Positions 1 to 49,844 of a stretch of 49,844 nt of DNA are shown here, in pieces. The stretch lies in contig JAHKKZ010000003.1 in assembly GCA_029856685.1 (NCBI GenBank), positions 1 to 49,844 on the forward strand, read 5' to 3'. Under the pieces are notes generated by a model. That model did no database searches and was not told the origin of the DNA. It saw only the letters and a list, made by a program, of their open reading frames with translations. Source of the DNA: Candidatus Njordarchaeota archaeon. Lineage in GTDB: Archaea > Asgardarchaeota > Njordarchaeia > Njordarchaeales > Panguiarchaeaceae. Within the stretch, counting starts at the first letter, position 1. Every line of letters begins with the position of its first letter. A program made the translations under genes and the position numbers.

Positions 1-343
1 AATAAAACACCAACAACACTAAGGAGAACATCACTCAAAAGATAACCCATATAGTCCGTAGCATATGGAGCGAATCTCAATGCTGAACACTGAGACAATA
101 TATCCCCGCTGATGGGGGAGAGCTCATGAGGAGATACTACATGTATGATGAGAAGTAGGCATCTTCGTCAAGATCAAAAAAGACCTAAAGACACCAATCT
201 AAACGAAAACAATCTAAGTAAGCACTAAATTACATACAAAAACTTCAAAAATCTACTACAAATTGAAAAAACTACACATAGTAAATCAAAAAAACAGAGT
301 TATCCAGTAGAATCCAAAAAAAGACAAACCCAAAGCCCAATGA

Positions 344-435
344 TGGGCCCGGCGGGATTTGAACCCGCGACACCCGGCTGGCCTCAACAAACATTATAGA
401 AGGCCGGCGCGCTTTCCTGGCTGCGCCACGGGCCC
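344..435 (-). tRNA. tRNA-Arg(TCT) with 17-nt canonical intron (380..396, position 37/38)
   Basis: Reverse complement folds: GGGCCCG/CGGGCCC acceptor, CCGGC/GCCGG anticodon stem, loop CT-TCT-A|intron|A, T-arm GCGGG-TTCAAAT-CCCGC. BHB helix CTTC/GAGG. Confidence 0.93.
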
Positions 436-475
436 AGTTCTGTTTAATCTAAGTGTTCTTCAAAGGACGAGGGTA

Positions 476-575
476 TGGTAGGCCCGGCCGGATTCGAACC
501 GGCGTCAGGGGATGGCCCCGCGGGGGATTTTAGAGCTCCAGAGTCCCCCATGCTTGACCGCTACACCACGGGCCT
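476..575 (-). tRNA. tRNA-Gln(CTG) with 24-nt canonical intron (514..537), CCA encoded
   Basis: A1-U72 pair typical of archaeal tRNA-Gln; GGGGA/TCCCC anticodon stem; loop CT-CTG-G|intron|A; BHB helix CTCT/GGGG; T-loop TTCGAAT. Confidence 0.92.
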
Positions 576-585
576 GCTAGGGGTT

Positions 586-673
586 TGGTGCGCCGGGCGG
601 GACTCGAACCCGCGCCACCAGCTTGGAAGGCTTATGCGCATTGCCTGGCATCCTTCCACTAGACTACCGGCGC
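586..673 (-). tRNA. tRNA-Gly(TCC) with 14-nt non-canonical intron at 29/30 (632..645), CCA encoded
   Basis: GCGCCGG/CCGGCGC acceptor. Removing GGCAATGCGCATAA restores stem CCAGC/GCTGG and loop CT-TCC-AA. BHB: central helix ATGC/GCAT, bulges CA|G and AA|G, outer helix AAGG/CCTT. Confidence 0.92.
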
Positions 674-695
674 TTTGTTTTTCTGGTATTTTATT

Positions 696-1337
696 TTAGT
701 TATTATGTTTGTGGATTTTAAAGGTTTGTTTTTGTGGTTTGTTTGTTGGTTTGGTTGTTTTGTTTGTTCTTCTCAGATATTCTAGTATTGTGTTGAGTAT
801 TTGCTGTTTTATTCTTTGTTTTTGGGTTGTGGTTGTTCCTCTTGTTATTGTGTATATCTTTGTGTCTTTTCTTTTTTGTATGGCTAGTATGAGGGGGTGG
901 TTTACACGTCCTATTACACCTATTATTGGTTTTTGTGTATTGAGTGCTTTTTTAACGAATTCTTCGAATTTTTTGCTTAGTAGCTCCATTTTTCCTATTT
1001 CGTCGATTAGTAGCACTTTTGTTTTGGGGTCTGTTAGCATTTTATTTAGGTGGTCCTCAACTATCTTTTCAAAGCCTTGGACGTTAACCCCATATTTTGA
1101 TACTCGGTGGGGGCTTTTTATTGTTATGCTTGCGAGAATCTCTTCGGGGCCTCCTGGATATACTATTACTTTGAACCCCCATCTTCTCCCACCGATACGT
1201 ATTTCTGGACATATAATTCCTCCTACCTGTATACCCTTATCCAGTAGTTCTTTTGAGATGCTCATAATTAATGTTGATTTGCCCGATCTTGGGGGGCCCA
1301 TTACAAATATGTTCTTTGGGAGAAACTTTGTATTCAT
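696..1337 (-). CDS. Nucleoside triphosphatase, NTPase_1/THEP1 family
   Basis: P-loop GPPRSGKST, VSKYGVNV, Walker B LLIDEIGKMEL. Low-complexity C-terminal tail. Confidence 0.9.
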   Translation of the reverse strand: MNTKFLPKNIFVMGPPRSGKSTLIMSISKELLDKGIQVGGIICPEIRIGGRRWGFKVIVYPGGPEEILASITIKSPHRVSKYGVNVQGFEKIVEDHLNKMLTDPKTKVLLIDEIGKMELLSKKFEEFVKKALNTQKPIIGVIGRVNHPLILAIQKRKDTKIYTITRGTTTTQKQRIKQQILNTILEYLRRTNKTTKPTNKPQKQTFKIHKHNN

Positions 1338-1401
1338 TTTCTATTACACCTTATTTTTAATAATTGTATATTGTGGCTAATATTTTGCTTGGTGTGGAGA
1401 C

Positions 1402-1740
1402 TTGCTTAAAGAATTGAGAAATCTTGGTATTGTTTGGGGCGTGATCGTTGAGCGGAAAAAGGTTTCTTTGGAGGAACTTAGGGCTGCTGTTGCTGAGAGA
1501 GACCCGAAGATTTTAGAGTCCATCGATGAGATTGTTGAGGAGCTCTACACATTGGGACTCATAGACTATGAGGACAACAATATTGTTCTTAGTAATGTTG
1601 TTCCAGATAACATGGTTGAGATGCCCTGTATTCGTTGTGATAGACTTTCTACATGTAGAATTGGGGCGCGTAGCGATCCTTTTAAATGCGAGAAGTTTGT
1701 TGAGTGGTTCATAAAGAATTTCTCTGAGCATTCTTTGTGA
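1402..1740 (+). CDS. TFE-beta / RPC34(RPC39)-like protein (wHTH plus Fe-S domain)
   Basis: N-terminal winged helix; C-terminal PCxxC-x5-C-x6-DPxxC-x4-EW matches the RPC34/TFE-beta 4Fe-4S motif. Confidence 0.8.
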   Translation: MLKELRNLGIVWGVIVERKKVSLEELRAAVAERDPKILESIDEIVEELYTLGLIDYEDNNIVLSNVVPDNMVEMPCIRCDRLSTCRIGARSDPFKCEKFVEWFIKNFSEHSL

Positions 1741-2282
1741 TTAGTACGTAGATTAAGGTTCTCAATGATATGCAGATCCGCGTGAGTAAATATGTTTTTA
1801 ATGGCGAGCGGGTTAACAACTTTTTAGAGGTTTTTGTTCCGGTCAAAGTTTTAGAGCTTGTGAGTTTTGGAGAGATCCCTATAGGAGTTTGTATAATTAC
1901 TGATATAACTCCTCTTCTCTTAGGTGATGTTACCAATAGGCTTATCTGCGGGTTTTCCTGCTCTACCGATGTTTTGATAATGAAGTCTGGTATCATATAC
2001 ATCTTCGATCCAATCTATATTATCATGGCTTAGTCTCCATCGGCCTGTTTTTCGATGCCGCTCTAAGAATTGCCTCGGCATTAGGATTTTGGATAAAAAC
2101 CAAGAGTACTCACTATACGTCAGCAGAGCTATTCTTCCCGGCAAAGACTGAGGAAAATGTTCTTAGAACTCTGGAAAGGAGTGCTATTTTTGCTTAAACT
2201 TATCTTAAGGCTTGGCAGCTTCTTAGAAAAGAAAATTAAGAGCTTTCTCGAAGAGTTTTTGAAGAAACAGCTATATCAGTAG
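1737..2282 (+). pseudogene. Possible degraded or frameshifted gene (includes ORF 1770..2033)
   Basis: About 550 bp in an otherwise compact genome with only broken frames. A GTG overlaps the upstream stop, and protein-like fragments occur in several + frames, ending FLEKKIKSFLEEFLKKQLYQ* at 2282. Confidence 0.3.
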
Positions 2283-2675
2283 TTATGCTCTTTTAAAGGT
2301 AAGCTCAAAATACGTTATGAAGAGACCGGTCAGAAATCTTAATTGACTCAGTCTATCAGCCTCTACGAAGAAATCTACATAGCAAATCTTGTTTTGGGGC
2401 TCTAAGTGAGCATAGAATATATACGTTGTCCCTCTCCGTAAGCCTACTTCGGAGGTCTCACCTCTGATTGCGATCCTAGGGAAGTATGTCGCTGATAATC
2501 TTTCTTGGCCATCAGTTATTACTAGAATAAGTTTAGATTTCTCTTGTTTTATGTCTTCTAGCTTCCCCATAAACCTTACTGCGTATATATTTCTTCCGAG
2601 TTCTGAGAGAACCTCCATATCCTCTAGCCTCATAGTTAGGATCTCATGAATACTAGAAAATACATATACCATCAC
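2283..2675 (-). CDS. Single OB-fold protein, RPA2/RPA32-like
   Basis: VRFMGKLEDI...LVITDGQERLSATYF...G..Y.F pattern of RPA2/Stn1 OB folds, followed by a C-terminal helix. Confidence 0.55.
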   Translation of the reverse strand: MMVYVFSSIHEILTMRLEDMEVLSELGRNIYAVRFMGKLEDIKQEKSKLILVITDGQERLSATYFPRIAIRGETSEVGLRRGTTYIFYAHLEPQNKICYVDFFVEADRLSQLRFLTGLFITYFELTFKRA

Positions 2676-3055
2676 TTCTCAGCCTCTAGTTCTATTGTTA
2701 TAGTCTCACCGTCCTTCAGACTATATTTTGCTCTTAGGTTACTTCTTGCTACTATCTCAACCACATCATCCCCATGAACACTCCTAGCAGGCCTTATTAA
2801 CAATATCCTTTCTCCACGGAAAAAAGCAAGAGCATAATAAATTGCACCATGCCCATCAGGAGGCGAATATTTATTGCGTTCTAATCCTATATTATACCAT
2901 CTGGCATTTCTTAGTTTTATGTTGAGTGTACCTTCAAAAACTCTCTGGCCTAATAAGCTTTCAAAGAATTTTCTGTATTGGGGAAGCGAAACATAGTATG
3001 ATCCTCGACCCATGCCGCTGGTCACTACGCCTCTTATTCTCAGTTTTTTTGGCAT
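2672..3055 (-). CDS. ribK: CTP-dependent riboflavin kinase (no HTH)
   Basis: GVVTSGMGRGSYY, GTLNI, VEIVA..NLR...LKDG motifs. Confidence 0.92.
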   Translation of the reverse strand: MPKKLRIRGVVTSGMGRGSYYVSLPQYRKFFESLLGQRVFEGTLNIKLRNARWYNIGLERNKYSPPDGHGAIYYALAFFRGERILLIRPARSVHGDDVVEIVARSNLRAKYSLKDGETITIELEAEK

Positions 3056-3262
3056 TTTTATCTAAACCCAGCTAATTCTACTTAGACAAAAGCTTTATTA
3101 CAGTTAGAGACTACTGTGGGAATATACAGCCCTACTATCTATGATTCAATAACCGATAAATTCGGTTTGATTAAAACACTTTCATTTGAATGATAAGTTA
3201 TTTTTGAAACAACTTAAACCAACAATTCTAAATTAGTATATGTCCGATAACTGGTGAATTAA

Positions 3263-3727
3263 ATGAATATAGGTCTTAGCAAAGAGGAAAAGAAGAAAAA
3301 TTCTGATAGGAATACTGAGATGATACCGTTAACGTACCATGAAACAGCGGAACTCTTGGAGAAACTGTACAGGGAAAGAGGAGGTTTTAGGCTTACGGAA
3401 CAACGTCGAGTTTACGAATATGTACAGAAATTTTTATTTGCATCAAAAGAGGAGATACTCTCTCTTGTTAAAAGTCTTGAGGAGGAACTAAAAATTCCAA
3501 GACAAGTAGCTATCCAGATTGCATATCTCCTACCTATCGCACCAGAAGAATTTGAGCCATTCTTCATCCAGCTTAGAAGAATGGGATATAAAGAGCTGAA
3601 TCCTGAGGAATTCGTCTCTAAGGCTACCAAACTCATATTACCCGTGTGGAAGAAAAATCTAAATACAATACTAACACTAAGAAATATAAACATTACAGAG
3701 CTTAGAGCTGAACAAAAAAAGAAATGA
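3263..3727 (+). CDS. rpo4: RNA polymerase subunit Rpo4 (F)
   Basis: PLTYHETAELL...EQRRVYEYVQKF...AIQIAYLLP pattern; adjacent to SRP54 as in other archaea. Confidence 0.75.
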   Translation: MNIGLSKEEKKKNSDRNTEMIPLTYHETAELLEKLYRERGGFRLTEQRRVYEYVQKFLFASKEEILSLVKSLEEELKIPRQVAIQIAYLLPIAPEEFEPFFIQLRRMGYKELNPEEFVSKATKLILPVWKKNLNTILTLRNINITELRAEQKKK

Positions 3728-3750
3728 TATCTGTCCTGTGAGGTGTCCTA

Positions 3751-5097
3751 ATGAGTATTGTTTTCTCAAGGCTACGAAAACTGTTTAATAGGATCAGAGG
3801 ACGCTACATCGATGAAAAAGAACTTAATGCCATACTAATGGATCTTCAGAGGACACTTATTGATTCGGATGTCAATGTTCAGCTTGCGATGGGATTGGCA
3901 GAACGTATCAGAAAGAGAGTTCTCGAACAAAAAATACCTGAGGGCGTATCGCTCGATGTTATTGTTATGCGAGCATTGTATGAGGAACTAGTAAAGTTTC
4001 TTGGCGAAAGAAAATACACTTTAAATATACGTCCAGGTAAGAGAAATTTAATCGTCATGATAGGCTTGCAAGGTAGCGGAAAGACAACAACAGCAGCAAA
4101 ATTAGCTCTATGGCTAAAAAAGAGGGGGCTTAGTGTTGGGCTGATATGTGCTGATACATACAGACCTGCTGCGTATGAACAACTAAAACAGCTTGCTGAA
4201 AAAATCAATGTAAAATTCTACGGGGATCCTAAAGAGAAAGATCCTATAAGAATTATTGAGAAGGGCCTAAGAGAACTCAAAAAAGTCGATATTGTGATCA
4301 TTGATACCGCTGGTCGACATAAAGAAGAAAAAGGATTGATGAAGGAGATGCAAAAAATTGTAAATAAGTTTAAACCTGATGAGGTCATTCTTGTCATAGA
4401 CGGTATGATTGGGCAAAGAGCATATGATCAGGCAAAGGCTTTTAGAGAGGCTGTTGGTAGGATTGGAGGAATTATCGTCACAAAACTTGATGGTAGTGCG
4501 AGAGGGGGAGGAGCTCTCTCCGCAGCGGTTGCTGCGGGAGCTCCAATCAAGTTTATAGGAGTCGGCGAACATTTGGAAGACCTCGAACCTTATGACCCAC
4601 CTAACTTTGTTGCTAGAATTCTTGGTTTGCCCGATAAGGCATTCCTAGAGGAACTACTCCAAACAGTCCCAGAGAGGTTGTTAAAAACTAAAGAATTGAC
4701 ATTAAAGGACCTACGCGACTACTATGAGAATATTGTAAAAGGAAGATCTGGTATTCTCGGAAGAATTAAAGAATATTTTTCCGGTGCTATTAGTGAGAGA
4801 GAACTTCAGAGAAATATAGGTCGAACTCTTGCAGTTCTAAAGGCTTTAAATGGGGATGAACTTTATAACATAGAGCTTCTCAAGGATCCAGAACGCTTAG
4901 ATAGAATTGCAAGGGGAAGCGGCGTGAATCGTACTTTTGTTAAGAAACTTATAAAACAGTTCTATAAACTTAGGAAGATGGTAAACACATTGATGCGTCA
5001 GCGAGGACTCCGAAAGGAGGAGGCATTAAGACAGATTATGGAACAGGGATTCGATGCCGAGACTCTAACGAAAATAGCTAAGAAAATCGGTGCATAG
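3751..5097 (+). CDS. srp54: Signal recognition particle protein SRP54
   Basis: [34 protein letters not shown]; M-domain RIARGSG. Confidence 0.95.
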
Positions 5098-5100
5098 GAT

Positions 5101-6225
5101 ATGCGAAAGAGAACTAGAGACAGAGTGCTCCTACTCTTGGCTATAAAGCCTCCAGAAAAAACTGTAGATTTTGAGCACATCTATGAGAAGGTCAAACGTG
5201 ATTGCGGTGCCTCACGTGAGGAGATAAAACAGGCATTAGATGAGCTTATCGCTGAGGGATTAGCTAAACGAGTAGAAAATAACTTTGCTATTACCGAGGA
5301 GGGAAGAAAAGCTGCCTGGGATCTAGCATTTGACCCCGAAATGAACCGCAGTTATCGACTTGTTTATGTTGCACGTTGGTACTACAGGTATGTCGAAGAT
5401 CTAATATTACCTTTTATCGTTAACAGACCAGTAAGCTTGGTCAAAGTTTTTTCGGATGAATCAGATCCAATAGGTAAAGTCAAACCTATTTTCTCTAGAT
5501 ATGCAAAGCAAAAGCCTAAACAATACAATTATATTTATAACAAGAGGGATCTTTGGAGATATATTAATGCACACGCAATTGACTTTATTCCCTACGTACA
5601 TGCGGATATCAACGCCAAGTATCCAGACTGGTTCATAATAGATATCGACGCAGGAGAAGAATTGAAATCTGCTGAGAATGGCTTCAAATTAATAAAAGAA
5701 GTAACCCTAGAGGTCTACTTAGTGCTATATGAGGAATTCGATGTGAAATCCTGTATCAAATTCTCAGGGGGTCGTGGATTCCAGATATGGACGACATTCG
5801 ATCAGCCGCTTGGAAAGTTCGATGCTTATCGCGATGCTATTAAGCTCATTCAAAAGCTGGTCGAACAAAGATTAGAAGAGAAATACTATGAATTCCGAGA
5901 GAAATACGGGGCTATTTTTGATACCCCGATAACCACAAGCGATGTAGCACACGCAGATAGAAGAAAAAGGAGGATATTACTTGATTGGAGTAGTCTTAAG
6001 CCTGAAGGCGACGTCAGAGCACCTTGGTCAATTCACTGGAAAACAGGGCTCATTAGTGTTCCAGTGGACCCCCACCAGATATTGGATTTTGATATAGAAC
6101 AGGCAGATCCTCGTATGGTTGTTGAGAATCTTAATAAACTGAAGCATTTATTTGAGCTTCCCATATCTAGTTCAGCTATGCTTAGGAAGGCTTTGAAGCC
6201 GTCGTTAGACCTCTTCTTTGGATAA
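5101..6225 (+). CDS. wHTH-fused AEP primase-polymerase (LigD PolDom-like)
   Basis: PDWFIIDID (motif I), FSGGRGFQI (motif II variant), LLDW (motif III), APWS..W..GL.SVP; N-terminal winged helix. Confidence 0.8.
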   Translation: MRKRTRDRVLLLLAIKPPEKTVDFEHIYEKVKRDCGASREEIKQALDELIAEGLAKRVENNFAITEEGRKAAWDLAFDPEMNRSYRLVYVARWYYRYVEDLILPFIVNRPVSLVKVFSDESDPIGKVKPIFSRYAKQKPKQYNYIYNKRDLWRYINAHAIDFIPYVHADINAKYPDWFIIDIDAGEELKSAENGFKLIKEVTLEVYLVLYEEFDVKSCIKFSGGRGFQIWTTFDQPLGKFDAYRDAIKLIQKLVEQRLEEKYYEFREKYGAIFDTPITTSDVAHADRRKRRILLDWSSLKPEGDVRAPWSIHWKTGLISVPVDPHQILDFDIEQADPRMVVENLNKLKHLFELPISSSAMLRKALKPSLDLFFG

Positions 6226-6397
6226 CCAGTACTGACTGTCCGAACCTACTTAGGGAAATCAAAAACAACAACCTATCGACTTTACACTCACCACTGTTGT
6301 GTAATATTATTACATATTAATGAGGTATAACTGTGGATACCGCTCTTAAATGAAGATTAGACACTTAGAGATTCTAGGATTTTAGGGTGAATTAGGG

Positions 6398-7780
6398 TTG
6401 GACATTGAGCATATATTTAGAGCATATGATATTAGAGGTATCGTGGGAGAGGATCTTCTTCCCGATGTCATTTTGAAGGCATCAGCAATTTTCGCAAACA
6501 TCATAACCGAAAAGGGAGGAAAAAAAGTAGCTGTTGGAGGAGATATCAGAATATCAACACCGTCTCTTGTTTATGCTGCGATGAGCGGAATAATAGCTGC
6601 AGGAGTTGATGTCTATCTAACATACCCCCTGCCTATACCCGTGTTTTGCAATTTTATTTGGCAAAACAAAAACGTTCATGGAGGAGCATTCATTACAGCT
6701 TCCCATAATCCACCACAATACAATGGAGTCAGGTTCAGAAGGGATGATGGTACAGGCTTTTCACACGAAAACATTGAGATCAGAAAAAGATTCTTCAAAA
6801 ACAGAATCAAATTCGTTGGATGGGCGGATTATGGAACTTCAGAAACTATCCAAAATGATGAAGTCATCGATATGTACCTGGAGTTCATTGCATCAAGAAT
6901 ACCCAAACCCGACAGATCGATACGAGTTATCATTGATGGAAAACATGGAGCAGCAAACTTAGTTTCCTTAAAATTATTTGCCCAGTATGGCCACGAGACT
7001 ATAGCCCTTAACAGCACAATAGATGGAACATTTCCAACGGGAATTCCAGACCCGCTTCATGGGGATGTTAGTCAAATAAAAAATCTAATGATTACCACTA
7101 AGGTACCGATAGGAATAGCATATGATGGCGATGGAGATCGTGCAGCATTTTTCGATGAGAAAGGTAGACTTGTCCCATCCGAAATTATCGGTCTATTTCT
7201 TGCGGAGAATCTACTCAAGGCAAATGATGTTATAGTGTATAATACTATGTGTAGCTCTGTGCTTAGACGAAGAGCTGAGGAGATGGGTTTCAAAACCGTT
7301 GAATGCCGCGTAGGAGATGTCTTTATGGCCGAAGCTACTAAGATCCACAATGCTAAACTTGGTATCGAGGAGTCATATCATTTCTTCCTGCCAATATTTG
7401 GTTTTCACTATGACGATGCGATTATGACTTCCATTATTGTAACAAACTTGCTTGCAAGTATGGAAAAAAGTCTAGCCAAGATACATGATTGCTATGGTCC
7501 GATATTTACAATAAGGCAGAATATTCAGGTTGATGATAAAGTGAAGTTCAAAATAATAGAAAAATTTAAGAAGTGGGCAACAAGCGAATATAGCGACATA
7601 AGTACAATTGATGGTGTAAAAATATATCTAGAGAACGGTAGCTTCTTAGCTCGCCCCTCGAACACCGAACCGTTAATAAGAATAGTTGCTGATGGAGAAC
7701 GCAAGGATACTGCCGAAGAAATCCTAAGGAAATTCACTAAAAAACTTAAGGAGATAATCACGAATTTTTCAAAAGGTTAG
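6398..7780 (+). CDS. Phosphomannomutase/phosphoglucomutase family phosphohexomutase
   Basis: FRAYDIRG, TASHNP, DGDGDR, RPSNTEP. Confidence 0.93.
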   Translation: MDIEHIFRAYDIRGIVGEDLLPDVILKASAIFANIITEKGGKKVAVGGDIRISTPSLVYAAMSGIIAAGVDVYLTYPLPIPVFCNFIWQNKNVHGGAFITASHNPPQYNGVRFRRDDGTGFSHENIEIRKRFFKNRIKFVGWADYGTSETIQNDEVIDMYLEFIASRIPKPDRSIRVIIDGKHGAANLVSLKLFAQYGHETIALNSTIDGTFPTGIPDPLHGDVSQIKNLMITTKVPIGIAYDGDGDRAAFFDEKGRLVPSEIIGLFLAENLLKANDVIVYNTMCSSVLRRRAEEMGFKTVECRVGDVFMAEATKIHNAKLGIEESYHFFLPIFGFHYDDAIMTSIIVTNLLASMEKSLAKIHDCYGPIFTIRQNIQVDDKVKFKIIEKFKKWATSEYSDISTIDGVKIYLENGSFLARPSNTEPLIRIVADGERKDTAEEILRKFTKKLKEIITNFSKG

Positions 7781-7781
7781 A

Positions 7782-8717
7782 TTACATAGACCTAGCTTCT
7801 TTTATTTTGAACCTAAACTGAACCTTAAGTTCACCATTAAATGCTTTTTCGGCGCCCTCAAGTATCCTACCTACGAGTTCACTAGCAACAGCATCAGCGT
7901 TTTCAATGTTTATTTTACCCTCCTTAAGATCTAGATAGAACTCGTAGAGAACCTTCCCAACATACTTAGCAAAGGGTGAGCCTCCCCTTACTTTTAGTAC
8001 GGGTTTTATTACCTTCTCTATGAATTTACGTCCACGCTTAATGGCCTCAATTCCTATATTAATACTTACTTTCTTTATGAAATCATCTGTTATTCCGAGC
8101 TCCTTAAGCTTATTTTCTAGTCTTATAACCTCACCATTCTGTATAAATCTTACTCTGTAGAGACCATTCTTAAGTACTTGAATCCCTATTCTCTCTACAA
8201 GTTTAGATAAGATTCTATCAGATAATATAGATTCCTTTTTCATTTCCTTTATACTTTGGCCTCTTCGAGATACTATCACCAGATTTACTTGCCTCGTATA
8301 CTCACTAAGAATCGCTCCTCGCACAGTTTTTTTGCGAGGAATACCTCGAAGATTGACATATCTATACCCTCCACCCTTTTTCTCAAGTTTATAGCGAGAA
8401 AATCTTATGCCAGGTGGCTCTGTGAGCACTATTTTCTTGAGCTCTGTAGTTTCAAGTGACGGATGGTGCATAAACCCAAATTTATCTGTACCCCCCGTTA
8501 TCTTGAATGTATATCCTGGGAGCCCTATAATCTTGCCATCCAGTATCTGTCCAATACGCTTACCGTATAAGGCATTTCTAAGTTTTTCATCTTGAAGTAG
8601 TATCTCGAATGCTAATCCGGTACCAAAGAATGCTTTCCCGTCGCTTATAACTAATATTATTCCATCCGGCTTAGGCTGTCTCTCAGATCTAGCAGGTTTT
8701 TTCTTTCTATGCGTCAA
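7782..8717 (-). CDS. rps6e: Ribosomal protein eS6 with long C-terminal extension
   Basis: GKRIG...GLPGYTFKITGGTDKFGF...RKKTVRG...QVNLVIV in the first ~150 aa. Confidence 0.88.
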   Translation of the reverse strand: MTHRKKKPARSERQPKPDGIILVISDGKAFFGTGLAFEILLQDEKLRNALYGKRIGQILDGKIIGLPGYTFKITGGTDKFGFMHHPSLETTELKKIVLTEPPGIRFSRYKLEKKGGGYRYVNLRGIPRKKTVRGAILSEYTRQVNLVIVSRRGQSIKEMKKESILSDRILSKLVERIGIQVLKNGLYRVRFIQNGEVIRLENKLKELGITDDFIKKVSINIGIEAIKRGRKFIEKVIKPVLKVRGGSPFAKYVGKVLYEFYLDLKEGKINIENADAVASELVGRILEGAEKAFNGELKVQFRFKIKEARSM

Positions 8718-8727
8718 TATCGATCAC

Positions 8728-9324
8728 CTATAAGAATACCATGAAATTCTCAACGGGATCATCTATAGTCTCATCAACCCCAAGCATATCCCGTTCTCGA
8801 AGATACTGATTTGCTAGTAACCAATATATAAGTGCGAGTGCTTTGCGTCCCCTATTATTGCATGGTATGACCAAATCAACATTATATGGCTCGTTCGAGG
8901 TATCGGCTAATGCGACTACTGGGACTCCTATTTTATTAGCCTCACGTATAATGTTGGCTTCTTTCATCGGATCGGAGACAAATACGATTTCAGGTTCAAC
9001 ATACTGTGGGAGAGAAGGATTTGTTAATATTCCAGCATAATATTTTCCGATGCGAGCTATAATTCCCGTCCACTTAGAAAACATCAATAAAGGCTTCTGA
9101 GCATAAATCCTCATAGCAAAAGCGAATATTTGTTCAGGTTCGTAGTTAGCCAACATCTTCGCAGCTATCCTTATTCGCTCATCTGTCTTCCTGATGTCAA
9201 TCAAGTATACCCCTGCTTTTTTCGAATGTACATATTGTCTCATTGGTTCTGCAAGACTATGAGTTCCTATGTGTACACCAAACTTCATATATACCTTTGA
9301 TGGTACTAGGAGCTCTCCCGACAT
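8728..9324 (-). CDS. rps2: Ribosomal protein uS2
   Basis: GVHIGT, KTDERIRIAA, LTNP, DLVIPCNNRGRKAL. Confidence 0.95.
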   Translation of the reverse strand: MSGELLVPSKVYMKFGVHIGTHSLAEPMRQYVHSKKAGVYLIDIRKTDERIRIAAKMLANYEPEQIFAFAMRIYAQKPLLMFSKWTGIIARIGKYYAGILTNPSLPQYVEPEIVFVSDPMKEANIIREANKIGVPVVALADTSNEPYNVDLVIPCNNRGRKALALIYWLLANQYLRERDMLGVDETIDDPVENFMVFL

Positions 9325-9345
9325 CTTATCACCGCTCAGACCTAT

Positions 9346-9579
9346 CTACTTCTCCTTAGTCTCGACACGTATACTCCTAAACCATTTTTGTTCATATAAA
9401 ATCAGTGAGTCAATGAGCTCAATATGGCTAAGAAACATTCTTCTGCAACATTCCTTTTTAATACCTAAGCTATCTAGAACCAATCCTGGGTCTTCACCTG
9501 CTTTTACGCGTTTAGCAAATTCTTCCCATAAATGTCCTATAACCTCCCCACAACTAAAGCAACGAATTGGGATTATAAT
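9346..9579 (-). CDS. rpo10: RNA polymerase subunit Rpo10 (N), non-canonical ATT start; absent from ORF track
   Basis: Translates (M)[20 protein letters not shown]...[23 protein letters not shown]; SD GAGGTGA lies 6 nt upstream; in-frame TGA three codons upstream. Confidence 0.92.
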
Positions 9580-9808
9580 TTCTGTTCACCTCGTCTTTAA
9601 TGTTTTACTGTCTAGCCCTAATACTCCGACATTGACACCTTCTTAACATATGATTATGACACTATAAAAGATAGCCTTCACTTTTAGCAAAATTAAAGCA
9701 ACGAGATATACTATTAGCCGACTTACGTATTTCCGATACCAATTAATCTAACCTTAAATTTGTAGAAGTTAATGATAGGAATTGTTCGTATTAGTTGGTG
9801 TTGGCTCA

Positions 9809-10489
9809 ATGAGAATAACAAAGCTAGAAGATCTACAAAAACCCCTTCATAGTTCTATTGAAAAGGCAGTAATGACAGCCCCACCAAGAAATTTTGAGGA
9901 GAGTGTCGAATGCATAATTGTAATCCGAGATATAGATCTTAGACGCCCAGAGAATAGATTCAGAATGTTTGTAAAGCTTCCTCATGAAGTTGCTAAGGTT
10001 GATAGGATAGGCGTATTTGCTGATGGCCCCCATCTTACACAGATACAGTCTGCTAAAATTGATGGCGTGATTTTAGAAGTAATAGACCGTGCGAAACTTG
10101 AGGTTATAAGAGCTAGACCGAGAATGACAAAGAAACTTGCTAAGAATTTCAGAATTTTCGTTGCAAGCGCACCGCTTATGACGGTTGTAGCTAGGTATAT
10201 AGCAAGATACTTAGCACCAAGAAATAAGATGCCAATACCAGTTCCACTAAACAAAAATATGGTTGATGCCGTAAACGAAGCCAAAAAGACCGTAGCTGTT
10301 AGGCTTTCTACAACACCACAAATAGCTACGAAAATTGGATATAAATCTATGCCGGTCGATCATCTGACTGAGAATGTTATGGCGTTGATAAGCAGTATCG
10401 TTAATAAACTGCCAAACGGCTTCAGAAATATAAGCGACATCTATGTCAAGACAACAATGGGGCCTGCTGTTAGGATTTCGATAGATTAA
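9809..10489 (+). CDS. rpl1: Ribosomal protein uL1
   Basis: RNFEESVE, LAPRNKMP, YVKTTMGP; start moved to ATG 9809. Confidence 0.93.
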   Translation: MRITKLEDLQKPLHSSIEKAVMTAPPRNFEESVECIIVIRDIDLRRPENRFRMFVKLPHEVAKVDRIGVFADGPHLTQIQSAKIDGVILEVIDRAKLEVIRARPRMTKKLAKNFRIFVASAPLMTVVARYIARYLAPRNKMPIPVPLNKNMVDAVNEAKKTVAVRLSTTPQIATKIGYKSMPVDHLTENVMALISSIVNKLPNGFRNISDIYVKTTMGPAVRISID

Positions 10490-10499
10490 GGGATTATCG

Positions 10500-11531
10500 A
10501 TGTCTTCCTATATGGTATATAAGCGGAAGAAGCCTTATCCCGAGAAGAAAAAAAGAAAAATAAAGGAGATTGCAAATTTGTTTAGGGAATATCATAACAT
10601 TCTACTTATTGGTATACGGGACGTTAATGCTAATCAGATGAAAGAACTGCGAAGGAAGCTTTGGGGCAAAGCTATCTGCAAGGTCATAAAGAACACTCTA
10701 GCTGAGTTGGCAATTGATACTGTTGCTAAGAAAAGAACAGAAGTCGCAATTTTGAAGGATTATCTGGTTGATATGCACGCACTAGTATTTACAAATGATG
10801 ACCCATTTGAAATAGCACGAATAATAGATTCCATTAAGGAAGACAGACCTCTTAAACCAGGACGAGTATCGCCAGTTGATGTTGTTATAAAGAAAGGTTT
10901 TACGGGATTTAGGCCTGGACCAGAACTTAATGAGATGAGAATGGCAGGGCTTCCGGTCAGGATACTTGATGGTGAGGTATTCATAACAAAGGATCATGTT
11001 TTGGTGCGAGCTGGGCAAGTAGTATCACCGTACGCAGCACGTGTCATGGCTCTCTTAGACATCAAACCTTTAAAGATCGGACCTAAAGTAATTATGGGAA
11101 TAGTTGATGGAATGCTTGTTAGTGGTGAGATTCTCCTTAAGCCATTTGAGGAGTATATTAAGGAGATTCAGATTACTATAAATGAAACAAAGACATTAGC
11201 TATTGAAGCGAAAATCTTCGTTCCAGAACTATTTGAAGACTTCGTAGGCCTCTCTATTAGAGAAGCTATAAGCTTGGCTACTATTATTGGATTTATCGCT
11301 CCTGATACACTACCAGAGGCGATAAGAGTAGCACTAAGTGAGATCTCCACGCTCCTAAATACCATAAAAGATGAGATTCCAGAAATCCCGGAGGATCTAC
11401 AGAAACTAATTTCTGCGACACCCACTAAGGAGAAAAAGGAAGAAGAGAAGAATGTGGAGAGAAAGAAAGAGGAGAAAAAGAAGAAAGAGGGTGAAGAGGA
11501 AGCACTAGCGGGATTAAACCTACTTTTCTAA
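10500..11531 (+). CDS. rpl10: Ribosomal protein uL10 (P0)
   Basis: VIKNTL, TGFRPGP, acidic stalk tail [12 protein letters not shown]. Confidence 0.95.
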   Translation: MSSYMVYKRKKPYPEKKKRKIKEIANLFREYHNILLIGIRDVNANQMKELRRKLWGKAICKVIKNTLAELAIDTVAKKRTEVAILKDYLVDMHALVFTNDDPFEIARIIDSIKEDRPLKPGRVSPVDVVIKKGFTGFRPGPELNEMRMAGLPVRILDGEVFITKDHVLVRAGQVVSPYAARVMALLDIKPLKIGPKVIMGIVDGMLVSGEILLKPFEEYIKEIQITINETKTLAIEAKIFVPELFEDFVGLSIREAISLATIIGFIAPDTLPEAIRVALSEISTLLNTIKDEIPEIPEDLQKLISATPTKEKKEEEKNVERKKEEKKKKEGEEEALAGLNLLF

Positions 11532-11879
11532 AACCCTTTTTACTTTCATAACGATACTCTGTATTTTTTCTAAGTCTAAACTTTTTCTAGACATCGCCGC
11601 GACAACAAGACTATAATCACCATGTCTCACAAAAAGCAGGGCCAAACCACTTTGTAAGTATATTGTGAAAAAATTTATTTTGCCTGACATCGAAGGTACT
11701 CTATTAAGAGCATCCTCCGCGCTTTGAGCAATAATACCTGCGAACTCCACTATTTTGTATGCATTTTCTAGGTCTAAGTTCGCCTTTACTATCTCTTGGT
11801 GCCTACATAAAACGACGTATTTTATGTCTTCTCGGTTTACTAGGGCTTCATATATCTCTTCTAAACTCAAACATACCAC
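11520..11879 (-). CDS. Roadblock/LC7 domain protein
   Basis: Helix-strand-strand-helix-3 strand-helix pattern (IKYVVLC...GKINFFTIYLQSG...YSLVVAA). Confidence 0.65.
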   Translation of the reverse strand: MVCLSLEEIYEALVNREDIKYVVLCRHQEIVKANLDLENAYKIVEFAGIIAQSAEDALNRVPSMSGKINFFTIYLQSGLALLFVRHGDYSLVVAAMSRKSLDLEKIQSIVMKVKRVLEK

Positions 11880-11880
11880 C

Positions 11881-12432
11881 TCATAGGAGTCTACGTATTT
11901 CCAAAAGCAACCTTAAAATTTCTAAGAGATCCTTGATGCTGAGTCTTCTAATTTCGAACTCGAGGGTATAGCTTATTTGATCCAAAATTCTTTTAACAAG
12001 TAGTTCTAGGAGCTTATCGATGTCTTCCATTTCGCTGGTTGGAAATCTAGGCTTTTCTTTCCCTGTATAAGCTCTTTCTTTAATTGTCTTATTCCCAACT
12101 CTAGGTTTCTCCTTAAATTCTACGATCTCTCCGCCACCAACTTCTCCTATAACTTTTATCCTTGATTTATCAATTCTTTTAAGCTCTTCTGGTGTGGCTA
12201 GGAATACCTCACAGTTAGGGCAATATCTTAACCCTACATCTTTTCTTAGAAATAGAATAGCTCCACAGCGGGGACATGTCTCATCGAGCATCCTGTGGCC
12301 TTCCCTGAGAAGCAAAACCATTTTTTGGATAAGCTTATCTTTAAGCTCTGGATTTCTTATCCAACTTTCCTCTTTATCATCTTTTCTCTTCAATATCCAG
12401 CACCTAACTAAGTATGTGGTAAAGAACTGCAA
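11881..12432 (-). CDS. Zn-ribbon protein, Auto_anti-p27/SSSCA1 (UPF0148) family
   Basis: KM..LL..G..ML...CPRCG..LF.......YCPNC; true start probably downstream. Confidence 0.85.
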   Translation of the reverse strand: MQFFTTYLVRCWILKRKDDKEESWIRNPELKDKLIQKMVLLLREGHRMLDETCPRCGAILFLRKDVGLRYCPNCEVFLATPEELKRIDKSRIKVIGEVGGGEIVEFKEKPRVGNKTIKERAYTGKEKPRFPTSEMEDIDKLLELLVKRILDQISYTLEFEIRRLSIKDLLEILRLLLEIRRLL

Positions 12433-12565
12433 AATCAGATATCAGCATTAATTATGATTAAGTTAATATCAACACAAGATTAAAGAATTATCAAAGCGTT
12501 ACCACATTATTTTTATGCTAACAATGTTAGTATGTATGGTATTCGAGGAGTACATGGTGATTCAA

Positions 12566-13081
12566 ATGCCAACTAAGAGAGAGGCAAAATGTTATAGAAA
12601 AATACCTAATCACCTATACACGCGCAGAGAATACATAAAAAGTATACCACAGTCGAAGATCAGGATTTACAACATGGGAAATCCAAACAACAAATATGAT
12701 TATAAGATATTCATAGTGTCCGATCAACGTACTATGATACTGGCGAGGGCATTAGAAGCTACAAGAATCACAGTGAATAGATACATGAATGAAAACGTAG
12801 GAAGAGGAAACTTTTTCTTCCGAATAAGACCTGTGCCACACCATATTGTTCGGGAAAGAAAATTCCTTGGAACTGCAGGAGCAGATAGAATCCAAAAGGG
12901 TATGAGACGAGCATACGGTAAGCCATCCGACCGAGCAGCTGTGGTTGACATTAATGACATTATTTTAGAGTTGTGGGTATATTCCAAAGACCTAGAGCAC
13001 GCTAAACGTGCCGCAAAACTTGCGACATATAAACTAGGCATAGATACCCGAGTGGAGATCGTTCCGTTTGGCAAGCAATAA
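12566..13081 (+). CDS. rpl10e: Ribosomal protein uL16 (L10e)
   Basis: YTRREYI, ALEATRI, AGADRIQKGMRRAYGKP; start moved to ATG 12566 after GGTGA. Confidence 0.95.
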   Translation: MPTKREAKCYRKIPNHLYTRREYIKSIPQSKIRIYNMGNPNNKYDYKIFIVSDQRTMILARALEATRITVNRYMNENVGRGNFFFRIRPVPHHIVRERKFLGTAGADRIQKGMRRAYGKPSDRAAVVDINDIILELWVYSKDLEHAKRAAKLATYKLGIDTRVEIVPFGKQ

Positions 13082-13198
13082 TCGCTGGATTATGCTGACC
13101 ATATATAAGGAATCCTATTGTCTATGTGTTTTTGGTTTAGCTTTTAATTCTAAGAATTATTATGAGAGATTGTTTGCTTAGTGCAAATGGGTGTTTTA

Positions 13199-13696
13199 AT
13201 GGCGAAGAAAAAAGCCAAGATGACGCTACCGAAGACTGTCATAAGCAAATTTATGAGACCTAGTGAATTTAAAAATGTTGTCCGTATAACCGACACGGAT
13301 TTACCTGGTGAGATGCCAGTACTCTATGCATTAACTCGAATTGTAGGTGTGAATATCAGTTTTGCAAATGCTGTTGTTAAACAAGCTGGTGTGGATCCTA
13401 ACCGGCTACTCGGCACACTCTCGGATGAGGAAATTGCTCGTCTTGATAGCATTATCAGGGAACCTATTAGACATGGAATTCCTTGGTGGTTAGTGAATAG
13501 ACGATATGATCGTAAGACCGGTGAACATAAACATCTTATTGGTAGCCATCTTACTCTTCAACTTAAGAGGGATATTGAGTACCTCATAAACCTGAAGCAT
13601 TGGAGGGGAATACGCCATGCAAAAGGACTTAAAGTAAGAGGACAAAGACTTGGGCGGAGTAGGCCTAGGGCTATAATCCACCATCTTAAGAGGTGA
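13199..13696 (+). CDS. rps13: Ribosomal protein uS13
   Basis: VRITDTDLPG, IPWWLVNRR, WRGIRH..GLKVRGQR; start uncertain (13181-13199). Confidence 0.95.
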   Translation: MAKKKAKMTLPKTVISKFMRPSEFKNVVRITDTDLPGEMPVLYALTRIVGVNISFANAVVKQAGVDPNRLLGTLSDEEIARLDSIIREPIRHGIPWWLVNRRYDRKTGEHKHLIGSHLTLQLKRDIEYLINLKHWRGIRHAKGLKVRGQRLGRSRPRAIIHHLKR

Positions 13697-14226
13697 TTAG
13701 AATGCGACGTTTAAGAAAGAAGTATAAATCTCCTAGAAAACCTTTTGAAAGGGACAGGTTAATCGAAGAAATGCGCCTAGTCGGAGAATACGGTCTCAGA
13801 AATAAACGTGAGTTGTGGCGTATGAAGACCCTCCTCTCGGAGATAAGAAGGCGCGCTAGAAAACTCCTTGCTATCCCACCAGAAGAAAGGAAAGAAGAGG
13901 AAAAAACCCTCATTGAACGCCTTTATCGGTTAGGAATTCTCGATAGGGACTCCACATTAGATGACATATTAAGACTTAGAGTAGAAGATCTGCTTGAAAG
14001 ACGACTTCAAACAGTTGTTTGGAGACTTGGCTATGCTAGGACCCCTCATCAAGCACGACAAATGATTGTTCATAGACATATTATAGTTAATGGAAGAATA
14101 GTTACAATACCTTCATACTTGGTCAAAAGAGATGATGTGATTGAAATACATCCCCGATCACCATTTGCTAAAATGTTGGCCGGGGAGAGAGAAGCTGCTC
14201 AACAATCAGAAGAGAGTAGACAATAA
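13693..14226 (+). CDS. rps4: Ribosomal protein uS4
   Basis: YGLRNKRELW, LERRLQT, QARQMIVHRHI. Confidence 0.95.
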   Translation: MIRMRRLRKKYKSPRKPFERDRLIEEMRLVGEYGLRNKRELWRMKTLLSEIRRRARKLLAIPPEERKEEEKTLIERLYRLGILDRDSTLDDILRLRVEDLLERRLQTVVWRLGYARTPHQARQMIVHRHIIVNGRIVTIPSYLVKRDDVIEIHPRSPFAKMLAGEREAAQQSEESRQ

Positions 14227-14228
14227 AA

Positions 14229-14816
14229 ATGTCTAGTGATAGGAAGTATTACTTACTTATTTTTGAGTTAGAAACTCCCAGCGATCTCTGCCGTGTGCTC
14301 TATTGGGATTTTCTTATACATCCATCACCAAAATTGTTGTTGAGGGAACATAATGAGATTTTCTTCTTTTCATCGTGTTATTTGAGGGGCCGAGATAGTA
14401 GCTATCTTTGCTTCGGGTTTTCTGTTGCAACTTCAAAAAGACAAAACACATACTTGGTTTGCTCGGAGGATAAGGGATACTTATCAGAGACACCAGATAG
14501 CAAAGCGTCGGCTTCCATCCGGATATTCGATGTAGTAGGTCTCTTTGGAGAGCATGTAAAAAAGCTTGAGTTTGATCACAAGCATTTCTTAGATTGGGCT
14601 TATTTCGTCAGAGCGGATGGAAAAGCTGTTAAGCATATAATTTCTAGGAGAAGACGAATATTACTAATGCCAGCATTGGGAGACTATCTGATATTCATTG
14701 GAAAAAATATCTTTAAGATCATTCAACCAAACGACAAACTCAACTTAGGAATTTCTCCAGCAATATTTCGTAACATAAAACTATATCAGATAGCCTCAAA
14801 AAATGAGGCAGTATGA
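14229..14816 (+). CDS. Hypothetical protein
   Basis: 195-aa ORF starting 2 nt after uS4; no motif recognised. Confidence 0.55.
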   Translation: MSSDRKYYLLIFELETPSDLCRVLYWDFLIHPSPKLLLREHNEIFFFSSCYLRGRDSSYLCFGFSVATSKRQNTYLVCSEDKGYLSETPDSKASASIRIFDVVGLFGEHVKKLEFDHKHFLDWAYFVRADGKAVKHIISRRRRILLMPALGDYLIFIGKNIFKIIQPNDKLNLGISPAIFRNIKLYQIASKNEAV

Positions 14817-14854
14817 ATCTAAAATATTATTGTTGGAGAGATGATCGCTGGTTT

Positions 14855-15475
14855 TTACCAATATGTTATGTCCTCTTCCAACCCTTCTTTCTCCTCTTCC
14901 TCCTCACGTTCTAGTTTTAATAGCTTTTCTGATACATAGATCTCCGCTCCACACTTAAGAGCCACTAATATTGCATGCGACGGTATCATTCTGAAAACTT
15001 TTTTCTCATTATTGCTACTAGGAGATTCCTCAAGCTCTACATCTGCTACGTAAACTCCTAATTCGGGAATTATATCGGATATTATGACCCTCTTTACTTT
15101 AACAAGTTCGCATATTAGGTCTGTCACTGATAAGCGAAAATCCTTAGTGGGTTTTTGTTGTTTGTTATTTGTTATAAACCAGATCTCCATGGCCACTTCC
15201 ACGGGGATTCCCATTAATCGTAATGTCCGATTATCCTCTAGACGGAGTTCGATTATTGGTCTACTCAGCTGCTCCCTAAGTTCTGGTATCAATGAGAGAG
15301 GAGCACGGGTATATCCAACGGGAAAGAGAGGTATTACCGTCTTAACCTTTATATATCTTTTGGCTGTTGCTTTTCTTTCGGACAATTCAGACTCCCAATA
15401 ACTTTGACTATAATTATGTAAGACTTCATCAGCTATATTATTTTTTATTTTTCGGGTGGGATACCCAATTTTCAT
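14855..15475 (-). CDS. Bifunctional nuclease (DUF151) family protein
   Basis: R.SVTDLI, VKRVIISD....GVYVA, PSHAILVALKCGAEIYVSE. Confidence 0.82.
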   Translation of the reverse strand: MKIGYPTRKIKNNIADEVLHNYSQSYWESELSERKATAKRYIKVKTVIPLFPVGYTRAPLSLIPELREQLSRPIIELRLEDNRTLRLMGIPVEVAMEIWFITNNKQQKPTKDFRLSVTDLICELVKVKRVIISDIIPELGVYVADVELEESPSSNNEKKVFRMIPSHAILVALKCGAEIYVSEKLLKLEREEEEEKEGLEEDITYW

Positions 15476-15496
15476 GAAGGATCTCTGGGATTCAAA

Positions 15497-16336
15497 ATGA
15501 CTGTGATTCAGCCAGTAAATATCCTGAAAGCTTATAGAATCTTAATCTCGCTTCCTAGCGGAATGGCGAGGGAAGAAATATTAGAGTTCATCATGGAGAG
15601 ATTCAAACTAAGTAAGACAACGGCAAAGATCTATCTTCGCGCCCTTAAATCTTGGGGTTTTCTGAAGGGAGAAAAAGAAATCTATGTTGAAAAGACAAAA
15701 CTTGAAAGCTTTATTCATCGATTACGTGAACTTATACTTGATGAGCTTGGAAATGATTTCATTTCCGCGCTTAAATCAGCTATTAATATGTTACCCAGCA
15801 GCTCTATAGAGGGTATAGCACTAATCCTTAAGACCCACGGTTTTGACATCAGTCTCTGGAAGTTAAAAAACATTATTCGTATCCTGAAACAGACGAATTT
15901 GCTGTCTAGAAAATACTTATACGAATTCCTAGAAATGGGCACTTCATTGTCTGATATTGCCTATAATATGATTGTAGCACGAGGTCGTTACCAGTTGAAC
16001 AAATTTTTGGAAATTTTCATATCGAATCTTAGCTTGGATTGCTGTGAAGCCAAGAAAATTGTTGTTCAGCTAGTCCAACATAAAAGAATCATGCTTAGTG
16101 CACCTAGAATCCTAATAAATTTATGGATCGAGGCTATCCAAGAGGGCATCTGCGATGTACTAAGGATTCATAGGGATAGGCTCAGGAAATATGTAGATTT
16201 AGACGAGTTAAGAAATTTATCAGCTGAGTATCCAGATATCGTATCCATCGAGGGAGACTTCATTATTATCAGGATTCTAGAGGGAGACTTCCTAATGGTT
16301 CCAGTATATCCACATAGTGAGTTGAAGTCTAGCTGA
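15497..16336 (+). CDS. Hypothetical tandem winged-helix protein
   Basis: Repeated wHTH-like units (SKTTAKIYLRALKSWGFL; LKNIIRILKQTNLL; AKKIVVQLVQHKRI). Confidence 0.55.
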   Translation: MTVIQPVNILKAYRILISLPSGMAREEILEFIMERFKLSKTTAKIYLRALKSWGFLKGEKEIYVEKTKLESFIHRLRELILDELGNDFISALKSAINMLPSSSIEGIALILKTHGFDISLWKLKNIIRILKQTNLLSRKYLYEFLEMGTSLSDIAYNMIVARGRYQLNKFLEIFISNLSLDCCEAKKIVVQLVQHKRIMLSAPRILINLWIEAIQEGICDVLRIHRDRLRKYVDLDELRNLSAEYPDIVSIEGDFIIIRILEGDFLMVPVYPHSELKSS

Positions 16337-17492
16337 AAGTTCTAGTGAATTTCTCTATAGCTGCTGCTGGGCCTCTTAGTATTAGAACATCCCCGGTTTC
16401 TAACCGCATTTTATCCTCGAAACTGAAATACCATGTTATTCCACGCCTAATTCCGAGTAGAAATACGCCGAAGTTTTCTTCCACATTAAGCTCTTCTAAA
16501 GTTTTACCCACTAGCTTGGATGATTCCTTGACTTTAAATGATATTATTTTTTCGTCAGCGACATCAAATATTATTCGGAAGAAAGAAGAGACTTCTATAC
16601 CTTTCTTCACTATTTGGGCTAATTTATACGCTGAGTCCGTTATACGCTCTGTAGCATCGATTATTGTGAAAAAGCCTCTTAATGCATCAATCTCATCAAA
16701 ATGCCTACTGATCCGCAAGGTATAGAGGTATAAGACCTCACGCATATAGTCTACCCACTGTTCTAAATGCTCAACTTCCTCGGCTAGTTTCACGTCTTCG
16801 GTTAGTAAAGCAAAATAGCTGAGAGCCAGACTTGTTTCAGCCATATATTTGAGTGATATTAATATATCGAAGAAATTCCTAAGATGTTCCGCGATGTTAA
16901 TTTTTGAATACATATCTCCTAGTTCTCTTCCTACGAGGTATTCATATGCGTCATCTATTCTCTCTTCGGGTCCTGTTAGGTATAAGGTATCGCCACGCCA
17001 GATCTTAAAATCACCCTGTGGATTTAGAATCCAATGCTTAGCTCTTTTTACAGCAATGACCCTCATACCTGTCTGATGTTCTATCTGGTCTATCTGCATA
17101 CCAGAAACTTTCTCATTTAGAATCTCAATCCGTATTGTCACCTCATCAGCATGTAGCAGAGCTTCTTTGAACACTCCAAGAGATATATCTTCTATCGTGA
17201 GTTTCGCTATATCTGCAGCCGCATCTGATATCTCTTCTAATGCACTAGCAAAAAGTATCAACGCATACATCTTCTCTGCGAGATCTAAATCCCTTCCTGC
17301 CATAACTGCTCTAATAATAACGTATCCAAGATATTCCGTGATTTTTGACTCAAGTCTGAGAGCTTCCTTAGCTGCTTCTTTATCATCATATATCACTGCT
17401 GAGTATGCTAGGTCAAGCTGTATTTCTGCTAGATCTTTTATTTGAACCAGAAGCTCCTTAAGCGACAAACTTGGTGTTTTTAATTTAGACAT
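16329..17492 (-). CDS. PhoU/TrkA-C (RCK-C) duplicated-domain protein (COG3273-like)
   Basis: Two DLAYSA/LSYFA helical PhoU units, each followed by an RCK-C unit (VIAVKR..W; LLGIRRG..W). Confidence 0.85.
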   Translation of the reverse strand: MSKLKTPSLSLKELLVQIKDLAEIQLDLAYSAVIYDDKEAAKEALRLESKITEYLGYVIIRAVMAGRDLDLAEKMYALILFASALEEISDAAADIAKLTIEDISLGVFKEALLHADEVTIRIEILNEKVSGMQIDQIEHQTGMRVIAVKRAKHWILNPQGDFKIWRGDTLYLTGPEERIDDAYEYLVGRELGDMYSKINIAEHLRNFFDILISLKYMAETSLALSYFALLTEDVKLAEEVEHLEQWVDYMREVLYLYTLRISRHFDEIDALRGFFTIIDATERITDSAYKLAQIVKKGIEVSSFFRIIFDVADEKIISFKVKESSKLVGKTLEELNVEENFGVFLLGIRRGITWYFSFEDKMRLETGDVLILRGPAAAIEKFTRTFS

Positions 17493-17582
17493 AGTGTTTT
17501 GACCCCATAGTAATTACGGATGTTTCCTTAATAAAAACAAGTATTAGAAGATTTAGAAAAATCAGGTTTTTGTGTTTCTGAT

Positions 17583-19187
17583 TTATTCCCCATGTTCTTT
17601 TATTCCTACTCTTCGTTCTATTAGCTTCTTTAAATCAAAATATTGTGGACGGGGATAGTTTGATGCTTCTAATCCTCGCGGGATGTCTCTAATATATTTT
17701 CTGACGGTTTCTGGCCATGAATCCCTTTCGAAGCCTTTTTGAGCAAGAAACGCTAATACCCAACGCTCTATTCCAAAACCGCTACAACCAGTCCACAATG
17801 TTTTTTCTGCTGCATGGCGGATTCTAAAAGCTTTTGTATATTTCGCTCCATGTATTGAGATATTCCCTATTTCAAGCCAATTTCTATGATCCTCTCTATC
17901 GCCTTTATATGGCAGATATGCCTCGAAGTCTATTGTTCCCGGTTGATTAATATCAATTTCCTCTTTCATCTCTTCTGTCTCCCCCGCATGAACTAAGAAC
18001 CATGGTGTAACCCAAGCCCATCGCCATTCCAAATCTAGCGCTTTATCCATGAAGTATTCGTATCGTTCAAGTAACCTATTTCTAATTTCTATCACCTGTT
18101 CTGGAGTACCTAACCAGACAATCTCAACTCTATGGAATTCAACTAGTCTTTCTATTCCTCTTAATCCCCCTGCTCCTTCCCATCTAAAAGATGGACCTGA
18201 CCTGTCAAACCATTTCAAGGGAAGATGCTTATCTGTGAATATGGTCTTTGATAAGAACCTATAGAAGGGAGGGCATTGAGCGAAGCATAGGTAATATTTT
18301 GGAGGCTCAACGAATTTTTGTAGAAATTCTAAGTCCGCCTCGCCATAGATTGATACATAGTCTTGCCACGCCTCAAATTCTTCGATATTATAGGATATTG
18401 GAAGACTTGCAAACACCATCTGGTTCGGCGTTCCCTTGAGGTGCCCAGTTTTGAGGCCTATCTCTATGGGTTCCATTTTCGGGAATATTGCTTCAACGAA
18501 GCCTAATGGTTTAAGAACAATATCAATTAGCATTTCCTCAAATTTCCTGAAGATATATGTGAATGGAGGAGTAAAGAACCATTGGCCAGGCGCGATATTG
18601 CTTATCCATCCTATTCGTTCTAAAATTACGTTAGGATCATCTTTGAATATTATTCTCTTTTTTCTACTTTCCTTGATTTTCTGCCAATGTTCTATCTTTC
18701 CACCCCATCTTTTTCGCTGCTCCTTTTCTTCGATTAGGGATATTAATCTTTGAAGTATTGGTTTCTGCAATAAGGATTCTTCAAGGGGTTTCAAGGTTAT
18801 TACTGTTTGGCCCTCCTTAGTCTCAATTTTCTCAACTATCGGCACCTCAACACCAACACTGAATTCCTCATCTAGCTCTATCCTCACATCTTTTAGGAGA
18901 AGGGATCTTATTCCAATTTTATACTTTCGACCAAGTATTGGAGCTAGATTATTTTTTATTCGAAGTATAGCCACATGTATAGGCACTGCTCTCCCAGATT
19001 CCATATTGAAGAATATTTCATCATCCTTTATAACAAAACTTGTTATCCTTGCTCCGTCTTCTGGGTGCTTAGCACCTTTCAGTAAAACCTCCTTATTCAG
19101 TTTCTCCACGAGACTTTTTAACTCTTCGGCAAAATCCCTAGGCGGTTGTTTTGAGAGTTTAAGAACAGCTTCCCCATAAAACCTCAT
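17583..19187 (-). CDS. serS: Seryl-tRNA synthetase, methanogen-type (type 2)
   Basis: N-terminal LSK...LLKGA domain; Zn-ligand motifs AQCPPFY, EFHRVE, WTGCSGFGIERW; motif 2 FRWEG. Confidence 0.9.
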   Translation of the reverse strand: MRFYGEAVLKLSKQPPRDFAEELKSLVEKLNKEVLLKGAKHPEDGARITSFVIKDDEIFFNMESGRAVPIHVAILRIKNNLAPILGRKYKIGIRSLLLKDVRIELDEEFSVGVEVPIVEKIETKEGQTVITLKPLEESLLQKPILQRLISLIEEKEQRKRWGGKIEHWQKIKESRKKRIIFKDDPNVILERIGWISNIAPGQWFFTPPFTYIFRKFEEMLIDIVLKPLGFVEAIFPKMEPIEIGLKTGHLKGTPNQMVFASLPISYNIEEFEAWQDYVSIYGEADLEFLQKFVEPPKYYLCFAQCPPFYRFLSKTIFTDKHLPLKWFDRSGPSFRWEGAGGLRGIERLVEFHRVEIVWLGTPEQVIEIRNRLLERYEYFMDKALDLEWRWAWVTPWFLVHAGETEEMKEEIDINQPGTIDFEAYLPYKGDREDHRNWLEIGNISIHGAKYTKAFRIRHAAEKTLWTGCSGFGIERWVLAFLAQKGFERDSWPETVRKYIRDIPRGLEASNYPRPQYFDLKKLIERRVGIKEHGE

Positions 19188-19199
19188 TATTAGTGCACC

Positions 19200-19282
19200 A
19201 TATCAGCCCGCATCGGAATACTAAGTCCGGCCATCGACTCTAGATATCCCGCCTCAAGGCGAGGCTTGCTTCATCATATATA
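19200..19282 (-). ncRNA. Candidate box C/D (K-turn) RNA element in the serS leader
   Basis: ATGATGA (19277-19271) ... CTGA (19206-19203), internal hairpin CTCGCC-TTGA-GGCGGG; no rRNA target recognised. Confidence 0.4.
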
Positions 19283-19537
19283 CACTATTCGGCCAGACAA
19301 ACCCCCTCATTGACAAGCCCATAAAGCCTCTGGGGGGCATTTCATCCACGTCAAATATCATAATATACCGATTCTCACATTTATAAATTTTGTGTCTTAT
19401 TCTTTAGACCTAATCACTCTTGGGTTAATAACTACTATTATTCAAAAGAATAGTTCTATGATTTTCCTATGATCTCTTTTTTGGAATTCTAAAACAATTA
19501 ATTGAAATCTTCTTAGACTAATAAAACTCAAAATTTG

Positions 19538-20731
19538 CTAAATCCAATCGCCGATCTCGAGTTTAGAAGGCAAGTATTTCTGAGTCAGGAATCTAAATCC
19601 CTTTGATGCTAATGCCTGTATCTCTGCTTTTTCTCTTGTTCGTAACATAAGCTTTATTTCCTCAACATATTTAGGTCGTGCTTGGATAAATGGTTCCTCA
19701 AGCAGCTGTAGAGCTCTTTCTCGGTCTTTAGGAGAAAGCGGTATGCGGACATCTTTAGGTATTTGATACTTATCAAGATCGCTAGGTCTAACTCCTAGCC
19801 ATTTTATGTCTGGCGTTACTAGGAATTGTGATTCATAAGAGAGTCTCTTTGAGCCTACAGCATATACAAGGAGTATGTGGAGACCATAGGGATCCGAGTC
19901 TACCAATCCGAAGACTGGTAGTTTGAGTTCTTTTACTAGAAGTTTCAGGAAAGCTCTTGTTCCTATGTCTGCCTGTCCTTTGCCAGTTATTATTATCGAG
20001 GGAAATCTATCGTAGAATCTATCTTCCGCCAATCGGATAAAAGCTGCTTCTTTCTCAACAACTAATATAAATTCTGCATCGGAGTCTAATATCTCTATTG
20101 TGTCTATAAGTGGTGTTATTGCTTTTCCACCCGTTCCCATTTTGGTGCAGTCTATTATATCCCTTCCCTCTCTAAAAACTAGTCGGCCTATGACCGCCCC
20201 CTTGGCGCTTGCAACCACATGCAATGACCATCTATCGACACCTAACATGGCTGCGACGTCTTCTAATGCCTCATCACTATCCCTTTGTTCTTCAAATAAA
20301 ACAACATCATTATAAAACACTTCTCTCTTTGTTGCATGTATATCTTCTTCTAGGAGTTCATGGACTATATCTAATATGCGCGCTATTATCGTCGCTTTTC
20401 TTATTGATTGAAGAGAACCTAATGAGCTATGCCGGTATATCTGCTTAAGGAAAATAACATCTTGTATTGCATCGTATATGACGTTTTTAGGATCTCTAGA
20501 GGGATACACAAACTCAGGTACTTTGCCCCTGAGAATTTCTCTGAATATATTTTCTATTAATGCATGAATTTCCTTGTGTAGAATTTCCCGAGGTTTTCTT
20601 TCAACTTTGATAGCATCGGACGGCACCACTACTTCATGTTGTTCTATTTTTCTTAAAATCTCTTTCCGCAATTTCTTTACTTTCTTGAGAACTCTTCTTA
20701 CTGAAGCTCCATCGGTCTTTCTTTTTGACAT
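19538..20731 (-). CDS. top6A: DNA topoisomerase VI subunit A (Spo11-like)
   Basis: TKREVFY (catalytic Tyr), VEKEAAF, DSDPYG, KAEIQAL. Confidence 0.95.
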   Translation of the reverse strand: MSKRKTDGASVRRVLKKVKKLRKEILRKIEQHEVVVPSDAIKVERKPREILHKEIHALIENIFREILRGKVPEFVYPSRDPKNVIYDAIQDVIFLKQIYRHSSLGSLQSIRKATIIARILDIVHELLEEDIHATKREVFYNDVVLFEEQRDSDEALEDVAAMLGVDRWSLHVVASAKGAVIGRLVFREGRDIIDCTKMGTGGKAITPLIDTIEILDSDAEFILVVEKEAAFIRLAEDRFYDRFPSIIITGKGQADIGTRAFLKLLVKELKLPVFGLVDSDPYGLHILLVYAVGSKRLSYESQFLVTPDIKWLGVRPSDLDKYQIPKDVRIPLSPKDRERALQLLEEPFIQARPKYVEEIKLMLRTREKAEIQALASKGFRFLTQKYLPSKLEIGDWI

Positions 20732-20954
20732 AAATTTTCACTCCGTGACACTCACGGTTCATAATAAGTATTCCTACTTTTAAGACATAAAATGTCTCAA
20801 CACATAATTAGCACTTTAATTCTGAGGGAAAATTATTTTCAATATCATACCACTTCACCAAACTACTTCCCTCGAAACACACTTTTGTATCTATACTTTC
20901 TGAGTGCTACCTTATAGTCAGTATGAAATTATTAGGATAGGGGTGAACATCACT

Positions 20955-21125
20955 ATGAATCGGATGATTAAACGATTAGTTAAATTTCTCCAAGATAATA
21001 GGGGATCCCCTCTCGTCGAAGAGGGGCTTTTGATAGGATTAGCTATGATACTTTTCCTCGTAATCGTGGGTATCGTGGGCAATATTATCGATTGGATCAA
21101 TAGCCTTGCAAGTGAGATACCATGA
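20955..21125 (+). CDS. Small class III signal-peptide protein (Flp/type IV pilin-like)
   Basis: FLQDNRG|SPLVE plus hydrophobic helix; E at +5; SD GGGTGA upstream. Confidence 0.7.
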   Translation: MNRMIKRLVKFLQDNRGSPLVEEGLLIGLAMILFLVIVGIVGNIIDWINSLASEIP

Positions 21126-21409
21126 GCACATCTATGTTACACAATATTATGAGGCTATCAGATACGGACAACGTAAAAACAATTGAGGATCTCTTGGAGG
21201 GAATCCTTAGGTTACCGCAGATTATCACATCATTAATTACTGAGGCAATCCTATTGATCGTACATATGATCCTATTCATCGGCATTCTACTTATTATGTG
21301 GGGTGCTTTGGAATGGTTATCGGGTTGGAATGAGATTTCTGGTAAGAAGAATGTGATTAGAGGCGTGGCATTATTGCTACTTGCCTCAGCACTAGGGATT
21401 TACCTATGA
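21122..21409 (+). CDS. Small two-TM membrane protein (VirB2/CedA1-like pilin architecture)
   Basis: Two hydrophobic helices separated by W...GKK.V.RG; overlaps both neighbours (ATGA). Confidence 0.5.
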   Translation: MSTSMLHNIMRLSDTDNVKTIEDLLEGILRLPQIITSLITEAILLIVHMILFIGILLIMWGALEWLSGWNEISGKKNVIRGVALLLLASALGIYL

Positions 21410-22035
21410 ATTTGTTTCTACCGACAGTTTCTACCAATACGATATTCTTTGGAATAGCCCTAGCCCTATTCTTATTAGATTTAATAGTCGTCCTGAAAAA
21501 TATGACGTCTTTAGGCACATATCTAAAAATGAAGTCTCTTAGTAACTACAGACACAATATCGATTTTCTACTTTCGCTTATTGCAGTAGAGATGAAATCT
21601 TTAGGACATATAATAAGAATGTTAGATGAATTTCAGATACCAGAGGCTCTTAGAAAAGAAGTGGTAGCTTATATTAATGATGCCATATTTTTTCATTCCA
21701 AAAGGGAAGAATTTACCCGCATGTATCCCTTTTTATCCTCCCTAATATGTTCCGACAACATATTTTTCCGAGTACCAAGCAAAATCCTAGATGACATGTA
21801 TCTTTCTAAGAAGAAAGAATTGATTGAAAAACAACGGATATCCCTAGATGAACTAGATGAGATGCTAAGTATCTATTTTTTCTCCCTATTTTTATTTCCA
21901 CTAGTAATGTATCAGATAGCGCTTCTAACAGGACGGTATTTCTGGCTTCTGATCCCAACTATCTTTTATTTGCTAGTTTCTATACATCAACGTAAAAAAC
22001 TATTTGCTGAAAAAGATTACGAATCGAGCAACTAA
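21406..22035 (+). CDS. Membrane protein, TadB/TadC (T2SS-F)-like
   Basis: N-terminal TM, DFLLSLIAVEMKS helix, coiled segment, two C-terminal TMs. Confidence 0.5.
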   Translation: MNLFLPTVSTNTIFFGIALALFLLDLIVVLKNMTSLGTYLKMKSLSNYRHNIDFLLSLIAVEMKSLGHIIRMLDEFQIPEALRKEVVAYINDAIFFHSKREEFTRMYPFLSSLICSDNIFFRVPSKILDDMYLSKKKELIEKQRISLDELDEMLSIYFFSLFLFPLVMYQIALLTGRYFWLLIPTIFYLLVSIHQRKKLFAEKDYESSN

Positions 22036-22042
22036 AACTGGT

Positions 22043-22081
22043 CATTCTATGCCTAGAGAAGGTATTACTAGGCGTAGAATG
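22043..22081 (+). other. 14-bp stem-loop after the pilin-like operon
   Basis: CATTCTATGCCTAG-N11-CTAGGCGTAGAATG with a single G.U pair on the + strand. Confidence 0.6.
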
Positions 22082-22224
22082 TAACCTTCATTTTGTCATA
22101 TGCCTTTTTCACTCTTCGGACAAGACACCATCCAGAGGCTTTCTAGCTATTGAATATATCGTAAATGAATACACTTAAATACGGCTAATAATTTTATCGA
22201 ACAAGGGGTATAAGGTGATGGTCT

Positions 22225-23877
22225 ATGGCTGGTGCAGAAACACGTAAGGCTATCCCTGTCTTAGTATTAAAGGAGGGGACGCGACGTTCATATGGTACTG
22301 AGGCCTTAAGAAATAATATTCTTGCAGCAACAACACTCGCAAGAATGATGAAGACTAGTCTTGGTCCACGAGGATTAGACAAAATGCTTGTAGATCAGTT
22401 TGGAGATGTTGTAATAACTAATGATGGCGCAACTATACTCGATGAGATAGATATTGTCCATCCTGGAGCCAAATTCCTAGCAAAACTTTCCAAGTCACAG
22501 GACATTGAGGTCGGAGATGGAACGACAACCGTTGTAGTCCTTGCCGGCGAACTACTAAGCAAGGCCGAGGAACTTCTGGATAATGATATTCACCCAACAA
22601 AGATCATAGATGGGTACCTAATGGCTTTGAGAAAATCACTCGAAATTCTTGATAGCCTGGCAATAAAGATAGATCCAAATAAGAAAGAGGAAGTATTAAA
22701 AGTCGCTAAGACCTGCATCGCATCTAAGACTATCGCTCCGTACGCAGATCACTTTGCAAGCATCGCATACGAAGCTGTAAAGACAATCAGGTATGAGGAA
22801 AACGGTCGACTTAGGATTCCACTTGATGAAATAAAAATAGAAAAGAAAGAAGGAGGAAGCTTAACAGACACAGAGCTTATTTATGGCATTGTACTCGATA
22901 AAGAAATAGTACACCACAGAATGCCTAGAAAAGTTGAGGATGCAAAAATTCTTTTGATAGCATACCCACTAGAACTTGAAAAAAGCGAATTTGCCGATGT
23001 TCATGTATTCGCAGGAAAAACTTCAATAGATGCGCTTCTACGCTGGGAAAAAGAAAAACTCCAAGAGATGGCAGAAAAAATTATAAAGACGGGAGCAAAT
23101 GTCGTTATTTGCCAAAAAGGTATTGATGATATAGTACAACATTACTTAGCTAAAAACGGAATACTAGCTGTCAGAAGAGTCAAGAAAAGCGATATGGAAA
23201 AAATCGCTAAGGCTACTGGCGCGAAGATTATACAAAACGAAGAATTTTTAAGTTCTGATGCCCTAGGCTACGCAAATATTGTTGAGGAAAGGAAAGTTGG
23301 CGATGAAACAATGATATTTATCCGTGGATGCAAGAATCCGAGAGCAGTCTCGATTCTTATTCGGGGTGGCTCAAAGTTAACTGTAGAAGAGGCAGAAAGA
23401 AATCTAAAAGATCTGCTCCATGCAGTGAAAAATGTTATGCTTGACCCACGAATACTTCCTGCAGGCGGAGCACCTGAAATGGCCATTGCAATAAAGCTAC
23501 GTGAATTTGCTGAAAGAGAGCTAAGTGGTCGACAAAGCATAGTTGTCAAAGCATTTGCAGACGCCATTGAAGCTATTCCAAGCACACTCATAGAGACAGC
23601 CGGCCTTGATCCTATCGAAGATCTCAACAGACTTCGAACCTATCACGCGCAGGCTAAACATACCTATGGTGTCGATGTTATAAATGGCGGACTAGCTGAT
23701 ATGAGAGAACTTGGATACTTTGACCCCTTTGTCGTCAAGAAGAATGCTATTGAGTCCGCTGTCGAAGCTGCTGTAATGTTACTAAGAATCGATGATATAA
23801 TCGCAGCAAAAGAGGCCTTTGAATTAAAGAAGGAAGAAACAGAAGCAGAAGAGAGAGAATCTGAAGAAGAATTCTAG
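22225..23877 (+). CDS. ths: Thermosome subunit (group II chaperonin)
   Basis: [30 protein letters not shown]. Confidence 0.97.
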
Positions 23878-23890
23878 CCTTTTTTATTTC
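23878..23890 (+). terminator. Oligo-T terminator after thermosome gene
   Basis: CCTTTTTTATTTC immediately after the stop codon. Confidence 0.5.
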
Positions 23891-23973
23891 TACCATTTAA
23901 TCTTTTCTGGCGAAGTCTCGAAGGAGATCAGTTACCACCTACCAGCTTAGAAAGTTCTACTATAGGAGCCCAA

Positions 23974-24038
23974 GAAATCAGTGTAACTATGATTCTTCAT
24001 CGCATTTTCGCTCTGGCTTGCCGGGTTCTCATCACCTG
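23974..24038 (-). ncRNA. Box C/D sRNA guiding 23S rRNA H69/H71 region
   Basis: GTGATGA-gaacccggcaagc-CAGA...ATGAAGA-atcatagttaca-CTGA; guides complementary (10 bp each) to conserved CUUGCCGGGU and GUAACUAUGA. Confidence 0.88.
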
Positions 24039-24139
24039 AAGGATTATATTAGTCGTTACAAATATTTTTTAACACATTTTAACACAAATTAATTTATATG
24101 TTTTTAGGATTTGTTGAACTGTTGAGGGTCTTGATAAGA

Positions 24140-24628
24140 ATGTCGGACGATGAGCTAAAGGAGCTTACTCCCGAGGAAATAGAAGCTCTAAGAGCCATGT
24201 TTTTTAAGGAAATCTCTGCGGGTCCTGCTGAGGAGCTTAGATTGATAGTTCATCCAGAACTCGAACAGCTACTATACAATAATGTGGATATTATGGCTGC
24301 ACTCTTAGTAGATTCATCGGGATTTCCAATAGATTTTGTTACAAAATACGAAACGAAGCTTAAACAGGAGGACCTCCTGGTGATTGCAAGTGCAAATATT
24401 TGGGGATTATTTGCTGCATCGGAACGAGAAAGCATGGGTCTTAACTTAGGGCACGTTAAAAGAATAATTACTAGGACTAAAAATGGTTTTCTGTTCATAA
24501 CAAGATGTGGAGAAAATTTTGTCTTAGCAGCAATAATTAGGCCGCGAGCCAGATTAGGAGTAATAATGCGCGAACTCGCAGTAACTGCTAAAAAAATTGC
24601 AGAGAAAACATCAAATTATACGCTATAA
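24140..24628 (+). CDS. Roadblock/LC7 (MglB-like) protein with acidic N-terminal extension
   Basis: IMAALLVDSSGFPI...LNLGHVKRIITRTKNG...FVLAAII....LGVIM. Confidence 0.85.
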   Translation: MSDDELKELTPEEIEALRAMFFKEISAGPAEELRLIVHPELEQLLYNNVDIMAALLVDSSGFPIDFVTKYETKLKQEDLLVIASANIWGLFAASERESMGLNLGHVKRIITRTKNGFLFITRCGENFVLAAIIRPRARLGVIMRELAVTAKKIAEKTSNYTL

Positions 24629-24671
24629 TAAAATAGAATTTTGGAATTCTGCGACCCCTCGTTTTTCTTAG

Positions 24672-25673
24672 CTATATTTTCTCAGCTATAAAGCCTATGT
24701 ATCTCCCAACGCTCCGTAGAATTGGAGCTGACGAGAATTTATAATCGACACCTGCCAGAAACTTATGAAGTATTGAAAATCTCTTCGATTTAAAATCCAT
24801 TGGAAGTGTAGAGAAAATTCCCTTCAGGTATATAAGCCTTAGGCTATTTTTTCGTAACAAGTTATCTAGTTCAAAAATTGTATAAAAGTGTGTTGGTATC
24901 CTTACATAGCCCTGTCTTATAGGCACTCTAATTTTTGCAAATGGTCTATTAGCATAGCGTAGGGTCTTCACGAACAGAGAAAAACTACTAAGAACTTTGA
25001 ATATCCAATCTAGAGCAAATTTGTTAAGAACGGTACCTATGAAAATCCCGTTGGGACGCAAAACACGAGATATTTCCTTAAATGCTCTTGGAAAAATTAT
25101 AGAGTGATCAAGAGCACCAAACACTGCTAAAACAACATCAAAGATCGCATCTTTGAACGGCAAAAACTCCGCGGGGGCGCAGATAAAGTCTATGTTTCTT
25201 GCAGATAGAGCTTTAGATACTATCTTAGCTTCAAATAGGGCTTTAAGAGAGATGTCAATCCCAACGGCCCTAAATCTAATGTTTGTACTTATCCGCTGGA
25301 GGTACTCTCTTATTAGCCATAGTTCCCAACCGCTTCCACAACCTACGGACAGTATGTTAAGCTTTTTGATATTTCTGCTACCAATCAGATATCCCAGTCC
25401 ATGGATAATAAGCTCGGCTTGTTGTCGCCTTAAATGCCTAAACCAATCACTTCTTGATGCTCTCCAAGTATTTGGGGGGATCCGCCTATAAGCAGAGATT
25501 ACTTTTCTAAGATGCCTATGAAGGATTGTTGGATAGATTATTGGAACTCCGTGATATATCCTATAGATGCGATTTGAAGATTTTATGTATCCACCTAAAA
25601 TCTCGCCATCAGACTTCGCTGCATATAGCTCATCAACTCGTATGAGAAGAAAATCAAGGATCCATTCATACAT
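24672..25673 (-). CDS. Class I SAM methyltransferase with N-terminal Trm112-like segment
   Basis: LSVGCGSG, GIDIS, AEFLPFKD..FD, RVLRPNG; N-terminus ILDFL...EILGGYI.....Y.I..GVP. Confidence 0.8.
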   Translation of the reverse strand: MYEWILDFLLIRVDELYAAKSDGEILGGYIKSSNRIYRIYHGVPIIYPTILHRHLRKVISAYRRIPPNTWRASRSDWFRHLRRQQAELIIHGLGYLIGSRNIKKLNILSVGCGSGWELWLIREYLQRISTNIRFRAVGIDISLKALFEAKIVSKALSARNIDFICAPAEFLPFKDAIFDVVLAVFGALDHSIIFPRAFKEISRVLRPNGIFIGTVLNKFALDWIFKVLSSFSLFVKTLRYANRPFAKIRVPIRQGYVRIPTHFYTIFELDNLLRKNSLRLIYLKGIFSTLPMDFKSKRFSILHKFLAGVDYKFSSAPILRSVGRYIGFIAEKI

Positions 25674-25697
25674 TACAGCACCACACTTTTGCTGTTT

Positions 25698-26543
25698 TTA
25701 TTCTGACATCACAATTTCTGTTTCAAGAACATCATAAAATCTCATTATGTAGATCTCCTCATCTTTAGAATAGGCCTTAATAATTACTTCCTTATCCTTC
25801 AGCCGATCTTTGGGTGGCTCTTTAAAGTATATGGCCTGAAACACTCCCGAACTGTCAGCTAGAAGATATCGCCATATGCGTTCTGTTACTGGTTGGTCTA
25901 TTTGACCATGTTCTGGGCAATACCAAGAATCTTCGACCATCTCAACACCCTTGCCACACAGCGGACATGCGGAATATTCGCTGGTGATCTCTTCTAAAAC
26001 GATAGCTTTCACTAACCATGCGCCTCTGTGCTCCATTACAAACTTTAGTGACTCAGCCCAAGCAGGTTTGAGCTCTGTTATCGGAGGGAGCGTAGTATCG
26101 TCTAGAATCTCAATGACAGAATTCTCTGTGACTTTTATTCCAGAATACTTTTCGAGCCTCATCTTAGTATAGCCACGTATCATTATGACATTATCCTCAT
26201 TACTGCGAAGAATTTCAACGTTATGTTCTCCGAATGCCACGCCCAGAACACGCCTTCGCTCATCAACTATGCTAAAAAGAACGAATGGCGTTCTTTCTTG
26301 AGTACCCTTCGTGTATCTCACTGGACCTACTTCCACAATCCTACCTATAATAGGTGGGTAAAATAAATCGTATGACTCTACACCAAAACGCCTAGCAACA
26401 ATAATTGCTGCCGCTCTAGGGCTCAGTTTCCCTTCCGTCTTATTCATTAGATCCCTAACTAGGTTATCAAACTCTTCTCTTGATATATCCGAACGCATTT
26501 TAACAAGCTTATACACATCGTTATATTCCTCCGAGCTCACCAT
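25698..26543 (-). CDS. Replication protein A large-subunit-like (OB folds plus Zn finger)
   Basis: N-terminal helical domain (AAAIIVARRFGV), OB fold, ACPLCGK...CPEHG...LADSSG. Confidence 0.8.
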   Translation of the reverse strand: MVSSEEYNDVYKLVKMRSDISREEFDNLVRDLMNKTEGKLSPRAAAIIVARRFGVESYDLFYPPIIGRIVEVGPVRYTKGTQERTPFVLFSIVDERRRVLGVAFGEHNVEILRSNEDNVIMIRGYTKMRLEKYSGIKVTENSVIEILDDTTLPPITELKPAWAESLKFVMEHRGAWLVKAIVLEEITSEYSACPLCGKGVEMVEDSWYCPEHGQIDQPVTERIWRYLLADSSGVFQAIYFKEPPKDRLKDKEVIIKAYSKDEEIYIMRFYDVLETEIVMSE

Positions 26544-26636
26544 GAATATTACCCATATTAATCAGCGAACCACATCATCTGATAAGTCAAACTTTAAAAA
26601 GACATAAATATTAAAAGACAAACTTCGAAGAAAAAA

Positions 26637-26711
26637 GCCCCGGTGGTGTAGAAGGCCAAGCATCCCGGCCTTTCAAGCCGGGGATCGCGGGTTCAAGTCC
26701 CGCCCGGGGCA
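26637..26711 (+). tRNA. tRNA-Glu(TTC)
   Basis: GCCCCGG/CCGGGGC acceptor, CCGGC-CTTTCAA-GCCGG, T-loop TTCAAGT. Confidence 0.96.
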
Positions 26712-26807
26712 CTAACACTATATTCTTTCTGGAAGATAAATTCCTCAAACAATAAAATATCCTTGTCATTAAGGACGAATAACATCATATTGTTTCTTCA
26801 AACGTAT

Positions 26808-26843
26808 TGATATACTCTAACTCATGTATATCATTTTATAAAA
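26808..26843 (+). promoter_or_regulatory. Actin promoter: palindrome TGATATAC-N10-GTATATCA abutting TATA box TTTTATAAAA
   Basis: Perfect 8-bp inverted repeat 26808-26833 directly 5' of TATA 26834-26843. Confidence 0.55.
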
Positions 26844-26896
26844 GAGATAATGAAGTAATATTCGGTGAAATATCAATTTAATAATAATGCTAGGAG

Positions 26897-28069
26897 GTGT
26901 CAAGTTTGGCAGGAGCAGCTCCAACTCACAAAATTCCTGAACTAGAAAGACCAGCAGTAGTAGCAGACCTTGGAACAGGATTCACAAAAGCTGGATTTGC
27001 TGGAGATGATGCACCAAGAACTGTATTTCCGACAGTTGTGGGGTACCCGAAGTACTCAGTCGTAATGCCAGAAGCCGAAACACTAGAATACTATGTAGGC
27101 CGCGACGCAATACACATGAGAGGGGTACTACAACTAGTATGGCCTCTGGAGCACGCTATCGTTGCTGATTGGGATGCTTGGGAGAAACTTATGTTTCATC
27201 TATTCTATAAGGAGCTTAGGGTGAATCCACAAGATCAAGCTATTCTCATTACTGAAGCCCCCTTAAGCCCTAAAGATAATAGGATTCGTATGGCTGAGAT
27301 ACTCTTCGAGACTTTCGGTGTTCCTGGGATATACGTTGCTACGCAGGCTATTCTCTCTCTATATGCAGCGGGTAGAGTTACAGGGTTGGTAATAGATTCT
27401 GGTGATGGTGTTACCCACATAGTTCCCGTGCAAGAGTCATACTTATTAGCCCATGCTGTTAAGAGGCTTAATCTTGCTGGACGCGATGTTACGCGATATT
27501 TAGCTAAGTTGCTTACGAAGAGAGGCATCTACTTTACTTCCTCCGCCGAAATGGAGATTGCTAGAGATATCAAAGAGAAGCTATGTTATATTGCTATCGA
27601 TTATAAGGCCGAATTAGAGAAAGCCAAGAAGATTCCTAAGGCTGTTGCAGGAATGTACGAACTCCCAGATGGACGCGTGATTGAGCTTGTGGAAGAGAGA
27701 TTCATGGCCCCAGAGATCATGTATAACCCTATGCTTATAGGGCTTGAAGCTAGACCTTTGGATGAACTAGTTCTCGAGAGCATTTTCGCTACGGACTTGG
27801 ACGTCAGACCTGCGATGTATTCAAATATTGTGATTTCTGGTGGTAACACTATGCTACCTAACTTCGCTGAGAGGTTAGAAAAAGAGCTCAAGGAAATCGT
27901 CCCTGAAAGAGCTAAAGATAAGATCGCTATTGATGCACCTGAAGAGCGTATATACGGTGTTTTCATTGGTGGATCTATACTGGCTTCATTACCTGCATTC
28001 AAGAAAATTGTTGTTACAAGAAAAGAGTGGTCTGAAGTTGGTCCAGACTCTGTTCTCAGGACTCTATAG
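26897..28069 (+). CDS. Actin (eukaryote-like, Asgard/Lokiactin type)
   Basis: DLGTGFTKAGFAGDDAPRTVFP, PLEH, LITEAPL, QAILSLY, DSGDGVTH, LAGRD, RDIKEKLCY, YELPDG, IGGSILASL. Likely start is TTG 26906 behind SD GGAGGTG. Confidence 0.97.
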   Translation: MSSLAGAAPTHKIPELERPAVVADLGTGFTKAGFAGDDAPRTVFPTVVGYPKYSVVMPEAETLEYYVGRDAIHMRGVLQLVWPLEHAIVADWDAWEKLMFHLFYKELRVNPQDQAILITEAPLSPKDNRIRMAEILFETFGVPGIYVATQAILSLYAAGRVTGLVIDSGDGVTHIVPVQESYLLAHAVKRLNLAGRDVTRYLAKLLTKRGIYFTSSAEMEIARDIKEKLCYIAIDYKAELEKAKKIPKAVAGMYELPDGRVIELVEERFMAPEIMYNPMLIGLEARPLDELVLESIFATDLDVRPAMYSNIVISGGNTMLPNFAERLEKELKEIVPERAKDKIAIDAPEERIYGVFIGGSILASLPAFKKIVVTRKEWSEVGPDSVLRTL

Positions 28070-28199
28070 TTTTTTCGTTTTTATTCCTACAAATACATAC
28101 TTAAAATTATCTTTATTTTTCAACAAATGTTGTTTTTTGATAGTAATGGCTTTAGTGGTTTTTTGTACTTTATTAGTGTACTTGTAGGGTGCGGTAGTC

Positions 28200-28823
28200 A
28201 TGGTTTTTAAAGATAAGTATGGTCACTATCGATTTAAAATTGTACTGTATGGACCCTCACTAAGTGGGAAAACAACAATGCTAAAAATACTGTACAATAA
28301 GATAAGGGGCCTCAAAAAGGGGCGGTTACGCATGGTTGCTGACCAATCTGGACGAACAATATTCTTCGACTACTTACCACTTAAAACTTCTGGCAACATA
28401 TTCTTCGATTTATATACTGTCCCAGGACAGAGAAGACATAAAACTCAGAGACGCCTAATACTTAAGGGTGCTGATTCTGTAGTATTTGTTGCGGATTCCG
28501 ATCCAGAAGCTCTCGAAGAGAATATTTATAGCATTCAAGAGCTTAGAACTTTTCTGGGCAACGAATGGGGAGAGATACCAATAGTTGTCGCTCTAAATAA
28601 ACGTGACCTGCCTGATGCACTCCCAGAAGTCATGATGTTACGTGTTATGCGTCTCGATGGTCCATATCCCGTATTTAAAACTGTAGCCATAGAAGGGTTA
28701 GGTGTAAAACGTGTATTCCAGGAAGCTTGTCGTCTAGCAGTTTTGGCCAGAATATTCCCTGAAGCTTTTAGAAGAGAGATCAAAATCTTGGCTAGAGAAA
28801 CCCGACGAAAACTTGGTCTCTGA
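28200..28823 (+). CDS. mglA: MglA-type small GTPase
   Basis: KIVLYGPSLSGKTT, RTIFFD, YTVPGQ, GADSVVFVADS, NKRDL. Confidence 0.9.
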   Translation: MVFKDKYGHYRFKIVLYGPSLSGKTTMLKILYNKIRGLKKGRLRMVADQSGRTIFFDYLPLKTSGNIFFDLYTVPGQRRHKTQRRLILKGADSVVFVADSDPEALEENIYSIQELRTFLGNEWGEIPIVVALNKRDLPDALPEVMMLRVMRLDGPYPVFKTVAIEGLGVKRVFQEACRLAVLARIFPEAFRREIKILARETRRKLGL

Positions 28824-28844
28824 CACTTCTATTTTAACTTATTC

Positions 28845-30563
28845 CTATTCGATAGCAGATCTAAGTTCTTTGGCTATATCTCTTGTGTAAGTAAGGATAA
28901 TAACATTTTTTCCTAATCTTCTAATCCTAACAAGCTCATTCGAGAAAGACATGTTTGTTGATGCTTTTTTATCGAGTAGTTTGTTAATAATTTCTGGGTT
29001 AACGTTATAGCTTAATAGCAAACTCCGCACCTTTGAGCAATCTCCTAGAGCCTCAAGATTGAACATGACACGAAAATCATCAAGTAGCTTATACGCTCTC
29101 TCTTCGAGATCCTGAACAATATAGCGAGGAACCCTCTTTAGTTTCTCTATAAACGCATTTATCTTATCAAGAGTAAGATTCACGTTGCTCTCTATTTCCT
29201 CCAGCTCATGTTTTAGTATCTCTCTTATCCTCTCAATCTTATCTAATACCTTCCTCTCGACATACCTATATAGCTCTGCTACTACTAGGTCGCCTCTCCC
29301 CAACTCGCCATGAGCCAATCTTTCTAGTTCCTTCAAGTAGCTTGGAGTATCATTTTTTCCATAAATTCCTATAGCGATCCTTTCTAATTCCTTCGGACCA
29401 ACACCAAGAATTATAGATGCTAATGCCAGAGCTTTAAGCCAAACACCCGGCGTATCAAAAGACCCTATTTTCGTTTCCTTAAGCCACTTAACAAATTTTT
29501 TAAAAAACTCCCAAGGATTATGATATCGGCTTTTCACTAATGGTTTTAGCTCAGTTCTATGTGCAAAAACATATGGTATCGCCCAGAGAAGGTCTTCTAT
29601 ATCAACTGCTTTTCTCCCCCTCAGCCATGCCCTTGCTCGAGCATAAGCAAAAAGCGCTATTGAAGCTCTCTCGTCAGGAGGTTCTTGAATCTTACTGCAA
29701 GGCTCATTAGCATATTCACATTCCGTACATGGAAGCCTCATATATCCTGGCATAAGGTCTAATCTACCAAACTTACATATACGGAGGGATGAAAGTATCA
29801 TTATCCCCAAGAGTTTTATATGTTCGGGTATAGCTATAGACATTACATCATTCCATACACATTCCAGTTCTTCGAAAGACATAATTTTGGGCATGGTTTC
29901 GACAATAGCAAGTTTACCAGATGTTTCTTTCTCACTTTCTAAGAGTCTATCAATTATATTCTTCGATTCCTCTAAGCCTGGAAGTCCTATATAGCAAGAC
30001 CCCCAGAACCTAGATTTTAAGGCCCGATCGATTTCTCCTCGGAATGGATTCATGTCAGCGAAGCATATGTAATCGGGAGTCTCAAAACGCATACCCCCAT
30101 ATTCAATATATCCTTCCTCCAACAGACTTAGAAGAGCATCTTGAACACTCTTAGAAAAGCGATTTATCTCATTGATAAACTTTACTCTTGCTTTTACTAT
30201 GGGACGTACTATGATTTCCTCCTTACCAGTAGTCAGCAATTTAACAAGATTCGTACTAACCAAAACTTTTTGGAGAGTCTTCTCAGGAGCCCCTATCACA
30301 ATTCCTAAAATGTCCTTCTGCCCCATTGAAAGCGCTCGGCTTATGAGTCTTACAAGAGTTGACTTTCCCGCCCCCGGATATCCAACTAATAGGACTTTGT
30401 TATTACGTATTAAGAGAGACGCGATAATAAATTCTTTGAGTGAACGATCCTGCGTAAACCATCTCTCGAAGAGTTCCTTATACAAAATTGCTATTTTGTC
30501 ACGATATTTCTCAATCTCCTCAGAATTTTCCTCCAATGCTACTCCCCAAGGGCATCCATGCAT
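28845..30563 (-). CDS. MoxR-like AAA+ ATPase
   Basis: GYPGAGKS, FINEINR, QDALLSLLEEG, MNP, DRALKSRF, AHR. Confidence 0.88.
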   Translation of the reverse strand: MHGCPWGVALEENSEEIEKYRDKIAILYKELFERWFTQDRSLKEFIIASLLIRNNKVLLVGYPGAGKSTLVRLISRALSMGQKDILGIVIGAPEKTLQKVLVSTNLVKLLTTGKEEIIVRPIVKARVKFINEINRFSKSVQDALLSLLEEGYIEYGGMRFETPDYICFADMNPFRGEIDRALKSRFWGSCYIGLPGLEESKNIIDRLLESEKETSGKLAIVETMPKIMSFEELECVWNDVMSIAIPEHIKLLGIMILSSLRICKFGRLDLMPGYMRLPCTECEYANEPCSKIQEPPDERASIALFAYARARAWLRGRKAVDIEDLLWAIPYVFAHRTELKPLVKSRYHNPWEFFKKFVKWLKETKIGSFDTPGVWLKALALASIILGVGPKELERIAIGIYGKNDTPSYLKELERLAHGELGRGDLVVAELYRYVERKVLDKIERIREILKHELEEIESNVNLTLDKINAFIEKLKRVPRYIVQDLEERAYKLLDDFRVMFNLEALGDCSKVRSLLLSYNVNPEIINKLLDKKASTNMSFSNELVRIRRLGKNVIILTYTRDIAKELRSAIE

Positions 30564-32167
30564 AGTCTAGACATTTTGTTAACAACAATGTTTACTTCCT
30601 CCTCCTCAGTAGCATCAGGTGATACATATATTATTGGGACGTTAAGAAGATTTAGTGTGGTTTCGGCTTTTTTCCACAGCTCGTGTGTAATTGCAAAGAT
30701 TACTAAAAAAACTCTTTCTCTTAGACCCATCAGATTATTTATTACTTCTGGGAACGCAATATCATATATTGCAGTATCCGTTATTATCGCTACTAACGCT
30801 TTCTCAAATAACACATTGAGGTGCTTTTCAATAAGCTCAAATACGTGTCGAATATTTGTTCCCCCTTCAGAGTCCAATCTCAGCAATAGTTCTTCAATAA
30901 TATCATAATCGAACGTTGGGGGGGATCCCTCCCATGCACCTGAAGAAAAAGTTGAGATTCCGACAGACATATGAAATTTCTTCGCAATTTCAACAAGAGC
31001 AACACCAAGATCTATGGCACGCTCAATAGCATTTCCGTCCATGGATCCACTAGTGTCTATGCAAAGTTCTATATGACGTAGAGTTCCCCTTCCAAAGATC
31101 CTTTCACCACCCCTCTCATAGACGTCGCGTAGAGTTGATATCTCGGGTATCACATAACCAAATGTATCAGCCGATATTTCAATATTTAGCTTTTCTTCGT
31201 CGTCTCCAAGAAACCACTCACTAAATCCATATTTCGTCGCCCTAGGCTCTATGCTTATTATTTTCTCCTCGATTATCGAAAGTAACTTCTTTATACGAGC
31301 CCTCCTAGCAGCAGCTAAGTACCGTCTCTTATCAAGCAATTTCTGAATTAAAACTTTATTCTCAGAGAAAGCTGGTTGCTTACCTTTTCCGCCGAGTTTA
31401 GCATCCAATTTTTTAGCAATTGTTTTTGCAAAGTTATAGTCTATCTCACCTAATAATTCCAACTCACGGGGATTCAAACATATCTTACCGCTACGATCTA
31501 TGATTTCATCGGCTGATATCGGAAGAATATATCTCCTTAAGTTTCTTTCATGGAACGACCATGGACTCAGAGAGCCCATCTCAGATAGAAGTTCCTTAAA
31601 GAAGATTTTGGCCTTGGCGTAGAGTGGGATTCTCAGGGAGACTATCCTGATAAGACGCTTAGTTCTTTCCGAAATTTGTCTCCCGAGCAGACCCTCATAG
31701 AACTCCATTAGAATCCTTCCTAGTGGGCTGTAGAAAGCTTTTTTCTGCTTAACGATCTTACTTATAGAATCCCTTACTATAGGTCTTATGCTCTTATGAT
31801 TTGAGAATTGAGTAAATATTGAGAACAAACACATTAAGGAGACAAAAAACCCATGTATTTTCTTATCGACATTTCCTAGGATTTTTCTAGAAGCTGCTAG
31901 CATTATGAGTCTATTAAGCTCAGTTGCTGGAAGAATAGCATGATACCCAAGACCAAGCAATAGGAGATAGCGATCGAAGTCGTATAAAGTGTCTCCTTCT
32001 GGATATTCAGATAGTATTATTGTGCCCCATGAATTATACCATGCTGACTTTGGCGAATCTATGCGTATGGTAAAGCCAGGAAAAAGATCGTATTCTCTAG
32101 AAACCGTTAGGACAAGATTCCTTAGTTCGAAACATCTTATTTCGTCAAGGCTATATTCTTCCTTCAT
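30539..32167 (-). CDS. VWA (MIDAS) domain protein, MoxR partner
   Basis: IDTSGSM, GGTN, IITD in the C-terminal domain. Confidence 0.85.
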   Translation of the reverse strand: MKEEYSLDEIRCFELRNLVLTVSREYDLFPGFTIRIDSPKSAWYNSWGTIILSEYPEGDTLYDFDRYLLLLGLGYHAILPATELNRLIMLAASRKILGNVDKKIHGFFVSLMCLFSIFTQFSNHKSIRPIVRDSISKIVKQKKAFYSPLGRILMEFYEGLLGRQISERTKRLIRIVSLRIPLYAKAKIFFKELLSEMGSLSPWSFHERNLRRYILPISADEIIDRSGKICLNPRELELLGEIDYNFAKTIAKKLDAKLGGKGKQPAFSENKVLIQKLLDKRRYLAAARRARIKKLLSIIEEKIISIEPRATKYGFSEWFLGDDEEKLNIEISADTFGYVIPEISTLRDVYERGGERIFGRGTLRHIELCIDTSGSMDGNAIERAIDLGVALVEIAKKFHMSVGISTFSSGAWEGSPPTFDYDIIEELLLRLDSEGGTNIRHVFELIEKHLNVLFEKALVAIITDTAIYDIAFPEVINNLMGLRERVFLVIFAITHELWKKAETTLNLLNVPIIYVSPDATEEEEVNIVVNKMSRLCMDALGE

Positions 32168-32188
32168 GGCTTCAAAGCCTATTATTAC

Positions 32189-33346
32189 TTATTCCGCAGA
32201 TTCACTTGGTATGGGGATGTTACCAACACCAACAGTATTTCCTATTCCTAGGATAACTACCTTACCGCCCTCTGGCACCTCCTCGACTATTATTTTTTTA
32301 ACAATATCGCATGCTTTGTTTACAGCTTGAAGTAACGTCTCGTTAAGAGGTGTTAAGGCTTCAACATAGTTCTCCTTTATAACAATAGCGAATAAAGGAA
32401 TTTTATATTTAGATGACCAAGACTCAATTCTATATTTCTCCGGGCCCGGATCGCCAATCGCGGCTCCGTAACCCACGTCTACCCGACCGGACCTTTCCGA
32501 TTCTAGGCGAAGAGCAGCATCAACAGTTATTATCGCATTCACACCACCTCCTATCTTCTCAAGAAGTTTTTCTAGAAAGCGACCTGGATATCCTACTTCG
32601 CTACCGGGCCCCCTAGCCTTGACCGCCAATACGTAGCGACCATAAATCTCAGAAGAGCTAAAAACAACTTGTAGCTCCTCATCCGTATCGACCTCAGTAC
32701 CAAAGAAGTTGAGCGCTACGAGGGCACCTACACTATCCCCTATGGGAACGCCCTCTATAAATCCTTTGAGAGCATCAAAATAGCTTAGGCAGAGCTCTCG
32801 GAGAAACGGAACAAGCAACTTCAATTGAAGTAGATAATAGATATTTTTCGTCCGGTACCCTATCTCATATATATGGGATGTTATTTTCCAGAGATATCTT
32901 ATCGCCGCAGCGGCTTCTAAAGCGCTTTCCAGATCTCTTTGGACATATTCTGGAGCGTCAGGTATTATGTGTCGTGCTACATTCCTCAACCTGCTACGCC
33001 TAACATCGAGTATGTGCTCTAGCCGTTGCAAAACACCAGTTGGATCTAATGTCACGGGTGCAATAACAAAACTATTTATAATCTCATCAATCCACCTTAG
33101 GATCCGTGCGAAGTCATCTGATTTCTTCAGATTTTTTGCGATCACATCCACGTTCGTTGCAACTTCTGGTAGTATGTCCTGTCGATGCATCAAGATTAGA
33201 CGCATAAACATTCTCTTCGAAAGCTTCTCATACAGCGTGATCTCATTAATAAATGACCTTAGGCTCCAAACAATGAATTGTACCTGTATTTCGTTGATTA
33301 GAAATATGAATAATAGGAATATTATGAGCGATATCAAATAGTCCAT
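32189..33346 (-). CDS. DUF1512 family protein
   Basis: DPTGV..RLEH, PIGDSVG, KARGPG..VG.PG, TVDAALRLE, GIGNTVGVG; start estimated. Confidence 0.85.
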   Translation of the reverse strand: MDYLISLIIFLLFIFLINEIQVQFIVWSLRSFINEITLYEKLSKRMFMRLILMHRQDILPEVATNVDVIAKNLKKSDDFARILRWIDEIINSFVIAPVTLDPTGVLQRLEHILDVRRSRLRNVARHIIPDAPEYVQRDLESALEAAAAIRYLWKITSHIYEIGYRTKNIYYLLQLKLLVPFLRELCLSYFDALKGFIEGVPIGDSVGALVALNFFGTEVDTDEELQVVFSSSEIYGRYVLAVKARGPGSEVGYPGRFLEKLLEKIGGGVNAIITVDAALRLESERSGRVDVGYGAAIGDPGPEKYRIESWSSKYKIPLFAIVIKENYVEALTPLNETLLQAVNKACDIVKKIIVEEVPEGGKVVILGIGNTVGVGNIPIPSESAE

Positions 33347-33457
33347 GCTCAATTGCACGAACACCCGCACAACACCAAAAATCCTCTTTCTCAAATTAAG
33401 GACACAAATAACTTAATTTTATTTATTCGAGTATCAAAAAGGTATTTGGGGGTATCA

Positions 33458-34507
33458 ATGGGAGTTAAATTCGGACCCCTATTCAGGGAAAAAGGAGTCA
33501 CAGGCCAGATAGTTGAGAACCTAACCATCTTAGAAGGAAAGATCATTGCTATAGATGCATTAGTGACGCTATATGAGATGCTTTCGATTATCAGAGACCG
33601 ACAGGGAAAACCATTGAGAGATTCCCGTGGAAGGATAACATCACATCTAGTTGGGTTATTCAATAGGACATGCCGCATGTTAGCCTTAGGTATAAAACCT
33701 GTTTATGTCTTTGATGGTCCACCTCATCCACTTAAGCTGAGGACTATACAGGAACGCCATATAAGAAGAGAGGAAGCAGAACAAAAATATATCGAAGCCT
33801 TAGCTCGTGGAGACTTTGAAGAAGCGAAGAAGTACGCAAAACAGGCTGCGCGAGTCGAAGATTATATGGTAAGCACAGCTAAGACATTACTAGAGTATCT
33901 CGGTGTCCCAATAATTCAAGCTCCACATGATGGAGAAGCACAGGCAGCTTTTATTGTTAGGAAAGGAGATGCATACTCTGTGAGCTCACCAGATTACGAT
34001 TCGTTTCTCTATGGATCCCCTCGGGTTATAAGAGGACTCAGGATCACCAAGGGGGGAGGAAGAAGGGGCGAGGAGGAGATAAAGGAGTATACCCTAGATG
34101 AGGTACTTACCAAGTTAGAACTCACATATGAGCAACTAATCGATCTAGCAATACTTATAGGCACGGACTTCAATCCAGAAGGTTTCCCGGGAATAGGGCC
34201 TAAACGTGCATACGAATACATAAAGAAGTACGGTAATCTGGAGAGAATTGTTAAGTTGGGTTTAGTTAGATGGCGCTATCCATTCGAAGTGGATGAAATC
34301 CGAGCGATCTTCCTTAACCCACCAGTAACAACTAATTATAAGATAGAGTTCAAGGAGCCTCAGCGAGAAAAAATCATAGAGTTTCTTGTGGAAGAGCATG
34401 ATTTTAATCCAGAGCGTGTTAGCAATGAATTAGAGCCCGTCTTTAAACGATTGGAACGCGAAGAGAAGGCTGGGCGCCAGGCTAGTCTATTTGATTTCTT
34501 CAGATAG
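33458..34507 (+). CDS. fen: Flap endonuclease 1
   Basis: MGV start, TSHLVG, VFDG, GEAQAA, LIGTDFN, GIGPK, PIP box QASLFDFF. Confidence 0.97.
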   Translation: MGVKFGPLFREKGVTGQIVENLTILEGKIIAIDALVTLYEMLSIIRDRQGKPLRDSRGRITSHLVGLFNRTCRMLALGIKPVYVFDGPPHPLKLRTIQERHIRREEAEQKYIEALARGDFEEAKKYAKQAARVEDYMVSTAKTLLEYLGVPIIQAPHDGEAQAAFIVRKGDAYSVSSPDYDSFLYGSPRVIRGLRITKGGGRRGEEEIKEYTLDEVLTKLELTYEQLIDLAILIGTDFNPEGFPGIGPKRAYEYIKKYGNLERIVKLGLVRWRYPFEVDEIRAIFLNPPVTTNYKIEFKEPQREKIIEFLVEEHDFNPERVSNELEPVFKRLEREEKAGRQASLFDFFR

Positions 34508-34517
34508 ATCTAAATAC

Positions 34518-34883
34518 CTATTCGGCATAGATCCTACTATTCTTTGTCGCCAATTTGTCGAAAAAGTTTTTTAGCATTTTTTCTATATCTATCCTCAGTA
34601 GGGTAGCTAGGATCACTATCTCTAACAACGCTCCTTCCAAATATTGATAAATCATATGAACATCCAGATTTGCCTCTACTAGGAGTTCCTCCGCCAAACG
34701 TTTCGCATCTTTCAGAAGGTCACTTATATCAGGATCTTTCTCAAGTATCAATTTTTTAATAACTCTTTGAAGTTCACCTAATCTCACTAGCATGCACCAA
34801 TAGGCTTCAGAGCTGAGCAATAAAAAAGAAAAGTCATATATGGCCTCTATCCCAAGATACTCCCAGACATGTATCATTGTCAT
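34518..34883 (-). CDS. Hypothetical all-alpha protein, possibly degenerate MazG-like
   Basis: LGELQ...LAEEL...LATLLRIDIE pattern; acidic metal ligands incomplete; true start probably ~34793. Confidence 0.45.
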   Translation of the reverse strand: MTMIHVWEYLGIEAIYDFSFLLLSSEAYWCMLVRLGELQRVIKKLILEKDPDISDLLKDAKRLAEELLVEANLDVHMIYQYLEGALLEIVILATLLRIDIEKMLKNFFDKLATKNSRIYAE

Positions 34884-35434
34884 ACAATCTTTAGTCTGCG
34901 CAGCTTCAGACTCACTTTAAACCTTAATGTGCTTTCAATGTTATAGTAAACTATGTTTCCATCTTGATCTATTATTGCTAGAACTAATATTTTTCCTCGA
35001 TTTCTTGCCTTCTCAAGCGCGTTATAAAGTATCTGAACCGCAACACTTTTTTCTGAGGGAAGTATCATCACATAGTATTTAGACTCGGACATGAGAGGGT
35101 CCGATCCCCGCCCGAAGACCTCAAAGCTTATAGGATACTCATCTAGTACTCTAACTATGAATCTCCTTTCTCGCAGATCCAGATATACCGAAAATTTTAA
35201 TGGGAAAAGAGGGTCACTCTCAGAATACCTATATATTATGTCCTCAACAGTCATAGTTGGTTGCAGGCAAACCTTGTTTTTAAGGATCAAATACGCAATT
35301 TCGATGGGACTTAGAACTATATGTTCTCCTTCTATATAGCCAAAACCTTCCGCTATGAGGATACGCCAATTCAGATTCTCCTTTTTATGCATTAGGAATC
35401 TATCATCCTGTAATCTCACAACAAACCTTGGCAA
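34880..35434 (-). CDS. endA: tRNA splicing endonuclease subunit, probably the structural (beta) subunit
   Basis: LSPIEIAYL, FSVYLDLRER, LVLAIIDQDGNIVYY; catalytic Tyr/His positions appear as F/E. Confidence 0.82.
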   Translation of the reverse strand: MPRFVVRLQDDRFLMHKKENLNWRILIAEGFGYIEGEHIVLSPIEIAYLILKNKVCLQPTMTVEDIIYRYSESDPLFPLKFSVYLDLRERRFIVRVLDEYPISFEVFGRGSDPLMSESKYYVMILPSEKSVAVQILYNALEKARNRGKILVLAIIDQDGNIVYYNIESTLRFKVSLKLRRLKIV

Positions 35435-35440
35435 TGAATG

Positions 35441-36043
35441 TCACTCCCCACAACTTATCCTATCCCTAACCATCTTCCATATGTCCTCGCCGACCGCCTC
35501 AGGATCTCTATCCGCATTGATGACCTCAATTTGTCCATCGAAATTTTTCAATATTTCTGGTATTCTCAGATATATTTCTCTCACACGTTCTAAAAACTCT
35601 CTGGTTTCGAAAGTATCTTTTTTCTTTAGCCTACCTAGTGCTGTTACAGGATCTATATCGAGTATTATTATTATGTCTGGTTGTGGAAGGTTTTTATGAT
35701 CGTTCAGAATCCTATCTATAGGTATCCCCTGAGCACCTTGATAAGCTATTGTTGATATATAATATCTATCTAAAATCACTATATACCCCCACCTAAGTAA
35801 ACTTTGTATATTTTTTGCGTTTAACATACGGTCTTTAACGAATAGCTCATAGAGCTCTTCAGCTGTATAATTTCCTTCTCTAAGTTTTTCTCTGATTTTC
35901 CTACCATAAACACTTCCCGTCGGCTCTGCAAGTAAAGCTACTCTGTAGCCTCTTCGGATTAATTTCTTAAAAAGCATCTTCGCCTGCGTGGTTTTTCCAC
36001 TTCCGTCGATACCCTCTATCACTATGAATAGACACAATCTCAC
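35441..36043 (-). CDS. tmk: Thymidylate kinase
   Basis: FIVIEGIDGSGKTT, EPT, LDRY..STIAYQG. Confidence 0.95.
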   Translation of the reverse strand: MRLCLFIVIEGIDGSGKTTQAKMLFKKLIRRGYRVALLAEPTGSVYGRKIREKLREGNYTAEELYELFVKDRMLNAKNIQSLLRWGYIVILDRYYISTIAYQGAQGIPIDRILNDHKNLPQPDIIIILDIDPVTALGRLKKKDTFETREFLERVREIYLRIPEILKNFDGQIEVINADRDPEAVGEDIWKMVRDRISCGE

Positions 36044-36114
36044 ACACCTGCTCTGAAATTACTAAAAAGCGTTCAAAGTAATCTTGTTAAATTGACGGGC
36101 GTTGACTCTAGTGA

Positions 36115-37329
36115 GTGATTCTAATGGTGGAATACCTAGACGAAACAACAAAATTTGATGGAATTTATCTTAGAAGAATAAGAGAGGGGGGAACACTTTA
36201 CTGGATACCAGATCCACAACACTATGCAAAACCAGGTTACTATCTCCCATTTGAGCTACCATTATTTTATAATCCCATGATGGAGATCAATAGGGATCTA
36301 TCAATAATAGCTCTCGCAACATTCCTAAGAGTGTCTGATAAGGAGCCAGAAGAAATTACATATATAGAACTGCTTGCTGGGACAGGGATACGAGGTTTCA
36401 GAGCGCTAAATGAAGTTGGATTGCTTAATGTTATTATGAACGACATCAACTCCAAGTGCGTGAAATTTATGCATTTCAATGCAAAATGTTTTTCCCCAGA
36501 GATACAAAGCCATGCGACGATACTAAACTATGAGGCTAATCACCTACTCAGCTCAATTAGGCTCTGGAAAAAACCAATAGACGCCATAGACATAGATCCC
36601 TTCGGGACACCCACACCATTCATAGACTCCGCGGTAAGAATACTTAGGAGAAAAACAGGCCTATTACTAATAACAGCAACAGATACCTCGGCTCTCATAG
36701 GAAAATTCCCTCAGTCAGCCCGTAGGAAATACGGAGTCTACACAAAAATCACACCTTTTGGCGGAGAAATAGCCATCCGTACATTGATCCATTATGCTCT
36801 TAATACAGCCACAAAATACGGAATAGCACTCAAACCGCTATTTGGATTCTTCTTAACGCACTTCATAAAAATCGCACTTATCACAATTCCAGGAAGAAGA
36901 GTCGCAGATAAGTTTCTTTGGGATAGATCAGGCTGGATTGCCATCGAAGATGACAAAATACACATACTCAGAAAACCAAAAAACACACCCAAAGGTGACC
37001 TCATAGGCCCAATATGGCTAGGACCCATATACGATGAAGAATTCGTAAATGAGGCCCTAAACATAACAAACAAGCTACCCATAAATAAAAAATCGAAAAC
37101 AAAAATTGAGACATGGCTCAAAGCAGAACTTAAAACAGCTCTTATCCCCTTCTACTACAATATAGAACTAATAGCATCAAAACTCCGAAGAACAACACCA
37201 CGAATCAAAGACGTCATAAACGAACTACAGAAACAGGGCTACATAGCAGAAAGAACACACTTCCATCCAAAAGCTATAAAAACAAATGCCCCTCTCGAAA
37301 TCATACAGAAAATTATTAAAAAACTCTAA
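36115..37329 (+). CDS. trm1: tRNA (guanine-26-N2)-dimethyltransferase
   Basis: FYNP.M..NRD, AGTGIRG.R, DIDPFGTP, TATD, GPIWLG, RTHF....IKTNAP. Confidence 0.93.
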   Translation: MILMVEYLDETTKFDGIYLRRIREGGTLYWIPDPQHYAKPGYYLPFELPLFYNPMMEINRDLSIIALATFLRVSDKEPEEITYIELLAGTGIRGFRALNEVGLLNVIMNDINSKCVKFMHFNAKCFSPEIQSHATILNYEANHLLSSIRLWKKPIDAIDIDPFGTPTPFIDSAVRILRRKTGLLLITATDTSALIGKFPQSARRKYGVYTKITPFGGEIAIRTLIHYALNTATKYGIALKPLFGFFLTHFIKIALITIPGRRVADKFLWDRSGWIAIEDDKIHILRKPKNTPKGDLIGPIWLGPIYDEEFVNEALNITNKLPINKKSKTKIETWLKAELKTALIPFYYNIELIASKLRRTTPRIKDVINELQKQGYIAERTHFHPKAIKTNAPLEIIQKIIKKL

Positions 37330-37336
37330 CAGAAAA

Positions 37337-37393
37337 GCTCAGCTTGCCCATCGGCGCTCATGATTTTTCGCACAAGGCTGAATTCATCATCGC
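37337..37393 (-). ncRNA. Box C/D sRNA guiding 16S rRNA h27
   Basis: ATGATGA-attcagccttgt-GCGA...ATGAGCG-ccgatgggcaag-CTGA; D' guide pairs with conserved GCAAGGCUGAA. Confidence 0.78.
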
Positions 37394-37402
37394 GTATAAC
37401 TA

Positions 37403-37636
37403 CTAGTCAAAAACCTGGATCATCAGAATGGTTGACCCACGCAGAAGAACTGTTCCCCATTTACGTACAATTTCTCCTTTTTCATTAACTTCTTTCGTAT
37501 CCACAAGCATTATGTTCATTACCTCATCCGTCGACATTACTACGCCATCCAGTATCGTACCATCTTTAAGCCACACTTTTATGCGTTTGTTTACTGAACG
37601 CCTAAGAGTCGCTAGGGGTAAATTCGAGGATGACAT
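37403..37636 (-). CDS. Sm-like protein (SmAP/Lsm)
   Basis: V.LKDG....G.....D..MNI.L (Sm1), G.VLLRG..I (Sm2). Confidence 0.93.
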   Translation of the reverse strand: MSSSNLPLATLRRSVNKRIKVWLKDGTILDGVVMSTDEVMNIMLVDTKEVNEKGEIVRKWGTVLLRGSTILMIQVFD

Positions 37637-37661
37637 TGAGAAGCCCCCCAAGGAGTAGTAT

Positions 37662-38000
37662 TTAGCCGAATAATGCTGCCAAGCCTGCTAGCGCTTCCTC
37701 TTCCTTCTTTTCCTTCTTCTTTTCTTCCTTCTTCTCTTCTTTCTTCTCTTCTTCAGCAGGTGGCGCTGCTGTTGTGGCGGGTGCCGGAGCTGCAGCCACT
37801 ACTGGTGCTCGTTTTGCTTGCTCTATTATCTCATTGAGATTCACTTTACTTACAGCGCTCACAATTGCTTTTATGTATCCCTCTTCATAATCTGTTATGC
37901 CTGCCGCCTGAAGGATATTCTTGATATTCTCCTCATTTATCTCTTTTCCCGCGTAGTGTAGTAGCATGACGGCATGCAGATATACCATCCCAGATGTCAT
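37662..38000 (-). CDS. rpl12: Ribosomal stalk protein aP1 (L12)
   Basis: Y.HA..LLH..GKEINEE, Ala/Pro hinge, [13 protein letters not shown]. Confidence 0.95.
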
Positions 38001-38268
38001 GTCGATCCCCATTACTAATGTTAATCTCAGTTAAATTCAGCAACAATTATATGTTTATTTGACTTTATAAAAATACCACAATACTAAACTTAGGAAAGAA
38101 GAAAATTCCTTCTAAATCTTACATTAACAAGCGGTGGTATTTTCTTTGAAAATTCCCGCCTCTGGCTCCTAGTATTTCCACATCAAATCTATGAGGATAT
38201 TACCCTTATAATATCAGGTGTTAATTATTTCTTTGGGCTTCCCATTTCACGCTGAAATGGAGAGAATT

Positions 38269-39273
38269 ATGTCGGTAGATGAGATAAAGCTTTTTCGATG
38301 TGAGAGTATCGAGGGGGTCATTGATTATGTCAAATCTTCAGAAATAGATGAAAAAGCAAGACATCAGATACTTCTATTCGTGGACGAACTCAGGATGAAG
38401 GGATTTAGCCCATTCCGTATAATGGCATATGCTTTCACACTAGTTGAATTAGCAGATATAGTGAAGAAAGATTTTGCTGAGCTCACAGCAGTAGATTTCA
38501 GATACTATGTAAGCTATCTACTCAACAAAAAGCATAATAAGCATAGCACAATTCGGGAGAAGATGATGAGAATCAGAGTATTTATGAGGTGGCTTCTTGA
38601 TTTGCCGCCTAGAACTACTCCAGAGCCCATGCGCTGGTTCTTTACGATAAACCCAAAATCGACAAAGGGAGAAAGAAAACTCGAAATACTTGAAAAAATA
38701 ATTAGCTATAAAGAATATGTAAAGCTTCTACAAGCAGCCAGCAATCCAAGAGACAAAGCATTGCTTCAGTTTATGTATGAGAGTGGAGCGAGGATCCTTG
38801 AGATACTTAAGGTTCGCATAAAGGATCTGCACCTAGATGAGAACTATGCTGTGGTAGGTGGAGGAAAAAGACTAGTTCCTCTCGCAAACAAGGAATTTAT
38901 CGAGGAGTGGCTCAGAATACATCCACTAAAAAGCGAACCAGAGGCATACCTATTCTGCAACTTAAGAGCCCCAAAAAAGCCTCTCAGTTATCCCGCGGTT
39001 AGAAAGCTTCTAAGAAGAATATCAAGAAAAGCTGGGCTTAGCCGAAGAATAACAGCCCATATGTTTCGGCACTCACGAGCGACGCTTCTAGCTAAGCTAG
39101 GGGTTAGCCCATACACGATGAACCAGGTGATGGGATGGAGCACATCTACGAGAATGTGGCAGGTATATCTACATATTACACAAAAAGATGCAATACAGGA
39201 GGTACTTAAGAAATATGATGAACAAGTAGCAAAACTGAGTTATAACTCTAAACCGGCTCGTATGTCTCCATGA
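38269..39273 (+). CDS. Tyrosine recombinase/integrase (Xer family)
   Basis: ESGARILE (R), HMFRH (HxxR), MGWS (W variant), VYLH (Tyr); start estimated. Confidence 0.9.
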   Translation: MSVDEIKLFRCESIEGVIDYVKSSEIDEKARHQILLFVDELRMKGFSPFRIMAYAFTLVELADIVKKDFAELTAVDFRYYVSYLLNKKHNKHSTIREKMMRIRVFMRWLLDLPPRTTPEPMRWFFTINPKSTKGERKLEILEKIISYKEYVKLLQAASNPRDKALLQFMYESGARILEILKVRIKDLHLDENYAVVGGGKRLVPLANKEFIEEWLRIHPLKSEPEAYLFCNLRAPKKPLSYPAVRKLLRRISRKAGLSRRITAHMFRHSRATLLAKLGVSPYTMNQVMGWSTSTRMWQVYLHITQKDAIQEVLKKYDEQVAKLSYNSKPARMSP

Positions 39274-39339
39274 ATTTTTAAAAGGTCTGATTGTTATCTG
39301 ATAAATAACTGGTATAATTCCTTAAGCCTTTTCAATCAA

Positions 39340-39422
39340 GCGGGGGTTCCGGAGAGGTCAAACGGGCGGGACTTAGGATCCCGTGGCGTATGCCTTCGCG
39401 GGTTCGAATCCCGCCCCCCGCA
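39340..39422 (+). tRNA. tRNA-Leu(TAG)
   Basis: GCGGGGG/CCCCCGC acceptor, CGGGA-CTTAGGA-TCCCG, long variable arm. Confidence 0.96.
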
Positions 39423-39442
39423 CTTATTTTTTCACTCTTTAT

Positions 39443-39528
39443 GGGCCGGTGGCCTAGTGGCTATGGCGTCCCGCTCACAGATATTTTGAGACACGGGAAG
39501 GTCGGCGGTTCGAGTCCGCCCCGGCCCA
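39443..39528 (+). tRNA. tRNA-Val(CAC) with 13-nt canonical intron (39480..39492)
   Basis: TCCCG/CGGGA stem; loop CT-CAC-A|GATATTTTGAGAC|A; BHB helix CTCA/TGAG. Confidence 0.94.
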
Positions 39529-39656
39529 CTTTTCTGTGTCTTTTGTGTATTACTTCCATGTATTACACAAAACTATATGCCCATCGCACCAGAATCATAA
39601 AAAGCATTAAAATACCTTTGCTTCCTTTGCTAGATAGTGTTCAGGTGCTAGTCTTA

Positions 39657-40160
39657 ATGGTTACCGTGGTAAGTATGGAAGAAGCTGATAAACTAGATGT
39701 AGCTCTAAGGAAGATCTATGATAAGCTGAACAAGCTCATTAGGGAAATGGCTAGAAGTCTTGGAAATGTCGAATTAATAGTTGTAAGCGCCGACGGTGTT
39801 CCTATAGCCGACTATAGTGCTAAGCCGAGAAGCGATGAGAGAATAAACGAGATAGCATCGCTCCTTAACGGATCTTTAGAGGGGCTTCAAACGCTCTTCA
39901 CGGAAATCTTAAAATTGGACATAAGTTTTGGTAGGGATTTTCTTTTCCTCGAGACACAGGACTCTATAATTGTTTTGCTTCACATAGGCAAAGCAACATT
40001 ACTCACACATGTCCGTAAGCCAGCTTTATTAGGAACTGTTCGTGCTATCATTAAGAATTATCTACCCAGAATCAGTAAGCTTATAGAAGAGCTTCAGAAC
40101 GTCCAGAACAAACTCCTTGTCGCCGAGGTATATCGAGATATAATTCCGCAATCGAAGTAG
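39657..40160 (+). CDS. Roadblock/LC7 protein with extended terminal helices
   Basis: VELIVVSADGVPIA...FLFLETQDSIIVL...LLGTVR; start moved downstream of the tRNAs. Confidence 0.82.
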   Translation: MVTVVSMEEADKLDVALRKIYDKLNKLIREMARSLGNVELIVVSADGVPIADYSAKPRSDERINEIASLLNGSLEGLQTLFTEILKLDISFGRDFLFLETQDSIIVLLHIGKATLLTHVRKPALLGTVRAIIKNYLPRISKLIEELQNVQNKLLVAEVYRDIIPQSK

Positions 40161-40172
40161 AAATAGATCTGT

Positions 40173-40715
40173 TTAGGACAACTCTTTTATTTGTGCTCCT
40201 CTCCCAATCAGCAATTCATAGTTTTTCGTGGGAATATTCGCAATAGTTCCTTTTCTCAAACCTCGATAAACCAATCCATCCATCCCGACAAGACTCCTTA
40301 TTTCAGTTTGCACTATTACTGGTTGGCGTTTGATTTTTTTGTCTACTCTTTTTTCTACTCGTATAAGCTCTAGGGGATCACCAATAATTTCTTTTTCTCT
40401 TCGTGTTGTCTCTATGATTTTTCTAAAAGCATCGGCGAACACAGCTTCTTCTGGCAATAAATTTTTTGGAACCTCATTATGTGCTATGATAAACGCTACT
40501 ATTTTTAGTCTTCTTAGAAGCTTAATATCGTCTAAAATCCACCTAAGAAAAACTCCATACATGGAAAATATTTTCCTATGTATATCATCAATATCCACGG
40601 ATTCCTGTCTCTTAAGCTCCTCTAGAAAAAGATAGATATCAGATAATGTCTCGGGGCTTATGTTTTGTAGTTCTGCATTCTCATACTCTTTTGTCCAGAT
40701 TAACACAAGATTCAT
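40173..40715 (-). CDS. GINS subunit (Gins51/Gins15 type)
   Basis: Helical A domain (RRLKI...NLLPEE) then B domain VGMDG..Y..L.KG.IA.IP..N..LL..RG. Confidence 0.82.
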   Translation of the reverse strand: MNLVLIWTKEYENAELQNISPETLSDIYLFLEELKRQESVDIDDIHRKIFSMYGVFLRWILDDIKLLRRLKIVAFIIAHNEVPKNLLPEEAVFADAFRKIIETTRREKEIIGDPLELIRVEKRVDKKIKRQPVIVQTEIRSLVGMDGLVYRGLRKGTIANIPTKNYELLIGRGAQIKELS

Positions 40716-40769
40716 GAATGCTTCAACGAATTTCTTCTCTATTGTAACCCCCTATTTACTGGCTATCTC

Positions 40770-41573
40770 TCATGTTATACCAAATTCCTCTGTTTCTGGC
40801 TCAAAACGTTCTTCTTTTCTTTGCCTCATTTCTTCTCGAGCTCTCATCTCCATGAGACGAGAAACCTCAAGTTGAATCCTCGTATCGAAGGGAGACAAAT
40901 CTAAACCAAAATCGAATGTTTTTGCTATCCTCTTTGCTAGTTTCAATGATGCTAGACTATCAACATATCCTGCTTGGGCATACGTAGGAGCTAATAAGCT
41001 CACTGCAGGAACCCCCTTCAGTTCGGCAAACATCAGGAAAATAGCTATGCCTCCAGACACAACAACACCAGGTGGAGATTTCTCTATATCCCATTTAAAT
41101 GCACCGGAATTCAGCATGGTTTTAAATACCGAGTTACTGGTATAAACTATATCCGCGTTTTCACGCTTAATGGAAGGAAAAACCTTTATGTCTATTCCTC
41201 CTGCAAGTATCAGTATTATTTCGTATTTCTTCGCAAGATCTGTTATTTTATCTGCAATGCTCACATGAAGACCGCTGGGAACTTGGTATCTGAAGAGAAG
41301 AACACTTGCTCTATCGCTTATCTGACAGAGCTCCACAGGATAATTAAATGTCCCATTATTATTTACTTCGACGATTGGTGGAAGGCTTGCTGACCACACG
41401 AGGCCTATTCGACGTAGGCAGCCGAGTTCCTCCGCCACTTCACAAAGATATCTGGAGGTTAAATATCCACATAAGCCAAGGCCGTAGAAACCAGTTACCA
41501 TATACTTTATCTTTTGTAGAGCTTCATAGTTTTCTACTATTAGTTTGATTTCGCTAGTATTCCCTAGCTCCAA
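40770..41573 (-). CDS. PAC2 family proteasome assembly chaperone
   Basis: TGFYGLGLCGYL, ILAGG, VSGG....L, D..AS..L. Confidence 0.82.
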   Translation of the reverse strand: MELGNTSEIKLIVENYEALQKIKYMVTGFYGLGLCGYLTSRYLCEVAEELGCLRRIGLVWSASLPPIVEVNNNGTFNYPVELCQISDRASVLLFRYQVPSGLHVSIADKITDLAKKYEIILILAGGIDIKVFPSIKRENADIVYTSNSVFKTMLNSGAFKWDIEKSPPGVVVSGGIAIFLMFAELKGVPAVSLLAPTYAQAGYVDSLASLKLAKRIAKTFDFGLDLSPFDTRIQLEVSRLMEMRAREEMRQRKEERFEPETEEFGIT

Positions 41574-41588
41574 TAAGCAAACACCTAT

Positions 41589-42227
41589 TTATGCGAACTC
41601 TAACTCGGAGAGAGCCTTTAATATGTCCTTCTCTTTTTTCTTAAGCTCCTTAGGGGATACAGGTTTTCCCTCTTCTGTGTCTGGAGACACCTCAGGTATT
41701 GCTATTTCCTCAGCAGACGGGACCTCGGGCACTTCTAATTTTTCTAATCCTTCCAATTGTTCTAATCGCTCCAGATATTTTTCTAAGTCGAATTCCTCCT
41801 CAACTTTTCCTTTCTCAGTAGAAACACTAACTTCTTTTCGTTCCTCGGTGATACTTGGTACCGGAGGAACAGGCAAACTTTCTGCTTTTTCTTGGGCTTC
41901 GGCGCCTTCGATTTTAGCTTCAGTTCTAGGGGCTTCCAATTCCTCGATTGACGGGACTTCGGGTAGCACCATGTCAAGCTCTGTTCCGATCGCTTCTTCT
42001 GGGGCACTGGGTGTAGGAGGTATAGCGGGCATAGCACGCCGTTCAATTCTTGATAATTTAGCTTTTATTGTGTCTACCTCAGCTTTCAAAGTTTCTACAT
42101 TTTTCTCTAATCTCTCAAGATGCTCTTTTTGTCCCTTCAATTCCTGCACTATTATTTTTAGGTACTTCTTAACTCTCTCAATGAATTCTTCAAGCGTAAC
42201 CCTTTTTGTTTCGAATTTTTTGGGCAT
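41589..42227 (-). CDS. Coiled-coil protein with Pro/Glu-rich linker and repeated PEVPS motifs
   Basis: Heptad N-terminus (~65 aa), disordered acidic region, two amphipathic helices. Confidence 0.75.
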   Translation of the reverse strand: MPKKFETKRVTLEEFIERVKKYLKIIVQELKGQKEHLERLEKNVETLKAEVDTIKAKLSRIERRAMPAIPPTPSAPEEAIGTELDMVLPEVPSIEELEAPRTEAKIEGAEAQEKAESLPVPPVPSITEERKEVSVSTEKGKVEEEFDLEKYLERLEQLEGLEKLEVPEVPSAEEIAIPEVSPDTEEGKPVSPKELKKKEKDILKALSELEFA

Positions 42228-42363
42228 TATTTATAACCTCCTAAATAGAACAGTAATGCTATTTAACACAAGAATAATGCAATAACATCACTTAAAAAAG
42301 AATGCAATTTATGAATTATGAACAGTATACAAATCAGCTTTTTCTCCCAATAAGATTGAAAAA

Positions 42364-42660
42364 CTAATCTATTTCATCGATTACTTCGAGAATACCCAAA
42401 ACAAATTCTATCGCCGCAAGAAAATCATCAATTGTCCTCAAAATACTGCGTATCCTATCATCAGGTCTTTTCTCTACCCGTACGTCTAGCGTAATTATAT
42501 CTCCACTAAGAACTTGTTTTATTTCTATATCTTCGAACTTTATTAAGCTCTCTGGTAGAACTGCTAGATTTATTAGCTTTGTGCATCTACCTTTTGTTTT
42601 TATTTTTGCTGTAGCTTTGATTTCTTGGATAATATACGCATTGCTATATTTGCTATTCAT
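42364..42660 (-). CDS. pcc1: KEOPS subunit Pcc1-like
   Basis: AVLPES...IRSILRTIDDFL; follows RecJ as in the conserved S15-RecJ-Pcc1 operon. Confidence 0.65.
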   Translation of the reverse strand: MNSKYSNAYIIQEIKATAKIKTKGRCTKLINLAVLPESLIKFEDIEIKQVLSGDIITLDVRVEKRPDDRIRSILRTIDDFLAAIEFVLGILEVIDEID

Positions 42661-44198
42661 GATAAGATCTCCTTGCTTAGAATACTTAAGAATAGGTCAA
42701 GACTTTCCTCTGGTATATATGCTCCTGCTGCTGATTCATGACCACCCCCAATAATGTTTGGCATTTTCTCTGAGATTTTCTTAAGTATGTCTGTTAGGCT
42801 TTTTTCGAGAAGGTTCGTCTTTCTTAAGGAGATCTTTAGAATACCTTCAATGCTTCTAGCGATTGCAATTACGACCTTAACTCTATCTTTTAGTGAGGAT
42901 GCTAAGATGCTCGATATCGTGCTTGTTAGCTCCTCATGAATCTCATCCCTACCATCATAGATAGCCACCTCTCCCATCAAGTCGATTTTAGTGTCCAGAT
43001 TCGAGAATACTGACGACAGGATTGCTCGGTATCTCTCATATAACTGGAATATTCGCTGAACCGCAGATTGGTCTGAGGGATTAAGCAGACCTTTTATCGC
43101 TATTTCTGGAGCCCTCATCTTACCACAAGCATTAAGAAGTATTGACATATCCCTAGCATATCGGCAGAAGAACTCCTTATCAGCTAGAAATTCATATACA
43201 TAGCCCCGCAATATGTTGTTTAGCTCCTCTATGGAGTATTTCCCAGAGTATTTCAATACTAATGCTTCAAGAAGCTTTCTTCGTAAGACATCTTTCTGCT
43301 CTGGAGTAAGTTTCTCCCAAAATATCTTTTCGGGATCATCATCGTGACTCATTATTCCGATTCTGATAAGGAAGTCTATTGCTCCGTCATAGCTTCCAGA
43401 TACTCCAGGAATTTCAAAAATAAACATTTCAGCGAGAAGTCTATATAGAGGTTTAAAGCCCCTTCCGATTAGGATGTAGTCCTCATAACTACATAATATG
43501 CCATGTCTCTTGCCATACTCGACAATTGACCGATTTAGCCCCAGTAAGGATCTCTTCGCACCGATATCTTGTGCGTCACCCAGAGCTCCAACCACCGCGC
43601 AGAAGAGAGAAATTGGATTGTTTGCGAAGAAATTGCTAATGGTATTTGCTAACAGAAAAGTCATCCCTGCTGAACTTATTTCAACTCCTCCGTCGAGCCC
43701 CCAGAATCTTGGGTTAATGACTAATGACTTCGAATAGCTATTGCGAATGCTAAATACATGATGATCTATAACTATTCCCAGAGATACACCAGGAGTATTC
43801 TCAATATATTCTAGTGGGGCATCCGTACCTAGATCCAAAAATATGGCATAGCGAGGTTCAACTTCTTGCCAGAACTCCCTAAAGCTTTCTACAGATATCT
43901 GCGGAAAGAAGTTTAACACAAAAGGCTTATTCATTTCGATAAGAAGCTCTATGATTATTGCTGCGGAGCAAATGCCATCTGCGTCTATATGGGAGAATAT
44001 GAATATGGGGTCATCTCTCCCCATATGTATCAGGACTTTTGCTATCCGTGCCATATCACTTATTATTCCTGAAAGTCTACATGTTCTAACTGTGCTTATT
44101 GAGACTCCCCCTATCCCCCCAGACAAATTACATCCCAACAAACACAAAAATTTATTTTTACTATTTTTTGACAGAATTGCAACAAGATATATTAACAA
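42657..44198 (-). CDS. DHH family RecJ/Cdc45-like protein
   Basis: SHIDADG, DLG, IDHH, GALGDAQD, NACG, GGGHESAAG; long helical insertion; true start probably downstream (~44052). Confidence 0.88.
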   Translation of the reverse strand: MLIYLVAILSKNSKNKFLCLLGCNLSGGIGGVSISTVRTCRLSGIISDMARIAKVLIHMGRDDPIFIFSHIDADGICSAAIIIELLIEMNKPFVLNFFPQISVESFREFWQEVEPRYAIFLDLGTDAPLEYIENTPGVSLGIVIDHHVFSIRNSYSKSLVINPRFWGLDGGVEISSAGMTFLLANTISNFFANNPISLFCAVVGALGDAQDIGAKRSLLGLNRSIVEYGKRHGILCSYEDYILIGRGFKPLYRLLAEMFIFEIPGVSGSYDGAIDFLIRIGIMSHDDDPEKIFWEKLTPEQKDVLRRKLLEALVLKYSGKYSIEELNNILRGYVYEFLADKEFFCRYARDMSILLNACGKMRAPEIAIKGLLNPSDQSAVQRIFQLYERYRAILSSVFSNLDTKIDLMGEVAIYDGRDEIHEELTSTISSILASSLKDRVKVVIAIARSIEGILKISLRKTNLLEKSLTDILKKISEKMPNIIGGGHESAAGAYIPEESLDLFLSILSKEILS

Positions 44199-44221
44199 TC
44201 GACATTAATGAGGTGATGATT

Positions 44222-44566
44222 TTGGGAAAGAAAAAGGCTAAAGCTGAAGAAAAATTCGTAACTTTGCAGGAGGGAGATTTAGTAGGACTTCTCTTGCGCA
44301 TGTTGGGTGGTGACTGGATTGAGGTTTATTGTAGTGATGGACTAATACGCAAGGTTAGAATCCCTAGATCAAAGAGATCCATCCGTGTACGTCCTAATGA
44401 TATAATCATTATTAGGCCTTGGTACGGCATAGATGAGACACGTGCCGATATGGTAAACAAGCTGACTTCTCGTGATATTAAACATCTGCTTAAAACAGAA
44501 CATGCAGACAAAATAAAGAAAGTATTAACTGAAGAACTCAAAGAATTGTATGGAATAGAGGAATGA
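44222..44566 (+). CDS. eif1a: Translation initiation factor aIF-1A
   Basis: G....MLGG....V.CSDG..R..RIP...D.I...PW; TTG start behind SD GAGGTGA. Confidence 0.88.
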   Translation: MGKKKAKAEEKFVTLQEGDLVGLLLRMLGGDWIEVYCSDGLIRKVRIPRSKRSIRVRPNDIIIIRPWYGIDETRADMVNKLTSRDIKHLLKTEHADKIKKVLTEELKELYGIEE

Positions 44567-44579
44567 TTTTTGTGCGCTG

Positions 44580-45788
44580 ATGTTTATGGGGAAAATTATT
44601 GTAGCACCAGAAACATTAGATCACTCATTCATTCCAGAGAAATTACCGACACGAGAGAATATCCGATCTGAGCTTTTTTTAAAGATTCGACAGTTTTTTT
44701 CTCAGTCCTCTGGGAAGGGATTTAAGGGCATCCATATCTCTGGAAGTGTTGGCTCTGGAAAAACAGTCTTATCACGTAGGGTTGCTGCTGATTTAAAGAC
44801 AGTGTTTAGGGAGAATCTCATCATATGCTATGTTAATTGCAGGTTTTCTAAGAGAGTCTATCGCGTACTCGCACAAATAGCGTCGCAAATATCATCTTCC
44901 CTCCCCCAGCGTGGTCTGTCTAAGGATGAGTTTTTAGAGCTAATATTTCTTGCAACAAAAGAAAGAGCGCAGAGACTCCTCATAATATTAGATGAAATCG
45001 ACTCTCTATTTTGGGGAAATGAAGGTGAAAAAGCTACGGATATGCTTTATTCTCTATCGCGGTATCTTGAAAAAACAACATTCAGCAACTTTTTTGTCGC
45101 AACTATAAGTATCAGCAGAACCGAAGAATTCATATTTAGCTGGCTTGATCCAGCAACTAGGGCCTCGTTTATCCACGAGAAAAAACATCTTGAGGCATAC
45201 GGTCCAGGGGAACTTGTTGAGATACTAAGATATCGAGCCAAGTTGGCCTTCAGAAATGGAACTATTAGCGAAGAGAGTCTGTCATATTTAGCTAACTTTG
45301 TTGCTAATCAAGCATGGGGCAATGCAAGAACGGCAATAGACCTTTTGCGACTTGCTGGTGAGATAGCAGAGCATAAGAATGAGGATGTTGTTAGACCAGA
45401 ACACATCAGATTGGCCATAAAGGAGTATGCATTAATACCTGCACTCGACATGGAAAAGCTTATTGGGCTAGGACGACATAAACTTATTCTGCTCCTAGCA
45501 ACAATATTGGCGCTAAAAAACAGTAATAGGAGCTATGTCACAAGAACTATGGTTCAGGAATACTATCGAGAACTCTGTGCCGAATATGGCGAAGAACCAA
45601 GAAAGACAACACAGATATGGCGCTACCTGAGAGAGATTGAATACGAACTTAGTGGTATTGTTGAAGTTACAGTAAGTGGAAAAAATCAGCGAGGACGTTC
45701 AACCAGGATATCAATAAACGTGCCTCTGGATACCCTCGAAAAAAATATTGTTAAAATTCTAAAGAAAATCCCTTCAGGGTTGGGGTAA
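44580..45788 (+). CDS. cdc6: Orc1/Cdc6 replication initiator
   Basis: FIPEKLPTRE, GSVGSGKT, YVNC, ILDEID, GNARTAIDLL, C-terminal wHTH with RGRST. Confidence 0.93.
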   Translation: MFMGKIIVAPETLDHSFIPEKLPTRENIRSELFLKIRQFFSQSSGKGFKGIHISGSVGSGKTVLSRRVAADLKTVFRENLIICYVNCRFSKRVYRVLAQIASQISSSLPQRGLSKDEFLELIFLATKERAQRLLIILDEIDSLFWGNEGEKATDMLYSLSRYLEKTTFSNFFVATISISRTEEFIFSWLDPATRASFIHEKKHLEAYGPGELVEILRYRAKLAFRNGTISEESLSYLANFVANQAWGNARTAIDLLRLAGEIAEHKNEDVVRPEHIRLAIKEYALIPALDMEKLIGLGRHKLILLLATILALKNSNRSYVTRTMVQEYYRELCAEYGEEPRKTTQIWRYLREIEYELSGIVEVTVSGKNQRGRSTRISINVPLDTLEKNIVKILKKIPSGLG

Positions 45789-45795
45789 TTTCGTT

Positions 45796-46170
45796 CTATT
45801 TTGTCCCCTTGAACTGCTCCCTTATTTGCTCTATGGTTACTCCCTGTATTCTCTTGAGCAATTCATTGAGTTCCTCCAACTGAAGAAACTTTGGTTCCCC
45901 TATATCTGGTAAAAATAGGAAAGCTGGGATGTATCGCCCATCTTCTCTTAGTTTCTCACGAATAGGCTTTGTTATATCAATGAATTTTTCTGGCATGAGT
46001 ATTATCGCGTATTCGGTTTGTTTTGCCTCGAGAATTTCTCTTAATACGGCTAGAAGCTCCGCATCATCCTCCATTATTTTTGCTTCCACACCAACAATTG
46101 CGAAGATTTTTCCTAGGTCTTCATAGTCCTTGGTAGCGGCAAACAGAATTTTGTATGCCTCCGCACTCAA
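45796..46170 (-). CDS. A/V-type ATPase subunit F-like
   Basis: F.IVGV...EYAIILM....I...IPAFLFLPD...L.ELLKRIQGV. Confidence 0.65.
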   Translation of the reverse strand: MSAEAYKILFAATKDYEDLGKIFAIVGVEAKIMEDDAELLAVLREILEAKQTEYAIILMPEKFIDITKPIREKLREDGRYIPAFLFLPDIGEPKFLQLEELNELLKRIQGVTIEQIREQFKGTK

Positions 46171-46172
46171 GT

Positions 46173-47543
46173 TTATCCTCTCAGATAATTCTCTATAAAT
46201 TCATCCACAACATTTTCTAGTGTATATCCAGAAACTTCAACAATATCATACTTGACCTGCACAATAGGCTTATTCACATTTAAGCCATATACTTCAAAAA
46301 TCCTACTGAGCGTCACCGGTGTTCCCGAGACAATCACATCTGCCTTCACATGATTTATTACATCAAGAAGCACTTTGACCTGCTTCTTATTGTAGCCTAT
46401 TGTAGGTAGAATCTTACCTAGGTGGGGGTATTTTCCGTAAATCTCTTCCAAAACAGAATCTTTAGGTACATAGGGACGAGGATCAACTACTTCTTTCGCA
46501 CCAAACATTCGCGCTGCAAGTAGGCCTGCTGCTAGATCGGCTTCTCCATGGGTTACTGTTGGTCCATCCTCTATTACTAAGACCCTCTTATTGCGTATCA
46601 TTGATGGGTCCTCAACATGTATCTGTGATTCTGCAAGTATTATTCTAGCTTTTGGATTCACTCTTTGAACATTCCTGATTATCGCTTTCCAATTGTCGAA
46701 CGGCGCCGGCCCAATCTTATTTATTAGTACAACATCACACATCCTTATGTTTACACTACCTGGAAAATATGTTAACTCGTGGCCTGGTCGAAGAGCATCG
46801 GCAACAGTTATCATCAAATCTGGCTTTATGAATGGAAAATCGTTATTGCCTCCATCCCAAAGAATCACATCGGCATTTTTCTCAGCCTCTCTGAGGATTT
46901 TCTCATAGTCTATCCCAGACCACACTTCGAAACCATTCTGCAAGTAATGCTCAAACTCCTCTAACTCTTCTATAGAAAGATCTCCTGTTGCCAATTTTTT
47001 GTATGCATCATCCATTGTCTTGAAGCATTCCACTACCTTCTTACTTAGATCCTTCGCATATGGCATGGGATGTCTTATAGCTGCGATCTTTATTCCCTTC
47101 TTACGGAATATCTTAGCAAGCTTCCTTGAGACTGAAGATTTACCTGCTCCTGTCCTAACAGCTGTAACTGCTATGACAGGTTTCTCACTTTCTAGCATAG
47201 TATCCTTTGGGCCTAGCAACATAAAAGACGCTCCATTCGCTAGTGCTATCGATGCGCGCTCCATCAAATACTCAAAGCTTATATCTGAGTATGAGAATAC
47301 TACTAGGTCCGCTCCTTTCTCTCTAATAATTTTGGGAAGGTCCTTTTCAGGAATTAAAGGTATTCCTTGAGGATACAGTTTTCCTGCTAGTTCTGGGGGG
47401 TATATCCTATCCGAAATCTCTGGGATTTGAGTCTGTGTGAAAGCAACGACTTCAAAATCTGGGTTATCTCTAAAGAAGACATTGAAGTTATGGAAATCCC
47501 TACCTGCAGCGCCCATAATCACTACCTTACGTCGCTTAGCCAT
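46173..47543 (-). CDS. P-loop protein, COG2403 / cyclic 2,3-diphosphoglycerate synthetase-like
   Basis: MGAAGRDFHNFN, RTGAGKS, RHPMPY, WDGGNND, EDGPTVTHG. Confidence 0.87.
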   Translation of the reverse strand: MAKRRKVVIMGAAGRDFHNFNVFFRDNPDFEVVAFTQTQIPEISDRIYPPELAGKLYPQGIPLIPEKDLPKIIREKGADLVVFSYSDISFEYLMERASIALANGASFMLLGPKDTMLESEKPVIAVTAVRTGAGKSSVSRKLAKIFRKKGIKIAAIRHPMPYAKDLSKKVVECFKTMDDAYKKLATGDLSIEELEEFEHYLQNGFEVWSGIDYEKILREAEKNADVILWDGGNNDFPFIKPDLMITVADALRPGHELTYFPGSVNIRMCDVVLINKIGPAPFDNWKAIIRNVQRVNPKARIILAESQIHVEDPSMIRNKRVLVIEDGPTVTHGEADLAAGLLAARMFGAKEVVDPRPYVPKDSVLEEIYGKYPHLGKILPTIGYNKKQVKVLLDVINHVKADVIVSGTPVTLSRIFEVYGLNVNKPIVQVKYDIVEVSGYTLENVVDEFIENYLRG

Positions 47544-47634
47544 GCTGAGACACCTCTAAAAGAAATTAATATCATTGAGAATGCATTGTTGATTAACAGG
47601 ATTAAAGATAAGTGAAAATATTCTGGAAAGAGTA

Positions 47635-48285
47635 ATGAGGGATAAGAATATGTTCTACCCCCTAGCAATATATCTTTCCCCTGAGAAAAAATTTATCTTG
47701 GAATTCAAAGAAGCCATCATATTCCTCGACCCACGCAACCTAGAAAATATAGCTGAATTTACGGATAAGGTACATAAACCTGTAAATATAATGCTGAGCG
47801 GAAAGGAATCGGATCTAAGCATATCTGACCTTAGTGAGATGTATAGGGTCATAGCGCCGCCCATACAGAGCTTCTATCACCCTCTAGTATCAATATACAG
47901 GGAAGAAGAAACAGTCTTCCTAACAAAAAATTTACTTGGATATTTTCTTAACCCACCTACCATAGATAGGGAAAACAATACTATAAGCTACTTCATCTTC
48001 CTAACGACTACACAGTTGGAAGTATTATATGTGCCGAGAATAACATTTGTCGCAAATCCACCAAACGTTGATATAATATTGACCTATAAGCATGTATTGG
48101 ACCAAGCAAAAAAGTTTTCAGAAAAACCCAATAACATTCCAAAATATCTCGGAGGAACCCCTCAATGGTGTATAGTATTAAGCAAGAAAGACAGCGTCGA
48201 ACCGCCCATCATATACATAAATAGGAAGAAGTATGGGGTGTATAGACACCTCCTAGAGGTTCGTATAAGGGAGATTAGAAGCTAA
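47635..48285 (+). CDS. Hypothetical protein
   Basis: 216-aa ORF; vaguely MBL-fold-like N-terminus (IIFLDP) but no His motif. Confidence 0.55.
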   Translation: MRDKNMFYPLAIYLSPEKKFILEFKEAIIFLDPRNLENIAEFTDKVHKPVNIMLSGKESDLSISDLSEMYRVIAPPIQSFYHPLVSIYREEETVFLTKNLLGYFLNPPTIDRENNTISYFIFLTTTQLEVLYVPRITFVANPPNVDIILTYKHVLDQAKKFSEKPNNIPKYLGGTPQWCIVLSKKDSVEPPIIYINRKKYGVYRHLLEVRIREIRS

Positions 48286-48350
48286 TGCATATTAGAAACA
48301 TCCTAAAATCCCTTAGAATAACCAAAGATTACCACTAAAAAATAAGCAAT

Positions 48351-48406
48351 AGGTCAGAGTGGTGCACGTTCATCACTAATCAGAGCAGGTCAGACATCAT
48401 CATCAG
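48351..48406 (-). ncRNA. Box C/D sRNA guiding both strands of 16S rRNA h34
   Basis: Perfect boxes: ATGATGA-tgtctgacctgct-CTGA-tta-GTGATGA-acgtgcaccact-CTGA; guides pair with (G/A)GCAGGUCAG and GUGGUGCAUG. Confidence 0.92.
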
Positions 48407-48446
48407 AATTTATAATAAGCAATATTATGCACTTAAAGCCATCCAT

Positions 48447-49160
48447 CTAGAACTTAAGAATGCACCTAGGATCTTCATCCCACCTAACGAACAAAATCAC
48501 CTTGGTCTTCATTGAGATACCCCATGGCGTCGGCTCATCTGTCTGAGCAATAGCCCAACGAGCAAGAGGAAGGAAGATAGGTGTATACCCATACCTCCTA
48601 GCAAAAACCCTCAAGTCGGTGAGATTGATAGCATGCATCCAAGAAGACTCAGCACTAGGGCCTTCCCCAATATCTAGAAAATACCTGACGAAAGGAAAAC
48701 GCAGAATTTTAACTCCGTATCCCTCATTTGCGGGGATCCAACTACCAATAACCGTTGAGGGAGCATAAACCTCGAGAGCTTCCTCAATGCTCATTTTCTC
48801 CACACAAATCCTCTCTCCCCATAACCGCCACGAGTAGTCATCCGTAGCAATAATATCCACACCAAACTTCCTAAGCCAAAAAGAGAGCTTCCCACGACCA
48901 GCACAAACCTCAACCTTTGGATCTGGAAGCTTCCTAAGAACACTAGACAAAGCAACAACAAACTCAAAAGTCTCAACATTAAACAACGAAAACCTTGAAC
49001 AAAAACGAAGCCAACCATCTTTACCCAAATATCTCACTAGATCCACAACCTCAGCATATCGCGGTATTGAATTGACGTCGAGAATCTTGCCAACAACAAA
49101 GCCATAAGATTCGGAATTATGACTAATGTAGTATGACTCATTCATTCCCCAATAACCCAC
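48447..49160 (-). CDS. Putative SAM-dependent methyltransferase-like protein
   Basis: VEVCAGRG, IIATD, VIGSWIP, DIGE. Confidence 0.6.
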   Translation of the reverse strand: MGYWGMNESYYISHNSESYGFVVGKILDVNSIPRYAEVVDLVRYLGKDGWLRFCSRFSLFNVETFEFVVALSSVLRKLPDPKVEVCAGRGKLSFWLRKFGVDIIATDDYSWRLWGERICVEKMSIEEALEVYAPSTVIGSWIPANEGYGVKILRFPFVRYFLDIGEGPSAESSWMHAINLTDLRVFARRYGYTPIFLPLARWAIAQTDEPTPWGISMKTKVILFVRWDEDPRCILKF

Positions 49161-49333
49161 TTTGGGAACCCAATTCTCATTTCTACTTCACAGCATGTAG
49201 CAACACTTCTGTTTCGTAGAAGGTCACTTATGAGCATATAGTCAAAAACTTATGTTCACAGCTACTTCTATTAGTATGCTTTAAAAATAACTAAACCTAA
49301 GATACTATAGCTACTCAGATAATACTGGGGTTT

Positions 49334-49408
49334 GCCCCCGTGGTGTAGTGGCTAGCATGTGGGCCTGTCAAGCCCGAGATGCGGGTTCGATTCCCGCCGG
49401 GGGCGCCA
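49334..49408 (+). tRNA. tRNA-Asp(GTC), CCA encoded
   Basis: GCCCCCG/CGGGGGC acceptor, TGGGC-CTGTCAA-GCCCG, T-loop TTCGATT. Confidence 0.96.
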
Positions 49409-49650
49409 ACACATCTATTTTACCTTCTATCCAAAATGATATATAGCTCTGCGAATATTGGCAAAGTCCTCTATATGATCATTCGACAGAACAAATATGC
49501 TATACTCTATATCAGCTTGCAAGGTCCCAATCTTACGTTTTATTAATTCTCTACTGTTGAGATTTATTTATTGGTCTTAGTTGAGAACAAAAATTGGCCG
49601 CATAAAAGCAAGAGCAAGGACACGTGTTGGAAGGATAAAGGTGCGGGAGA

Positions 49651-49725
49651 GTGGCAGTAAGACTAAGAATAGAGATTAGGAGAGGAAATAAGAAGGTAGA
49701 CACAGTAGCGTTTCACTTTGGGTAG
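49651..49725 (+). pseudogene. Possible N-terminal remnant of an archaeal clan-AA aspartic protease-like gene
   Basis: SD-like AAGGTG then (M)AVRLRIEIRRGNKKVDTVA, stopping before a catalytic motif. Confidence 0.25.
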
Positions 49726-49795
49726 ATATTCCCAAATTTAGTTATATTTGACAAGGAATACCTACCCCCTCATCGCACATATCATCCCCTCCCAC

Positions 49796-49833
49796 GGGCA
49801 CCCATCGGCGGAGACGCTCCGCCTTTGGTGCCT
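49796..49833. other. GC-rich hairpin at window edge, possible structured ncRNA
   Basis: GGGCACC-(CATC)-GGCGGAG-ACG-CTCCGCC-(TTT)-GGTGCCT with TGA/GA-type motifs flanking on the - strand. Confidence 0.4.
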
Positions 49834-49844
49834 AGCTCATCGGG

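Follow-up and report, generated by a model that had tools for sequence, protein, structure and literature searches.

The steps by which box C/D RNAs fold, bind their proteins and direct methylation are well established for the family, whose eukaryotic members, the snoRNAs, are often intronic. Among the closest described archaeal systems are the Pyrococcus RNAs sR60, sR44 and sR19 (RF01309, RF01129, RF01142), sR6 of Sulfolobus acidocaldarius with related guides of the Thermoprotei, and the sRNAs catalogued by Dennis et al. 2015 (PMC4644070, Additional file 1) from seven archaea, none of them Asgard by the species list. Reviews place the archaeal methylation hotspots in H68-71 of 23S rRNA and in h3, h18 and h27 of 16S rRNA. 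On the eukaryotic side, SNORD46/U46 and yeast snR63 guide human Am3739 and yeast Am2256, and yeast snR40, human U32 and plant snoR21/Z221 guide Gm1271, Gm1328 and Gm1272, respectively. For Asgard archaea, literature searches found no published C/D sRNA map.

The window considered here is the whole analysed stretch of 49,844 nucleotides from a Candidatus Njordarchaeota archaeon (assembly GCA_029856685.1, contig JAHKKZ010000003.1). An initial annotation had described in it three C/D RNAs whose five assignable guides all fall on sites methylated in yeast, and had suggested that these RNAs are orthologous to ancestors of eukaryotic snoRNAs. The reading that we favour, with a probability of roughly 0.8, is that these are ordinary archaeal box C/D sRNAs, that the methylation map is neither Asgard-specific nor snoRNA-like, and that its coincidence with the yeast map is one of conserved core sites.

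Three box C/D sRNA genes

The three RNAs, claimed at 23974, 37337 and 48351, are present there on the minus strand, each with all four box positions. sRNA1 (23976..24037), classed by its sequence and scan score as an intergenic double-guide box C/D sRNA, runs from a C box GTGATGA (24035-24029) through the D' guide (24028-24016), the D' box CAGA (24015-24012), the C' box ATGAAGA (24000-23994) and the D guide (23993-23982) to a D box CTGA (23981-23978). sRNA2 (37337..37394), an intergenic box C/D sRNA classed on the same grounds, follows a same-strand LSm gene at a distance of 9 nt and consists of a C box ATGATGA (37390-37384), the D' guide (37383-37372), a degenerate D' box GCGA (37371-37368), a degenerate C' box at about 37364-37355, the D guide (37354-37343) and a D box CTGA (37342-37339). 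sRNA3 (48352..48407), a double-guide box C/D sRNA directed at both strands of 16S helix 34, has a C box ATGATGA (48403-48397), the D' guide (48396-48384), a D' box CTGA (48383-48380), a C' box GTGATGA (48376-48370), the D guide (48369-48358) and a D box CTGA (48357-48354). Terminal C (RUGAUGA) and D (CUGA) boxes occur in all three, and the D'/C' boxes, guides of 12-13 nt and total lengths of about 56-62 nt give the archaeal C/D layout (expected 50-70 nt), the C' box of sRNA2 being weak. In a relaxed scan of the window sRNA1, sRNA2 and sRNA3 scored 19.5, 17.0 and 14.0, against a best score of 13.0 in the reversed-sequence control. A fourth candidate (4148-4199, plus strand, score 14.0) lies inside an ORF (3751-5097) and was taken as a false positive.

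No Rfam gathering score was reached by any of the three. sRNA1 scored best with GlsR7 (17.2 bits, cut-off 75) and, among archaeal families, with sR18 (16.7 bits, cut-off 45); sRNA2 with sR60 (27.6 bits, cut-off 50) and sR44 (23.4 bits, below gathering); and sRNA3 with sR1 (27.9 bits, cut-off 45) and snoPyro_CD (26.9 bits, below gathering). Because these families are narrow, having been built from single genera or lineages, the shortfall bears on membership in them and not on the C/D class. Pyrococcus sR60, sR44 and sR19, all archaeal C/D RNAs, have the size and box layout of sRNA2, and the D' guide of sR60 has TTCAGCC in common with it in the same register, although the two part at the bases adjoining the D' box and have unrelated second guides.

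The window's genome encodes fibrillarin, Nop5 and L7Ae (PF01269, PF01798 and PF01248, all above cut-offs). The C/D and C'/D' elements of each RNA would fold into kink-turn and kink-loop motifs bound by L7Ae, Nop5 and fibrillarin, the guides of 12-13 nt upstream of D or D' would pair with nascent rRNA, and the rRNA nucleotide opposite the fifth guide position would be 2'-O-methylated by fibrillarin. Expression, RNP assembly and target methylation of sRNA1-3 are predicted here from sequence. Most probably the three are ordinary archaeal box C/D sRNA genes, each separately placed in intergenic DNA.

A genome-wide prediction of the kind proposed in the initial annotation gave 45 candidates at a score of at least 8, against 2 in a reversed-genome control, corresponding to 42 non-overlapping candidate loci; of their 84 guides, 26 match rRNA strongly, compared with 5 of 84 shuffled ones. 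A general snoRNA-like map did not emerge from it, as about 6 of the 28 confidently assigned guides match yeast sites on a provisional yeast mapping. Against the favoured reading, five of five yeast sites in one window exceeds that genome-wide rate, itself dependent on the provisional mapping.

Predicted targets in rRNA

The window's own genome contains no rRNA, so 16S and 23S rRNA from a genome of the same genus (G001) served for target assignment, with positions then mapped to E. coli K-12 (Ec). The D guide of sRNA1 is assigned to 23S A2040 (Ec A1913, H69 loop) and its D' guide to 23S G2072 (Ec G1945, H71); the D' guide of sRNA2 to 16S G861 (Ec G902, helix 27); and the guides of sRNA3 to helix 34, D to 16S G1004 (Ec G1051) and D', probably, to 16S G1160 (Ec G1197). 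Five of the six guides therefore pair at the sites named in the initial annotation, the one at 1197 more weakly. Set against an expected complementarity of about 10 bp to rRNA or tRNA, here to the rRNA of the same genus, the D' guide of sRNA3 has 9 contiguous pairs, the D guide of sRNA2 is an orphan, and the other four pair 10/10 over core positions 2-11 with the G001 rRNA. In all four the target position forms a Watson-Crick pair, and 10/10 pairing was reached by at most 1 of 300 shuffled guides for each (1 and 0 for the two guides of sRNA1, 1 for sRNA2 D' and 1 for sRNA3 D). The register of the sRNA2 D' guide is set at G902, and A901 is ruled out, because the identical 12-nt guide is followed in orthologues by a GTGA D' box (four of the same genus) or by GCGA, the form found in the window and in a genome of the same order (G013).

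Across the genus's four other genomes, boxes and most guides are conserved, flanks and linkers have diverged, and the spacing of the three loci is unchanged. Orthologues of sRNA1 are present in all four, with boxes and D guide kept; of the D' guide, three have an exact copy and the fourth (G003) a version with two base differences. sRNA2 is found in 5/5 genomes of the genus and in 1/7 of family f3, and sRNA3 in the genus, in f3 and also in family f17, where the D guide is shifted by one position.

Correspondence with eukaryotic snoRNAs

The yeast sites named in the initial annotation all exist, and their equation with the present targets has different grounds from site to site. Ec 902 and Ec 1197 we take to be yeast Gm1126 and Gm1428, and Ec 1945 we infer to be Gm2288, the numbering offset being constant at 343 and the base identities in agreement. 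The equations of Ec 1913 with Am2256 and of Ec 1051 with Gm1271 are supported by register-exact matches to snoRNA families and by papers that equate U46 with snR63 (Am2256), and snoR21 and U32 with snR40 (Gm1271). The D guide and D box of sRNA1 match 15 nt of the Rfam SNORD46 consensus exactly, so that the two share the H69 loop adenosine as target. The D guide of sRNA3 is in register with snR40 and the plant Z221/R21b consensus, standing as in snR40, U32 and snoR21/Z221 beside the box, and all of these aim at the helix 34 G that immediately precedes UGCA on its 5' side. Yeast has a separate snoRNA, snR56, for the partner site Gm1428, whereas sRNA3 carries both guides. Conservation among plants, human and yeast is listed for four of the five sites, and for three of these in an alga as well, with no counterpart listed in Pyrococcus abyssi.

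These likenesses speak for vertical inheritance, whereby sRNA3, and perhaps sRNA1, would share ancestral guides with snR40/U32, snR56/U25, snR63/U46 and snR75/U15, the eukaryotic lineage having later split double guides into single-guide snoRNAs. The host also fits, as the initial annotation's description of it as actin-bearing is borne out by a eukaryote-like actin gene (26897..28069, plus strand; Pfam Actin 366 bits; phmmer against PDB, 'HC1 actin' at E 9.8e-129 and eukaryotic actins at about 1e-125), which is context and not part of the sRNAs. A thermophilic, actin-bearing (Asgard-type) order would have kept a helix 34 double guide at the equivalents of Gm1271 and Gm1428, which are methylated in all major eukaryotic groups, in a register one nucleotide off that of the Thermoprotei guides, and together with the H69/H71 guide this could be a remnant of an ancestral guide set from which snoRNAs arose by splitting of double guides. 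Both the descent and the remnant appear improbable to us, as the likeness is confined to the guide, which is dictated by the conserved rRNA. Orthology to SNORD46/snR63, snR40, snR75, snR56 or snR41 would be expected to show in similarity beyond the target-dictated guide or in a family-level score, and neither was found: sRNA1 has no similarity to SNORD46 outside the guide (14.8 bits, gathering 40), eukaryotic snoRNAs being longer and mostly single-guide, and the alignment of sRNA3 with the snR40, U32 and plant families is confined to guide and box (8.5-10 bits, gathering 44-50; at the lowest 8.5 against 50). No eukaryotic family matched the other three guides.

The same sites in other archaea

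Four of the five sites are targeted outside the phylum, in Crenarchaeota, Euryarchaeota or Nanoarchaeota, which also weighs against vertical inheritance. In the supplement of Dennis et al. 2015 (PMC4644070), 23S A2179 (Ec 1913) is listed once and G2211 (Ec 1945) three times, and 16S G884 (Ec 902) three times and G1184 (Ec 1197) once. As far as its entries there go, sR91 is one double-guide C/D sRNA combining A2179 with G2211, the same pair as Ec A1913 and G1945 in sRNA1, with D and D' apparently in the same order; by the label I91 in the alignment notes it is assigned to Ignicoccus hospitalis. A Desulfurococcales MAG likewise bears an A1913 and G1945 double guide, and the guides track the host's H69 (ATAGTTAC for sRNA1, AGAGTTAC for the MAG). 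Between the two the D' box, C' box and linker differ. A scan of 185,579 species for this double guide gave 8 loci, namely three same-genus genomes, the Desulfurococcales MAG and four bacterial matches without boxes.

The initial annotation had held that its proposal would fall if the sites were equally common in non-Asgard thermophiles, and for the most part they are. Pattern scans found A1913-register guides in 14/101 Thermoprotei (0 control hits) and 12/101 genomes of the window's phylum (4 control hits), and G1197-register guides in 3/101 and 4/101, respectively, with two slightly different patterns; one Thermoprotei genome (G286) also has the helix 34 double guide. Within the window's phylum the distribution is patchy, limited to genus, order or scattered families: A1913 guides occur in 0/7 genomes of f3, and G902 guides in the genus and 1/7 of f3, with none among 49 further relatives. 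Continuous presence toward eukaryotes combined with rarity elsewhere, as orthology would entail, is thus not the pattern found, and the proposed orthology to ancestors of eukaryotic snoRNAs is not upheld.

The reading as conserved core sites accords with the position of the targets. All five lie within the universally conserved core, in an intersubunit bridge and the decoding region, where the ribose methylations of both archaea and eukaryotes cluster. Given this position, the match to five yeast sites points to old or recurrent selection on core positions that is common across archaeal phyla. Since distant thermophilic archaea target the same core positions, a site match alone carries little phylogenetic signal, and since most of the sites are also targeted in such unrelated archaea, a special kinship with eukaryotic guide RNAs is unsupported.

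The G1051 register

One site behaves differently, and an explanation by what is common to TACK archaea leaves it uncovered. Of the five, only G1051 fits the eukaryote-like pattern that had been claimed: its register occurs in 4/5 genomes of the genus and at least 5/7 of f3, and among 201 genomes it is limited to the window's order. Of 101 Thermoprotei, no more than one shows it, guides in that group using the neighbouring G1050. In the set of Dennis et al. 2015 (PMC4644070), G1027 (Ec 1051) is never listed and its neighbour G1026 (Ec 1050) four times. Sulfolobus acidocaldarius sR6 and related Thermoprotei guides address the same helix 34 strand as the D guide of sRNA3, with the core ATGCACCTC, but sR6 is one off in register (G1026 and not G1027), and its other guide is listed for G1100 where that of sRNA3 is for the 1197-equivalent. 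The site is an argument for vertical inheritance, weakened by its restriction to a single order and by family f17 of the same phylum, which uses G1050 and not G1051.

The two weaker guides

The D' guide of sRNA3 pairs at 1197 over 9 contiguous bases, equalled by 55/500 shuffles, and could pair instead at Ec 1246, through 10 Watson-Crick pairs interrupted by one mismatch adjoining the target. Its assignment to Ec 1197 is probable from the orthologues and from the partner guide in the same helix. All four genus orthologues read retain the core GACCTGCT adjoining the D' box but vary in the bases required for Ec 1246, and those of f17 would form 10 consecutive pairs at the 1197-equivalent in the same register, as judged against the phylum's common 16S sequence. 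For the D guide of sRNA2, no convincing target was found in the 16S and 23S rRNA of G001; the best site, tentatively 23S Ec ~2102, is wobble-rich (8 Watson-Crick and 3 G-U pairs), although both the genus and f3 conserve the guide core. That some guides act mainly as folding chaperones or on other targets, sRNA3 D' binding Ec 1246 or nothing useful, sRNA2 D a non-rRNA or lineage-specific target, and the map being smaller than five sites, would agree with these two guides and with papers that put the share of orphan guides in Pyrobaculum at 28% and suggest that double guides may act as chaperones, yet it is very unlikely in view of the conserved sRNA3 D' core and of the four guides that pair perfectly.

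Implications

If Asgard guides overlapped the pan-eukaryotic map more than those of other archaea, they would provide a rare RNA-level trace of eukaryote origins; most of the sites here point in the opposite direction. The choice between G1051 and G1050 is a testable detail. What is new for the lineage is three annotated sRNA genes and an initial catalogue of some 42 candidate C/D sRNAs.

Box C/D sRNA genes in the window

Direct reading of the minus strand reveals the full anatomy of an archaeal box C/D sRNA at three loci, each of which lies between ORFs, as the initial annotation had claimed. sRNA1 (24037-23976, minus) consists of C box GTGATGA, a 13-nt guide, D' box CAGA, C' box ATGAAGA, a 12-nt guide, and D box CTGA. 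sRNA2 (37394-37337, minus) has C box ATGATGA, a 12-nt guide, D' box GCGA, a degenerate C' box, a second guide, and D box CTGA, and sRNA3 (48407-48352, minus) has C box ATGATGA, a 13-nt guide, D' box CTGA, C' box GTGATGA, a 12-nt guide, and D box CTGA. The same reading places a TATA-like A/T-rich stretch about 8-20 nt upstream of every C box and a T-rich stretch 3' of every D box. In a relaxed scan of the window the three genes scored 19.5, 17.0 and 14.0, versus 13.0 for the best reversed-sequence control; a fourth candidate, located within an ORF, reached 14.0 as well and was taken as a false positive. At the gathering threshold Rfam returned only tRNAs across the whole window, and all three loci had sub-threshold matches to archaeal sR families. 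The tRNA genes include a cluster of three (344-435, 479-575 and 589-673, minus) which, at 85-97 nt, exceed the standard length, probably because of introns or long variable arms.

The genes around the sRNAs encode a thermosome subunit, a Roadblock/LC7 protein, Trm1, ribosomal protein P1 and an LSm protein. The Roadblock/LC7-domain gene (24098-24628, plus) directly adjoins sRNA1, with the thermosome subunit gene on the opposite flank. The LSm gene follows the P1 gene on the same strand as sRNA2 (37403-38012, minus), and since sRNA2 starts 9 nt past the LSm stop codon, co-transcription with these two genes is possible. On the other side, 8 nt separate sRNA2 from the end of the convergent Trm1 tRNA methyltransferase gene (36115-37329, plus).

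Predicted targets of the guides

The host genome (1.93 Mb in 252 contigs, 79% complete) yielded neither a 16S nor a 23S gene, so targets were assigned on the rRNAs of G001, a genome of the same genus, and numbered via E. coli K-12. The D guide of sRNA1 is predicted to target 23S A2040 of G001 (E. coli A1913) and its D' guide 23S G2072 (G1945); the D' guide of sRNA2 would target 16S G861 (G902), and the D and D' guides of sRNA3 16S G1004 and G1160 (positions 1051 and 1197). All five positions named in the initial annotation were thereby reproduced, 1197 as a probable one. Both sRNA1 guides, the sRNA2 D' guide and the sRNA3 D guide pair at ten of ten core positions, a result equalled by 0-1 of 300 shuffled guides. 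At the weak D' box position of sRNA2, four same-genus orthologues carry GTGA, and G013, a genome of the same order, carries GCGA as in the window, which settles the predicted register at G902.

The D' guide of sRNA3 makes nine contiguous pairs at the 1197 site, as do or better 55 of 500 shuffles, and a rival target exists at position 1246. That pairing, however, has a mismatch adjacent to the target nucleotide, and the bases it requires vary among the four genus orthologues read, whereas the box-adjacent core is kept in all four. Position 1197 is the probable target for this reason, because the orthologues in f17, a family of the same phylum, would form ten uninterrupted pairs at that nucleotide (judged against the common 16S sequence of the phylum), and because the partner guide would act on the opposite strand of the same helix. 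D' guide variants are found in the sister family, f3; the single f3 16S fragment offers no compensatory rRNA change to account for them, its helix 34 being identical in sequence to that of the genus.

The D guide of sRNA2 (37343-37354, minus) has been conserved both within the genus and in f3, and nothing convincing was found for it in 47 tRNAs or in the whole genome, the best tRNA match comprising 9 Watson-Crick pairs and one G-U pair of 12. Its core reads CGATGGGCA in most of the genus and f3 (orthologues L058-L062) and GGGCA in the same-genus genome G002. The variable bases would still pair, through A-U or G-U, with a wobble-rich 23S site in the L1-stalk region, near E. coli 2102, which may be a lineage-specific target.

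Correspondence with eukaryotic sites

The five yeast sites to which the guides had been likened, and their snoRNAs, exist as named in a published table. The sRNA1 D guide and D box are identical to the SNORD46 consensus over 15 nt, and U46 is the human counterpart of snR63, the guide for Am2256; a published table equates yeast Psi2258 with E. coli 1915 and Psi2260 with 1917, which makes Am2256 the equivalent of 1913. The sRNA3 D guide is in register with snR40 and with plant Z221/R21b, the published guides for Gm1271 and Gm1272. At the level of guide register, the predicted equivalence to Am2256 and Gm1271 is thus verified. When half-sRNAs were searched against Rfam, the guides to G1945, G902 and G1197 drew no match to a eukaryotic family. 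With the offset of 343 that links Am2256 to 1913, the yeast-modified C2278, A2280, A2281, G2288 and C2337 all match the base in the archaeal sequence, and from the constancy of this offset we infer that Gm2288 is 1945. Gm1126 and Gm1428 are presumably 902 and 1197. Interpolating in a published table for plant, Pyrococcus and E. coli agrees with their placement to within a few nucleotides only. Human or yeast sites converted to E. coli numbering were found neither by literature search nor in the searchable supplementary files of PMC5027482 or the main text of PMC5062969.

A snoRNA-like modification map had been proposed from these sites, and the five window guides do pair at the positions named; genome-wide, a provisional mapping does not bear the pattern out. 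A simple scanner found 45 candidates in the host genome versus 2 in its reversed control, giving 42 non-overlapping loci (sRNA2 fell just below threshold). Strong rRNA matches were made by 26 of 84 guides versus 5 of 84 shuffled guides, and with the D' guides of sRNA2 and sRNA3 the assigned set comes to 28. By a provisional mapping made without a yeast alignment, only six of the 28 (1913, 1945, 1994, 902, 1051 and 1197, where 1994 is Cm2337 by the 343 offset) lie on yeast 2'-O-methylation sites; a weaker guide matches U2552 (Um2921). The remainder match positions off those sites, such as 13, 53, 456, 465, 679, 713, 783, 1195, 1233, 1532 and 1533 in 16S and 547, 1215, 1774, 1917, 1920, 1956, 2022, 2068, 2501 and 2593 in 23S. 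Taken together under this mapping, the guides of the organism do not make up a snoRNA-like map, and those to conserved sites happen to fall in the window. Two different candidates (C1:10711-10759 and C4:3567-3616) have guides perfectly paired to the extreme 3' end of 16S, at 1532 and 1533 in the anti-Shine-Dalgarno region. Candidates on two contigs (C45:3571-3619 and C113:1031-1079) share identical boxes and guides, to 23S 2612 and 2068, and reflect a duplicated gene or else one locus assembled twice.

The same sites in other archaea

Published work describes most archaeal methylation sites as specific to one lineage, some 17% being shared between species, and as clustered in hotspots that include 23S H68-71 and 16S h27. 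In the seven-species set of Dennis et al. 2015 (PMC4644070, Additional file 1), alignment positions A2179, G2211, G884, G1027 and G1184 were matched to E. coli 1913, 1945, 902, 1051 and 1197, and the species for sR25, sR30, sR32, sR54 and sR91 were deduced from the single letters that label them in the notes to the alignment. There A2179 is listed once (sR91), G2211 three times (sR30, sR54, sR91), G884 three times (including Mka sR32) and G1184 once (sR32), and sR91 has the same pair of targets as sRNA1. G1027 is not among the sites listed there; its neighbour G1026 is listed four times, including for Sac sR6, the register of which was checked from its printed sequence.

Pattern scans (box, guide core and box, with the pattern read backwards as control) covered a sample of the phylum and one of Thermoprotei, with zero overlap between them. 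The A1913 register was found in 12 of 101 genomes of the phylum, with 4 control hits (5/5 in the genus, 2/3 in family f15, 0/7 in f3), and in 14 of 101 Thermoprotei, with 0 control hits and the same TGAAGA C' variant. Among 185,579 species, one genome each, the H69/H71 double guide of sRNA1 matched eight loci: three in the same genus, one in a Desulfurococcales MAG, and four bacterial matches that lack boxes. The scan for the G902 register covered relatives of the host and found it in 5/5 genus genomes, 1/7 of f3 and 0/49 other relatives. For G1197 the counts were 4/101 in the phylum and, with a slightly different pattern, 3/101 in Thermoprotei, one of them within a helix 34 double guide; the f17 sRNAs also have this guide, missed by the strict pattern.

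Guides to the 5' strand of helix 34, in either the G1050 or the G1051 register, were matched in 21 of 201 genomes of the phylum (6 control hits) and 25 of 101 Thermoprotei (5 control hits). The G1051 register is that of four of five genus genomes and at least five of seven in f3; G1050 is that of f17 (4/4), family f4 and a second sRNA of f3. Of the 25 matching Thermoprotei genomes, nearly all use G1050, and G1051 has at most one hit there, a doubtful one. Two f3 genomes, G008 (L040/L054) and G010 (L039/L053), each have separate guides to the adjacent positions 1050 and 1051, and a third, G009 (L041), has a G1050-type guide only. A Thermoprotei sRNA (G286:C50:438-486), and so one from another phylum, is a double guide for both helix 34 strands, at 1050 and 1197; it is built like sRNA3 except that the register is shifted by one nucleotide.

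Host and significance

The host was described as actin-bearing, and the window does hold a eukaryote-like actin gene (26897-28069, plus; Pfam Actin, 366 bits), equally close in phmmer to eukaryotic actins (about 1e-125) and to the solved 'HC1 actin', its top PDB match. We take it to fit the Asgard-type actin family. The Pfam Profilin profile had no match in the host genome, and its control had none anywhere either, which makes this negative uninformative. The same-genus genome G031 has three more actin-like genes, which are more distant (40-49% identity). Three same-genus MAGs (L023, L025, L027) have the same three sRNAs and an actin 90-92% identical to that of the window; their public titles, 'uncultured Nitrososphaerota archaeon' and 'Crenarchaeota archaeon', look like taxonomic mislabels, and with such actins in MAGs so titled, NCBI titles were rejected as taxonomy. 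Window DNA occurs in 22 DNA sequencing sources, from hydrothermal-vent and sediment metagenomes, with no RNA run among those listed.

Genes for fibrillarin, Nop5 and L7Ae are present in the host genome, and the three sRNAs are most likely textbook methylation guides, presumably expressed and active. The RNP would assemble on the kink-turns of the sRNA, and pairing of a guide with rRNA would direct 2'-O-methylation of the nucleotide facing position five of that guide. In sRNA1 (H69/H71) and in sRNA3 (the two strands of helix 34) the paired guides may also aid local folding, a role already proposed in the literature for double guides.

The initial observation was sound and made with care. Its interpretation, that these RNAs are orthologous to ancestors of eukaryotic snoRNAs, fails the refutation test that came with it at four of the five sites, which are also targeted in non-Asgard archaea. 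What remains eukaryote-like is the predicted G1051 register, restricted to one order among the sampled genomes. Since no publication mapping C/D sRNAs in Asgard archaea emerged from our literature searches, the annotation of these sRNAs is new, but of a well-known kind.

Follow-up and report, generated by a model that had tools for sequence, protein, structure and literature searches.

MglA-family GTPases and their filament partners

Group-1 MglA proteins, such as those of Thermus thermophilus and Myxococcus xanthus, have an intrinsic arginine beside the threonine of G2, and orphan MglA proteins are treated in the same source as a recognized class (Wuichet and Sogaard-Andersen 2014, PMC4316618). 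In the focal adhesions of Myxococcus, MglA binds the actin homolog MreB (Treuner-Lange et al. 2015, PMC4508894), and the SofG-BacP system of Myxococcus combines an MglA paralog with a bactofilin (review PMC4085708). MglA-like GTPases have already been reported in Asgard archaea (Vargova et al., bioRxiv 10.1101/2024.02.28.582541; Tran et al. 2024, PMC10933270). Accounts of eukaryogenesis have yet to explain how actin came under small-GTPase control, and a conserved Asgard actin-GTPase module, if one existed, would make the origin of actin control testable.

The window studied here, which is the whole 49,844-nt stretch of DNA analyzed from a Candidatus Njordarchaeota archaeon, contains an actin gene (26897 to 28069, + strand) and an MglA-type GTPase gene (28200 to 28823, + strand) separated by 130 nt (28070 to 28199), an arrangement pointed out in a preliminary description of this DNA and confirmed by the ORFs. 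That description went on to propose a GTPase switch that positions actin filaments, for which the comparison across genomes gave no support: only one genus has the two genes side by side, 2 of its 5 genomes carry them in convergent orientation, and the usual partner of MglA is a Roadblock protein. The comparative data show that there is no conserved actin-GTPase module in Asgard archaea and that the pairing is a local trait confined to a single thermophilic genus, a result that spares work on an attractive idea with little foundation. The likeness to the MglA-MreB system consists in the combination of an MglA-family GTPase with an actin-fold filament protein. In Myxococcus, as that study describes it, the link is experimental and the genes are not neighbors, whereas the present case consists only of gene proximity within one genus, with a eukaryote-like actin instead of MreB as the candidate partner. 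The SofG-BacP system, as presented in the review, is echoed in one of the five genus genomes (G004), where a bactofilin-domain gene (L005) is immediately followed by a recent in-genus duplicate of this MglA.

Proteins and expression signals of the locus

Judged by its profile matches, the 390-aa product of the actin gene is a true, eukaryote-like Asgard actin and not a protein of the crenactin, MreB, or ParM type. It scores 369.6 bits against Pfam Actin (cutoff, 27), spanning profile positions 3 to 407 of 410, matches solved actins with 418 to 433 bits over residues about 17 to 388, and is 51 to 57% identical to other Asgard (lokiactin-type) actins. Its scores against the NCBIfam models for crenactin (36.9; cutoff, 630), MamK (40; cutoff, 400), and BeeR (far under the cutoff) are low. 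Like Asgard and eukaryotic actins, it matches the family over its full length, and nothing unusual was noted in it. It is the sole actin match in the whole genome at an E value of ≤1e-5. The ORF was called from GTG 26897, and TTG 26906 is probably the true start, with GGAGGTG at 26893 to 26899 lying 7 nt before it and the alignments of orthologs starting at residue 4.

The 207-aa product of the downstream gene is a group-1 MglA by its G domain, arginine, G3 motif, and nearest solved relatives. In a phmmer search of the PDB, T. thermophilus MglA was the best match (149 bits; E value, 1.1e-42), M. xanthus MglA scored 121 bits, and the next family, Arl8, reached just 35 bits. The P-loop (G1, residues 18 to 25) reads G18PSLSGKT25, and G2 reads GRTIFFD, with the intrinsic arginine R52 next to T53; the R52-T53 pair lines up with ERT in the MglA of T. 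thermophilus and hardly varies across the MglA alignment (A2). G3 is T73VPGQ77 in place of DxxGQ, G4 is N133KRD136, and the 39-row MglA alignment shows no variation at K24, T25, N133, K134, or D136. An AlphaFold2 (AF2) model (pLDDT, 90.5) was compared with solved structures by Foldseek, and all 13 matches listed in ranks 1 to 14 are MglA, the two best being 3t1q and 3t12 (TM score, 0.88 to 0.89; 48% identity), which are also the values for T. thermophilus MglA. With the group-1 proteins of T. thermophilus and M. xanthus, as they are characterized in PMC4316618, the protein shares the Ras-like G domain, R52-T53, TVPGQ, and NKRD. It differs from bacterial group-1 MglA in being archaeal and an orphan without an adjacent mglB gene, and from Thermus MglA in missing four residues after G2 and three residues in the helix after G3. 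The nearest Roadblock gene lies 3.6 kb upstream, and the lack of an adjacent mglB does not exclude group-1 membership because orphan MglA proteins are a recognized class.

The protein also has an extra C-terminal helix at residues 187 to 205, ending in RETRRKLGL, and bacterial MglA is without this 20-residue element; together with RTIFFD and TVPGQ, this ending had been read correctly in the preliminary description. The helix is found order-wide, including the sister family, in which actin is not adjacent. The net charge of the tail is +2 to +4 in the genus with the adjacency and −2 to +1 in the sister family, and its mean Eisenberg hydrophobicity is about −0.6. A reading of the basic tail as a membrane-binding amphipathic helix was considered and rejected: the positive charge occurs only in this genus, the hydrophobicity is very low, and the tail is far too polar for an inserting helix. 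Actin and MglA are both small, soluble-looking proteins.

As the preliminary description had stated, a Roadblock gene lies 2.3 kb upstream of actin (24098 to 24628, + strand; the ORF ends 2,268 nt before 26897). Its ORF encodes 176 aa, and the start is probably ATG 24140 (162 aa) because the alignments of orthologs start at residues 14 to 15. The 176-aa protein scores 31.6 bits against Pfam Robl_LC7 (cutoff, 23) and is the sole Roadblock match over the cutoff in the 78.7%-complete genome. The AF2 model (pLDDT, 86.5) has an alpha-beta-beta-alpha-beta-beta-beta-alpha fold, which Foldseek matched to Roadblock3 of MK-D1 (TM score, 0.89) and to T. thermophilus MglB (TM score, 0.79 to 0.82). The closest solved relatives are the generic Asgard Roadblock proteins 9jue and 7f8m and not MglB. 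Compared with MglB and other Roadblock proteins, the window protein adds an N-terminal helical extension of about 45 residues, of which only residues 11 to 24 were modeled as a free-standing extra helix. By phmmer (E values of 1e-5 to 1e-10; 22 to 28% identity), the protein is homologous to the products of the Roadblock genes coupled to mglA in other Asgard genomes, and a profile of the protein and its Asgard relatives matches M. xanthus MglB (E value, 8e-10). Its gene differs from mglB in position, with 3.6 kb and five genes, one for a tRNA and four for proteins, between it and mglA. On this homology, the Roadblock protein is a candidate MglB-type GAP of MglA and its likeliest regulator.

Upstream of actin lie genes for a thermosome (group II chaperonin) subunit (22225 to 23877, + strand; Pfam Cpn60_TCP1, 573 bits), a SAM-dependent methyltransferase (24672 to 25673, − strand; Methyltransf_11, 57.5 bits), and a replication factor A (RPA)-like protein with a zinc ribbon (25698 to 26543, − strand), which matches replication factor A in PDB 8aaj (E value, 2.2e-8), has no Pfam family above the cutoff, and is not part of a cytoskeletal module. 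In the interval from the RPA-like gene to actin, ARAGORN predicted a tRNA-Glu(TTC) gene (26637 to 26712, + strand). Downstream of MglA, genes on the − strand encode a MoxR-type AAA ATPase (28845 to 30563; AAA_5, 51.6 bits), a VWA protein (30539 to 32167; VWA_2, 36.1 bits), and a DUF1512 protein (32189 to 33394; DUF1512_C, 186 bits). The remainder of the window consists of housekeeping genes, and neither profilin nor gelsolin was seen in the window at an E value of ≤1e-10. The actin-MglA junction is not an assembly artifact, because it is spanned by contigs from other public runs (X3 record 2, 26637 to 28900; X4 record 16, 27530 to 28900; X6 record 21, 27726 to 28900) and a 48.8-kb metagenome contig (L031) keeps the same gene order at 99% protein identity.

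Signals around the two genes probably favor separate transcripts, as the preliminary description had suspected from a T-rich tract after the actin stop. A TATA-box-like sequence, TTTTATAAAA (26835 to 26844, + strand), is the putative actin promoter, and TTTATAA(A/G) occurs about 55 to 70 nt upstream of the actin start in 7/7 genus loci. The actin stop codon TAG (28067 to 28069) is followed directly by T6-CG-T5 at 28070 to 28082, within a tract T6-CG-T5-A-TT (28070 to 28085, + strand), and 5/5 genus genomes have runs of T5 to T7 in the 45 nt that follow the actin stop. Oligo-T tracts act as archaeal terminators, and on this basis the tract is a putative terminator of the actin transcript. A Shine-Dalgarno-like GGGTG (28187 to 28191, + strand) is located 8 nt before the MglA ATG. 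Its GGTG core recurs 6 to 10 nt upstream of the MglA start in 11/11 genus loci, both codirectional and convergent, and A/T-rich TATA-like boxes are found 30 to 55 nt before the MglA start in the same 11 loci, including the convergent ones. In the 7 genus loci compared, no 8-mer present upstream of both actin and MglA recurs at a second locus.

Distribution of the actin-MglA adjacency and of Roadblock-MglA clusters

The survey covered 41 genomes, 35 of which have both actin and MglA. The two genes are adjacent in 5/5 genomes of the genus (g1) and in 0/30 of the remaining genomes of the phylum with both genes, among which the nearest pair on one contig is 21 kb apart (G024). In the sister family, the orthologs of actin (72 to 73% identity) and MglA (64 to 70% identity) lie on different contigs. 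No MglA-family ORF was found near actin at 22 loci outside the genus (±8 kb where the contig allows); at one of these outside loci (L017), a Ras-family GTPase gene lies 0.9 kb from actin. Among 80 actin loci from species-representative genomes, MglA occurs within the flank (up to 7 kb) only in four genus members and in 0/76 of the other Asgard loci. The adjacency is also present in 8/8 evaluable metagenome contigs of the genus, which are not independent because they probably belong to the same species. Adjacency therefore does not recur beyond close relatives in either set, and the conservation of the pair across Asgard genomes that the preliminary description had looked to stops at the genus boundary. 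Uniqueness to this one genome, together with a lack of any interaction, was that description's ground for giving up its proposal; on the first point the outcome comes close, the pair being unique to the genus, whose five genomes all share it.

Within the genus, the pair shows four local arrangements. The genes are codirectional in G000, G001, and G004 (3/5), with a same-strand gap of 107 to 139 nt, and convergent in G002 and G003 (2/5), so that a common strand and short gap do not hold for all relatives with the pair, and cotranscription is excluded in the two convergent genomes. Compared with G001, G000 has both genes flipped as one block between collinear flanks. The genes have thus stayed adjacent in all five species through at least three local rearrangements that altered flanks and orientation. 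Inverted and direct repeats flanking the pair were sought between 21000 and 34000 because such recombination sites could explain the inversions, and just short chance-level matches were found. A Rosetta-stone check turned up a 742-aa protein of G002 with a C-terminal MglA-like domain; its remaining part, a P-loop NTPase region, is unconnected with actin. Prediction of a complex between actin (alignment A1) and MglA (alignment A2) gave a score of 0.00 in both runs, which were made without controls and are evidence neither way.

In Asgard genomes, MglA is usually accompanied by Roadblock genes and not by actin. At 15 of 18 MglA loci outside the Njordarchaeales, one to four Roadblock genes lie within about 1.3 kb, and Pfam Robl_LC7 is above its cutoff in 6/6 tested representatives of these flanking genes. 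A cluster of the order Roadblock-Roadblock-MglA-Roadblock-(cis-prenyltransferase) recurs across many Asgard families and has been lost in the Njordarchaeales, whose MglA proteins fall into a single clade (SH-aLRT, 97) amid the Roadblock-linked MglA in a quick tree. Roadblock is therefore likely to be the ancestral genomic partner of Asgard MglA. By the 39-row alignment and the tree, the window MglA falls among members of the Asgard MglA1 group, as the published accounts delimit it. Most sampled members of this group are flanked by Roadblock genes (15/18 loci) and have TVAGQ as G3, whereas the Njordarchaeales clade retains TVPGQ, no longer has Roadblock genes on its flanks, and carries the C-terminal helix. 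In the present genus, the distance between MglA and the only clear Roadblock gene of the genome is 1.5 to 3.6 kb, and Roadblock, actin, and MglA lie within 4.7 kb; the three are dispersed in the sister family.

Origin and possible function of the pairing

It is likely that actin and MglA are two separate genes juxtaposed by a genus-specific rearrangement, that they form no conserved module, and that the MglA is an orphan regulated by Roadblock. The pairing looks like a local rearrangement because it occurs in only one genus and its strand is not constant. The lineage's single eukaryote-like actin would be expressed from its own TATA-box promoter, with a transcript ending at the oligo-T tract. 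MglA, which sits inside a Roadblock cluster in most Asgard lineages, would have left it in the Njordarchaeales, becoming an orphan and gaining its C-terminal helix. The switch is predicted to bind GTP via G1 and G4 and to hydrolyze it with its own arginine finger, R52, together with Q77, most likely requiring a Roadblock dimer as GAP. The one clear Roadblock gene of the genome would be the likeliest regulator in this genus; the orphan switch probably continues to act together with the Roadblock protein encoded nearby, and actin would be only one candidate among its possible effectors, presumably uncoupled from it. As a counterpoint, an adjacency kept through rearrangements in five species could reflect selection for proximity. 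By a rough estimate, the chance of such a neighborhood in one lineage would be about 0.3% (three small-GTPase matches, one actin, and about 2,000 genes), but this low value is offset because dozens of lineages were examined and the finding was selected post hoc.

Alternatively, the genus may have a functional module of its own: freed from the Roadblock operon, MglA would have been taken on to control actin filaments spatially in a GTP-dependent manner, either by direct action, like that of MglA on MreB, or via an adaptor, with the nearby Roadblock as GAP and the basic C-terminal helix binding the membrane or the filament. The five adjacent pairs in four arrangements are compatible with this, as are the eight metagenome contigs (probably one species and thus not independent), the three genes within 4.7 kb in this genus only, the paralogous MglA beside bactofilin in G004, the genus-specific positive tail charge, and, as far as these sources describe them, the MglA-MreB (PMC4508894) and SofG-BacP (PMC4085708) precedents. 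However, synteny within a genus is expected from descent alone, and no adjacency is found in 30 other genomes or at 76 other loci, including the sister family with both orthologs. The genes converge in two of the five genomes, each gene has its own promoter- and terminator-like signals with no recurring common upstream 8-mer in the 7 loci, and the tail (about −0.6) is far too polar for an inserting amphipathic helix. We regard a module of this kind as unlikely, and a real link between MglA and actin seems decidedly doubtful. The boldest version, in which MglA, moved out of its ancestral Roadblock operon to a place beside the sole actin gene, is a nucleotide-dependent regulator or localizer of the eukaryote-like actin filaments, with the Roadblock protein as its GAP and a sister copy acting on bactofilin, is rather improbable; if true, it would be a prokaryotic small-GTPase-to-actin link in archaeal relatives of eukaryotes, with an evolutionary origin separate from that of Rho and Arf.

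Read-through from actin into mglA in the codirectional species, including that of the window, would tie MglA dosage to actin without physical interaction and fits the same-strand gaps of 107 to 139 nt and an MglA Shine-Dalgarno site of the sort that an internal cistron would need, but the T5 to T7 runs directly after the actin stop, the TATA-like boxes before MglA, and the convergent order in G002 and G003, from which MglA must be expressed there independently of an upstream actin, make it very unlikely. The recurrent Roadblock-MglA cluster may be the more useful by-product of the comparison for working out the role of MglA in Asgard archaea.

Actin, MglA, and Roadblock genes of the window

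The window corresponds to contig C176 of a metagenome-assembled genome of 1.93 Mb (252 contigs, 78.7% complete, 1.9% contaminated). ORF calling bears out the preliminary description of an actin gene followed on the same strand by an MglA-type GTPase gene: a 390-aa actin ORF (26897-28069, plus strand) precedes, by 130 nt, a 207-aa MglA ORF (28200-28823, plus strand), and the MglB-like Roadblock gene described 2.3 kb upstream is a 176-aa Roadblock/LC7 ORF (24098-24628, plus strand) ending 2,268 nt before actin. Independent contigs from other runs span the actin-MglA junction, which is therefore not a misassembly. By its sequence, the 390-aa product is a eukaryote-like actin (Pfam Actin, 369.6 bits; solved actins, 418 to 433 bits), far under the NCBIfam cut-offs for crenactin, MamK, and BeeR in the profile comparison, and it is the sole actin match in a search of the genome.

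Sequence and predicted fold identify the 207-aa product as MglA. Among solved structures, it matches Thermus thermophilus MglA with 149 bits (E value of 1e-42) and Myxococcus xanthus MglA with 121 bits, the next family being Arl8 with 35 bits. In a Foldseek search with its AF2 model (pLDDT of 90.5), all 13 matches listed in ranks 1 to 14 are MglA structures, the two best having TM scores of 0.88 to 0.89. All the sequence marks of group-1 MglA, as defined in passages of PMC4316618, are present, and the intrinsic arginine and TVPGQ motif of the preliminary description are located at R52-T53, beside the G2 threonine, and at residues 73 to 77 (G3), respectively, together with a P-loop and NKRD. 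These motifs and the fold predict a switch between GTP and GDP forms that supplies its own arginine finger. The Roadblock/LC7 product scores 31.6 bits against a Pfam cut-off of 23, and has a canonical fold in its AF2 model (pLDDT of 86.5); no other Roadblock match in this incomplete genome exceeds the cut-off.

Residues 187 to 205 of the window MglA form a confident helix in the AF2 model. In the alignment, the homologous extension (PExYxxELxxLAxETRxKL) is common to the whole order, also to the sister family, whose MglA is not adjacent to actin, and is missing from the MglA of other Asgard archaea and of bacteria. The net charge of the helix is +2 to +4 in the genus versus -2 to +1 in the sister family, and its mean hydrophobicity is very low. 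Because of this low hydrophobicity and the charge pattern across the order, an inserting membrane helix is unlikely; the helix may bind proteins or act electrostatically.

The genes of the window run in the order thermosome (+), Roadblock (+), SAM methyltransferase (-), RPA-like single-stranded-DNA-binding protein (-; PDB 8aaj match, E value of 2e-8), tRNA-Glu (+), actin (+), MglA (+), MoxR-type AAA ATPase (-), VWA protein (-), and DUF1512 protein (-). The remainder comprises housekeeping genes (ribosomal proteins, SRP54, topoisomerase VI-A, Cdc6, and tRNA enzymes) plus an integrase, and no further cytoskeletal genes were seen in the 50-kb window at an E value of ≤1e-10. The thermosome gene (22225-23877) lies 3 kb 5' of actin and is found there in all members of the genus, and in G016, another genome of the phylum, a prefoldin gene (L026, 9403-9747) lies 290 nt 3' of actin. 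Chaperones of both types fold actin in eukaryotes; the proximity may be a coincidence. The tRNA-Glu gene (26637-26712) has a word depth in public runs far above that of its flanks, and its borders are exact end or divergence points for many contigs of other organisms; its sequence is common to community members and a likely assembly break point. A tyrosine recombinase/integrase gene (38218-39273; Phage_integrase, 98 bits) sits amid the housekeeping genes and precedes several ORFs that lack Pfam matches at an E value of ≤1e-10, which together could be a small integrated element.

Distribution and arrangement of the gene pair

MglA and actin were each searched for in 41 genomes from 26 genera (that of the window, four from its genus, nine others from the order, and 27 others from the phylum), and their coordinates were then compared. 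An MglA-family match (E value of ≤1e-15) was found in 40 genomes and an actin match (E value of ≤1e-40) in 35, with both genes present in 35. The conservation across Asgard relatives that the preliminary description proposed to check stops at the genus: the two genes are neighbors in all five of its genomes and in none of the 30 others with both genes, the nearest pair on one contig being 21 kb apart (G024, elsewhere in the phylum). In the sister family, which includes Candidatus Njordarchaeum guaymaensis, clear orthologs (64 to 70% identity for MglA and 72 to 73% for actin) are located on separate contigs. No MglA-family ORF was found within 8 kb on either side of actin, as far as the contigs reach, at 22 loci outside the genus; at one of them (L017), a Ras-family GTPase gene lies 0.9 kb from actin, and no Roadblock domain was detected in the 149 ORFs scanned around these actins, a set that leaves out nine ORFs of 70 to 82 aa. 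In species-representative genomes, the best 80 of 450 actin loci, including those of the Njordarchaeum family and of Wukong-, Jord-, Hod-, Frey-, Odin-, Heimdall-, Thor-, Hermod-, Borr-, and Promethearchaeota, have MglA near actin (tblastn E value of ≤1e-4 in the available flank) only in four members of the genus and in 0 of 76 other loci, some of which are cut by contig ends and which overlap with the 22 fetched loci. A metagenome scan with MglA returned 16 loci. Among the nine with 84 to 99% identity, actin adjoins MglA in eight, and the ninth, of 1.8 kb, is too short to judge; actin is absent beside MglA in the seven more distant loci. The close contigs are probably conspecific with the genomes and do not count as independent lineages.

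Within the genus, the locus has four arrangements among five genomes. MoxR, actin, and MglA follow each other on a single strand in G001 and G004, both genes are inverted together in the window, with collinear flanks on either side (blastn), and the two genes are convergent in G003; in G002, DUF1512 and MglA are followed by a convergent actin, and MoxR and VWA are absent from the locus. Actin and MglA are co-directional in three of the five genomes and convergent in two, and convergent genes cannot share one transcript. A TTTATAA box about 55 to 70 nt 5' of actin is conserved in seven of seven loci of the genus, runs of five to seven T residues occur at most 45 nt 3' of the actin stop in all five genomes, and MglA has, in all 11 loci and whatever the arrangement, a GGTG Shine-Dalgarno sequence as well as A/T-rich boxes that lie 30 to 55 nt 5' of it. 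These signals agree with the separate transcripts that the preliminary description suspected from a T-rich tract, their action being that of putative promoters and terminators. Compared with loci L001 to L004, single genes in 22225-28823 (thermosome, Roadblock, methyltransferase, RPA-like gene, and MglA) are inverted in place with their order kept; no flanking inverted repeats were detected in the window.

Roadblock linkage and phylogeny of MglA

Regions of 4 kb on either side of the best MglA match were fetched from 18 non-Njordarchaeales genomes and two more Njordarchaeales loci, and the ORFs within about 1.3 kb of MglA (136, hand-picked from 245 within 3 kb) were clustered. MglA is flanked by one to four small ORFs of a single 37-member cluster in 15 of the 18 non-Njordarchaeales loci, the others being two Odin-type genomes and G037; all six representatives tested are above the Pfam Robl_LC7 cut-off. 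A frequent Asgard order, found among L127 to L142, is Roadblock (94 aa), Roadblock (154 aa), MglA, and Roadblock (123 aa), as in L133 (3197-5821). A protein of 254 to 285 aa comes next in 11 of the 18 loci; a single representative was tested and matches the cis-prenyltransferase family (PF01255, 282 bits). Njordarchaeales and the two Odin-type genomes have lost the Roadblock-MglA-cis-prenyltransferase cluster. No flanking Roadblock gene was found at the Njordarchaeales MglA loci L005, L006, L008, L040, L041, L145, and L146, and in the sister family, Roadblock homologs and MglA are on different contigs. The window Roadblock matches the MglA-linked Roadblocks with E values of 1e-5 to 1e-10 and 22 to 28% identity, and a profile of it and its relatives finds M. 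xanthus MglB at an E value of 8e-10, ranked behind generic Asgard Roadblocks. The family-wide gene linkage and the solved MglA-MglB complexes suggest that a Roadblock dimer probably stimulates GTP hydrolysis by MglA, a role for which the product of 24098-24628 is the obvious candidate.

In a quick maximum-likelihood tree with SH-aLRT support only, all Njordarchaeales MglA sequences fall in one clade (support of 97) among Roadblock-linked Asgard MglA, and the actin-adjacent copies form the genus clade (89). In the simplest history, an ancestral MglA within a Roadblock cluster would have become an orphan in Njordarchaeales and then, in one genus, have come to lie beside actin, 1.5 to 3.6 kb from a Roadblock gene.

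A possible link to actin and other MglA-like genes

The adjacency is best explained as a genus-specific rearrangement. With three small-GTPase matches, one actin, and about 2,000 genes, its chance is estimated at roughly 0.3% per lineage, but one such case is not surprising, since dozens of lineages were examined, many with far more GTPases. In addition, the pair was chosen because it looked interesting. A real functional link between MglA and actin would be consistent with the pair having been kept together in all five species across several rearrangements and with Roadblock, actin, and MglA being clustered in this genus only. In Myxococcus, MglA connects directly to MreB (PMC4508894), and the MglA paralog SofG binds the bactofilin BacP, according to a review (PMC4085708). 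The latter is paralleled in G004, where a recent MglA duplicate (L005 on C17, 7767-8390, minus strand), 80% identical to the window MglA and nested in the genus clade with a support of 99 in the quick tree, lies directly 3' of a bactofilin-domain gene (8636-9271, minus strand; PF04519, 48 bits); bactofilin was found in only one of the five genomes. These points are analogies and single observations, and we therefore consider such a link improbable. The preliminary description is fully confirmed in what it observed, but its interpretation is only partly supported, and the adjacency is limited to one genus. The locus combines an orphan Asgard MglA, an Asgard actin, and a Roadblock protein, all of known kinds, in a genus-specific neighborhood. 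Asgard actin is already in print, as are Asgard MglA1-type GTPases (bioRxiv 10.1101/2024.02.28.582541; PMC10933270); titles, abstracts, and passages on Asgard MglA and actin, archaeal MglA-Roadblock, and Njordarchaeales actin contained no mention of the gene pair.

Other MglA-like genes occur in the order. The window's genome has a second one, about 50 to 54% identical, split across two reading frames (L010 on C102, 52-285 and 309-677) at the start of a 3.1-kb contig, which may be a frameshifted pseudogene or an assembly error. In G002, a 742-aa protein (L147 on C48, 4383-6611, minus strand) carries a P-loop NTPase motif in its N-terminal part and an MglA-like domain in its C-terminal part. 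This domain keeps GRT and TVPGQ, has a degenerate G4, and contains an insertion; the neighbors of the protein are large proteins without recognized function. A divergent Njordarchaeales paralog (L040, L041, and L146), 47 to 50% identical and with a longer C-terminal tail, always adjoins a topoisomerase VI-B gene, and the topoisomerase VI-A gene of the window (19538-20731) lies 6 kb 5' of actin. A 378-aa protein of the window's genome (L148 on C231, 4478-5614, plus strand), which begins with a small-GTPase domain and ends with another domain of about 190 aa, is possibly a Rag/Gtr-like GTPase-Roadblock fusion, and its gene adjoins one for TIP49 (RuvB-like).
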